Below, in pieces: positions 1-64,000 of a DNA stretch of 64,000 nt. This DNA is from Mytilus californianus (Eukaryota). The number at the start of each line of letters is the position of its first letter. Position 1 is the first letter of the stretch. Below the pieces are notes generated by a model. That model did not search any database. It had not been told where the DNA came from and worked only from the letters and a program-made list of their open reading frames with translations. The stretch is from contig NW_026262690.1 in assembly GCF_021869535.1 (NCBI RefSeq), forward strand, positions 7,564,001 to 7,628,000, in the 5' to 3' direction. Both the position numbers and the translations under genes were made by a program.

Positions 1-1314
1 TTCGTAGAGTTATTTTCGACATTCAATTTGATTTGTTCTCTCCGCGGTTTTCTTGTTTGAGAATTTACTCGCCTTGCGGAGCCATTCTCATGGTTCCTGT
101 ATTGACCGTTTTCATTGCCGCCTTGCTTTCGTAGCCTACATTCTCGCTTAAAATGTCCATATTTACCGCAGTTGTAACATTGCTGATTTCTTTTTTCGGA
201 TCAGCAGAGTTCCTTTGTCCACTCTTTTTGAATTTATTTAACTCCATTCGAAGTGATTCTAATTGCTTAGTAATCAAGTCCATCATTTCTGTAAATTTAT
301 CGTCCTTAGATACCTCTTGTGTACTAGTATCAACATGCGTAGCCCGCATTTGAGGTTTTACAAAATCTTGTCTTTTCTCTGCTTTGTAGAACGCCTTAAG
401 CTCTACAGCTAAAGAGATTGCTTGGTTTAAGTTTTGCGGTCTGGATTGTTTAATTTTTATCCTCATCTCACTATCGTGCAATGCATCTAAGAAATAATCC
501 TTTGATAATGTTTCTTTGACTTCAATGGGTGCTAGTTGGTATGCACTGTTTACTAATCGCCGTATAGTTTGTCCTAGTTCTGGCAAGGTTTCACATGCGC
601 GCTGGCGTCTCTCCTTCAACTGAACTCTGTATAGTTCGTTCTAATTTGGAGGAGCAAAACGCTCTTCTAATGATTTCACTCAGGTCTCATAATTCATTTT
701 CTTATCAGTTAGTAAATCGCTGAAGACGCTCTGTGCGTGCCCGCGAAGGGCAGCGGCAAGGTAAAGCCCCTTTTCATATTCGTCCCAATTATTGATGATA
801 GCACATGCATCAAAGTGCGATTTAAAATCAACCCATTCGCCAGACCCATCATAATTGGCAAGTTTGATTTCACTCCTTGTATTTTTTCCTGGCGTGTGTA
901 CTTTTTCCTGGTTATTGACAACATGTCTTGAATTTCTTTTGTTACATCTTAAGATAGGAGAAATCTCCACTGAACCTCCGCTACTGGTACAGGGTGCGGC
1001 GCTAGTTGTGTTGTATTGCACTTGCTTAGAACGGATTCCCGGGTGTTGCTCACTTATGTAAGTTCCAAACAATGTTGGAGCATCATCAGCTCGTTGAAGC
1101 TGTGTTTGGACTGTGCGCTCTGTGACATCGCCAAAATCCGAGCGCCTCGTCTAAACAATACCAGAATCCGTCAGGTTTCTAGGTTTCTAGGTTGCTCTTT
1201 TGGGGTAGAGTGATATGGTGTCAAAAGCCAAGGGTTTTGAGTTTGTCTCAACTTCTCCCTACTTTGCTTAACCTCTTCCTCTAGCGTACTTATATGCTGT
1301 TGTTAATCATCCAT
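1..1314 (-). pseudogene. Ty3/Gypsy gag, degenerate (element G1, runs off the window start)
   Basis: ORFs 680..1072 and 65..619 are in one frame, separated by two in-frame stops (NYET*VKSLEERFAPPN*NELYRVQLKERRQ). Gag motifs YDGSGEWVDFKSHF and GLYLAAALRG. A CCHC knuckle CYNCGKYGHFKREC lies in a shifted frame near 147-188. Clearly homologous to the gag in ORF 30102..32423. Confidence 0.9.
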
Positions 1315-1344
1315 ATTTATTCAATTATCGGTACACTTACCAAT

Positions 1345-1362
1345 ATCCCACCACTGCCACCA
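1345..1362 (-). promoter_or_regulatory. Primer-binding site of G1, complementary to the 3' end of tRNA-Leu
   Basis: Minus strand TGGTGGCAGTGGTGGGAT, 6 nt after the LTR end (..GTGACA). The plus strand reads ATCCCACCACTGCCACCA, the 3' end of a tRNA-Leu plus CCA. Confidence 0.85.
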
Positions 1363-1368
1363 AAATTA

Positions 1369-2240
1369 TGTCACGTACTCGGTGTAGTGACTTATGGGTA
1401 TTGGATATTGGAATATGCACCGTTTCTTATATATCTATCTTAGACTTGTTAATTTGGCCTCTGTCATCCACTAGCCATGTGTGGGACGTGTTGTTGTCTT
1501 TGCACAGTCCTTATGTGTCCAGCAACAACCAGTGCTAACCTGTGCACTATTACAACTTGTATTCTACCTATGTACTACTATCCAATGCACTGCTATTCTG
1601 TGCACTTTCTGGTCTGTTCCGCTTGTGCACTGCTTAACCAGTGCACTCTCTGGTTTATGCTTTACTTGTGCACTTGTTTACCTGTGCACTACAACCGCAC
1701 AGTCGCCTATGCACCTATTACCCGGTGCGTATGTTTTACTTATAATATCCTCCTGCAACCTTATTCAGGTACGCAGATAAGATTCTTATTCAGAATCTAT
1801 TTAATCTTTTATAAATGAAATAATTACCTTCTTGCTTCTTCTAGACGTCTTGACTATTAGTTAAGCAATCCTTATTCTGACAGCGCATCAGGTTTTATAC
1901 TAGGTTTTAGACCATACCATTTACATTGGACGATACCAAATATCTTATTCCTATGAGTGTTTATAGAATACCTAACCATTATTGCTAAAACGTTTGAATG
2001 ACGGCCCTTATTTTTACAATTACCGATCGGAATATTTCCGGGTTTGCTAACCACAACCTGTCCGTTTCTGATTCTAACTATTATAAATTTCCATAGCAAT
2101 GCATAAACAAAACAAAACCGAAAGTAGACAAACGTTCAATTTTCAAACTAAACGAGTTCGTGTAACAATGTTTTAACTTGATAAAAGTAATAATCAGTTG
2201 AACCCTTGTAAAATAAAACAGGTGAACTATTTTCATCACA
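1369..2240 (-). mobile_element. 5' LTR of Gypsy G1 (872 bp)
   Basis: TG..CA termini, followed by the PBS and gag. Similar along its whole length to 58838..59709. The outer flank begins TGAG (2241-2244). Confidence 0.9.
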
Positions 2241-2640
2241 TGAGTGCCAATGAGACAACTCTCCATCCAAGTCAAAATTTATAAACCATTATAGGTCAAA
2301 GTACTGTCTTCAACACGGAGCCTTGGCTCACAACGAACAGCAAGCTATAAAGGGCCCCAAAAATTACTAGTGTAAAACCATTCAAACGGGAAAACCAACG
2401 GTCTAATCTATATAAAAAACGAGAAACGAGAAACACTTATGAACCACATCAACAAACGACAACTACTGAACATCAGATTCCTGACTTAGGACAGGTGCAA
2501 ACAATTGCAGCGGGTTTAAACGTTTTAATGGTACTAAACCTTCACCTTTATCTGAAACAATAGTGTAACATTACAACATAGAAAAACACACTATAAAATA
2601 TCAATTGAAATAGCTTAACTCAATCAAAAGACATATTAAC
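2241..2640 (+). repeat. Interspersed non-coding repeat; right half of the element into which G1 inserted
   Basis: Begins TGAGTGCCAATGAGACAACTCTCC. Uninterrupted reverse-complement versions of the motif ATGTGGTATGA(T/G)TGCCAA occur near 2995-3012 and 3205-3222. The right boundary is approximate. Confidence 0.55.
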
Positions 2641-4577
2641 ACCAGTGAATATACACTGAACAAATAATTTGATCTATGATACAATGCAAATACAAAATAA
2701 ATAAACTAAGGGAAGAATAATTAAAGTAACATGTTTTACCGCTGTAAAATGTTAAACAATTTAAGAAAAACAATATACTTGAACAAAAATATCAGCCATC
2801 TGCAATTACTTTAAACACAGGTTAATAAAAATAATTTTGTTGTGTATACATCAGGCCGTTGGTTTTCTCGTTTGAATTGTTTACAATTTGTTATTTCAAA
2901 ACCTCTGTATTCATAGCTGTCCGGTATAGGTTTAGAACATTTTTGAAGGTTATAAGGTGACATGTATTTGCTACGACATTTGGTATCTGCCTAGTTGGCA
3001 ATCATACCACATCCTTTTTTTTTTTTATATAAAGCAGTTTACAATAAAAATATAACTACTTCAATCTAAAACCAACAGGATTTCTTTTGATATAACAATG
3101 ACAAAAAAGAAAGAGAGAAAAAAATTAGTACTGAAGTATCCACTCTATTTTTTTGTACATGTTTAGTATAACATCCACTTCATTTGGAACTCTGAGTTGT
3201 CTTATTGGCAATCATACCACATTTCCTTATTTTTATATTAATTATATGTATATAATCTTTTATCAGATTCATATATCATTAATATATATTATTATCATTA
3301 TCATGATTAGGGAGGGAATACCTTATGAATCCAGGAAGTATTTCACAACGGGCTTCATTCGAGGTCATTGATTTATGATCCCCAAACTTTTTGGGGATGA
3401 GTCGGATGTTGTTGGCTGGTACTGTCCAATATTTGTGGTAAGTCTCTTTATTCTTTTTTATGTATTATTTATAGATTCCTAATTAGAAACCAATCCCACT
3501 TGATTTCTTACTAAATACCTTGCTTCTAGGCGGTGTCATCCGAGACACTATCCCTCTGATCATTGGCATTGTCACAATACATCCTGTACTGGATATAGCA
3601 GCTGAAATGAAATTATTTCATTCAGTACAAGCTAATAGAGAGATACAGAAAATGAAATAAAACTATGTATAAAAAATAATATATCGACAGATACATCAAA
3701 TGACCATGTTTTTATTTTTATTTTAAAAAGATATTAACACAATAGATAGTCACAATTATATAATCTAAATTATGATTCTGAGCCATTTTCTTCCTTATTT
3801 AATCATATATAACAGAGAGAACGTTTTAAAGTGCTGATTTGAAAGTTAAGCACGCGTTTGATTTACATTTTTAGTTTGCCCTAAAACAAATCCTGATCTG
3901 AATAATCTGAAACCAATTATTTATGTACTTAGTAGTATTTCAACGTACCTATATACATCATTAGATTTGTCTTAGCCAGTCCTTGTATAATTAATGCTGC
4001 TGTGGTGGTTATACATCCAACAAGAGATATAACCTCATCTATAGTACAGGCCTGTAATATTATTATCAAAATTACTCCTCCAATGTTCCAGAAAATAATT
4101 CTTATCCCATCTTAATCTCATGGTGTATTGTCCAACTGTAATAGAGTTCCAACAGAAAGGAGCGCTGATAAAATACAAACTATCCACACTCGACCTGCTT
4201 AAAATAGTCAGTGCCGACATTGAGAATGTAATTATGAGAACAACGAACACCCATCGCTTTCCGAATGGAGAGAAATTACTTCTATAACAGTCGAATACTC
4301 TCTGCATGTTTTGGAGAATTGAAACATTTGATCGTCTTCGTGATATTGGCATTGTTTCTTGTACCATGGTTAGTACACATAGAAATGGGATAATTGCTAT
4401 AATGACTGCTATAAACTGGGGATAATGATACCCATTAGTCCATGTGATCAAATATCCTGACAAAAGAGAGGCTCCAATAGCCCCCAATCCAACTCCACCG
4501 TCAAGAAGACTTATAATGAGAGAACGACCTTTTCCAGGTGTCGTTGTGTCAGCAACGAAGCAAAATGACATTGAAAG

Positions 4578-7500
4578 AGGGACGATAGATACCAGAGGGA
4601 CAGTCAAACTCATAGATCGAAAACAAACTGACAACGCCATGGCCAAAAATAAAAAGACAAACAGACAAATAATAGTACAGATGACACAACATAGAAAACT
4701 AAAGACTAAGCAAAACGAACCCCACCAAAAACTGGGGGTGATCTCAGGTGCTCCGGAAGGGTAAACAGATCCTGCTCCACATGTGACTCCCGTCGTGTTG
4801 ATTATGTTATTACAAATCCGGTAAATAGTCTAATTTGGTAAGTCACATTCGTGAAAAGGGAAGGGTATTGTAGTTATGACATAAGGAACATATCCGATAT
4901 CATCTGTGAAACGGTTATTCCATAACGGTCAACCAACTCGTGATGGCGTCCGTAAAATTTACGAAGGGATGATTTCAACTTCACCATTTGGAACTCTTGG
5001 CTTACTAGCTTCCTTGTGAGCAGCAATCCTCTATCAAGGAAATCATGATAGGAAACACAAGCCCGGGAATATCGTATCAATTGGGAGATATATATTCCGT
5101 ATGCAGGCGCTGCTGGAATGTTGCTACATAGAAATGGAAAGTTCACAATTGGGAAGCTGAAATCATCTCTTTTGTCGTAAAGTTTTGTTTTCAACCGACC
5201 CTCATTTTCAATTTTTAGATGTAAGTCAAGATATGGGGCAGACTTAACTGTATCTGTAGTATCCTTTATCTCTAGTTCGATGGGATAGATTCGTTCAACA
5301 TAGTCACCAAATTTTGCATTATTTAGTGAGAAAACATCATCTATATAGCGGAACGTAGAGTTAAATGATATTGCTTACTTCTTATCTTTCTTCCTAAGAA
5401 GTTCCTGTATGAAGTCAGCCTCATAATAATAAAGAAACAAGTCGGCAAGAAGAGGGGCACAATTGGTTCCCATCGGAATTCCGACAGTCTGTTGAAAAAC
5501 ACGTCCTCCAAACGTAACAAATATGTTGTCAATCAAGAAATCAAGCATCTTGATAATGTCAGTTTCAGAGAATTTTTTGTTTGAATCAGAGTGATTCTTT
5601 ACAAAGTAGGATTTATCCCTCCACAAGACAAGATACTTGTATCTACGTTCGCCATTCTTTTTAATGAAACAAAGTAATACCAACTCTTTCAATTTGTCTT
5701 TTAGTTTGGAATGGGGAATACTTGTGTAAAGGTGTAATACCACCATTGATTTTCCCCTATTAGTCTTTGTTAAATTTGCACCTTCAAAAAATTGTGCAGA
5801 ATTTATCTTTGTTTCAAATAAAGAAATATGGCATGAGTAAAGTTTTATCCAGTCCAGTACTATAGAAAAAATTTCACATAACATTTCATTGCATATAAGA
5901 AAATAACCATCACTGGAAGTAAACCAATCAAATTTTCCCCCTTTTTTAACCTGTGTACAAGCTTTAGTAACCATGTAACCTCAAGTTTCCAAAATATTCT
6001 ATAGAAACCCCAAATAAAAAAATAATGGTGCTTTGAAATACCCAAGATATATGTTTATGACCCAGAAATGTTTTACTGCAATTAAGTGTAGGATCAATTA
6101 CCTACAACTGTCAAATTCAAGGGAATATTTTTTTTCGACCTATTTTCGTATGCAACCGGATGTGACGTACTATGATTTGGTGGTATTACACCTAAAGTGT
6201 TGAAAAGTCAAATGTTTTAATACTATTGCAAGATGAGAGAGTCTTAGATTGTATGTACTCTAAAAGATCTTTGGAATTTTTTAGTATCCACATCTGATTC
6301 ACGCCACCTCTAGAATAGGCAGTTTCACAATAACTTTGGAGCCCGGCTTTGATTGCTGTTAAAATAGATGTTAATAATTTAGAAAGAGGTTTCGTGGAGC
6401 ACTTGGAAGACTCAGCAATATACCGTTGTTTGTAAGGACACTTATGTAGTTTAGGTATCCAATCCAGTTTATGTAATGATATTTACACACAAAAACGATG
6501 TTGTTTGGGGCTTTATCTGCGGGGACAACAACATATTTGTCATGGAGGTAGGACAAATGTTTTGCAACATTTGGGTCTTTAAAAATTGATGTAGCGTGGG
6601 TATTGATATGCCCATTTAGTTTCTTAATTCGGATTTGTATCAACGACCTCACAGCCTTAATCCATTCGGAAAGAGTATCTACGTCTTCTTTCTCGCGTTT
6701 AGCCCATTGCCTGGCATAATCCTCGAATGAATCCATCAGTATTTTGAAGTTGTATTTCCAATTGATTGATTTAGACTCACGATATTTCGGACCTTTGGTT
6801 AACAAATTTCGCAGGGAAGTGTTATTGACAATGTTGAGGTCTCCGGTAATAACGCGGCCAGCCGGATTATATGTGAATTGGGAACTAGCACAGGTGCAAT
6901 CAGGAGGTTTAGACTTGAAGTCGTCAATGTTGAGATCCTGCAAAACGTGTTTGTAATTGAAAATTTTAGTTGCAATTGGTTTGATATAGGTATAAGAAAT
7001 TATTGGTACAGACTGATCTTTAAAATAAGGAGGTATTTTCGACTGAACTAATTTATGATGAAGGATATTGCCTAAGTTGACGCCATCGAGACCTTTGATG
7101 GCAAAGGAAAGTTTAAGAAAAGATCTTTTCTCTTTTTCATCTTTTCCAATGCGAACTGGTTTGAAAAGTCTGTGACTTGCAATATCCGAAATGATAGCTG
7201 TAAGTTTGTATTGGTTTGAATGAGGGTTTGTAACAGTGGTTTCCAAACATAAATTGAACAGAGAATGAAGTTTTGAAAGTTTCGTGCGAATGTGATGAAT
7301 ACCTAACGGCTTTTGTATAAATGGCAGCAAGTCATTTATAGAGACATCATGCAAAGTAGGTGATGTATAATGACGATGACCATGACTGCGTCTACGTCGA
7401 GGAGTAGAGTTGAAAATATTCATCACATTCACCGGGCTACAGGAAGGACTAGATAGAATACCTATACCATCAATTTTGTCATTGCAACCATATGGTGTCG

Positions 7501-7627
7501 CAGTTCCCAATTGTCGAATCCAGTAGTCTTCTTTTTGTCTACGGAGAGGCGTTGCAAGTTGAAGATTGCTAGTCTTGTGGTATATTTTTTCAATTATACG
7601 AACTGTCATAGAAACGATGGAATGATC
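4578..7627 (-). mobile_element. Penelope-like retroelement of the Naiad type (N-terminal GIY-YIG, CxC linker, RT), 5'-truncated and degenerate, inserted in exon 1 of copy A
   Basis: GIY-YIG tail RRQKEDYWIRQLGTATPYGCND; CxC (KPPDCTCAS); ADKAPNNIVFVCK; motif A TFDFSTLYT; GIPMGTNCAPLLADLFL; RYIDDVFSL; thumb TKLYDKRDDFSFPIVNFPF. AAAG is duplicated at 4574-4577 and 7628-7631. Removing the insert restores host codons A-A-T-L-S-M. Confidence 0.85.
5731..6192. mobile_element. Non-autonomous DNA transposon (Kolobok-like MITE) nested in the Naiad RT
   Basis: TIR GGTGTAATACCACCA / TGGTGGTATTACACC with TAAA duplicated on both sides. Excision restores the RT codons S-T-L-Y-T-S. GG..CC termini with a 4-bp AT-rich TSD are Kolobok-like. 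Confidence 0.8.
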
Positions 7628-9879
7628 AAAGTGTAGCAGCCCATGTACCAGTGCACGCTTCAATCATATAAAAGATAAACATCTGTCTCACATTCATTTT
7701 ATAATACATTCATACCGCACACAAAATATTCTTTATTATCGTCCCAGCTAAAGGTACAATAAAGAATAGTTTTCTACCATGAACATCACTATATGCAGCA
7801 AGATTTATATTTATCAACACACTAGGAATAATGAACGCAAGATATGTATATATGGACCATTTGGTTGAAATTTTTTGTTTACTGGATTCTATGAAGTATG
7901 CAATTGAGGATTTATTTACATTACACGATGAAAGACTTCCGCTCAGTGAATGTGGGACGCCGGGATACTTCTCTTCCAAGAAATAAACATAAGTATATTG
8001 TCCAACCACATATAAACTTAAAATGTACGACAGCATATGTAGGAATGGTATGCTAATTATAATGGAAATGGTCAGCCATCTGGGATATCTAAGTTTATAA
8101 TAATATCTTCACAGTTTTCTTTATTTACCAATAATGGTGTCTCCTCGGATCGATCATAGGCTACCTTGGGTGTCATACGAGTCCTGATAAAAAAAATCAA
8201 TAAATAAATAAACAAATAGTTCATTAAAAAAATTATCTTTATTTGAATGAAATTGAAATTCATCGATTAGTCTCTGAAGTGCATAATGGTCCAGCTATTT
8301 GTGAAAAGGCTGTCAGACTTCAGAGCAATCAACGGACCCAGCAAGTCATAAAAAGGCCATCACATGTCAGAGCAAACTCACGACTATTTATCATTTTGAG
8401 TAAAAAAGATAGACAAGTTAGTTGAAATGTAACCAAATCTAAAATCTTTTTGTTTTCAATATGAGTAAAAGGAGAGTATGCTTCATATACGTAAATGAGA
8501 CGGCAACAAATCATCCCTCATCATCTAAATACGAATTAAATAGTAATTATCAGAGATCTGCCATTAATAGTATTAAAGTTCTCCAAATAAAAAGACTCCA
8601 ACAAACCCATTACGCAATGACATGATAAAAGCCAACCCGACGAAGTTTCTGACTTGGAACACAGTGACAGTGCGGGACAGACACATGTGGTGGATTAAAC
8701 TAGGATTTTTGCGTATCTTTAGGTATAGAACCACTAATTCGGACCCGGTCTGAAAGAACTTACTAGAAAGTAGGATTAAAGTATTAAATATAAAATTTAA
8801 ACAAATTTTAGATACTTCCTACGAATTGCTGTAACTTTGTCAACAAGTAAGATATTTGGGTAATTTTAGTATGAAATGAATTCAAAGCTTAAGGACTTGA
8901 AATCAATGTAGAACCATTGTTGAAAGTGTTTTTTTTTATTAATAAACATTAAAATAGGAGGGCATATTTGCCCTGTTGTTCAGATAAGAGGTACCTGTTT
9001 TTGTGCCACCAAACTTCTGGGAACCAGTGCGCTCTAATATGTAATTGAAATAGCAGACTTTAACATAGCAATGGGGCTTTGAATTAGTGGTTTTATTCCT
9101 ATAATCCTCAATAAGTGGCCATACTCCAGAACAAACATGAACGAATAATATTGAAACCGGTATCGCTAATTTCATAAGGTTATGTCTACCATTCAAACGA
9201 GAAAGGTTTTTAAACTCAAATATACTAGTACGATTTATAACAATATAATTTAAAAAGATTAAATATGCAATAACCGACTCCTCCGTAAAACCCACCAAAA
9301 AACAACAACAACACACAAACACACACTCACATTCACAGTCTGTACGATAAACTTTTGAATCCACAGCCACATTTAATATAAATATGATAATTGCATAATT
9401 TATAAGCCTTTTTTCATTTGTTTGTTTATGTTTGTTTTTAAGCCATTGGCCCATATGGGCGTAACGTGCTTTTCATTAAAGTATTAAATATAATAAAGTG
9501 AAATAGATCTAAAATATCATTATCTTAAACAAAGAGATGACTGAAAAGTAATTTGAATTGGTGTCAGCTTTAATACTGAAAACTGAAAATTTAATTCAGA
9601 TTATCGCATAAAGATAAACGTTCATGGTATATAAAGGTTTAGACTCTTTCTGGCCTTTTATTATTTAGAAATGAGTGATATGTTTTGTTATTTTTTATGC
9701 ACTTGTCTCGAGTAAAAGTTGACTGCGTTTTTATTTTAAATACATAAATATATATAAAAATTAAAAATACACATTTAATACTTCATTTATTAGTTCGAAG
9801 CTCATCTTAATATACTAATTTTCCATCACAGTTACTACAGACAGTATACATTTGCCAGCCCAGTACCATGACTTCAGTT

Positions 9880-10266
9880 ACTACAAACTATATTTACCGT
9901 TACGATAACACAGGTTAAACTTGACGGTCTAATTAATGCAAGCAAAATTAACCGATATAATAACTGTAACTTCAGACTATAATTACCATTATAGTAACTG
10001 CGGACTCTATTTACGTTACAGTTACTGCAGACTATATTTACCGTTACAGTAACTACAAACTTTATTTAACGTTACAGTGACTGCAGACATATACCGTTAC
10101 AGTAACTGCAGACTATATTTACCGTTACAGTAACTGCAGACTTTATTTACCGTTACAGTAACTGCAGACTATATTTACCGTTACAGTAACTGCAAACTTT
10201 GTTTACCGTTACAGTAACTTCAGACTATATTTACCGTAGCAGTTACTGCAGACTATATTTACCGTT
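9880..10266. repeat. ~27-bp tandem minisatellite
   Basis: Repeated unit TTACCGTTACAGTAACTGCAGACTATAT, at least 8 recognisable copies, no spacers. Confidence 0.9.
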
Positions 10267-10509
10267 ATTATATACTTACTGTTAAATGCAGGTATATTGT
10301 ATGTGTAATACAATCAATGCCAATCGTGCTGTATCAACCATCCGTGATGATATCGATATCAGTCACGGTTACAAAAGCTTTATCAAACCCCTAATCTGTA
10401 TGACGTCACGTCATCAATATCAGTTACGGTTGTAAAGGCTTTATCAAACCCCTAATCTGTATTGCTTGAGAAAAAAAAACATGTACTAGAGGTATATAAT
10501 AAAGTGTAT

Positions 10510-10639
10510 ATGATATGGTTTTTTTCAATATCTCTTCCCGTATCAACCCTCAACCAATATAATCCCTCGAGCAGAGCTCTTGGGATTATAGTGGTGTCTT
10601 GGGTTGATACGGGTGTGATATTGAAAAAAACCATATCAT
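10510..10639. repeat. Long imperfect palindrome (hairpin)
   Basis: ATGATATGGTTTTTTTCAATATC..CCCGTATCAACCC..TATAATCCC pairs with GGGATTATA..GGGTTGATACGGG..GATATTGAAAAAAACCATATCAT around the loop TCGAGCAGAGCTCTT. Confidence 0.85.
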
Positions 10640-13600
10640 TTCCGCTTTAATTGTCACTGACATAAGATCACGTATAAACACAAGTATCCCTTATCTATCA
10701 TATGATCGATTTGAGTTATCGTTCATGGTTTTGATTATAACAATTATTTTTCAGTATACTTTGCAGATGAACGCTCCAATATTCTATATTTTACACGCTT
10801 ATTTTTTTTCTTTCGTGATCCGATGTACTTTCTTTATCTATCTATTTATTTATATTTTTTGGGTGGAAATATTTATTAGATAGATGATTTTCTGACAATT
10901 TCAGGAATGTCAAAATCAGCGTTTGTCAGAATATCGCATCCATATAATTTCTAAAAAAAGTATTTTCTATTTATCATAAAACGTATAGAAAAAACTCCCT
11001 ATATAGGCTGTATTTTAAAAGGTGTGCTCGATTAAGGATTGTTCTGTGTAGTTTTGTTTATCAGGAATGCTATACGAGTCCTCATACAAAAGACATTTCC
11101 AGGCAAACTATTTTATATCCCTTGAAGTACATTCACTTATAGTATTTAATCTTTTCTATTGATAAACAATTTATATGGGGTCACCGAATTCGTTTTACTG
11201 CATAAATCATTGAAGTGAATGTGTTAGGTAAGAAACATAGATTATAAGATTTCGATAAGAAAAAGTGTTTTGATCAGGACCCGTCTGTAACTGAATACTA
11301 AGAAATAAACTATTCACCAGCAGTTTCATTAAAATGTATGGATTACTTGCGCAAACATATTATTATTTCATGATAAAATTCCACAAATCTGAATTTTTTA
11401 ACAGACAAGACCTTTGTGCCAGTGTGTGACCAAGAGTATGGTCGCCTAAACTATCCCCCTTTGTGGAATGAGTGGTTCGTTTAGCGTTGCTGGATGTAAC
11501 AGTATGTAGTCTATACAAGACCCTATTCAACAGTATAACCCATGCTTAAAAAAGGTGGTCCGTTTGTTTGTCTTAGATGTATAAATACGCAGCCACGCTC
11601 AGTCTGAATAGAGACGTTAAATCATATATAGGGAAAGAGCAATCATTAGCTGTACACGTTACAGAACAAATAAAACAGGGATCCATAGGGGGACTGTTAC
11701 AAGACTAAATGTCTACCCCTTTTTAACATGCTCTCATTTACTAGTTGCGTTGAAATTCATAATGTTATCCTAGTCTATATATTATTGAACTGTTTTTTTT
11801 TTATTTGTCCTGAATATGCATGCATTTGTAATCACTTGATGTCATACAAGCAATCAATCAATCAATCAAACCTGTTTGAAATTCTTTTTGTTTTTTTGCA
11901 CTTTTAAACTCTGAAAACTATATTGCGATTCTGATTTGCTATTAACCGTCAACTCCCTATTGACATTTCGGTTTTTTAACCAAGTTGAGGCTTTAACTGC
12001 CAAGATTCAAATTGTTTGCCTCATTAGAAATAAAATTCAAGTTAGCTACTGTCGATGCGAGCACGCTAATACAAGATCGTATATATCGTATTAGGTCACT
12101 AGCACACTATGTAACGAATTTATCTTACCGACTATCTGTATTTGTTGAATTTAGACTAGAGTTGTCTCATTTGCAATCATACCACGTCTTCTTATGTTTA
12201 TATGAAAGTGTTCAAGTGTTCAATTTTAAGAACCTACTTCCATTGGTCTGCACAAAAAAAAAATCATGTCAACAATAACAATTTAATATCAACAACCTTG
12301 ATATAACAATATTAAACATCACTTTCAATACATTCAAATAAGCAAATAGTGCCAAAGTCATAACTCAACTACTAACCGTGTATTGAAATAAGCCCCGCCT
12401 CCCTACTAACCTAATATGGAATATACACGGTCTCCACGCGGACGCTTTTAACCAATCATATTCGTAGAAATGTATAGGAGGTAAGATAAATATGTATATT
12501 CAAAACATTTGAAACGAGAATACGTAGCCTTAACACATCGTGTTCCCTCATATTATCACATTTCCATGTTCAGTGAACAACTAAATCCGGGTCAAACTCT
12601 AATTTGGTATTTAATTTTAAAGGTTTTATATTTGGAATAGGACGGACGCACAGACCAGAAAATATAATATTTCCTTGGTATCATAAGTTGGTCACAAAGC
12701 GAAAAGGATCATCCTTCTTAACAATACCGCAATCAAATATTCCATGCATGTCCGTTTTTCCTACGTATTTGCATAAGTTAAACTCATGAACATTTTACAA
12801 AAGTAATTTGTGAGTAATAACGTTAAACGCATACATTTGTACAGACTCTTCCAAGAACACATGTATCATTATAATAAGGACAAGAATTAAAAAAATAACT
12901 GATTAAATTTAGGAAAGTGTATTCTTGTTTTTTCTTGAAGATGCAATCCTAATTAAATCCATTTGAAAATATGTACTAGGTGCATGAGTAACCTCAATTT
13001 CTACCTCTGAAAAAAGTATCTTTAGTATAATTAGAGAAGTAAGCTTAAAAAAGTAAGTCGTGTACACCTTTTACATTCCGGTGTGTTTGAAACTCCTGAT
13101 TAAACCGTATAACTTATAAATCAAAATAAGAATATCATCTCGCTTCAGATTTCATTATTTTTATTTTTTCAAGCTCAATTTTGATTTAGTCGTTTTAAAA
13201 TTCACCCTTTGAGAAATAAATATATAGGTCAAGTGAAATGACGAAGGAATGATCGGTGCATTTGATTACCGGTAACTGGATTAATTATTCCCTCAAAAGT
13301 TGTTGTCAATAAAATTATCCCGAATTAAATAACAAAATATATAAAGAATTAAAATTGCAGATTGGAGTAATTTTTTAATTGCATCTTTTCCAACAAAGTA
13401 TGTGTTTTCAACGAGCCGAATATCCATGCAGTCTATGCTCCCTTCCGTCATGCTTCAATGCAATAGGCAGAGATACGTTCAGATAGGTTGGTTATGTCGA
13501 GTAATGTCATTTTATTGGAAATCTCTAATAAGACGCACGCCACCTATTTTGCCCCCATTGTTTGCTATTTTAAATTTACCAATTATAAACATTTGTGTGT

Positions 13601-14680
13601 GTGTGTGTTTGGGGGGAAGGAGTGTCAATATACCGTTTCTTATATAACAGAGCGCACTGGTTACTGGAAATGTAGATATACAAAAACATGTACTTCATAT
13701 CTGAGAAACAGGCAATAAATGACCTCCTTTTTAGATTTCTTTCATATAAGTTCACCAGTCCTTCACCTTTTATTTGATACCTAAGTTATAGTATTACCAA
13801 TATATATTCTACATAGTTTGATATTTATACCTATGCGTAGCTACTATTTTGTTTTAAATATATACTACTTTCCGTGATTAATCTTACAAAGTTTACCCGA
13901 ATATTATGTGCCCTATACATACGTTATTTCCTACCAAGTTATCTATTATATATTTCGATGGCCCTTTGTTTGTCCAAATATTTGTATTGTTTTGCAAGCT
14001 TCATTGTGATAGCCGGGCTAAATTATGACAGTAAATGTTTGATTTCATTCCCAGATTTGTTTTATTGATATTAATTCGTGGCCTTGTTCTTCAATTCTCA
14101 GTTTTGGCTTGATCGTCAGTTTGCAAAGAATTACAAACCGGTGCTAGAGTTCTTAAACTTGCAGTGAGGTGAGATTTTTTGCCCCGTGTTCAAGGCCTCA
14201 CTGTGACTTTGAGATGAAGAACAGCAATAAAAGCGTTTTTCCATTTCTTTTTGTGTTTTTTGCTGTTCATGTACTGTTTTTAGTCATGGATGGACACCGA
14301 TATCCTTTCTTTTCTATTATATATAACAGAACAAGGTAACCATACATATATTGACTCGCTGGTAAAGTTTGTTAAGGCGGCACTTGTGCTTACTAACTTG
14401 TAAATACGGTAAAGTTCCTCTCGACTTCACTGCTCAGATTGAAATGCATTTACATTTAAAATACATGAAAATTCCAACAACAATGTCAGACCAGTGTCAG
14501 ATACAGATCATTGTGTTGTCTGGTTAAGGATCTGTTGTCTGTGTTTCCTTGTTCCCAATGATTAAGCTGTATTAATTCATCTAGTCTCCATCAACAAACA
14601 CACAATTTGAAAGAAAGGGACGGAAAATAATAAAAAAACAACAGTGTAAGGAAACATAAACAACATATTCATAACCAAAC

Positions 14681-15109
14681 AACTCAATGACAACAAACAC
14701 ACAATTAAAAGAGGGTGGAGGAAAAATACCCGAACCAACAATATTGTATGTAAACACAGACAACAAATCCATAGCCAAACAACTCAATGACAACACACGC
14801 ACAATTAAAAGAGGATGGGGGGAAAATACCCAAACCAACAATATTGTATGGAAACACAGACAACAAATCCATAGCCAAACAACTCAATGACAACAAACAC
14901 GCAATTAAAAGAGGGTGGAGGAAAAATACCCAAACCAATAATATTGTATGGAAACACAGACAACAAATCCATAGCCAAACAACTCAATGACAACAAACAC
15001 GCAATTAAAAGAGGGTGGAGGAAAAATACCCAAACCAACAATATTGTATGGAAACACAGACAACAAATCCATAGCCAAACAACTCAATGACAAGAAACAC
15101 GCAATTAAA
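14681..15109. repeat. 100-bp tandem repeat, ~4.3 copies
   Basis: AACTCAATGACAAC.. recurs at 14681, 14781, 14881, 14981 and 15081. Confidence 0.95.
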
Positions 15110-15815
15110 TGTTGTTCATGCATGATCAGCAGGTAAAACAGTACACCCATAAAAAGACAACCCAATGACAACAAACACACAATCGAAAGTAGGATGGACC
15201 AAAATTAAACTGTTAAGTAATGCATTACATCGCATATAAGTGAATGTGTGGCGCAATAAAAACTACTTGTATCAAAATATTAAGAATTCAAATCTTCTAT
15301 CAACTGATATGATACATGTCTTGTTTTTTTCCCCAATGAACTTGGTATCTAGTAGATACAAAAAATGTAATGTCATAAGTTAGAAAAATAACACTTGGTA
15401 TCAAAATACAAATTATCCTCTACATCATTCCGGCAGGGAAATTGCAGTATTTTTCATTTTGGTGGAATAAGAAACTGTGACAACCTCGTCGTTTTAATTG
15501 CTATCATATTCCATCGCAAACATATTAGAAAAAAAAACGAAAAGAAACAAAAACAAAAACCAAACGCCACAACCCAAAGCTATTTGAAATTTGATAAAAA
15601 AAGACAACGAATTTGATGACGTCTGTATATAGCTAACATAAGTATCAGCTCAACTGCATATTTAATGTGCACATCTATCTCCGTAAGAAAATTAGCATAT
15701 ACACATATAAAATGAGGTAGTTTTAGGCAACGATACAAGATACTAGGTCACATGTAATGATATCAAATCTCATGACCATGATGAATCTCCAAGGCGACAG
15801 ACTTAAACCACAACA

Positions 15816-16185
15816 GTAAGTTTAAGTTAGAGTTAAGAAAGAGTTTTTCTTTTATATTTCCACTTGTTAAAGTTCTTATGATTAGACGGAATACATTTTA
15901 AGAGACTTTAGAGCTAATACACCTGTACTGATATACATATTTGATCATAGTTCGATACAATCTATAAGATTTCCGTCTCTGTCTTGCAAAATGTGTATAA
16001 ATTTGGTAAGTTTAAGTTAGAGTTAAGAAAGAATTTTTCTTTTATATTTCCACTTGTTAAAGTTCTTATGATTAGACGGAATACATCTTAAGAGACTTTA
16101 GAGCGGATACACCTGTATTGAAATACATATTTGATCATAGTTCGATACAATGTCTCTGTTTTGCAAAATGTGTATAAATTTGGTA
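15816..16185. repeat. ~190-bp direct tandem duplication
   Basis: GTAAGTTTAAGTTAGAGTTAAGAAAGA.. starts at 15816 and 16006; the two units differ by a few substitutions and one short indel. Confidence 0.9.
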
Positions 16186-17218
16186 CTCGGTGCAATTTTG
16201 GTACTGGCAAGTTATCTATAATTTGTCCGTATTTCGAGTAGCTTTAAACAAAATGTGCATCGGTCAACGCTTTAACACTCCATTTAAATTACAGAAAAAA
16301 GCATTCAATTCTCAAATATTACTTTTTTATTTCGGGGAATTTTGGCAATTCTGGCATTTTTTTAATTTCTTTTTAATTTTGGCAATTTTTTTGGTAGTTT
16401 TTTTAGCCAAATTTTAACCCGGGTGTTAGTATATAATCTAGGGTGGGTGTTAATCACACCCCGTTGATTAACCGATCAGATTACAACATTCTTGCTTCTC
16501 ATGAAATAAATACTTATATACCTGAATATAATACACAGGTATAAAGGCATAATTTTACAAAAGTTGTTCAAAGGAGCTCATTCGATCAAATCAAGTAAAT
16601 CGACTGTATATTAGTTTCTGAAAATGTACCAAGTTTATAATAGATGGAATAAACTATGTAAAAATACTCTTTTATGTGCTAAAATCTGATTAAAAATAAC
16701 CAAATAAACGTTACACAGTACATAATCCGTTGGGTTTCTCGTTTATTGTTTTACGTTATTTCATGTTTAGGCCTTTTATAGCTTGTATGGGTTTGGCCAT
16801 TGTTAAAGGCCGCATAGTGACCGATAGTTGCTAATATCTACGTCATTTTGTCTCTGGTGGATAATTGGCATAATTGTTTCATTGTCGATCAGACAGCACC
16901 TCCTTAATCTTTTTAATACGTTTTTATTTTTACACATTTCACCCCTATAAACATGACAATAGAAAAGCAAAGACAATCAATAGTCCAAATACAGCTAAAA
17001 AGAGAAAAAAAATCAATTGTAAAAAATCAAAAAACCAATAAAAACCAAAACATAAAAAAACAATTGATGACTGATGACTCTCTAGTTTTTCAGTTAACAC
17101 CAAAAATGTATTCATAAATAAAAATAGTTCAATAGTTTGCGAATTCATTTTTTAATCCAAGGAGTATGCAACAGTGCTGTTAGACAAATTGAAGACTTTC
17201 TGTCATCAATCTTTTGTA

Positions 17219-18385
17219 ATGAAAGGTAGCGAAGATGTTATTGAAAATATGCCACTTTTACAAGACCAGAGCTGTAAACAAAAGTACAATGATCAGTTGG
17301 AGAAAACTAGATATCCAAGATGGCTGACGTTGTGCCTTGGAATATGTGTTGTTTTCCTGCATTATTTTTCCTATCTTCTGAGTTTATATGTGATGAATCA
17401 GTATTCATATAAGGCATATTATGAAAACAAACATCCAAACTCTTCACTCAAATCATCAGGAAATACATCCGCGTGTGAACAAAACACCAATACCACAGAA
17501 TATAAGCAACAGATTGTTATACAGAAACTAACTTCCGAATGGGGTATTTATTGTACACTTGCCAGTAACATTCCTGGTATTATCTTTACAATCAATATTG
17601 GATCATTAAGTGATACTTACGGAAGAAAACTATTTTTTGTGGCACCTCTTATTGGGACCATTCTTAAAAATGGTCTTTGTTGTGTAGGGATTTACTACAG
17701 TTTGAATATAGAGTTTTTTTTATTATATTTTACGGTATAGAAGGGTGTACTGGAAACTGGATATCCAGCATGTTAATGGTATATTGTTATATTGCCGACC
17801 TAACAGAGCCTGGCAAACCCAGGTCGCTTCTTTATGGTATTCTAGAAGGAACTATTGGCATAGCAGCATTTCTTTCATCGACATTTTCAGGCTATCTTAT
17901 TAAATGGACAGATGGATTCTTTTACCCGGAAGTAACATCAGTTGGTTTTGTTTCACTTGGGCTTGTCATCGTTGTTCTTGTACTTCCTGAGTCACTTCCG
18001 GAGCCAAAAAGGAGAGATAAGGTTTCCTGTTTGGAGAATATGGGAAGAGTAACAGATTGTTACAGACCAAATTTCTCCCCTCACGGAAAACAGTGGATGT
18101 TCATAAATCTATTATTCATTTTTATTTTGGCGTCGTTTGCGAATTTAGGGCGAATTCAAGTAGAAACGCTGTTTCAACTGAATTCTCCTTTCTGTTGGGA
18201 TTCAGTCAGAATCGGTTGGTATGGCGCTTTAAAGATAGGAACGTTATCTATCGGGGGATTGATAATGATCAAGACTTTCCATTTTTGTGTGACCGATGAA
18301 TATATTGCACTAGCTGGTTTTGCCACTTCAGTGATATCTGCCATTGTGTTCGGACTTTCAACTACAGATACCATGATTTACATAG
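17219..18385 (+). CDS. SLC46A-like: SLC46-family MFS transporter copy B, coding exon 1 (one -1 frameshift in the T8 run at 17714-17721)
   Basis: ORFs 17174..17740 and 17677..18399 join into MKGSEDVIENMPLL..SDTYGRK..GIEGCTG..YIADLTEPGKPRS..ILEGTIG..NSPFCW..MIYIG with donor G|GTATGT. N-terminal ExxxLL motif. Multiple hydrophobic TM segments. Confidence 0.85.
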
Positions 18386-18988
18386 GTATGTTTCTATAAA
18401 CTACATGAGGATCTAAATCGGGGATCCCTATTTCTGTATTCTTTAAATGTTTAGAGCATTTTTCTTTATCATTAAAAAGAAATTTTCATGAAAATGATTT
18501 TACTACTAAAATTTTTTGTAATATGATGATTTCTTTATTTTGTACATAGTTAATTTCTGTAATCAATATTGTATTGCCTAATTCTTTTATTTTCCACAGT
18601 TATTCCTAATACTTTTGAACCGCATTATTCTCTATTCTTGATATTTTTGCTCATGTTTCTCTATTCATTATATTTTTACCATTATTTTCTATCTATCCAA
18701 ACCCTCCTACATATACCATGCTTTACTTAGGTATGCTTCTATACACGTTTTACAGGACCGAAAACATTTTTTTTAAATGTTTAAATAATCTTGTTTATCT
18801 AAAGATAAACATTTATACATATAAAGTAAAGAGTTTGTTTTAGCTTTAAAAGGATATTGACAAAGTCCTTTTAATTTCTCGTATTTTGTCTATTGCCTTT
18901 CAAATCTTGAATTATTATTTTTATTATCATCATTTCATGGAACAAATATATATATAAAGCATGAGAAAACATGTTTGTTTATTTTCAG

Positions 18989-19072
18989 CTGCAGTGCTTA
19001 ACTTTGGGAATACAGTGACTTTGCCCATTGTTAGATCAATAATGTCACGTATGACTCCAGCTCATAAGATAG
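18989..19072 (+). CDS. SLC46A-like: SLC46-like copy B exon 2 (84 bp)
   Basis: TTTTCAG| acceptor and |GTGAG donor, phase 1/1. AAVLNFGNTVTLPIVRSIMSRMTPAHKIG. Same length as exon 2 of copy C. Confidence 0.9.
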
Positions 19073-19435
19073 GTGAGAAAATATAGTTAAGCATACCATT
19101 TTAGATCAATAATTTCGCGTATGACTCCAGCTCATGAAATAGGTGAGTAAATATAGTTAACCATAACAATTATTAGACCAATAATGTCACGTTTGACTCC
19201 AACTCATAAAATAGGTGAGTAAATATAGTTAACCATACCAATTGTTAGATTAATAATGTCACGTATGACTCCAACTCATAAAATACGTGAGCATATATAG
19301 TTAACAATATCAATGATTAGCAGCTCATGAAATAGGTGAGTAAATACAGTTAACCATACCAATTATTAGATAATAATGTCGCGTATGACTCCAGCTCATA
19401 AAACAGGTGAGTATATATAGTTAACCATACCAATG
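19025..19435 (+). repeat. ~71-bp tandem repeat (6 units) made of the 3' half of exon 2 plus its splice donor
   Basis: Unit CCATTGTTAGATCAATAATGTCACGTATGACTCCAGCTCATAAGATAG|GTGAG..ATATAGTTAA.CATA; the first unit overlaps the real exon. Confidence 0.9.
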
Positions 19436-20093
19436 CAAAAACTTGATCTGTTTCTTGTTTTCTACGAATAATTGAATGAAAAGAAAAAGTGGACAGTAGT
19501 GTAAAAAAAGAAGAAATAGACTTAATGTTAACTTCTAAACAAAATCGAAGAGACTTGGTCTTATTGTACTTTCCTTTTTAAACTTTAAAATTACTGACAT
19601 ATATCTGCACTTTCGAAAACTAAAGTGACAATGACACTTGCAATGGAACACAGGAAAACTCATATATGTATTATTATAACACAAGCTTTCTTTAAATATT
19701 TGTTGTGAAATATGTGATATAGCTGTATTCTTGCTGATTTTTCGAAACTTGATAAAATGCATTTTGAGGCCAAAATATTTGTAGCAAGCTTAAATATAAC
19801 TTCTTGGTTATAAATGAACCATGAATCTTGATGAGAAAAGATTTATGCGGCGTGAACAACAAAATATATCACTGTTTTGCAACAATGTTGACAGTGTTGA
19901 TCCTGAGTGTTCTCGAGACATTTTGCCACAGAAGGTCTGCAACGACAATGCTTACAACTTTACCGCTCCACACTGCAGATTTAATCCGTACTAGAACTAT
20001 TTTATCACACCTTCAGTCCAACATTACAATTATCTTTCCTCTGCTAAATAAATATATCCCACTTACAGTGTTTTCATTTTAAACAGGTACTTA

Positions 20094-20505
20094 AAGAGAG
20101 GCGAAAGATACCAATTCAAACTCAACGCCATGGCAAAAAAAGAAAACAGACCAAAAGACAAACAACAATAATTATATACAAAACACAACAAAGAAAACTA
20201 AAGACTGAGCAACATGAACCCCGCCAAAAACCAGGGGTGATCTCAGGTGCTCAGGAAGGATAAACAGATCCTGCTCTACACGTGGCATCCCGAGTATTGA
20301 TTATGTAAGTACAAACTCGGGGATAAGTCTAATCCGGTAGGTCACATTCGGAGAAAAGGAGGAGGGGATTGTGGTTATGAAGATTGGAACATATCCGTCG
20401 TCATCTGTGAAACAGATATTCCATAACGGTCAACCAACTTGTGACGGCGTTTGTAAAAATTTCGAAGGGATGATTTCAACTTCACCACTTGGAACTCTTG
20501 GTTTA
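20094..20505 (-). mobile_element. Naiad 3'-end fragment in intron 2 of copy B
   Basis: Colinear with 4575-5003 (AAGAG..GATACC..GGGGTGATCTCAGGTGCTC..TTCAACTTCACCA.TTGGAACTCTTGG). Confidence 0.8.
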
Positions 20506-20584
20506 CCAAGAATTTATTTTACTTTTAAATGATATTTCTATTGTATATTTGTATATTATCTAATGTATTTGTGGTCTATTTTAG

Positions 20585-20741
20585 GTTCAGTTTTAGCTGG
20601 AATTGCCGCCATTGAGTTTATATGTAACATGGTAAGCTCTCTTTTGGCTAATGCTGTGTATGATGCCACTGTGGAAATATATAGAGGATTCACATTCTTT
20701 GTGATGGCTGGTTATGCTGTTGTTGGTATTGTTTTGTGTTG
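20585..20741 (+). CDS. SLC46A-like: SLC46-like copy B exon 3 (157 bp)
   Basis: TTTTAG| acceptor and |GTACGT donor. GSVLAGIAAIEFICNMVSSLLANAVYDATVEIYRGFTFFVMAGY. Same length as the exon at 53182-53338. Confidence 0.9.
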
Positions 20742-20744
20742 GTA

Positions 20745-21260
20745 CGTATTGATCTATAATGGCTAGGGATACTTTGTTTTTGGTAATTTTTTTTATGTTG
20801 GTTCGTATTGATTTGGTGTGCAGTTGTTGGTATTATTTTATGTTGGCTAGATATGCTGTTATTGGTATAATTTATGTTGGCTTGATATGCTGTTATTGGT
20901 ATTGTTTTATGTTGACTGGATATGCTGTTATTGGTATAATTTATGTTGGCTGGATATGCTGTTGTTGGTATTGTTTTATGTTGGCTGGATATATTGTTAT
21001 TGGTATAATTTATGTTGGCTGAATATGCTGTTGTTGGTATTATTTTATGTTGGCTGGATATGCTGTTATTGGTATAATTTATGTTGGCTGGATATGCTGT
21101 TGTTGGTATTGTTTTATGTTGACTGGATATGCTGTTGTTGGTATTGTTCTATGTTGACTGGATATGCTGTTATTGGTATTGTTTAATGTTGCCTGGATAT
21201 GCTGTTATTGGTATTGTTTTGTGTTGGTTAGTATTGATTTGGAGTTATTGGATATGCTGT
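20745..21260 (+). repeat. ~36-40-bp tandem repeat derived from the 3' end of exon 3
   Basis: Units TATGTTGGCTGGATATGCTGTT(G/A)TTGGTA(TTGTTT/TAATT) match the exon end ATGGCTGGTTATGCTGTTGTTGGTATTGTTTTGTGTTG. Confidence 0.9.
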
Positions 21261-22341
21261 TCTTAGAACAATGTATTTGTGGAATTGTTTTTCAACGGTA
21301 GATATTGTTCTGTCATGCGTTTCTATGCTGTTCGTGGAATTTTTTTTAAGTCAAATATTGTATTGTTATGGATGGGTATGCTGTTTTAAGATTTGGGTTG
21401 TGCATGTAGTATAGGTTTTAAAGGTAGGTGTTGCATCGTCATGGTTCAGCATGCATTTTTGTATAGTCAGTTATGACATGGTTGTAAATGTTAATGTAAA
21501 ATATTAGTGAGTAAGAGGTAAAAGTAGTTTTTGATGTGTAAAATTCGTTAATCAATTCTAACTAAGCAAACGAGAGAAATTCCTGAGGTATTCGAACGAT
21601 AACCAACAAAGCGAGTTTTGAGGTCGACAAGGAAAAGTCCACAACTTATGCAAATGGACCTGCGTAAGGCACAATTAAGATATGTAAACGTAAAATGATG
21701 GATCAGAAAGAATGTCACTACTGAGAAGTAAGAAGTTGATAATGTGAAAACTGAAATCGCCAAATCTGCCATATTAATATGTAGACCCTGGTTGAAAGTC
21801 GCCAATCCGCGTCAATTTTAAGAGAGAAAAAAATACACATGAAGCCGTCCGTCTAGTTTCGGTAGTTTTCGTAATGTCAAGCTCACTTGCATATATGAGA
21901 TTCAAGCATTCGCACCATATCTAAACGTGCAATTCAGGAACTTGGCAAGATGCTTTTTCATTTTGCCTTCATATGAGTAAAGACATGTAGGGTGCACAGT
22001 TTGAACCAAATTGAATACTAACTGTTTGTTGAAATAAAAAAGAATATCACCAATCTCACTAAAAATAATAACATATAGGTTCAATCCAACAACTCATATT
22101 TTCTCTTTTTTTCTCGATATGCTAAATGTTGAAATGTAATGTGATTTTTAAATTACGATAGGTATTATAAAACACTTCATTGTACCTATAAAGTAGCATA
22201 GAACACAAATAATGATAATGGGTGCGTTGTCATATCATTAGATAAAACAAAACAAAAACAAAAACGGAAACCCCACAATCCCCAACCCACGAAAATCCAA
22301 TAAAGCAATTGTGCTGACTAATTTTTATATTTCTATTACAG

Positions 22342-22411
22342 TGTTCTTATAGTAGGACAGAAGAGGCACGCAGAAAAATCTAATTTGATTTCAACGACAT
22401 CTATAAAATAA
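22342..22411 (+). CDS. SLC46A-like: SLC46-like copy B probable last exon
   Basis: TTTCTATTACAG| acceptor in the required phase 2. CVLIVGQKRHAEKSNLISTTSIK*. With one base restored in exon 1 the spliced protein would be ~492 aa. Confidence 0.65.
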
Positions 22412-22488
22412 ACTCCAAGACAATATTCATATAGTTGTTTTAAGCAATTAAAGTTGATACTGTTGTGAGGATAAATAACAAGAATTTT

Positions 22489-22494
22489 AATAAA
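22489..22494 (+). terminator. Candidate polyadenylation signal of copy B
   Basis: AATAAA 78 nt after the predicted stop; weak evidence in AT-rich DNA. Confidence 0.35.
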
Positions 22495-23077
22495 GATTAG
22501 TTTTAACCTGATTTTTTTGGCGGCTGTTGTTGATGGTCAAAATATTCAACACCGTACAATTTTTCTATGATTTTAATCGATTTCTACGGTTGTTTTGCGT
22601 ATACGAAGAGTCGGTGGCTAAACTCACTAGCGGTCTTAGATCTTTTGATACAATTATAGTCGTCTGATCGTGATAGTTACCAATTGTGTCCTAACTCCGA
22701 TTCTAATGCAATTATTTTGTATCAATGGTTCTGATTGGATGACAGTAAGCGTACAATTCTCTATCTCCTTGTCCGTAACTAAGGAAGCCGACATTTTGAA
22801 TTGCGGAATGTATTGACATGTAATTTCTACAATAATTAGCAAAACACTCACATGTTGCACCTAGAAATCTTCTTTTTATCAAATTTTATTACATTCTGAA
22901 GCGGTCAAGAAGCCAGAAAACGCCCGGTGTTTACGTTTGACGCCGGAAGCATACCTATGACGTCACCTAGTTTAGGGGCCAAAGAAGATAACATCTTTTC
23001 GCGGAATTTTCTTTAATGAAAATTTTACACTGAAATAATGATTGAAATTGAATTATGTACTTGTTTTGCATTAGAAT

Positions 23078-23245
23078 AGAGATAACTGTATTGCATTTGA
23101 AGCTTTGCGGACGTCCATCGGTAGTTTTATTGTCGCAAATACCCGTTTACCTGTCTTCGCTACGCGTCGCCAGGTAAACTAAATTTGCGACAGTAAAACT
23201 ACCGATGGACGTCCGCAAAGCTTCAAATACAATACAGTTATCTCT
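23078..23245. repeat. Long palindromic element
   Basis: AGAGATAACTGTATTGCATTTGAAGCTTTGCGGACGTCCATCGGTAGTTTTA.TGTCGCAAAT is mirrored after the GC-rich loop TCTTCGCTACGCGTCGC. Confidence 0.9.
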
Positions 23246-23700
23246 TATTGTGACATTTTGACTGAGTGTAATGGCGGGGATGCATATATAGCAGGTGACG
23301 CTTGGCCTGTCGCCGCATCCGATCTCGCCCCTTTTGGAATCTATTTTTTTGTTGCCTTGGTTTGTGTTTCTTTAATCGATTTACGGGATTCGAACATCGG
23401 TAAACCTATGCCGCCTTAATGTGTACCAGTTGGTTAAAGACTTGTTCAATCATTTCCTGAAACAAACTGTTGAATATGTGGCATTCATGCTGACAACATA
23501 CATTGGTCTAGGAACACTCTATCTAAATAAAAGAGTTCTAGACTTTAGAAGTTTAACAACTCTTTGGTGTTTATATGCTGAAAAAACCATCGAAATATTT
23601 AATTATTGTAAAAACTGGAAAAGCTGTTTCGCTTTTTTATGATTATTTTTTTTCTAATTTTTGTATAGTGTTTTTAATAACATTAACGGTATCAATTTTC

Positions 23701-23742
23701 TGCACCAGATGCATTTCGGCAATAAATGTCTCTTCAGTGATG
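23701..23742 (-). ncRNA. Degenerate minimal hammerhead-ribozyme-like motif
   Basis: Minus strand CTGAAGA-GAC-ATTTATT-GCC-GAAA-TGC-ATCTGGT-GCA. Core boxes are present, but stem II has a mismatch and the cleavage triplet is altered. Confidence 0.45.
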
Positions 23743-25254
23743 CTCGTGGCCAAAATATTTGAAAATCCAAAGCTTATTAAAACGATGAAGAGCTATAAAC
23801 CAAAAATGACAAAAAAGTTTAGCCAAAGCCGGACAAGGAATCAGAGCTTTGCATAAGTTAGATATATTCCTTAATTCAAAATAAATTCCAAAGTTTTGTA
23901 ACAGCAAGACTTGATTAAGACCCTCAAACATGCTAAGAAAACTGCCAAAAATAATACTAACATTGCTTCAATTCTAGCTACATATACTAGTATGAGCAAC
24001 AGTCTACTAGCACATGTAGATATTTTGCGATACGGTGACGTGTAGAAAGAGGATAGCAATAGTAATTATTACCAAAATGATAAAAACAATGGTAACTTTT
24101 AAGTCCAATTGTTCATGTTTATGACGTCACAGTGAAATCATAACTCATATTTCTACACAAAAGTTACTTACAGAATAAGTAACCATCGTTTATTTTTTTC
24201 TATTAACTGTTTACTTCAAATTGGGGGGTTGGGGTAATACTTTTACTTATCTTATTATACCCTGCATGCACACGGGCAACACGAGCCCTACAGAACCCAA
24301 AACTAAAAACGATTAATCAATCGGACCAAAATTTCCAAACTGTAAATAGCCTAAAACAACTAAAAATGAGAAAGTCAGAACAACGATACCAAAATAATCT
24401 ACACAAAAAAAAAAAAGAATGAAAAAGCACCATCACTTTGAATCAAAAGACATGCCCATGAGACAATAAGAACGGACTTTTGAACATTACGAATTTTGTT
24501 ATAAATATATCAGGTTCACTTGAATAAAAGATTTGAGCCTCGTTTGACGACACCAAACTCCAAGGACATAATCGTACAATGTAAGAACATGGAATATATT
24601 TTAAGTCATCATAGATATATTGGCTGGTTGTCAACAACTAGTGCTGCAAGTGTAAAACTTCTTCAAGGCGCCCGATCTCAATCGGTTTAGTAGTTTCCAA
24701 GACAGCGATTTTTTCTCCGGGAATATATTACCTTTTTTAACATGAGCTGTTATTTATGAGAGTAATCACCAAACGAGGTTACATCGAAGGGAAAGAAAAT
24801 CCCTATTTACAATTGAAATCACGAATTAAGAAGATCTAGGTAGGCATCTATCCAGCTTTCCAAACGCTAACCTTAAATACTTGCTCGCCATGTTATATAA
24901 CACTATCAAAACTAGAGGTGGACAGTTATTTAGCTGTTATATCATGCGTAGTAAAAGTCGTATTCACAACATTACACCAACCTCTTTTCCGTTTGAGCAA
25001 GAGCTGTGAACTTTTCATCTCATTCTTAAAAATAAGGAAGGGAGTTGCACACATTCTAATTCAAGATTCAGTTATAATCTGATAATATCATGCTCGAAAA
25101 ATGATTAAAGGGCTGCATTAGACGTAGAATGATAACAATTAAGGCAATTAAGATTTCATTTTTGACCTCATGTGTAATGCTTCTCGAATTTCATTTGCAT
25201 TTTTTAATCTGAAATAGTTAATAGAAAGAACACTTCATGAGCAAAACGGTAGAT

Positions 25255-25440
25255 GACATGTGAAGCAGGATTTACTTAACCTCTCGGAGCACCTGATGTC
25301 ACCCCGGTTATTAGAAGGGTTCGTGTTGCTTAGTCTTTAGTTCTTTTATGACGTGTTTTGTGGACTGTGATTTGTCGGTTTTTATACCAAGATGTTGTCA
25401 GTCTTTATACGACTGACGAGTTTTTATTCTCCCTTTGATA
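25255..25440 (+). mobile_element. Diverged Naiad 3'-tail fragment
   Basis: GCAGGA..CGGAGCACCTGA..TCACCCC..GGGTTCGTGTTGCTTAGTCTTTAG is the reverse complement of ~4700-4780. Confidence 0.6.
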
Positions 25441-25920
25441 TCATTCGTCTCTTTAATGAAGACGTTACTGAGATCACCCACAGTTTTTATGTAGAATAGT
25501 TTATCTTTTATCTTTTAGCCGTTTTCCTTTTTTTTGCCATGGCATTGTCAGTTTATCTCGACTTATTCAAATTTTGAATGTCCCTTTGATATATGCCGCC
25601 TCAACTTTACAAGAGAGGAAAAATAAAAAAACCGTAACAGATGATGGAGATTTATTTGTTGCCTGAAATACAAGATAGAAAGTGTTGCATTTTTGTCTCA
25701 CATATTGCATATTTGATATCAACCTGATTTTATTTGGAAGATTGTTAACTTGCTGTGAAGCATTGGCGTTTTTCTTGAACGAGGACATTTCAAGGGTAAA
25801 GTTATTGACTACCACATTAATTTCTAACTTTTATCTATGTATTTCATTTAAATAATGATTTCATGAATATGTTTTTGAAATGGAACAAACAGTTATTTCG
25901 CACTGAAACGACGCGTTCAC

Positions 25921-28868
25921 ATACTGACAAAAATACCACGTTATTATACTATATGGTTACATTGATATGTATGTACTCGTATCACATGATCAGATTAAAA
26001 ATAGGATTGTTAGTAGAGTATAGTATGTACTGATATGGTGTCATTGTAAAGTGATAGGATTCTGTGTCACGAGAGTAAATATTGATGTCCACATCGGTAT
26101 GCTACATCAAACCTGATAAATCATTGGAAGTTATGCAGAGAAAGTAGGAAACAATTCAAGAAAAGATTATTTGGATGCACTAGACAGTAACTAAGGTTTT
26201 ACTTTGTTAGAACAACTATTCTTATGATCCAATTAAGTTCATCATTCTTTTGTAAGGTAAAAGTTATATGTTATACTTAATCTTATATTAAGAAGAGAAA
26301 ATATATTTTGATACTTTTACAGGAAGTTGAAATGAAAGACATTTTTAGAATTATTATAAAACAGCAAAAAAAAAAAACAAACAATTCCCCTCCCAACATA
26401 AATATATAAACTTTTTTCATTTTATAATATACAGAAAATATTAGATCGACTCTTAACATGAATGAATCTGAGGTATCTTTTATTCAAAATATGGGACGTG
26501 TTACAGACGTATATAGAAAAGGGTTTTGCCCTGATGGAAAACAGTGGATGTTCATAGTTTTACTATTAATTTTTATGATGTCCGTTTTAGCAAATATTGC
26601 AAGACCTCAGATTGAAACATTGCATCAACTGAATTCTCCGTTTTGTTGGAGTTCTGTTAAAATTGGCTGGTATGGTTCCATGAGATTAGGATTATCAAAT
26701 GTTGGAAATCTTGCTATGATCTATCTGTTTCATCTTTGTACGACGGACGAATATATCGTTTTAGCCAATATGCTGACTTCCTTGGTATCATTAACTATAG
26801 AAGGACTAGCCACAAACGACTTCATGTTATACTTAGGTAATTGTTATTTCATCAATTTCACTTCAAACAAAAGAAACAATACACGAACATTTGTTTTGCT
26901 GTCACTAATTTTTGCGTCTACAACTTAAATTTGAGTTTATTGAGTTATTTATAAGATATATATAGACAAAAACATAAATTAGATTTCAATTCAAGAACAT
27001 AAGTTTACTAATATACTGACAAAAATACCACGTTATTATACTATATGGTTACATTGATATGTATTTACTCGTATCACATGATCAGATTAAAAATATGATT
27101 GTTATTAGAGTATAGTATGTACTGATATGGTGTCATTGTAAAGTGATAGGATTCTGTGTCACGAGAGTAAATATTGATGTCCACATCGGTATGCTACATC
27201 ACACCTGATAAATCATTGGAAGTTATGCAGAGAAAGTAGGAAACAATTCAAGAAAAGATGATTTGGATGCACTAGACAGTAACTAAGGTTTTACTTTGTT
27301 AGAACAAATATTCTTATGATCCAATTAAGTTCATCATTCTTTTGTAAGGTAAAAGTTATATGTTATACTTTATCTTATTTTAAGGAGAGGAAATATATTT
27401 TGATACTTTTACAGGAAGTTGAAATAAAAGACATTTTAAGAATTATTATAAAACAGCGAAAAACAATTCCCCTCCCAACACAAATATAAACTTTTTATTC
27501 TTCATTTTATAATATACAGAAAATATTAGATCGACTCTTAACATGAATGAATCTGAAGAAAAACCTCTTCTACAAACAAAGGAAAGACAAAAGAATGCAG
27601 CGATTAATCTTGGGATGCCAAGGTGGCTAGCTTTAAGTTTATCTATGCTGGTAACAGCACTTCACATGAGTTCAGTGGTTTTAACTATGTATGTGATGAA
27701 CCAGTATTCATATCAAGCTTATATAAAGGAAAAATATCCCACTTCATCACATAAATCCACCGGAGGTCAATCAGCATGTGAGCTGAACACAAGCACGATA
27801 AAATATAAAGAACAAGTCGTTATACAAAAACTTGCATCAGAATTAAATATTTATTGTAGTCTTGCTACCTACAACGTGATCGGTGTGATTTTTACTCTAA
27901 ATTTAGCAACGTACAGCGATGTTCACGGAAGAAAACTGTTCTTCATTGCGCCTTTTATAGGAACATTATTGAAAACGCTTCTTTGCACAATCACCATCAA
28001 TTTCAATCTCAAGTTAGAATGGATCTTTTATTTTTTTGTATAGAAGGATGTACCGGGACCTGTGTTTCAACTTTGAGTATGGCATATAGCTTCATGGCAG
28101 ATCTAACGGAACCCGGAAAACTTCGGACGTTTGTTATTGGTGTTTTTGAAACGTGCTTGGGACTTTCTGCTTTCATTACTACAATGGTGTCCGGATATCT
28201 TATAAAATGGACAGATGGTTTCTTCTATCCTGCCCTTATATCAACTGCTATGGTTCTTACATGACTTGTAGTAGTCATTTTTATACTTCCAGATACACTC
28301 CATGATTCCAAAAAGCGCTCTGAGGTATCTTTTATTCAAAATATGGGACGTGTTACAGACGTATATAGAAAAGGGTTTTCCCCTGATGGAAAACAGTGGA
28401 TGTTCATAATTTTACTATTAATTTTTTATGATGTCCGTTTTAGCAAATATTGCAAGACCTCAGATTGAAACATTGTATCAACTGAATTCTCCGTTTTGTT
28501 GGAGTTCTGTTAAGACTGGCTGGTATGGTTCCATGAGATTAGGATTATCAAATGTTGGAAATATTGCTATGATCTATCTGTTTCATCTTTGTACGACGGA
28601 CGAATATATCGTTTTAGCCAGTATGCTGACTTCCTTGGTATCATTAACTATAGAAGGACTAGCCACAAACGACTTCATGTTATACTTAGGTAATTGTTAT
28701 TTCATCAATTTCACTTCAAACAAAAGAAACAATACACGAACATTTGTTTTGCTGTCACTAATTTTTGCGTCTACAACTTAAATTTGAGTTTATTGAGTTA
28801 TTTATAAGATATATATAGACAAAAAACATCAATTAGATTTCAATTTAAGAACATAAGTTGACTAATAT
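25921..28868 (+). repeat. Tandem duplication of the copy C first-exon region (unit 1 ~25921-27012, unit 2 ~27013-28868)
   Basis: Near-identical upstream intron, acceptor, ATG context, exon 3' part, donor and downstream intron. Unit 1 lacks 767 bp of coding sequence. Confidence 0.9.
26458..26836 (+). CDS. SLC46A-like: Shortened duplicate of the copy C first coding exon (in-frame internal deletion; C-lobe TM segments only)
   Basis: MNESE|VSFIQNMGRVTDVYRKG..NSPFCW..FMLYLG is open with no stops. It keeps the acceptor (ACAG| at 26434) and donor (G|GTAAT at 26837). Expression is unproven. Confidence 0.5.
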
Positions 28869-29182
28869 AAACATATAAAAGTCGTCATACGGCTCCCTAC
28901 AATGGACACGTCCTACATTTTATGACAGGGTTTAAATTGCGTTAGTCTACGAATGGCGTAAATAAATTAAAAGAAGGTTTTATCCACCATTTTTCATCGG
29001 AAAATGCCTGTATCAATAACTCATCAAAGAGAGCAGGCTGATAATTTGACATGCGAGGTTCGCGATTTGCCTACCTAAGACTCATTACTGTGTCTCGAAT
29101 CAAAACAGACGGAAGGCCAGATCAAATACGACATTTGTTTTTTTAGTCGTTCTGTTGGCTGATATTATCGATTGTTTGGTCT

Positions 29183-29939
29183 TGTAATGTTTATTGGTCG
29201 TTATGGTTACAAACAAGAAGAACCTTGTTGTATCAATACATGTTTCACGCAGAAGGAAGCGTTGTGTCGATTTAGACGTTTGGCGGGAAAGTCAGTGGTT
29301 GGGTCCAAGGGTATGGGGGTGTTTGAGAGGGAATCTTGTGTTCGGTATCGGGAACATTTAGAGAACACCCCTATCCAGTAAATATTGTACTCGCCCTGGG
29401 GTATATAAGCGGGTGAGGAATAGAATTCGGGTTCTGTCGATATTCTCATTAAGAAGACCAGTGTACAAGAGTAAGGCACGTTACATAGCTGTAATTAAGT
29501 GATATTGTCGAGGACAACTTGTACTGGGGACAACTTGTACTGGGGTACAAGTTGGTCTAACATAGGAAGTTGGCAGAGCAGACTGTCCCATACGGAGGAC
29601 GGACTGCAATAACCCGCACTGTCTGGTAGTGACAGACTGTCCCACTCGGAGGACAGCTGTACCAGCAGCATTATCTGGTATTGACAGACTGAACCAGCCA
29701 CACTGTCTTGTAGTGACAGACCGTCCCATCTGGAGGACAGGCTGTAAGATTGTATTATATTTGTATATATATAATTGTTAGTCGTTATTTTATATCGGCA
29801 AAGAGCCCGTGTGTATATTTTAGTTCATTGTGTATAACATAGATAGTTAATAGTATTGCCGTATTGTTTGTGTACAACTTGGATCCAAGAAATTACTGAA
29901 ACGGACGTTTGGGATATAAACGCCTGGTTACACGTTACA
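29183..29939 (+). mobile_element. 5' LTR of G2
   Basis: Matches 32519-33275 except for two transitions seen by eye (29417/32753 and 29899/33235). Contains short internal tandem repeats. Confidence 0.97.
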
Positions 29940-29943
29940 TATT

Positions 29944-29965
29944 TGGTGGCTAGCGGTTGGGATTC
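29944..29965 (+). promoter_or_regulatory. Primer-binding site of G2 (tRNA-Leu-like, imperfect)
   Basis: TGGTGGCTAGCGGTTGGGATTC versus the tRNA-Leu complement TGGTGGCAGCGGTGGGATTC (two extra bases), 4 nt after the LTR. Confidence 0.75.
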
Positions 29966-30164
29966 AAGTTGTCTATTGAACACTTTTTGATTGATTGATC
30001 GTCATTTAATTTATTGTCAGTTGACATCAGTATTTATTTAAAGGATTAAAGTAATTCAACCGTGAGACATAGTTGTAGTTCACGGCTGAGTTGTAACACG
30101 AGTGTATTATTTAATAAAAGATTATAACACTATAATTGTTTTATTTGAATTGCACTATACTGCA

Positions 30165-32423
30165 ATGGATATGTCAAATATTGACGATCAAATTGCTGAA
30201 ATAAGTAGACAAATACAGTCTCTTAGTGAAAGCACAATACAACATGGACAAGGTTTTATATCTTCTACACCTAGAGATCAGGGTATACGTCCAAAGGTTG
30301 TTGAAAATAAAGAACATGATTCTGGCGTAGTGACGACAGGGCCGTCTCTATCAACACCTGTAGGATTGGCCGTGGGAGATACACTACCTTTGCCAGATGA
30401 GGATATTATATCAAATCCTCACATGAGTACTAGAAAATCCATGGGGCAAGATAAACAGTATTTAACAAAAAATCAAAGTACTGCTCATACTGTTTGCTCT
30501 GGTTCGAATGATGTTAAAATCAAACCATCAAAATATGATGGCAGTACTTCTTGGATGGATTACTTAGCACACTTTGAGATGTGTACCCTAGTTAATATGT
30601 GGTCTGAACACCAGAAAGGTTTGTACTTGGCCGTGTCACTGATTGGACAGGCTCAATCAGTCCTTGGTGATTTACCAAAGGAAAAGAGACACATATTTTC
30701 AGACCTAGTAAACGCACTAGAGGAACGCTTTGATCCATCTGGTCAAACGGAACTCTATCGTGTTCAATTCAAGGAATGTCGACAAAAAGCAAGCGAGACT
30801 TTGCCGGGGTTAGGTCAGTCAGTACGAAGATTTTCTAATCTGGCCTACCCGACTGCTCCGTTAGAATTAAGGGACACGCTCGCCAAAGAACAATTTATAG
30901 ATGCGTTAGTAGACTTCGAAATGAGACTGAGAATTAAACATTCTCGTCCAAAAGTTCTCAATGATGCTATACGGTTGGCAGTTGAGCTTGAAGCTTATAA
31001 CACGGCTGAGAGCAAAACACTGAAAAGTATGGGTCATTTACGACAGACTACTAGTGACGAACGGACAGACGCACCTAATAGTCTTGATACGGCTGTATCT
31101 ATGGAACAAATGACGACGTGGATGCAGACGATTGAAAATAATTTACTGTCCTTAACAAAAGAGATTAAAGATTTACCAAGGGAGAAGATAAATAGCGCAC
31201 AAAGTAAAGGAAACAGTTGTGGTCCCTGTTTTAGTTGTGGAGAAATAGGACACTTTGCAAGAAATTGTCCCAATAGAATTAAGATACAAAGTACTCGGGG
31301 AACAGATAACAACAGAACATATACGGACGGATCGGTTAATACACTGAAGTCTGAAGTTAAGTCTTCAAACAATGACAAAGGCGCTGTTGTTGTTTCAGCA
31401 TCAGAGGATGCAAGAATGTTTGTTGAGTTGAGCATTCAAGATGTACCAGTCAAGTTTGTGGTTGATACGGGAGCTACGATAACTTTAGTCTCTTCGAGAG
31501 TGTATGATTTAATTCCTGACTTGTGTAGGCCACATCTGAGTAAAACTAGGTCACAGATTAATTCCGTCTGTGACAAATATCTAAGCCTTCGAGGTAAAAG
31601 TAGTTTTAAAATGGATTTTGGTAAAGAGAAGTTTACTTCAGAGGCCGTTGTAACTGACCTACAAGTAGATGGTATTCTAGGTTTAGACTTTATGAAGAAA
31701 AATAAGTGTTTGATTGACGTGTCTGCTAACTTATTACACATCGATAACTTTAGGGTTCCTCTAAATTTTCAAGGTACCCAACGTAGAAATGCTGACGCAT
31801 TAAGTAGTGCTCCAGGCAAACCACGTCGGTTAACATCAGACAGTCAGTCAAACATGAGCAGTGCTTGTTCTAAGAAGGAACATAGCCATGCCAAAATCGT
31901 AACCAGTCAGATGCCTGACAATGGCAAAGAATTGACTCTAATGGAACTACAATCAAATGACTCGGACCTTAAACTTGTTAATCGGTGGCTGACAGAGGGT
32001 CATAGGCCACAATACAACGAGGTATCCGGTAAGGGATTCTTTATAAGGTCATTATGGAGTCAGTTTGATAGTTTAGAGCTCCAAGAGGATATAGTAGTTA
32101 GAAGCTTCAATGACCTAGAACTGAACGTTGCAAAATTACAAGCGGCAATTCCAATGTCGGAGCGCAAACAAGTATTAGAATACTGTCATGACACAAAGTA
32201 TGCTGGTCACTTAGGTATTCATAAAACTCGAGAGAAAATGCGCCAGTCTTACTATTGGCCTGGTTTGCAATCTGACGTTAGGGCATATGTTGCTAGTTGC
32301 AATAAGTGTACTAGGAGAAACCACCCAATGAAAAAGAATCGTGCCTCAATGAGATTAGAGGAGGAAAATGGTCGTCATAAGAGTAAGAGACCAGCCTGGA
32401 TGGCTGATCGTGAAATTGAATAA
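30165..32423 (+). CDS. Gag-protease-integrase zinc-domain fusion ORF lacking RT, RNase H and the integrase core (~752 aa from ATG 30165)
   Basis: Gag (KYDGSTSWMDYLAHF), CCHC knuckle CFSCGEIGHFARNC, protease VVDTGAT..GILGLDF, then directly the RNase H tail NADALS, the IN HHCC domain (HDTKYAGH..CNKC) and a terminal KRPAW motif. Confidence 0.9.
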   Translation: MDMSNIDDQIAEISRQIQSLSESTIQHGQGFISSTPRDQGIRPKVVENKEHDSGVVTTGPSLSTPVGLAVGDTLPLPDEDIISNPHMSTRKSMGQDKQYLTKNQSTAHTVCSGSNDVKIKPSKYDGSTSWMDYLAHFEMCTLVNMWSEHQKGLYLAVSLIGQAQSVLGDLPKEKRHIFSDLVNALEERFDPSGQTELYRVQFKECRQKASETLPGLGQSVRRFSNLAYPTAPLELRDTLAKEQFIDALVDFEMRLRIKHSRPKVLNDAIRLAVELEAYNTAESKTLKSMGHLRQTTSDERTDAPNSLDTAVSMEQMTTWMQTIENNLLSLTKEIKDLPREKINSAQSKGNSCGPCFSCGEIGHFARNCPNRIKIQSTRGTDNNRTYTDGSVNTLKSEVKSSNNDKGAVVVSASEDARMFVELSIQDVPVKFVVDTGATITLVSSRVYDLIPDLCRPHLSKTRSQINSVCDKYLSLRGKSSFKMDFGKEKFTSEAVVTDLQVDGILGLDFMKKNKCLIDVSANLLHIDNFRVPLNFQGTQRRNADALSSAPGKPRRLTSDSQSNMSSACSKKEHSHAKIVTSQMPDNGKELTLMELQSNDSDLKLVNRWLTEGHRPQYNEVSGKGFFIRSLWSQFDSLELQEDIVVRSFNDLELNVAKLQAAIPMSERKQVLEYCHDTKYAGHLGIHKTREKMRQSYYWPGLQSDVRAYVASCNKCTRRNHPMKKNRASMRLEEENGRHKSKRPAWMADREIE

Positions 32424-32500
32424 AGTCAAGATTGTGTACATATATTTATGGATGAATTTTGTTTTGTAATTGTAATGTTTATATCATGCGGGACGCATGT

Positions 32501-32518
32501 AGATTAAGGCGTGGGTTA
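32501..32518 (+). promoter_or_regulatory. Polypurine-tract equivalent of G2
   Basis: AGATTAAGGCGTGGGTTA directly before the 3' LTR. The same GGCGTGGGT core precedes the G1-family 3' LTR. Confidence 0.7.
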
Positions 32519-33275
32519 TGTAATGTTTATTGGTCGTTATGGTTACAAACAAGAAGAACCTTGTTGTATCAATACATGTTTCACGCAGAAGGAAGCGTTG
32601 TGTCGATTTAGACGTTTGGCGGGAAAGTCAGTGGTTGGGTCCAAGGGTATGGGGGTGTTTGAGAGGGAATCTTGTGTTCGGTATCGGGAACATTTAGAGA
32701 ACACCCCTATCCAGTAAATATTGTACTCGCCCTGGGGTATATAAGCGGGTGAAGAATAGAATTCGGGTTCTGTCGATATTCTCATTAAGAAGACCAGTGT
32801 ACAAGAGTAAGGCACGTTACATAGCTGTAATTAAGTGATATTGTCGAGGACAACTTGTACTGGGGACAACTTGTACTGGGGTACAAGTTGGTCTAACATA
32901 GGAAGTTGGCAGAGCAGACTGTCCCATACGGAGGACGGACTGCAATAACCCGCACTGTCTGGTAGTGACAGACTGTCCCACTCGGAGGACAGCTGTACCA
33001 GCAGCATTATCTGGTATTGACAGACTGAACCAGCCACACTGTCTTGTAGTGACAGACCGTCCCATCTGGAGGACAGGCTGTAAGATTGTATTATATTTGT
33101 ATATATATAATTGTTAGTCGTTATTTTATATCGGCAAAGAGCCCGTGTGTATATTTTAGTTCATTGTGTATAACATAGATAGTTAATAGTATTGCCGTAT
33201 TGTTTGTGTACAACTTGGATCCAAGAAATTACTGGAACGGACGTTTGGGATATAAACGCCTGGTTACACGTTACA
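32519..33275 (+). mobile_element. 3' LTR of G2
   Basis: Near-identical copy of 29183-29939, followed by TSD GTCT. Confidence 0.97.
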
Positions 33276-36200
33276 GTCTTGTCAGTTTTGAAGGACTTTC
33301 CCCTTCTTACTTTGGAGATTTTACTTTTTTTTAAACATGGAAGACCAAGTTTCTGATACAAAAGTCAAAAACTAAAAGACGAAACAGACATACACATTAG
33401 TAGTGGAATTGAATTAGATTTGGAAAAACCACATTTTCTCCCATTTTTCTTAATTAATCTAGAAGCATAAAAATGCAGGTGCATGCACACCTTTTTCTTA
33501 AGGTTTAAGACTAAAGTGTAGTTAGTTTCTTACGTGTCTAAATATATTTAAAACAGAGGCCGAAGACACTGAAGGGGCAATAATAAATCCTGCGTTTAAG
33601 AAAAACCGAAGGAAGGGTAATCAGATGTCACCCATCGTGTTACTTATGACAAGTAGAAATTCCTTGAACAGTTTTCTTTGCAAATATTAAAATGATGAAC
33701 TTTAACAATTTGAAAGAATTATAAAGGTCCTCATGTATTGATTCATTCCAGGTTTAACAATTTTGGTTTTGAACGTTCTTGATGAAAATAAACCCAGAAA
33801 AGCGCTTTAAACAGATCAAATTGATAAAGTGATATCTTCATTTTGATAGTGATGGATCCTTTCATCTGTTTATTGTTTATACATTCTTGTTTCAATATTG
33901 ATGTTGGCTGTTAAATTTGAAACAAAACATTATATCATTTTGTTGAAAGCCTTAGGTACCGGTGTTGGTAGTTCTCTTGGTATGGCAATGAGTAGAGCAA
34001 TCATGTCTAGGATAACTCCAGATAATAAACAAGGTAAGTTATATGATACATAAGTATAAGATTTCAAATCCAGGCCTTCTTTTACTAGGGGAGTCCCTGT
34101 AATTTAGGGTAAAGATTCATTTATGATAATGGCTATTTAAGGGTTTGTTCTAGGTTAGGGTTACATTTTAAGGTTATAGTAAGTGTTCTGGTTAGTTTTG
34201 GGTTATGTTATTTTAAGTAAAGGATAGTTTAGTGTAGCTGTATATAGGCTTGCACTACTAAAGTAAAAGAAGGCCTAAATTATGTCCAAAGGCAGTTAGT
34301 TATCTGTTAAACTGGTTTACAGCTATTGTACTGTGTATGAATATTGTTAAAAAAAAGCAACCAAGAACTTTAAATTTCATTTAAACTGATGTGACAACAT
34401 TGACTTAAGTGCAAATGTCCTCAACTGTCTTGAAACGAACTTTAACAGAATGTCATTATTTTCAACTTAAGCTGAGAAAATATTCATTCCATCAGTGAGG
34501 TATTGTTGTTTGTTTTGGTTAATTACCTAATTTCGTCTTTCTTGTATAGTTAAGCCTTATCAACATCACCATATATGTTATGCTTTCATAATATTGCAAA
34601 ATGAATTCATCCTTGTCAAAAGTATTAAATGCTGTAATTAAGACTAATTTTCGCTTTGAAAAAATAATCTGTTGCCAGATAAACAAATTTCTGTGTTTAT
34701 TTTATGTTTGCCTTCTTTCTAAAAAAAATGGTAATTCTTTATCAAAAGATACTATGGAATCAAAAGATTTGTTACAATATATGTTTCAGGATTACTTACA
34801 AATACTAACAAGGTTTGGTATACTACTAATGTTTAACGAGGTTGTGATGAGGTAATGGTATTTTCTGTATCCAACTAACAAATATTAGAATTTTCAATAA
34901 AGCCCGATGATATTAAAAAAACATATACAGTGTCGTAATATAAGTATTTTACTTCCATCATTTAGGTTCAGTTTTTGCCGGAGTAGCTGTACCTAAAATT
35001 GTATTTAGTTTAGCCAGTAGTTTTGGAGCAAATGCAATTTATGATGTTACCGTTTCAATATATAGAGGACTCACATTTTCATCATGGCAGGATATGGCTT
35101 CATAGGAATTATTCCATGTCTGTAAGTTATATTTGTTAGGCCGAGACATTGTAGAATGAAAAATTAACAATTCAAACTTCAAGGAATATTCTTTTATGAA
35201 CTTTGCCTGTTTATGTACAAAAACTTAATGAAATAAATCTTCGAAACATGACTTGTCATATCCAGAAACACAAAAACCATCTTTTAACATGATTGTTTTT
35301 AATTATGATTCTATCTGGTGACTGATGTAGATTGACCTGAGAAAAAAGAAAGTATTTTATAAATAAGCCAGAAAATAACAAAGGGATAATATTACACTTT
35401 TTAATTCTCTATAACGTGGAACCTTTGCCAAATTCCAAAATCATAAAACTGCAAAACTCGAATCTCTCAAGTAGAAATTGTGAAATAGTTTTTAAAATAA
35501 CGACTACTCAGTGAAAAATTAATCCCGGCTATAGCAGTAATTTAATGTAAAACTTGTTAATTTTGAAGAATGCATGATGATATTCAATTTTTGGTATTTA
35601 TCTAACATTCTTATTTGATTTTATATAGTATTCAGGATTTAAGACCTCTTCGGTATCAATTCAGAAACACAGAACCTAAAATTTTACTGCGTTTAGTTAA
35701 GCATCAAAGTGATAAATATGTTTTCATTCTTTCCTTTCTATCCAGTCTATGCTTTCTTTTCTACGACGAACTTCTGGAATCATTTTACCATAGTGAATAC
35801 ATAATACCCTTTATATATGTATTCCTTATTCTTAACGTAAGGTACCAGCCTTGTATTACAAATCCAGTTTCCAGTGCACGTCAAACATGGAGTGAAATGA
35901 AAGTCCATTTTTTTTGAATTTTTTTCTGGAGTCAATTTTTTCCGTTTGATTAAAAGTTTATTTAGCTGAATTAAAACATCTATTGAGGTGTAAAAAAATG
36001 TTGCATCTTTTGCGGAATATCACGTTTACTGGAAGTGGTGCGGCCTAGTAAAAACAGCAAACAGAAAGTGGAAAAAAGTAGTTTTGACTTCAGGGTTTCA
36101 TAACTTTTTTATTCTTTCGTGACATGTTGCACTTTTTTCCCATTAAATTACAATTTCACATTTCTACATACATGATATGTGGTATTTTATTTTTTTAAAA

Positions 36201-36289
36201 ATTTTAAAGATCAGCTGATTTGCACGTAAGCCTATGGGGCAGTCAATTACAACTGCAACCTTCATCACGATGCTTGATCTTTTGAAATT

Positions 36290-37050
36290 TACAAAATATT
36301 TGTTACATTTGGAGGACACGTATTTAACAAACAATCGGCATTCCTCTTTTTCGATTTTTTCTTTTACTCATTTCATGCAAAGCTCATACTGATGCTCCTG
36401 AATAAGAATGAAAAGAAACTAGCATTATCAACTTAACGTTCCGCTTTATAAATGATGTTCTTATACTACATAATTCAAGTTGGTTATCTAATAGAACTTG
36501 AAATAAAGGAGACCACAGATAAATGTATATCTGCCTCATATCTGGATTTACATCTAGAAATTAACAATGAGGGTTTGTTGAGAACAAAACTTTACGACAA
36601 AACGTACAATTTTAGCTCCCGCATTTTGAACTTTCCGTTTGTATGTAGCACAATTCCAGCATTGCCTGTATTTGGAGTCAATAGCTTCCTGTTGATATTC
36701 CAGAGTTGTAGGTTTGGGTACCTATCATGATTTCCTTAGAATAGGGATGTTATCTACAAGGAGGCTATTGAGCTAAGGCTTTCAAGTGACAAAGTTAAAG
36801 TAATCCCTTTGAAAGTTTTACGAACGCCATCACTAGTTGATTGACCGTTATGGAATATAGGTGATATAAATGAAAACGGATATATTCCAATTGTACCCAC
36901 AATCCTGTACTTTTTTCTTCGATTGTGAAATCATCAAATAAGACTTATTACCGAATTTGTACTTACCATGAGAAATATGACGGGTAAAAATAGGGCAGCA
37001 GGATCTGCTTACCCTTTCAGACCACCTGATCAACCCCAGGTTTTGGTGGT
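36290..37050 (+). mobile_element. Old degenerate Naiad/Penelope-like RT C-terminal fragment
   Basis: ELEIKETTD..SASYLDLHLEINNEGLLRTKLYDK..NFPFVCSTIP, followed by a tail similar to 4720-4990 in reverse. Confidence 0.8.
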
Positions 37051-39882
37051 AAATGAAAAACTCCTTCTTATAAAAACGCTACGTTTATCCATGAATCGAG
37101 AAATTCAGCCTTCACACGGACTAAAAATTTATTAACAATAACTAATAATTACTGAAACGATCTACTTATTCAGTTTTTAAACCCAGAAAATGAAGTCAAG
37201 AGCAACGGATATTTATCAGACGGAAACTGTGTCCCATAATACATATACAAGAAAAGAAAGATTTTTAAAGCTCTATTTCCAAATGAAATGTTTCATACAA
37301 AAACTTTTTAGCCATTCTGGTGTCCTGGTGTCTCGTATTGGGGATATTCATCGCAGAGGAGACGAAAATCATTCTTGGAATGGATTACCTATCAATGAGT
37401 GACAATATTATTGAAAAAATGAACAGATAAACCGAGTTTGTCTTGAATCAACAGAAGTCCAATTTCCTAATCATTTCAAATACTACTATTTTGTAGAATT
37501 CTAATCATTGGACAGAAAGGAAATAAAATGTCAAAGGATACAACAGCAATAACAATACATGTGAAAGAAGATGATAAACGATTGGTTAATGGTTATCAGA
37601 TTCAGGATCAGAATTATGAAAACAGTCACCATTTCTGAACATAAAAGTTACTATTTAATCTTCATACATAAAAAAATAATTATAAAAAAATCTTTTATAT
37701 TATAGTTTCGGAATTGAAGTAAATCAAAGCTGGGGCAAAAGCTAACTGCGATATATCAACAAATATACATTAAGTGGATACAAGTCATCTTCATAAGTTT
37801 TAAATCAAATTACCCCGGTATTGGTAAATAAAAAAACAGAGGCATATGATTATGTTGATCGTCATCAAAGCACTGGGTCAATACCACTGCTAGTGGAACT
37901 CCATACGATGGAGAGTATCATTTAGCTTATTGGTCAGTTCGGTCATGATTCTTAACATATTTTGTTGTCCTGATTAAACACAGGAAAGATCTCCGGACGC
38001 ACTAAGTTTATAAAGTGATGTTTTCAATTACCAAAGTTTTTGTTCGTTAATTCATTGCATTGTGTATTAGATATTACATGTGAAACATTTGGAAAAGATT
38101 CGGTTTTAAATTTTTATCATTTGTTAAATTTTGATAAGGATTTTTCCAAGCATTCGTTTATTATCAATAATTGCCTAGTTACAATCAAGTGCAGTATATA
38201 TGCGTAATATTTCACAATTGGTCCTTCATGTTCCTGTGAAAATTGTAAAAATGAATACAAAGGGTGGGTTTTCTTTTCTCATATCTTTACATACGGTGTT
38301 TGTGTTTAATGACAGTCCAGCTAGTGATGTCATTAGACGCATATGCGAAAATAAGATGTTTGCTTAATATCGGAAATAGTATCCGCGGAATGTACATACT
38401 GAACAATTATTCTTTAGGAATGAAACCATGCTAAACTCCATTAATCTCGTGAAAACGATGGCAATAAATAGTGCCTCCATAGAGACATATTATATCTGCC
38501 TGAGAAAATAGCAACGTTTATTTTGTCTATATCCCACTTAAATTGCTTATTAATCATTGTATGGTGTCAAGAGAATATGTTCAAGTCAAGCCATTATCTA
38601 AACACTATTAATCAAAATAAATCCTCGGGATAGGATGTATAAATTACCAGGAAACTATGAAACCAATTAATTGCAATACTCATAGAAGAAGACTCTATAT
38701 TAATACTGAACGAATAACAACGAGATAAAGAACAACGATCAAGAGTTGTTGACGTACTTTCTAAACTATGTTGAAGACCTTCCTATAGGTTACAATACAC
38801 CATTAGATTTTATGGGCGCAGCCATTTTATGAGCATAACATGGTATTCAGAATTAAGAGTATAGCTAATCCTGATTGGTTGATATGTGCGCCCGTTATTT
38901 TTTGTTACTAGAGACTTCGTGCATTCTGCATTATACCAAAGGCCAAATAAATTATTTTCCTTAGCCCTAACGGAACTGAGATGTCTTTTAAACGCTAGGA
39001 TGAGACACGTATTTTTAAGTGCAAAATTGGTAGGCATGGGAGATGAGTACAAATCACGCTAAGAAAAGCAACGCGAACCTATATTTTTTGGACCAAAACA
39101 TTCTGTCCTAATAACTTTTCTTTAATTCTAGCAAGATTTCGTTAAAAAAATCAACTTTCTAAAGTCTGTATCTCAAAAAAGGCTATCATGGGGAAATTAA
39201 TTGTTTATTTCAATCTTTAATCACAAAGTGATTAAAATTGTTCTAGAGTTGTCTCTCTTTGTCTGTTGTTAATTGTAATTCACAAATACCAAAATTAAAA
39301 TACTACAGACTTTCTGTATATTATACTCATTTGTGTAGAGGTTCCATCCTCTGTTTTTCATTTATAACTTTTACAACTTATACAAAAACAATCATTCTAA
39401 TTACACATACATTTTATTACACCAACTTGTATTTACATTTTCATGACTAGAATATACATTTTTACTTTGTGGCATTACTTTGGCTACAGAGTATTCTATA
39501 ATATTTTGTTGAGGCGCCAGGGTGACTACCGATTACCTATACACAATGGCTATCAGCTGACCTATGTTGACATAGTGTCATAAAACCCCTGGTAGTTAAA
39601 CACGGTTACACCACCACCTACCATGGGGAGTGACCGGGGAAAACACTTGTATTACCAATGATCCAGTTATTAGTGCTCCACCTGTTGGCAGGTGTAGGCC
39701 TCCCTTCTATAAGACGAAGTGGAGGAGGTCCCAGAGTTACCCATCTGTAGACCCCACCGTTACCACTAACCACATTTTCCAAACCTGCAAATTGTAGAAC
39801 TTGTCAGGCCCAGAGCAAGGGCCGAGTGAAATAATCCCCCAATCACTACCAGTCTCCCTGGACCGCCACATGAGAGCCCAAG

Positions 39883-40560
39883 TCAGCTACCAAATCTGAC
39901 TTGGGTTCTCACCTCCACAAAATTTTCATTATTGAAGCATTGGAAAAGTTGAAATTGTTGTGCGTAGGAAAGACTCAACCCCCCTTGTATATTATTTAAG
40001 AAAACCTGATTTCCAGATTGTGATAAATGAGTTCCATCTGTTCTGTATAAAGACACTTCACTTGCCCTAATATTCTCATGTAAAATAGCTTTACCCCCAT
40101 TTTCTATTACAAAGTTTTTGACCACTGAGTTCACTCTTTTTCTCTTCTGTTCGATTATTGCGCCCGCATTCAAGGGTGCAAAATGCCAGTATCTGCGCTG
40201 TAACATTGAAGACCATGTTATAATAACATTTTTAAATAAAGCCTGGTAACGTAGGATAGAACATTTTTCAATTAAACCCTTACCTGTCAATTCTAAATCT
40301 GTCAAATCATTAGCTCCACAGTGAATAATAATAAAATTGGGAGAAGGTAAAAATTTTCTTTTTGCATCCAGCAGGGAGTCCAAATTTTTAATCTGTAAAC
40401 CAGGTTGCCCAATCCAGTATGTTGTAACACCTTTGGACTCCAGTCCCAGGTTGGTCCTCCCATATTTCTTCGCCTCTATATTGGCCCAATGAACAAGGGA
40501 ACTCCCAACAATCCATAAAATCTTGGGACCTGTGAAAACTTGTAGCTTGTTAGCCTTTTG
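39883..40560 (-). pseudogene. SGNH/GDSL hydrolase-like ORF of the YR retroelement
   Basis: Block I KILWIVGSSLVHWA, block III IIIHCGANDL, block V DGTHLSQSG. The 3' end is probably frameshifted. Confidence 0.8.
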
Positions 40561-40563
40561 AAA

Positions 40564-41490
40564 CTAGAAAAATTGCAACCTAATATAGCGAGAATAAGCA
40601 TGCGATTTCCATCTACCTAATTTTATAATTACCTCCTCTGAGACCCCCTGCCTGGCTAGTTCCATGGCTCCCCCAATTCTAAAACTATGTGACCTAAAAT
40701 GACCTTTACTAATATGAAGAAAATGTAAAGCCTTTTCCAGTATACTGCTGAATTGGTATCTAGTTAAAGGCATACCATTATAATGAATAAACAAATCTTT
40801 ATTGTTACAGGTAGGTCGTGCCTTTAAGTATTCGTTAATGAGTCGTATCGGACAGTAGTTTTTTCTGTTCTCAGGTATCAATAAAGTAACGGACTTTCCC
40901 TTTTGGTCAGTTTTTGACCACCTTACTCTTAGCTCCAGGACTTTTTTCTTAACTAAAATATCAGAAATTGTTAAGTTGGAGCCATTTATAACAGACTTAG
41001 TTTTTGAAGTAGTGATTTCCCCTACCCTTAGCAAACCAAAGAAGGCAACTGAAAAAACTGCTGAAAATAAAGCAGCTTCATATTTATTCTTACATACTTT
41101 ATCTTAACAACCTATCATATCTGCTAACAATTGCACTGTAATTGGTGCTCTAATGTCATTACGTTTCCCTCCTTGAATTCTTTTTATTCCTTCTAATGCC
41201 TTGCCAATTATAAAGAATTTTGTAGTTTCCTGTATGCCTTGTATTTTATGATGGTATGAAACTCCTGATATATAAGATGATAAAGTACCCCCAGAAAGAC
41301 CTTGTACTGACAAAAAAGCTATAAAATTTAGCAAATCGTTGACTGGCACTGGCCAATGCTGTTTCAATGTGTAAGATGATCTAAAATTACAAAGTTTTGA
41401 CAGAGCCAAATTGTATGATTTTTGTGTATTTTTGGACACACCTTGATTGACAATATAATCCGCCACCTGACTTAAATGTTCCAGATCTGT
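40564..41490 (-). pseudogene. Tyrosine recombinase (one in-frame TAA at 41104-41106)
   Basis: N-terminal core-binding part (SKNTQKSY..TLSSYISGVSYHHK) is in frame with the catalytic part FFGLLRVGEIT..SKTDQ..HSFRIGGA..LGRWKSHAYSRYIR. Confidence 0.92.
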
Positions 41491-43490
41491 GTTGGAATTT
41501 TGGTTGGCCACTGGTCTGCTTCTGGAGCTAGGCTTCTGAACTTCCCCCACTGAGAACGAGAAAGACAATCAGCAATTTGGTTTTGTTTTGAAGGGATATA
41601 AATTGCCTTAACTGACGTATTGTTTTTTAAGTTCATTAAAACCATTTGTCCTACTCAGTGTTCTCCATTTTTCACTAAGGTAAGGTGGGTCTTTTGAAAA
41701 AATCACTTGCAACCGGTCGATTTATTTTTTTTATACTTTTCCAACCGGTTTTTTTACTGTGGGTGTTGTCACAATAAGAATGGTTAGTATTGTATTCACA
41801 TTTAATGGAATTGAATAGCAGATGGCTTTTGCAGGACACCCTCCTCCTGCCAAGATTCTGACCTATTCCTTGCTTTAGTGCTGTATTTTTAGTACACAGA
41901 ACAGTAACATCCTTCTTCTGTGACGATTAGCCATTTAAAGTCTTGTTCATATTTCTCAGCTTGGGAACAACCTCTCAATGCAATGACTATCCCTTTTATG
42001 AAGGATACTTTTCAAGAGATACAAATGAGCACATATTTATTTCATTTACAGAAACTTTTTCCAAAGAACTATACATCTATTTGGTATTATATGGTCAATA
42101 CATGTCTAAGAATTTTGTAATAATCTTGGACTTATATCTACTTTATCATTAAAAAAAAACGTACCCTCTTTTAGAAAAGTTGTTCCAAATATTACATAAC
42201 TGTACAATGTCTCATGTTTGTTGCTTATAGTTATACTATCATAAACTATTTGATTCGATTTTATAACGAGTTTTCCCCCTTTTCAGTTAAAAAATTTTAG
42301 TTTTTGTTTTTTCTTTTCTTCAACAATAAGACGACCTCTTGTCACTCATTTAAGGAATATCCCTCATTAGGGGATTGTTCCCAAACTGTTTACCTTCGCG
42401 ATCGCTCGCGTACCTTTTCCGTTGTTTTGATACTTTTTTTTTTCAATTTTAACAATTTCAATACAACTATCCGTTTTAGTTGACTTATTTTGCCTAAAGT
42501 TTTCCTTATCACCATCGTCATCTGCCTTTTTCTTCCCCCGAATAATAATAGAAAACATTGAAATTTGACGATCCGCCATTTTTGTCAATTAAAACAAATC
42601 AGCGAGGCGCGATTAGTATTCAAATTATGGTGCGGAACCGAAAAAAATCTGGATTTTGAAAAAAAAAGCTGACCACCTCCTAAAATGGAAAGGTGGTCGG
42701 CTTTCAAAAGAAGGTGGTCGGCACTCCCGGCTTAAATGCCGAATGGAAAACACTGTAATACTAAAGTCATAACTCTACTTGATTTGCTAGTTTTCATATT
42801 AATGATTTGAACAACCGCCTGATTATCAACGTGAAAAATAACTTATTTGTTATCAAAATATGATTCCCAGGACATAAGTGCTGCTAGAACTGTAAACAAC
42901 TCTAACGATGTCATATCTCTGATGATTCCAGTTTCAACCCAATGTTTTGTCCATATGCCTTGGGCCCACTTATTGAGGCCCCCATTGACATCATTTTATT
43001 AAGATAATATTCACCCTGAAATTTTATCCCTAACAAGTCAAAATCCTGCCGCTTTTACATCACACTGACTTAAACGGGCAAATGTTTTGTGTCTATTAAT
43101 CAAACATGCTGCTTCGTCCACTGAACTGTACTGCACTGAACAATGATCTTTATCAATAAAATCATTTATTGAATTATTCTCAGGATAGGATAAATGTTGA
43201 ATAAGTCTAAAATCCCCATCCTTTTTTGGCACTAGTCCCATTGGTGATACCTGAAATATGGGAAAAGGCGGGTATCTGAAAGGACCAGCAATGCGACCAA
43301 GTTTAACTTCCTTCATTAATTTTTCTTTAATAATGTTTGGTAGCTGTAATGCACTTTTTAAATTGGAACTCTCCCTTGGTTCCCTAGAGCCAAAATATTT
43401 TAATGAAAAACCATATTTGAAACCAGATATAATTTCATGTGCTACATTGTTATGTGGGTAAAATTCTAAATAATTTTCCAAGACCGATAC
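41472..43490 (-). pseudogene. DIRS-type RT/RNase H, internally deleted and interrupted by a MITE
   Basis: GRIAGPF..SPMGLVPKKDGDFRLIQHLSYP..SINDFI and DFDLLGIKF..MSMGAS, then a jump to RNase H (LELF..FHVDNQAVV..NQIADCLSRSQW). The YxDD region is missing. Confidence 0.88.
41656..42755. mobile_element. Non-autonomous hAT-like DNA transposon inserted in the RNase H region
   Basis: TIR CAGTGTTCTCCATT / AATGGAAAACACTG (1 mismatch). Removal rejoins VMTLV|GQMVL. The flanks TCCTACT and TAATACT are only an imperfect TSD. Confidence 0.6.
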
Positions 43491-43521
43491 TTTAACAGGA
43501 GTATTTCATAATGAATAAAAA

Positions 43522-44511
43522 TTAATACTTTTTGTTACTTCTTCCTTGGGCCCGGTTATTACATTGGGCCTTTCTGTGTTTACCACTGCATATTTCACAT
43601 ACATGTTTAAACCTACAACGAGGGAAGTAGGGACAGTCATTACCATTATTGTAGTATTTACATGACATATTTACACTTCCACTAGTTACCTGTGATTGTT
43701 GATGTGTTCTCGTGTTAGTGTTTGAAAGTGTAGCTGCATTTGAGTTATAATGACCAAGATTTTGTGTATTTGTTCTATAACCCTGTGATTGCACTGACAC
43801 ATTGTTTTGTACTGTGGGAGATGTGATGTGTAATAGCCAATATTCACCGTGTATGTTTCCCCAAGTTAAAGTTGGATTCTTTTCTATTTTTAGCCTAAAT
43901 TGCTCGTCATAGGTGGCCCAGTTTTCTGACCTCGTTGCCGCTAATCTTATATCGCGCATATATTTTAACAATTCCTGTGCCCGTGTCCTGTATTTCTCAA
44001 TGAAGACACTCATAAAAACCATGAATGCTGAAGTCCATTCATTTATGGACAAATAAACACCCGAAGATCTTTTTTCAATGCAAATGTTCCCCCTTTTTAA
44101 TTTCAAATCGCCCTCGTCAACCTCCTACATTTCTTTTTGCGTTCTCGAAAGATAATGAAACTCTATACACTTTCCCTCCAAAATCTTTTCCTTAATTTTA
44201 AAAGGCACGTGTTCCCCTACTGTGTCATGAATGCTAGACTTGTGTGACGGGTCGTGCCTAAAAGAGGGGAATGCCCGTGCATCCTCCTCCGACTCATTAC
44301 CTGATGATATTTCAGCATTTTCTTCTGGTCCTTGTGTCTCCACGTGTCTCACCTCCTGTGTTTTCCTGACCATTCTTTTCCGTCCAACTCCGTCCTTCTT
44401 TTGAGTGATTTCTTCGTTCCGCACTCCCTATCCTTCTTTCCTGCTGGTCGTCCTCCTCTTCTTTCCAATGGCCCTTGATTGCGATCCCCTGGCATTTATT
44501 TTGTTTGGCAT
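43522..44511 (-). pseudogene. Gag-like ORF1 of the YR retroelement (two in-frame TAG stops)
   Basis: HDTVGEHVPFKIKEKI..LSINEWTSAFMVFMSV..LLKYM..IR..WATYDEQFR, with a C-terminal CCCH/CCHC finger (CKYYNNGNDC..CRFKHVCEICSGKH..C). Confidence 0.8.
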
Positions 44512-45634
44512 CTTTTCGTTTAAATAATTCAACTAATTTCTGCAGCACCTGCTTTGTTGTCGACAGCAAATTAACAAGTGCCCGATACAGGAATTCCAAA
44601 ATTCAGATTCCACCTGAGAGCGCCATCTATGGCCATGCCAAATATGGCAATGAGCTAAAGGCTGCAACACCCACACACCCACACAAATATTTGATTGAAT
44701 TAAACCAGATTATTGAAAATATAAAATTTTGATAATATCTATTATTAATACACTTCTTAATTCAATGTCATATGTTCCGATAAATATATAGAATAAAAAA
44801 AACAGTTACACAATGAGCCTACATAAAAACCGTTTACAACCATTTGATAATCCCTTTATTTTTTTTTTGAAAAGTGAAGGAATTTTTTTATGGGGGGTAT
44901 CTATGATGAGTTATTTTAAATCTGTGCGAATTCTAGACAAAAACACATCATATGCCATGTTCAATAACTCTTGAATATATATTAATAATATTTGGAACTT
45001 TGCTAAGAAACTCCAACTCCAACTCTCTCCGGCAAATTTAATCTATAAGTTATATGAATTTTGCGATTCTTTATAGGTCTTTTGGTCATATAGCTCCAAA
45101 CATTTCTACGTATTTTATACATCCCTACCTTTTAAATGGTCGGGCATTGCGTTTCTGATGAAGGTAAATCCCGAAAAGTGCTTCGGACGCACGAAATGTA
45201 TAAAGTTTTATTTTCATTTGAGAAAATTGTCACATTTACTATCTTTTGTCAAATTTTACAAGAAATCCCTTGATATTCAGTAATGGCGGACATATAGTAT
45301 TTTTAATGAAAAAAGCGAATATGACTAACAGGTTCTGGAGACTTGTTGTAATCTACCTTGAAATTATCATATTTTTTAAGAACAAAGCGCAATTAAATTA
45401 TTATTCGAAAAAAATAAACTTAACATTAACAACGGTATCAATATACCTACAAGATATTGGGGTGCGGATAACGTTCAATCTGAAAAAGCTTTTTTTCATT
45501 TCAGCCAAAAAAAAACCTTACTATTTTGAATTTATTTTGACCAATTCATAAAAAATGCAATCATTATATGAATACAAATCTAGCTTATATATTTCTGATT
45601 GAAGATACACATATAACAATTTAAAGTATTCGTC

Positions 45635-47127
45635 TTAAAACTCTGTTTCAAATCTACCAGATTTTGTCCTGAAAGACCGAGGAAATTCAGGTAAAGCATC
45701 CCCAGAAGTCAATGATACACTTCCGTCATCGTCCTTTACTTCTTCTGTACAATACGGAAATGGTTCGGATATCATTACACCTTTTGTGTTTGGTCGTGTA
45801 TCACCGCCATAATGTGAAAAGGATGTTATGGCACCAAATCCAGTAGTGGTCGGTCTGGACATTAACCCAAAACTTAGACCTGTTATTGCTGTCATTCGCG
45901 TTATCACTCCATAGTTTCTTTGAAATTCAAAAGGAGGGGGAAGTCTCCCTGGAATGAATATTATAACACCTACAGCAATCGGCTGCTTCATGTCACGGAT
46001 TATAATTCCTCCAAGTGAAGGGTAATCAAAAAAGCATTCAACGCATATTGGACGAATAGGTTTTAAATCAACAACACCCAGTTCACCTGGACGAAGGAAT
46101 AAAGGATTTTCTTCAGCGCATTGGCCTGTTCGTCTGTCACATCTTTCCTTTATTTCTAGGAATTTGAAGGCAACCATTGACGTATGACGATGCACAATAG
46201 GGGTGTTACCCTTCTTTATTGTACCCGGATGATTTAAAATCATGATCTGAAAATATAAATATGGCTTGTCAAAAGTTAACATAACTTATGTATAATTCAT
46301 CTTGATTTATCACAGTTAACTGTCTTTTACAAAAATCTATGGATAAATGATAATCAAGTTGTCCTTCAAGTCTCCCGAGAAAAGGACAACAATTTACTTG
46401 GTAGATAATTTCCTTAGCTCATTTCCTGAAATATTTAAATTTGGAGGACTAGAAGAAATTTAATTTTTTTATATTACCTGTTATGTTAATTTGTGTGAGT
46501 AAGTATGCTTGCTTGTTACTTTGATAAAGAAGAAGGGCAAATGAATAATTTACATGTTAACCAAACGTTGACGACATGTAGATGATTACCTCAGTCATAT
46601 ATTCCCATATAAGTAACTTATTTGAGGGAGGTAATCTATAGAAGGGCATGAGCACAAAACTATTTGGCGGACGGCATGTAAAGAATCATATTGGAGATTA
46701 CCAAATAAATAACGGAGTCCAACTAAAGAGTAATATTTCTATGACCTATGCAGTGACGTTCGTAAAAATCTGTAATGATTGTCTTTCAACATAAAGCATA
46801 TGGTTTTAGCTGATGTCTGTTGTTTGTTTTTAATTATATGTACAGTTAGCTGTTAATATTCTAACACATAACCTTATAAAGGGTGTTTAAGGGTTTTTAT
46901 GACTTGTCAAGTATTATGGCGTGAGGAAGTTCCAACATAACCGATAAAGTTAAGGGAATGTACCTGAGCAGTAAACTGTGTGACAGACTGTGGAGGATCG
47001 GCACAGGTATCCCCACATACATCACCTTTTCTGATATCTTTAAGTGTATAATTCTCTATCTGTATCCCAACATTGTCACCTGGCATTGCTTCATCCATAC
47101 TTCTCTAAATACTTGCACTGCCCGTAC
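45635..47127 (-). CDS. EEF1A-like: Divergent eEF1A-like gene, 3' part only (exons 47127-46964 and 46246-45635), with a ~110-aa novel C-terminal extension
   Basis: Domain II VRAVQVFRE-MDEAMPGDNVG..KDIRKGDVCGD..DPPQSVTQFTAQ spliced (CAG|GTAC, TTTTCAG|) to domain III IMILNHPG..DRRTGQ..PICVECFFDYPSLG..RDMKQPIAVGVI. The first exon is 164 bp, one base short of frame. The G-domain exons were not found. Confidence 0.7.
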
Positions 47128-47454
47128 CTATATAAACGAAAGGATTATCCGCAAGTTAATTTGTTTCTGTTTGGTATTAAATTAATAATTAAGATCCATT
47201 TTGTTACATCTGGTGATCCGTTTATTTGGCAATCGCCATGACAGTCAGCAGTGTTTAAGAACATCCGTTGTTTGACCTGCTTGGTAAATGCGTTTTGTTA
47301 AAATATACTTTTTCACTTTTTTGGTCTTTTGGAAAATGTTGTTTGTGCTGTATTTAGACCCCTCTACCAAGAAATTTGTTTTGCATGCACACGTATAAAA
47401 ATTGCGGTTTTTATCCAACGCAATCATAGGTTTGAACGTTGTTTTCAATTTAGA

Positions 47455-47507
<53 letters not shown>

Positions 47508-47707
47508 TGCGGTTTTTATCCAACGCAATCATAGGTTTGAACGTTGTTTAGACTTGTTTATATTTTTTCGTTTGGGCTTGTATTATATTTGCCTTCGGGT
47601 TTATATGATACGTTCATCCTATTTTGACTCTTTCAAAATTTAAGAGTCTATCCTAAATTGAGGTAATTTATATGGCCTTCCAAATACCGTTTCGATTCCT
47701 AACATCA

Positions 47708-47731
47708 CTGAAGAGACATTAATTGTCGAAA
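47708..47731 (+). ncRNA. Minimal hammerhead-ribozyme-like core
   Basis: CTGAAGA-GAC-ATTAATT-GTC-GAAA with a perfect 3-bp stem II; stem III is poorly paired. Confidence 0.5.
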
Positions 47732-48134
47732 TCCGGATATGGTGTAAAAAATTTTGCACCTCATTTTTGCGGTATACCATCTTTTCCGCAAGTTTATTGT
47801 TTTCTGTTTGGTAATAAATTAATAATAAGATCTATTTTGTTACATCTTGTGATCCGTTTATTTGGCAATCGCCAATGGCAGTCAGCAGGGTTTAAGAACA
47901 TCAGTTGTTCAACCTGCTAGTCAAATGCGTTTTGTTAAAATATACTTTTTCACTCATTTTGGTCTTTTGGAAAATGTTGTTTGTGCTGTATTTAGACCCC
48001 TCTACCTAGAAATTTGTTTTGCATGCACACGTATAATAATTGCCGTTTTTATCCAACGCAATCATAGGTTTGAACGTTGTTTTCAATTTAGACTTGTATA
48101 TATGTATATATATATATATATATATAATTCGTCT

Positions 48135-48288
48135 AAATAACAGCCAAACAATGTTAGATCTGTAAATTTGCGGAAGCAAATTTTTTGTTCTTCCCTGGCC
48201 GGGATTCGATCTCATGCTACTGAGATATCGTGGCACCAAATCGCCTTGCACTATGCTCGACGCGCTAGACCACTCGACCACCCAGGCT
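48135..48288 (-). mobile_element. tRNA-derived SINE (head and body)
   Basis: A-box-like GGTCGAGTGGTCTAGCGCG and B-box-like GAGATCGAATCCC, followed by a non-tRNA body. Confidence 0.75.
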
Positions 48289-48507
48289 CGACAAAATCAA
48301 GCTTTCGGTGGCCGGGTGTTACCTTTCGTCGTCAGTTTTTATCTAGCGTCGTAACACAGTACATGATATGTAAGGCATGAAGATGGAATATTACAGATCA
48401 GCTGAATTATCTATCGTAGAGGATCTTTCAAATTAATGTAGGATGCAGTCACAAAAATAATTATATTATAAGTACGTCTGAACTAGTGACAACTCTACGA
48501 CAGATTG

Positions 48508-48694
48508 TATCCATCGGATCACCAGTAATGGTGATACAAGGCTGAAAACACATTCTGTATACATAACTGCATTATGTATACAGAATGTGTTTTCAGCCTT
48601 GCATTATGTATACAGAATGTGTTTTCAGCCTTGCATTATGTATACAGAATGTGTTTTCAGCCTTGTATCACCATCACTGGTGATCCGATGGATA
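48508..48694. repeat. Palindrome whose inner right arm (33 bp) is triplicated
   Basis: TATCCATCGGATCACCAGT.ATGGTGATACAAGGCTGAAAACACATTCTGTATACATAA is mirrored; GCATTATGTATACAGAATGTGTTTTCAGCCTT occurs three times. Confidence 0.9.
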
Positions 48695-48697
48695 AAA

Positions 48698-48731
<34 letters not shown>

Positions 48732-48750
48732 GTTTCGATTCCTAATATCA

Positions 48751-48774
48751 CTGAAGAGACATTAATTGTCGAAA
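48751..48774 (+). ncRNA. Minimal hammerhead-ribozyme-like core (second local copy)
   Basis: CTGAAGAGACATTAATTGTCGAAA; the carrying element starts immediately after a (TA)n run. Confidence 0.5.
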
Positions 48775-50554
48775 TCCGGATATGGTGTACTAATTTTAGC
48801 ACCTTTTGTTTGCGGTATACCATCTTTTCCGCAAGTTTATTGTTTTCTGTTTGGTATTAAATTAATAGTTAAGATCCATTTTGTTACATCTGGTGATCCG
48901 TTTATTTGGCAATCACCAATGGCAGTCAGCAGGGTTTAAGAACATCCGTTGTTCGACCTGCTAGTCAAATGCTAGTATACACCTGGTTTACAGTTTTAAG
49001 TAAACGCGATTCCGACTGTGTTCGGCTGTTTGACTAATGATAATACCTCTGTATATATTTTGCCCGGAAAAATTAGTTTAAGAGTGATTTGTTTACATTG
49101 CTTCAGCTACGCAGTTCATGTCATAAGCAATTCGCTCTAATTTTTTTTTTACCTATATACTCTAATGTTATATAGGTAATTTTTTTTAGAGACAAGTGCC
49201 TGTGGTTCATGTACATGTATATTAGTCCTGCATACTGGCAAATATGTTTTAATGATTGCATAATTCTTCAGTCAATATAAAGGCAAGAGTAGATTACCGC
49301 TGTTCAAAAGTCATAAATCAATTAAGAGAAAACAAATCCGGGTTAGAAACTAAAACCGAGGGAATCAACAATCAGAGGAAAACAACGGAACAACAGAAAC
49401 ACTGAACTGCAATAAAAACAAACGCCAACATACATAGAAACAGACTATTTGATAACAACTGCCAGATTCCTGACTTGGTATAAGACATTTTAAGAAAAAA
49501 TGGTGGATTGAACCTGGTTTTATGGCAAGCCAAACCTCCCGCTTATATGGCAATATATTTTACAATATTGAATAATTTTCCAAGATTTATTCTAGAATGA
49601 CCCTGTTTCAAATGTTTGTTCTTCCTTTACATCGACGAAGTATATGACAGCATTTGATGCTCTAGTTTTTATGTTTGCTATTGAAACTTTTTGTTTCAAG
49701 TGTACCTAACGGTTTATTCTACATGTCTAGAAATAGGTGAGCAAAATAAAAGTTCAACTTATTTTTAGGTCATGTTTCTGTCTAGATTGGAGTAACTGTA
49801 ACCAAAGAAAGTCATGACTCTTAATCAGGTCAAAACTGACATACCAGGGGTGTTTTGTATAAAACAAACTTATCAACGTGTGGTTGTCGATAATCTCAGA
49901 AGATGTTTTGGATGAGTTGATGAGTCATAACCTGACCCGAGACCACAATTAATGACCCCGCTTTTGTCCACGAATATAGCTTCTTGTTATTTATATAATG
50001 TCTTTTTTCTTTATTTTTGTTCTCTGCCTTCCTGATTCATTTCTTAGTTTTTATAGGGTGGAATGAAAGAAGACAGTTGAAATAAATTTTTGGATGCATT
50101 ATTTTAACTATTCGGTAGTTGGAATGAGTGATTAGACCAGTTGCAAAAGGTAACACTTATAGTTTTCGGAACGTCTCTTGACTTGTCCATACCAGTATGG
50201 ATATGTTTTGGCTAAATAATGACCTGCATAGAAGAAATTTTCCTAAAAGTTAGATATAATGTGAGACTTGTACTGTACATTACATATACCAATAATTTTG
50301 CAAATTTGCAGGTTAATTTTTTTTTAATGTGAAAAAACGTTATAAAGAAATAATAGGGAAATTAATTGTGGTCTGTGGCCACCTTCATCTGCTCACTGGA
50401 CGAATCAAAATGTGTTAAAAGGATTGGTGTTAATGAAATTGACATCTTTGTGGAATGTGAAAGGCACTCTAAGCGGATGTTCGTTTATCAAAAATGAAAA
50501 TTCGTTTGATAATAATTAGAGAAACAGATTCTTACATAAATTACTCGTGGATTA

Positions 50555-50659
50555 TCGGATTTATCCAATCTCGATAGTTAAATTATCAATTTTAAAGTCC
50601 TCGGCGAGGCTAGGACTTTAAAATTCGATAATTTAACTATCTCGATTGGATAAATCCGA
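50555..50659. repeat. Long palindrome
   Basis: TCGGATTTATCCAATC.CGATAGTTAAATTATC.AATTTTAAAGTCCT is mirrored around the loop CGGCGAGGCT. Confidence 0.9.
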
Positions 50660-51661
50660 CCCACTGATATATATATATATCCCGCATAACAAATGCTTGA
50701 TCATTAGTCAGCAATACCTCACAATTCATCTTTTTTAATAATGTAAACGAAAAGTTTTATTCATATTTTGATGTAAAGTTAGCTTTTTTCCCCATGTAAA
50801 ACAGAGTTTAAGACAGACTTATGGGCAACGTTACTGTTTTTCTAATAAATGCCGCAAGGCCGAGAGATACGAAATCTGCCAACCCTTACTTTACATTTCG
50901 AGGCAAAAGTAACTTCAAAACCAAAATGTTTTGACTGGGAAGCATACTATAATATTAATTTATTTCTATAAAATATACGGAATCGTATGGCAGGCCGTTC
51001 TCGTCAAAACTATTTTTTCGAAAAATATACGCACTGAGATCTCAAAAAAAAATACACACCGAGATTAAAAAAAAATGAAAAGCGCACAATGAGAATTGAA
51101 ATTACACACTGAAATTTCTAAAATACACACTAAGATTTAAAAATTGCACACTGAGATGTATATGAACATTACTAGTGAATATTTATAATTCAATAGATTT
51201 ATATTTCAGTCACCTGAACTCATGCCACATACAATTATCAATTGGAACACCTCGTGTGACTTTTGTGCCTCACCTCGCATGTAAGCATAAAATTGTCCAA
51301 ACACTTTTTCGACTCCCTCCGCTCGGCGCTTATTTTACATTTTCGGCAATTGCACCCCTTTTGAAAACCCTGAAACCAGAATAAGTGACCATAAAACTGA
51401 GAAGTGTTTGAGCAAACAGAGCACTAGGGCCATATACATTCGATTGACGGAGATTGATAATTGGTCGGTACTTTCTGTGAAATATGGGATTCGTCACAAA
51501 CAATTCTTTAAAAAGAAACTTCTACACTTGTATATATAACGAGCTTCGACGACACATCGTGTCGTACATAGCCAACACGAATCATTTGACGTTCTACACA
51601 ATGATAATACAGAATCTAGCCAACATGAATCATTTGACGTTCTACACGATGATATAATTAA

Positions 51662-51925
51662 GAAATAATTCATGGCAACCGTGGATTTGTTTTCATTTAA
51701 CCAAGGGTTGGGCATTTATATTCGATTATTTTATCCCGAGCGAGGGATAAAATACGAATATAAATGCCCAACCAATGGTTAATTGGAAACAAACCTACGG
51801 CTGACATGAATTATTTCGATTCAATTAGGACAAATACAGTAATTTTGTATAAAATGATCGAATATATATGCCCAACCCATGGTTAAATGAAAACAAATTT
51901 ACGGCTGCCATGAGTGATTTCTTAA
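51662..51925. repeat. Palindromic element with a duplicated right arm
   Basis: Centre TTTTATCCC-GAGCGA-GGGATAAAA; arms extend to 51662 and 51817; a second right arm lies at ~51860-51925. A flanking ~48-bp repeat occurs three times. Confidence 0.8.
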
Positions 51926-52167
51926 ATCTAGCCAACACGAATCATTTGACGTTCTACACGATGATAATACATAATCTAATTATATGACAATAAAGTTATT
52001 AGGTCAGATATAGGTATTAACTGATATTTAATTTATCAAGTGCAAGTATTTGGGGTAAACGGGGTCAAACGTTTGAACTACCAGTTCCAATTCCCACCAC
52101 TCTTTGGGTAACTCGTGTAAGATCATGTTTCATTGTTGATTTATGTGCCGACTCTTGATAAAATCTA

Positions 52168-52199
52168 CCTACTTACTTACTTACTTACTTACTTACTTA
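52168..52199. repeat. (CTTA)n microsatellite
   Basis: About 8 CTTA units. Confidence 0.95.
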
Positions 52200-53181
52200 T
52201 TTCTTTGAACGAGATTAAGAGGAACAAGGTTGGAATTTAAACAAAGCGTGTTAGTGAAGCCCGTCACATGTTTATGTCTTCTCAAGCATAAGGAACCTCG
52301 TCAGTGCTTAATCTTTATCAAGTGAGATTGAGACCATACGATCAGAAAGCCCATAACGACTGTCGACATCAAACAATAAAGGACATGGACATTACAACCA
52401 TAACCATCAAGAATCACAGGCCCGTATCCAGGCTGTTTCTGAGGGAACAACAACCTCAGAGAAAAAGTGTGAAACAGTTCAAACGAGAAAATTTACGGCC
52501 TAATTTATAACAATACAATTTACGAAAAACAATCATGAACCAACGACAACAAATGAATTACAGGCTCCTGAGTAGGGCAGGCATATAAAGAATTTTGCGG
52601 GGTTAAACATGTTTGTGAACACTCAATGGTGAGACAGTGATGTAACATAAAACATAAGAACAAAGTTTAAAAATCAGTTGCAAAAGTCTTAAAAATTGTC
52701 ACGAAGCACAACAACTAACATAAAAACAATAACGCACCGATATAAAAATTCTCGCAGTTACTGAAAGCCAGTTCAAAAACCAATTACAACAAATAAAATA
52801 TCATGTCCTCACAGACTTAAGTATCAGTCATTACACATCAAACGGATTCAGTGTAAAGGCGTCATAAAAACGAATGAATTTGTGCAGGACAATCTAGAGC
52901 TCGTTATATGATTTTGACGGTTGTTCAAAGTGAGTGCCATTTAATAATTTCTGGGTATATCTATTTTGGTGATTGTTTATTGTTGTGTTGCTGTCTCATG
53001 TCGGTTTATCTAGCATTTTATTTGATTTATAAGTAAATATAAGAATACGGATATTTTGTATGATCGGCAATAGAAAAGAGCCTATTTTACTAAATTACAA
53101 ATGATCTAGTTTAAAAAAAATAACATGAAAAGCGTATAACACGAAAGGGCTGCAATAATTTGGAGGTGGTTTTATACTTAC

Positions 53182-53338
53182 AATGACAGAATGATGCCAA
53201 CACCGCCAATTCCAGCCCATATTAAGAATGTAAGTCCTCTATAGATAGTTACTGTGGAATCGTATATTATACCAATAACCACTGTACCAAATAAACTGGA
53301 AAACGATTCTACAGCAGCCACTCCAGCAAAAATAGATC
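53182..53338 (-). CDS. SLC46A-like: SLC46-like exon 3 (157 bp) of copy D, intact
   Basis: TTTCAG| GSIFAGVAAVESFSSLFGTVVIGNIYDSTVTIYRGLTFLIWAGIGGVGIILS |GTAAGT. Same length and phases as exon 3 of copy B. Confidence 0.88.
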
Positions 53339-53817
53339 CTGAAATTTATTGCAATAATTATTAATCAATGAATACATATCTAAGTAAGTTTTTAAATTTG
53401 AAAATGACTAAATATATTGTATTTATGATTCTGATCCATGTTGATATCATTAGGCTACGTTTTATTTATTAGGCTTTATTTTGACATAGTATTTTCTAGA
53501 CATAACTTTCCTAATATGTATTGTATATGATTAAATCTCCACGACTGTCTTTGTAACCAAAAACCAATGTTCTCAAGTTAGGAGATATAGGGTATACACC
53601 AATGAAACAGCATCAGGTCATTGTGGACTTTGAACTAGTTATATTTTGGTATTCATCCGCTGTAGACTTTATTTTCCTTTTTCGTGACTCTCAGACTTTA
53701 TATTATTATATACTAGTAAAGAAACTGTTATATAGACTGTTTTTTACCATAACAACCAAAGACATTATATTTGAGGACATTTTTTCTATACAAAATTAGG
53801 GTATTTTTTCTATGACC

Positions 53818-56800
53818 TTGGATTATGGGTCCGTGTTACACTTATCAATTCAAAATTTCAAAAAGTTTTCAAATTTTAGTTTTTTGGATTTATGATCAAA
53901 GTTTTAAAATATAAAAATTCCAAATATTTTTATTTTTTTTTAAATTTTAAAAATTTACCAAATAATTAAAATTTTAAAATTATAAACTTCGTTTTAAAAT
54001 TTAATAGTTAAGATATTTAAGCAAAGCAAACTTTAAGAATACTAAACTGAACGTACAGTTTTGATCATTTCGCGTTTTGAAAGTTTGAATTTTTTGATTT
54101 TTGATTTAAATATAGGAAAGGGGGAAAGGACTAAAAAGTGGATACCTGTTACAAGTGCGAAACGGAATAAGAATAGAAGGAACGAAATGAAATTTCACAT
54201 TTTCTTTAAAAAAAACCCGGCCCATTTGTTAAAAAACTAAGACGTTTTAAAATTTGCATTCGAAAAACCAGGACAATGTAAAACGCTGAATTTTAAGTGG
54301 AATTCAAGGACATAGTTTTTGTCTTAAATATGAATAGTATTCAGAATATCATGGACAGTCATGAATTAAACCATTATACTTGCGAAATAGTAAGGGGGAC
54401 AAAACAAAACAAAACAAACGCAAACGAAACGAAACGAACGAAATGATTAATTACCAATCAAGGTAAAAAATAAAACAAGAGGCAGAAAGGCATCAAAGCG
54501 GAGAAAATTGAATAAAACAAATAAATATATCTAAAGAGCGGAGAAAAAAAAGAAAGAACCACTTTGATTATGGTCATTCTTAAGTCGGAATAAAAAGAAC
54601 AAAAAGAGATGAATCATTTTCAATTACAAAAACAATATTTAAGGAAGAGGCTTTATTTCTTTAAACAAATCGGACATCATATGATATATCAGTATCCTGA
54701 AATTTTCAAGGTAGCTATTTAAAAAAAAAAACACAATTCCCGAACCTATTTCAAACTCAATCAAACAGGTAAACTTTACCTACAATAAAAAATTTCTAAC
54801 AGAAGCTAAGCATTTCAGATAATTTATTTGGAACTATTTGGTTATCACAATCAATCAAAAGATAACAGAGAATTTCGAATTTATTGGTCGTAATAGACAA
54901 ATGGTATTCTAGATTGGATAGTCTACTCCCATTTAACAATTGTGTTTGTCCTACACTTTTGCCCAAACGTCACTTGCTTGATAAAGCGCCCATCAATTTA
55001 GGAGAACAGTGAAAACTGACCAACTCGCAGTAAGTCGAATAATATGGTAAGATTGAGTATGTAAATATATATGTTAAGCAATACTTATTCAACCAAAATG
55101 GTTAAATAAACGTGAATTCCCTCAAATTTGAAGTCAGATTTTTTATCTTGCTTTTCGGCTTCTTACTATCTGCATCCATATCGGCTGATAAAATCATTGA
55201 ACGTACATTTTGAACGATCATCTTCTTTTATCGATTTCATGACGATCATATATTGCCTATTATTATTGTTTTCAAGTCCAAGTATTGTTACGGTGGCTGA
55301 AATACCGAATCAGTGGTGTCGTAAGGAACGTCGCCTCAAATGTGGAATGTTGTGGATTGGATTTTTTTAAGTATCTGCTTTACACTGCTTACCCGCTATA
55401 CATGCTGTCTATAAGATTTAGACCAATTATTAGAAGTTTGGAGCCAGGATAATGCTAAGAGGTAGACCATTTATATCAAACTCAGCGTGATAGTCTTCTG
55501 AAAGTTTGAATTCATACCACATAAACATATCACATAAACAATTCAATCTGCATATCCATGTAATAGTTGCCGCTGTACATAACATTATATCCATATGAGC
55601 TGTGGGCATTTTGATAAATGCGTGATCTCAGTTTTAATTACGTGAGCAACACCATGCAATAGTAATGATAATGAAATATTTGTTTGTGTATGTGATGTTT
55701 TCTCTCTCTTGGAAAGGCTTGCATATACCTAGCCTGTTGCCCAGTTCAATTTAATATATTTTGAAAAAGAAAACACATTGTTAAACAAAACCGCAATTTA
55801 AATGATATAATGTTTTATAAGGTCACATCACCGATTAACATTTTAGTAAGTTGAAGTGACCATTTTTAATGGTAAATTAATTTGGTTGATTTTTGTCATA
55901 TATACTTTTCCTTTATTGATTTAGCATAAGTTTGGTCGTTGGTTGTCTTATTTTATTATGTCATGTAAAGCGATAGGTAAAGTGACGGGCTGAGATATTG
56001 TATTTTCGAGTGATATTGAATGCGATCAGATCGATTAACTGCTATTTCGCAAGTATAAATTAATGATTTATTCATGACTGTTCATCTTATTCTGACTGCT
56101 ATACATATTTAAGGCAAAAACTCTTTCCTTGAAATTAACTTAAAATTCAGAGTTTAACATTGTCCTGGTTTTTCAAGAGCAACATTGAAAACGTCCTGGT
56201 TTTTTTTTTAACAAAGTAGGCCGGTTTTTTTTTGTTTTTTTTTTTTAAGAAAACGTGAGTACGAAAGAAGGCATTTTTCGATTTAATGTTAATTTTCTGT
56301 ACTTATACTGAAAATATTTTACAATCACCTTGCAGTATTAAGATATATAAGAATTCTGTGGGTGCTTTTTAAAACAGTCTTTAGAACCGAGTACAGGGGA
56401 CTCATAATCTTTTCAATTCTATCTCATACTACCTTTGTTTTTTTACAGTCAATGATATTTTATGATTGATAAATATTACAGTGGTGAACTCCTGAGTTTA
56501 AAAAAAAAACAGAAAGAAAACTAGGGAATAGCAGTGAAAAATCAGAAAAATTTAATATAAACATAAAATATTCTACTAAAAGAGAACTCTCCGCAAAACA
56601 TAAAATTACAATAACAGAAACCTTAATCTGCCCATGTACTATTTCCCATTGACAATAACATTTGAATTGAATGGAATATCCAATAAAAAATTAAAACAAC
56701 ACTTGACTGCATGCGTCCGAAGCGCTTTTCTGTATTTACCTACATCCGGAACACTCAAAGCTGAATATTTGAAAGCCAAGAATATATTAGAACCGACACA

Positions 56801-58666
56801 ATTGAAGAGGTGTATGGCCTAAAGAAACATTAAAAATAGCAAAAAATCCATCTAAGTTCAACTTAGCCTGAGGGAGTTGAAACCTAGGATTCTTTATAAT
56901 TTATATATAAATGGCCTATTTTAAATGATTGATTATTGGTTGCTAAACGTCCAGTTGCAAATATTTCATGCATGTTCAGGATGATTACAAATTAACAATA
57001 AATACAATAGGTAGGTCCTGTAATAGAGTCCGTTCAGGATGAAAGTCGGCAAAATTTAGATCGCCACTGGAAAATTAGGGTATTGTGGATAGGGACAGAA
57101 ATTTTGACTGGCAAAATGTAAAATAACAAAAATACCGAACTCAGAGGAAAATTCTAAACGGAAAGTCCCAAAGCAAATGGCAAAATCAAAAGCTCAATCA
57201 CATCAAACGAATGGATAACAACTGTCATATTTCTGACTTAGTACAGGCAATCAAAGAGTTGTTACAGGGGTCCTTAATGTGCAGAGAGCGTTGCACTCTC
57301 TTTACACCCCCATTCTGACTGGACGTAGCTGCGTACTTGTACTTTGCTCAAAGTTGGTTGTCGTACGATAACTTAAAAATGCGTAAATAACAAATACGGA
57401 ACTATCCCTTAATAAAAAAATCAAATACCCCGTTTCGTTTTATTCGCTATTTAAAAACAGATGCGGATTTAGGGGGTAGGGGGCCGCCCACCCCTAATGG
57501 AGCTACATATATGATAAATGCATATACTTTTATCAAGCATCAGTCCAAACGTTGGGTAACTATGGGCCCCACCTTTTCAAAATTCCTGGATCTGCACCTG
57601 AAAAATGTACCATTATTGAAGCCCCTCGTGGCGGTATCCAAGTCAAATATACAGATATATACTATTTATAACAACATTTAGAGCAGTAATCACAAAGTTG
57701 ACAAGTAATTTCTGCATATGGTTCATTTATTAAGACGATCATCGTGTGTCAAAATCAGGTCTTACTTATTAATTTTTCCGACTGAAAGAAACATATTTCT
57801 CATTTTCACGCTGTAGTTCAAACAAGTTAGCCTCTTGTTTTATATTATATTTAGTTTTAGAAAATATTGTTTTCGTTTTAATTTGTTTTGGTAAATTTCA
57901 TTTCGTTTCCTTACATTCTTATTCCGTTTCGCACTTGTAACAGGTATCCACGTTTTAGTCCTTTCTCCCTTATCTATATTCTAATCAAAAATTAAAAAAA
58001 AAGCAAACTTTCAAAAAGCAAAATGATCAAAACTGTACGTTCCGTTTAGTATTTTTAAAGTTTGCTTAAATATTTAAACTATTAAATTTTAAAGCGAAGT
58101 TTATAATTTTAAAATTTTAATTATTTGGTGAAATTTTCAAAATTAAAAAAAAAATAAAAAAATTGGAATTTTGATATTTTAAGGATGTTCGCTCCTCTAG
58201 TTTTTGTATTTTTGCCAGATATTCGGAATCCTCTGGTTTTATCCATGTAGTGCCATTAAACATTTTGCCCACTAACCCCTACTTTTCTTACCATCATTTT
58301 ATTACATATAGTTAAAAATGTCAGCTTTGAAAATCTTATAAAATCCTTGTTATTTTTTCATTGTTTTTGAAAGAAAAAAGGTGCCAATGTTAAATGTATG
58401 AAAAATCTAGAGAGAATTATTTCCCGCCAAATTTTCAATGGCTAATATCTCGAAAAATAGCACTGGACCCTTCATTTTTTTCTGCTTTTTTGTTTCTTTA
58501 TTTATATACTATCAATTTAAAACAGTCTTTTAAAAAGCTTGTTATTTTGAAACAGAGTAGCGAACATCCTTAAAACTTTGATCAAAAATCAAAAAATCTA
58601 AAATTTGAAAACTTTTTGAAATTTTGAATTGATAAGTGTTACACGGACCGTTATGACCCATAACCA
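53818..58666. mobile_element. Long inverted-repeat (foldback-like) element with secondary insertions in its right arm
   Basis: Left arm ~53818-54390 is the reverse complement of 56040-56260 plus 57895-58182 plus 58570-58666. No coding ORF was recognised in the centre. Confidence 0.7.
58183..58569. mobile_element. Kolobok-like MITE with TTAA TSD
   Basis: TTAA-GGATGTTCGCT..AGCGAACATCC-TTAA. The opposite arm of the host inverted repeat (~53895-53915) shows the empty site with a single TTAA. Confidence 0.88.
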
Positions 58667-58837
58667 AACTTTCTGTTTCCTCGACATTTTGACGTTAGAA
58701 TCTTGATAAAGTTGTGATTCATAAATGTGATCCGCGAAAAAGATATAATTTCAGGCTGTTTCACTGAGGTGAAAATCGGTTGAAATTTAGAATAAGCTCA
58801 TAAATCAGTTTGTAGATATAAGAAGATGTGGTATGAG

Positions 58838-59709
58838 TGTCAAGTACTCGGTGTAGTGACTTATGGGAATCGTACCAGAGTTTACCGCTGGATATTGGAA
58901 TATGCACCGTTTCTTATATATCTATCTTAAATTTATTAATTTAGCCTCTGTCATCCACTAGCAATGTGTGGGACGTGTTGTTGTCTTTGCACAGTCCTTA
59001 TGTGTCCAGCAACAACCAGTGCTAACCTGTGCACTATTACAACTTGTATTCTACCTATGTACTGCTATCCAATGCACTGCTATCCCGTGCACTTTCTGGT
59101 CTGTTCCGCCTGTGCACTGCTTTACCAGTGCACTCTCTGGTTTATGCTTTACTTGTGCACTATAACCGCACAGTCGCATATGCACCTATTACCCGGTGCG
59201 TATGTTTCACTTATAATATCCTCCTGCAACCTTATTCAGGTACGCAGATAGATTCTTATTCAGAATCTATTTAATCTTTTATAAATGAAATAATTACTTT
59301 CTTGCTTCTTCTAGACGTCTTGACTATTAATTAAGCAACCCTTATTCTGACAGCGCATCAGATTTTATACTAGGTTTTGGACCATATCATTTACATTGGA
59401 CGATACCAAATATCTTATTCCTATGAGTGTTTATAGAATACCCAACCCTTATTGCTTAAACGTTTGAATGACAGCCCTTATTTTACAACTACCGATCGGA
59501 ATATTTCCGGGTTTTCTAATCACAACTTGTCCGTTTCTGATTCTAACTATTATAAATTTCCATAGCAATGCATAAACAAAACAAAACCGAAAGTAGACAA
59601 ACGTTCAATTTTCAAACTAAACGAGTTCGTGTAACAATGTTTTAACTTGATCAAAGTAATAATCAGTTGAACCCTTGTAAAATAAAACAGGTTAACTATT
59701 TTCATCACA
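58838..59709 (-). mobile_element. 3' LTR of the G1-family Gypsy element (872 bp)
   Basis: Similar to 1369-2240; TG..CA ends; PPT-like GGAGGCGTGGGTAA at 59710-59723 (minus); outer flank ends in TGAG (58834-58837). Confidence 0.92.
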
Positions 59710-60472
59710 TTACCCACGCCTCCAGGAAATGCGTCCTCGCATTAATCGACATCAATTGAGCACATCTACATCAAGTGGACATTTTTCAGTCCCAAACTCT
59801 ATCCGGGTATTGCCTCAAGCCATGTCATTCAAAAACCTCAAATATGAATATCATGAAACAACTGCTACTTCTTCAGTAACTAACCACTAGAACAACTCGT
59901 AGATGTATGATCTACCCGACATGACAAGATTCCCACTCAATTATATACTATTGTCTTAACATTGGAGGAAACGTTTTATATGTGCATCAACTTAAATATA
60001 TCAACTTTATCCTAAGTACCCTTAAGTCGTTTTACGTCTTGATTTCAAATATGCATGCCGACAGATTTTTAAGCAATACATTTTTAACCATGAAAACCAA
60101 CAAACTAAATGATACTTTTGAAAACCACTGAAAACATCACAAAGCCAAAACCGGAATGAAATAATTTTGCCTAACAACCGGCCACTTATGGACCACTCAA
60201 AGAGCTTGTTGAGAGGGATCTTTAACGTGCACAAAGCGTGGTACTCCCTGAACACGGGACCTCGGATTTGACGTCCCCATCCGACGGACATACATTTTAA
60301 AATATACAACAAAATAACATTTTTAGTAGTGATTCCCTCACTTTTGATTACAAATTAAACTGTCTTTCCATCAAGACCTCTAAACACTTCTATAAGCGTC
60401 CCTATAACTTTCTTTTTATATACTAGTATTTATATACATGATAAGAATATATATACAACAATGAGATCCACA

Positions 60473-63400
60473 TTATCTAACAAAATCATGCAGCCATGCC
60501 GGCTGCTTGGTAACCCTGCGTGGACGCCCAGTGTAGTCTGACTCATCCCTTGAATCACTTTGAACAACAATGTTGTCCGCATTATCAGGCTCATCATTGG
60601 AAATTTCGGGCACCACACTTTCCAGCACAAAAGTATCATCTTGATTTTCGTTTTCATACATTTCTGTTTCTCCTCTCAGAAGTTGGCCCTTGCACAACCT
60701 CATTCTATCTACGTGTATAACCTGTGATCGACCACGCCTACCACAATTAATGAGATAATTAACATCCGAGTATTCTTTCAGTACCCGAAAAGGACCACGC
60801 CAGTAGGATGTAAATTTAGGAGAATGACCAGCTTTTCGAATTGGAAAGAATACATATACCTGGTCGCCTTTCTTAAATTTGCTCCAGTTTAACTGTTTGT
60901 CATAATACTTTTTCTGACGCAACATTTCCTGTCATACATGTTTTCTAACAAAGTGGTGAGCTTCTTCCATTCGTTCTTGAAGTTCCAACGCCCATTTGTT
61001 TTGTGGAATTTTCTTTAAATAATCAGGTACCTCGTACATAAGGTCCACAGGTGTAGCAACTTCGCGACCTAACATCATGCGATTAGGCGTACATCCTGTG
61101 GTCTCATGTTGAGCTGATCTATATGCCATCATAACGTAGGGCAGTAAGCAGTCCCAATTGGAATGGTGTTCATCAACATAAGCAGTCAACATTTTTGCCA
61201 ATGTGCCATTAAATCTCTCTACCATTCCGTCACACTGCGGATGATAGGGCGTGGTTCTAGTCTTGTCTATCTGTAGTAGCTGACACATTTCTTGAAATAA
61301 TTCGCTCTCAAATTGCGCGCCTTGGTCAGAGTGAACTACAGTAGGCACGCCGAAACGCGTGATAACCTCTGTTACTAATATATTGGCTACAGTAGACGCA
61401 AGCATGTTAGGCATTGGGAAGCTTTCAGTTCATTTGCTGTAATAATCGCTTATGACTAGAATATACTTTTGTCCTCTCTCGGTGTCGGGTAGTTCTCCCA
61501 ATATATCCATGTTGCAATCCTTTCCATTGGGTAACCCGATTTCTGCAGCTGCATAGGAGCCCTTTGTCGTTTATTCGGACCTATTCTTTTAGCACAGACT
61601 TCACAACCAGCTATATACGCTACTACGTCCTGTCGTAAACCAGGCCAATAGAACCTATCTTTGATTCTAGATAGTGTTTTCCTGATGCAAAGGTGGCCTG
61701 ACGTCTTGTTATCATGACACTGCGTAAGTATTCGACGTCTTTCTGTGAGGGGTACTATGACTCTACTCTTGTTGCTGTCTTTGTGTAATTTGCAAAGTAC
61801 TCCATTCTGAATTTTCAGATCATCAAACTGCGACCATAAGCTTTTAAGAACATAATTGTACTCTCCTAGATTTTTCAGGTTAGGCTTGTGTCCATCTTGT
61901 ACCCACTGTCTTACAATTTATATATTTTTGTCATTGTCTTGAAGATGTTTGAGTGATATTTCTGTGTCGTCTTTCATGTATCTTTCAAATTCATCGGACT
62001 TTGATGACACTGTATGTACAAGTTGTTGTGCCTTCCAATATGAGCTATATCCACACTGCCTACAAGGTATCCTACTTAACGCATCTGCGTTTCGGTGCTG
62101 ACTTCCTGGTCTGTGTTTTATTTTCATGTCATACGTACTCAACACCTCAAGCCATCTTGCTAATTGTCCTTCTGCGTTTTTGAAGTTTAACAACCATTGC
62201 AGATGAGCTGTGGTCGGTTCGAACGATGAATGTTCGGCCATACAGAAAATGACGAAAACTTTTGACAAAGTGTACCACTGATAAAAGTTCTTTTCTGGTG
62301 ACACAATACTTCCGTTCTGTGTTTGATAGGGTTCTGCTTCCAACAGCAATGACTCTCTCTTTCCATCAACTTCCTGTGATAGCACAGCTCCACTTCAGTA
62401 TATAGAATAAAGGGTCTAGAAAGGTCTGGATGAGCGAGAATGGGTGCTTTAGTTAGCTTTCCTTTCAAGGCTTCGAAAGCTTCCTGACATTCTTCTGTCC
62501 ATAAGAACTTCCGTCCTTTTTCGGTTAGTTGATGGAGACATTTAGCGATTTTTGCAAAATTTTCTATGTACCTCCGGTAATATCCACAAAGACCCAAGAA
62601 TGAACTTAGTTCGCTCGCATACATTGGAATGGGCCAATCTTTGATGCTCTTTAACTTTTCTTGATCCGTGGCTACCCCTTCTGCGGTAACGATATGCCCA
62701 AGAAAGTTAACTTTCTTTGCAAATAGTGTGCACTTTTTGGGCTTAAGCTTTAGGCCAGCCCCCTTCAGCCGATCAAAAACCGATCGAAGATTCTTCAGCA
62801 TCTCCTCAAAAGACTTTCCAACTACAATTATATCGTCCAGATAGACTAGACATATACTCCACTGTAGTCCCGCCAATACCCTTTCCATCAATCTTTCGAA
62901 GGTTGCTGGTGCGCAGGCCAGACCGAATGGCATCTGTCGAAATTGAAACAGTCCCCGTCGGGTGGCAGTTTTTGGGCGATCTTTCTCTTCCATTTCCACC
63001 TGCCAGTATCCCGAACACAGTTCTAAAGTAGAGAACCATTTATTTCCGGACAATTGCTCCAATGAGTCGTCAATGCAGGGTAATGGATATGCGTCTTTTA
63101 CTGTTAAATCGTTAACCTTGCGAAAATCAACGCAAAAGCGCGTAGTACCATCCTTTTTCTTTACCAGACGACCAGGGACCGTCAGCTGGTTCAATTACCC
63201 CGTGTTCCAGCATGTCATCGATATGCCTATCGACTTCCTCTCGCATTTAAATAGGTGTGTGGCGAGGCGGTTGTTTTACTTGTGCATTATTTCCTGTATT
63301 TATGTTGTGTCGCACCAAGCTAGTTCTACCTAAGTCCCTGTCGGATGCTGCAAAAAGATCTTTGTATTCATTTAGGAGATTTTCGACTCCTCGTTTTTGC

Positions 63401-64000
63401 TCCTGGCTAAGATTTCCGTTGCAAACACTCAGTAATTTTTGTAACTCAATACTCAGGTCCTGATCATTTTGTTTCACAGTAATATTTTTGTTGTCGCTTA
63501 TTACGTCCATGACAGGGCTTATATTTCCTACAATTGTCCCAGCTCTAATTATCTTCACTACATTCGATACATTCATAAAACGCAGCGGAACGGTTTCTGA
63601 AGCTTTCACTAAAGTTCTTGCCATTAAGGCGCTGTCCTTTGCTATGAATTTGTCACAGGGTTCAATGATTCCTAAGCCTACTTCATTCTTTGTTGACGGA
63701 TATTCGTTAATGTGACCTCGGACCAAAGCTTCTGTACCTGGCTGTATGCATGTATCTTCAACTACTAACACTCTATAACAACCAAGCTGTCCAGTGAAGT
63801 TCAGTGGTATCTTCTGGTTATGGCAAACCATATGTTCTTCTTGTAAATTAATCAGCCATCCATTTTCTCTTAGAAAATCTAAACCAATTATACCCTCTAT
63901 AGCAAGATCCGCTACTACTGCCTCTGATAGGTATTCCTTTTGTTCAATCCAAATGTGAAATTCTCCTTTTCCAACAACGTTTAGTTCAGTTCCGTTTGTT
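60473..64000 (-). pseudogene. Ty3/Gypsy pol (protease C-half, RT, RNase H, integrase), frameshifted; runs off the window end
   Basis: GIIGLDFL; FCVDFRKVN..MPFGL..VYLDDII; HRPGSQHRNADALSR; IN HHCC; HSDQGAQFES..GMVERFN; GPY/F-like YWRGPFRV; terminal KQPAWL. The order PR-RT-RH-IN is that of Gypsy. Confidence 0.93.

What the first reader, a model, noticed from the sequence alone, without database searches (positions are those of the whole stretch)
1..64000. The two ends of the window are the two halves of one Gypsy insertion in one split target site: a ~64-kb tandem unit or circular permutation
The left end has gag, PBS and the 5' LTR, with outer flank TGAG+TGCCAATGAGACAACTCTCC (2241-). The right end has the 3' LTR, PPT and pol, with outer flank AAGAAGATGTGGTA+TGAG (-58837). 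Joined, the flanks give ATGTGGTATGAGTGCCAA, the uninterrupted repeat motif seen at ~2995-3012 and ~3205-3222, with TGAG as a 4-bp TSD. The host gene fits too: copy A has exons 1-2 but no exon 3, while exon 3 at 53182-53338 lies on the same strand just beyond the other half of the element. The coding sequence is nearly continuous: position 1 is just past the gag knuckle and 64000 is mid-protease. By comparison with G2, only roughly 150-250 nt are missing. Inference: the window is about one unit of a ~64.1-64.3-kb tandem duplication of the whole transporter cluster, or a circular/rotated contig, or two haplotypes assembled in tandem. Independent insertion at the same base of a common repeat would imply target specificity.
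Basis: partly seen in the sequence, partly recalled or inferred. Interest (0 to 1): 0.75.

Follow-up and report, generated by a model that had tools for sequence, protein, structure and literature searches.

The report
Gypsy copied by 64-kb tandem duplication
The two half-retrotransposons at the window's ends are two copies of one old Gypsy insertion, copied along with a roughly 64-kb block of mussel transporter genes by an ordinary tandem duplication.

Summary
The window lies inside a 127-Mb scaffold (C110:7,564,001-7,628,000). The assembly statistics match the Mytilus californianus reference, xbMytCali1.

The 100 kb fetched on each side shows a three-unit tandem array.

The right-hand element is complete at window 58838-66399 (7,562 bp). 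It has TGAG on both sides.

The left-hand element (-1900..2240) is its paralogue. It shares the same right flank and has lost 5.4 kb: the 3' LTR, integrase, part of RNase H and 1.96 kb of host DNA.

Divergences order the events:
- Old units: 4-9%.
- The element's own LTR pair: 3.7%.
- The two copies of the element and their flanks: 0.5-1.0%.

The middle unit is a hybrid. It resembles the downstream unit up to about 17 kb and the upstream unit from about 25 kb on. This is what unequal crossing-over predicts.

A circular contig and independent site-specific insertion are both refuted. A haplotype artefact is unlikely, because the 264 kb is gapless in a HiFi assembly.

The result is ordinary biology.

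The parts
1..1368 (-). Internal part (gag with CCHC knuckle at 179..138, then the primer-binding region) of the LEFT, truncated Gypsy copy. That copy starts at window coordinate -1900, outside the window.
   Evidence: It aligns to 62286-65527 of the full copy with 0.96% substitutions.
1369..2240 (-). 5' LTR of the left copy (872 bp, TGT...ACA).
   Evidence: It shows 4 differences in 872 against the 5' LTR of the full copy (65528-66399) and 31 in 854 against the 3' LTR.
2241..2244 (.). TGAG target-site duplication, right-hand copy, as inherited by the left paralogue.
   Evidence: The flank at 66400 of the full copy is the same apart from two bases.
2245..2847 (+). Remainder of the roughly 630-bp abundant mussel repeat into which the Gypsy inserted. 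It is absent from the older paralogous junction at -66284.
2241..58837 (.). Middle tandem unit (U2), a hybrid. It resembles the downstream unit U3 at 2-17 kb (0.7-1.0% substitutions) and the upstream unit U1 from about 25 kb on (0.6-2.2%).
18000..28000 (.). Transition zone where U3-like and U1-like informative sites interleave. This is the region of the exchange.
   Evidence: Q:P site ratios are 62:3 at 3 kb, 34:20 at 20 kb, 4:23 at 25 kb and 6:83 at 34 kb.
22703..23246 (+). 544-bp high-copy transposable element private to U2, so inserted after the duplication.
   Evidence: About 40 scored copies at 96-98% identity, from 2,491 candidates.
29183..33275 (+). Young 4.1-kb LTR element private to U2. 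Its LTRs are 99.7% identical and its TSD is GTCT. U1 keeps the exact empty site.
4038..8096 (-). Exons 1 (8096-7662) and 2 (4646-4038) of a minus-strand MFS transporter gene. Its exon 3 lies upstream of the window at -5435..-5590, beyond the truncated Gypsy, so the Gypsy sits in intron 2.
53181..53336 (-). Exon 3 of the next copy of that MFS gene. Its exons 1-2 lie beyond the window at about 71.7-68.2 kb, and exon 2 there is mostly deleted.
56879..58837 (.). Host DNA present here but deleted, together with 58838-62285, from the upstream paralogue.
58814..58837 (+). First 24 bp of the abundant repeat, ending in the left TGAG target-site duplication (58834-58837).
58838..59709 (-). 3' LTR of the complete Gypsy copy (58838-66399).
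59710..64000 (-). Internal region of the complete copy: polypurine tract, integrase (60473-61414), RNase H and RT (62187-63194), and protease (63247-64101). The reading frame is broken into many open stretches across three frames.

Best explanation
One Ty3/Gypsy element inserted once, making a TGAG duplication, into the first 25 bp of a very abundant mussel repeat. That repeat lies in intron 2 of an MFS-transporter gene, inside an older tandem array of units of about 60 kb. Later, the two neighbouring old units (P upstream, Q downstream) mispaired and exchanged by unequal crossing-over. This created a third, hybrid unit: Q-like at its start and P-like at its end. It also copied the segment between the exchange points, with the Gypsy and the gene around it, giving a repeat distance of 64,159 bp. 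The 64,000-bp window is slightly shorter than that distance. It therefore starts inside one copy of the element and ends inside the next. After the duplication the upstream copy lost 5.4 kb, and the middle unit gained private TE insertions. Shown: the structure, the divergences and the hybrid pattern. Inferred: the mechanism (homologous unequal exchange) and that the assembly reflects the real chromosome.
For: - Location and flanks.
- The self-comparison of 264 kb shows collinear direct repeats at offsets of 58-64 kb, in two divergence layers.
- The complete element at 58838-66399 has TGAG on both sides.
- K2P distances: LTR pair 3.7%, paralogous 5' LTRs 0.46%, shared internal part 0.96%, flanks 0.6-1.05%. 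The copies were therefore made at the DNA level, long after insertion.
- Three-way informative sites switch from U2=U3 to U2=U1 across 18-28 kb, with no novel junction.
- The 544 bp at the apparent break is an ordinary high-copy TE.
- The older paralogous junction at -66284 lacks both the repeat and the Gypsy. This places the insertion after the old duplication.
- There is no N in the 264 kb. The assembly is HiFi/hifiasm with purge_dups and 0.9% duplicated BUSCOs (PMC9710001). The identification rests on total size and on the C143 length equalling the published scaffold N50 of 117,871,512.
- False duplications are mostly separated by gaps (PMC9516828).
Against:
- The copies differ by 0.5-2.2%. 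This is no more than the 2.73% heterozygosity reported for the sequenced individual, so divergence alone cannot separate paralogues from alleles.
- The exchange zone is diffuse, about 10 kb, rather than a single point. That needs later gene conversion or donor units not identical to today's U1 and U3.
- Divergence in the recent layer is uneven: 0.6% next to the element and about 2% farther away.
Confidence: 0.85

Rival explanations
1. False heterotype duplication. The true chromosome has two units (P-Gypsy-Q), and the assembler placed the two haplotypes of the Pb-Gypsy-Qa segment one after the other.
For: There are only two copies in the recent layer. Their 0.5-2.2% divergence lies within the 2.73% heterozygosity of the individual. 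Indels and private TE insertions also occur between mussel haplotypes. Reads could not be consulted.
Against: There is no gap in the 264 kb, whereas false duplications are most often separated by gaps (PMC9516828). P and Q are only about 89% identical where the false join would have to be, which is too divergent for a HiFi overlap. The P/Q switch is graded and patchy over about 10 kb, not sharp. The assembly went through purge_dups and has 0.9% duplicated BUSCOs.
Confidence: 0.1
2. The duplication is real but arose by a non-homologous or replicative route (end joining, template switching) rather than homologous unequal crossing-over.
For: The exchange point is not sharply defined. Divergence in the recent layer is uneven.
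Against: U2 is collinear with both neighbours across the whole transition zone. The only U2-specific piece there is a dispersed 544-bp TE, not junction filler. The breakpoints fall at homologous positions of P and Q, within 5 bp in U1 and 3 bp in U3.
Confidence: 0.05
3. Two independent insertions of the same family at the same base of a common repeat, meaning strict target specificity.
For: One other family member is a solo LTR at C110:123438085-123438966. It lies in the same 25-bp motif, 3 bp away and in the opposite orientation.
Against: The flanks are homologous for tens of kb on both sides. The two 5' LTRs differ at 4 sites, while each differs from the 3' LTR at 31. The other 13 independent insertions examined are in unrelated, mostly AT-rich sites.
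Confidence: 0.01
4. A circular or rotated contig whose two ends are one element.
For: None beyond the matching flanks.
Against: The window is at 7.56 Mb of a 126.9-Mb scaffold. Its flanks continue into further, non-identical units.
Confidence: 0

Closest known systems
Tandem segmental duplication / array expansion by unequal crossing-over (non-allelic homologous recombination) between older paralogous units
   Same: The units are direct and adjacent. There is a hybrid middle unit and no novel junction. A gene family (MFS transporters) is amplified, and a TE carried along serves as a passive marker.
   Different: The exchange zone is diffuse (about 10 kb of interleaved sites) rather than a single switch. 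Independent confirmation from reads or other individuals is missing.
Ty3/Gypsy LTR retrotransposons (Metaviridae-like elements of molluscs)
   Same: 872-bp LTRs with TG...CA ends, a 4-bp TSD, a gag CCHC knuckle, PR-RT-RH-IN order and a polypurine tract next to the 3' LTR.
   Different: This copy is old and degenerate. The frame is broken into at least 10 open stretches and the LTRs are 3.7% diverged. The family is small, about 15 independent insertions. The clade within Gypsy was not determined.
False heterotype duplications in assemblies (Ko et al. 2022, PMC9516828)
   Same: Two adjacent copies whose divergence is within the heterozygosity of the individual.
   Different: There is no assembly gap between the copies. 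The join would have to lie in sequence only about 89% identical. The mosaic is graded.

Membership tests
Ty3/Gypsy LTR retrotransposon | Two direct LTRs ending TG...CA, flanked by a 4-6 bp target-site duplication | tested here: met
   LTRs at 58838-59709 and 65528-66399, TGT...ACA, with TGAG on both sides. Other family members have 4-bp TSDs: ATAA, TATA, ATAC, TAGT, AATA.
Ty3/Gypsy LTR retrotransposon | Domain order gag(CCHC)-PR-RT-RNaseH-IN, with integrase after RT | tested here: met
   On the minus strand: CCHC 64338-64297, DTGA 64101, RVT_1 and RT_RNaseH_2 in 62187-63194, rve in 60932-61414, Integrase_p58_C in 60473-60925.
Ty3/Gypsy LTR retrotransposon | Primer-binding site next to the 5' LTR and polypurine tract next to the 3' LTR | tested here: inconclusive
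   A purine-rich GGAGGCGTGGG abuts the 3' LTR. A TGG-starting tract lies 6 nt inside the 5' LTR. No tRNA match was tested.
Tandem duplication by unequal crossing-over | Adjacent direct copies collinear over the whole unit, far beyond the TE | tested here: met
   collinear chains U2-U1 and U2-U3 over about 45 kb each.
Tandem duplication by unequal crossing-over | Hybrid unit: one part nearest to one parent unit, the rest nearest to the other, with no novel junction | tested here: met
   (informative-site ratios). (no junction filler).
Tandem duplication by unequal crossing-over | Both copies present at full depth in reads, or in independent individuals | not testable with these tools
False heterotype (haplotype) duplication | Assembly gap or unsupported join between the two copies | tested here: not met
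   0 N in 264 kb. The criterion comes from PMC9516828.
False heterotype (haplotype) duplication | Half read depth and single-copy k-mers on both copies | not testable with these tools
Site-specific LTR retrotransposon (target-specific family) | Most independent insertions lie at the same position of the same target sequence | tested here: not met
   2 of 15 independent insertions lie in the 25-bp motif, at positions 3 bp apart and in opposite orientation. The other 13 lie elsewhere.

The most novel reading that the evidence does not exclude
This small Gypsy family may have a real, though loose, preference for the terminal 25-bp motif (GATGTGGTATGAKTGCCAATGAGAC) of the 41,000-copy mussel repeat. 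Besides the insertion studied here, 1 of 14 other independent insertions lies in that motif, 3 bp away. The motif with +-5 bp covers about 0.03-0.1% of the genome, so about 0.004-0.014 such hits are expected by chance. This is one event and was looked for post hoc.
Probability: 0.15. Interest if true: 0.35.

Novelty: already known. Interest (0 to 1): 0.2.

Why it matters
The main value is as a check on method. A reader without tools correctly inferred a 64-kb tandem duplication, and its period to within 0.2 kb, from two half-elements and a split target site.

Biologically it gives a dated example of how a mussel MFS-transporter cluster grows:
- old tandem units (4-9% diverged);
- then a Gypsy insertion into an intron (LTRs 3.7% diverged);
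- then a recent unequal exchange (0.5-2%) that added a hybrid unit;
- then decay: a 5.4-kb deletion in one element copy, loss of exon 2 in one gene copy, and new TE insertions.

This is the expected mode of gene-family expansion in bivalves and does not change any open question. Annotators should note that the copies are no more diverged than alleles in this 2.7%-heterozygous individual. Copy number here should therefore be confirmed with reads before it is used in gene-family counts.

Tried and rejected
I did not resend it or trim it, and read laying was therefore not used. No read depth, spanning reads or other individuals were seen.
- I suspected that the U2-specific 0.6 kb at the apparent switch (22703-23315) was junction filler of a non-homologous duplication. 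It is a dispersed 544-bp TE with thousands of candidate copies at 96-98%.
- Circular or rotated contig: rejected.
- Independent site-specific insertion: rejected.
- The paper search for '175 scaffolds' found nothing. The assembly was identified instead from its size and a scaffold length.
- The search of earlier findings by words was blank, and one call had too many words.
- The clade of the Gypsy and the name of the abundant 630-bp repeat were not pursued.
Full report
**Location and material.** The window is G000:C110:7,564,001-7,628,000 on a 126.9-Mb scaffold of a 1,651,950,171-bp, 175-sequence genome. Earlier notes of this scan call the genome a (California) mussel. I checked this against the paper. 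The published Mytilus californianus primary assembly xbMytCali1 has 176 scaffolds, 1,651,966,901 bp and a scaffold N50 of 117,871,512 bp (PMC9710001). Contig C143 here is exactly 117,871,512 bp. The difference in total size is 16,730 bp and one sequence, which would fit the mitochondrial genome being left out; that last point is my inference and was not checked. The assembly was made from PacBio HiFi at 45x with hifiasm, purge_dups and SALSA. It has a contig N50 of 16.3 Mb, 324 gaps, 0.9% duplicated BUSCOs and 2.73% heterozygosity. I fetched 100 kb on each side of the window. Coordinates below are window coordinates, so negative values lie upstream and values above 64000 lie downstream.

**Check of the observation.**
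- On the minus strand, the left end carries gag, with the CCHC knuckle CYNCGKYGHFKREC at 179..138.
- The 5' LTR is at 1369-2240 and is followed by TGAG TGCCAATGAGACAACTCTCC.
- At the right end...AAGAAGATGTGGTA TGAG precedes the 3' LTR at 58838-59709. A purine-rich tract follows, then integrase, RNase H, RT and protease in Gypsy order. The protease DTGA is at 64101.
- The flanks joined with a single TGAG give GATGTGGTATGAGTGCCAATGAGAC. This 25-mer, with G or T at position 13, occurs 41,084 times in the genome against 0 for the reversed control. The target is therefore the start of a very abundant repeat, and the 4-bp duplication is exact.
Its 52-aa peptide recurs at 100% identity in the upstream units. 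It also matches the third exon of the other MFS genes of the array.

**What the flanks show.** A self-comparison of the 264 kb and chained pairwise alignments show three tandem units, plus the tail of a fourth upstream.
- U1 runs from about -60.7 kb to -1.9 kb.
- U2 is 2241-58837.
- U3 runs from 66400 to about 107.2 kb.

The complete Gypsy occupies 58838-66399 (7,562 bp) between U2 and U3, with TGAG on both sides. The element at the window's left end sits between U1 and U2 and has the same right flank. Region -1900..4157 aligns to 62286..68316 at 98.65%, an offset of 64,186. From LTR end to LTR end the period is 64,159 bp. Window base 1 corresponds to about 64187, so 186 nt separate the two ends.

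Upstream, -7780..-1897 repeats 50997-56878 at 99.2%. The equivalent of 56879-62285 is missing. The upstream copy has lost 1.96 kb of host DNA, the 3' LTR, integrase and part of RNase H. The junction is ...GGGAGTT/ATG/TTCTGGTG..., with an AGTT microhomology and a few unmatched bases. So the two window ends are not two halves of one physical element. They are parts of two paralogous copies of one ancestral insertion, and one of those copies is truncated.

**Order of events.**

| Comparison | K2P distance |
|---|---|
| The two LTRs of the complete element | 3.7% (31 differences in 854 sites, plus 4 indels) |
| The two paralogous 5' LTRs | 0.46% (4 in 872) |
| Shared internal part of the element | 0.96% |
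| Flanks | 0.6-1.05% |

Each 5' LTR differs from the 3' LTR at 31 sites, so nearly all LTR divergence predates the copying.

The older layer of the array is 4-9% diverged. At the older paralogous junction (-66284) the sequence runs straight from ...AAGCTCATAAATCAGTTTGT into the equivalent of window ~2848. Neither the roughly 630-bp abundant repeat nor the Gypsy is present there. The order is therefore:
1. Old tandem units form.
2. The abundant repeat inserts.
3. The Gypsy inserts into its first 25 bp.
4. The recent duplication occurs.
5. The 5.4-kb deletion occurs in the upstream copy, and private insertions land in U2.

The private insertions are a 544-bp high-copy TE at 22703-23246 and a young 4.1-kb LTR element at 29183-33275. 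The latter has TSD GTCT, and U1 keeps its exact empty site.

**Mechanism.** I used U2 positions aligned to both neighbours and classed sites where U1 and U3 differ.
- U2 agrees with U3 at 2-17 kb, with ratios such as 62:3, 53:4, 70:5 and 43:1.
- The two classes interleave at 18-28 kb (34:20, 30:20, 17:13).
- U2 agrees with U1 from 25 kb on (4:23, 8:37, 6:58, 6:83, 1:27).

A middle unit that starts like the downstream unit and ends like the upstream unit is the product expected from unequal crossing-over between two misaligned older units. U2 is collinear with both neighbours throughout. The only U2-specific piece near the switch is a dispersed TE. There is thus no non-homologous junction. The diffuse switch and the uneven divergence of the recent layer (0.6% next to the element, about 2% farther out) suggest later gene conversion. 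Alternatively, the donor units may not have been identical to today's U1 and U3. This part is inference.

**Rivals.**
- A circular or rotated contig is excluded by the location.
- Independent insertion at the same base is excluded by the tens of kb of flanking homology and by the LTR pattern.
- A false haplotype duplication cannot be fully excluded.

Three things weigh against the haplotype artefact. There is no N in the 264 kb, whereas false duplications are most often separated by gaps (PMC9516828). A false join would have to connect sequences only about 89% identical. The parental signal changes gradually and patchily, not abruptly. I put the artefact at about 10%.

**Target specificity.** I examined the outer flanks of the other members of this small LTR family. 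Fifteen independent insertions have at least one readable outer flank, counting the one studied here. The TSDs are 4 bp: ATAA, TATA, ATAC (twice), TAGT, AATA and a few decayed ones. The sites are mostly AT-rich and unrelated to each other.

One solo LTR, at C110:123438085-123438966, lies in the same 25-bp repeat motif. Its TSD is ATAC, which reads GTAT in our orientation. It is 3 bp from our site and in the opposite orientation. The motif with +-5 bp covers roughly 0.03-0.1% of the genome, so about 0.004-0.014 such hits are expected among 14 insertions. This is a hint of a loose preference, based on one event.

**Comparison with the known, and verdict.** The element meets the defining features of a Ty3/Gypsy LTR retrotransposon: LTRs with TG...CA ends, a 4-bp TSD, CCHC gag and PR-RT-RH-IN order. 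It is old and degenerate. The locus is a textbook expansion of a tandem gene array by unequal exchange, with a retrotransposon as a passive, datable passenger. The phenomenon is ordinary.

Noticed in passing
G000:C35:21,922,226-22,043,925 (not in the window): The same LTR family appears as four LTR pairs spaced about 37-38.5 kb apart (21.922/21.929, 21.959/21.966, 21.997/22.005, 22.035/22.043 Mb). This looks like another tandem segmental array that carried a copy of this Gypsy along. The flanks of two of the copies share the same left flank.
   Followed up: partly
window 58814-58837 + 2241-2847, and genome-wide: The repeat hosting the Gypsy starts with a 25-mer present 41,084 times exactly in the 1.65-Gb genome, about one per 40 kb, equally on both strands. 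The family was not named or delimited.
   Followed up: partly
window coordinates 115898-141456 (L020 and neighbours, downstream of the window): A 25.5-kb satellite with a 50-bp period and about 93% identity between repeats lies just beyond the end of the tandem array.
   Followed up: no
window 29183-33275: A young 4.1-kb LTR element is private to the middle unit. Its LTRs are 757 bp and 99.7% identical, and its TSD is GTCT. The upstream unit preserves the exact empty site at about -29185.
   Followed up: partly
window 4158-4849 versus 68316/68317: The downstream unit lacks 692 bp that include most of exon 2 of the minus-strand MFS gene. Only residues 164-203 of that exon remain at 68316-68197, so that gene copy is probably a pseudogene.
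   Followed up: partly
window 40564-41568 (-) and 45635-46282 (-): ORFs with tyrosine-recombinase domains (Phage_integrase, Phage_int_SAM_1) suggest a DIRS/Crypton-like element. There is also an eEF1A C-terminal fragment, probably a processed pseudogene. Both lie inside the duplicated unit.
   Followed up: no
window 82398-89432 (downstream of the window): The downstream unit has about 7 kb with no counterpart in the middle unit, between the equivalents of 19043 and 19030. Its content was not examined.
   Followed up: no
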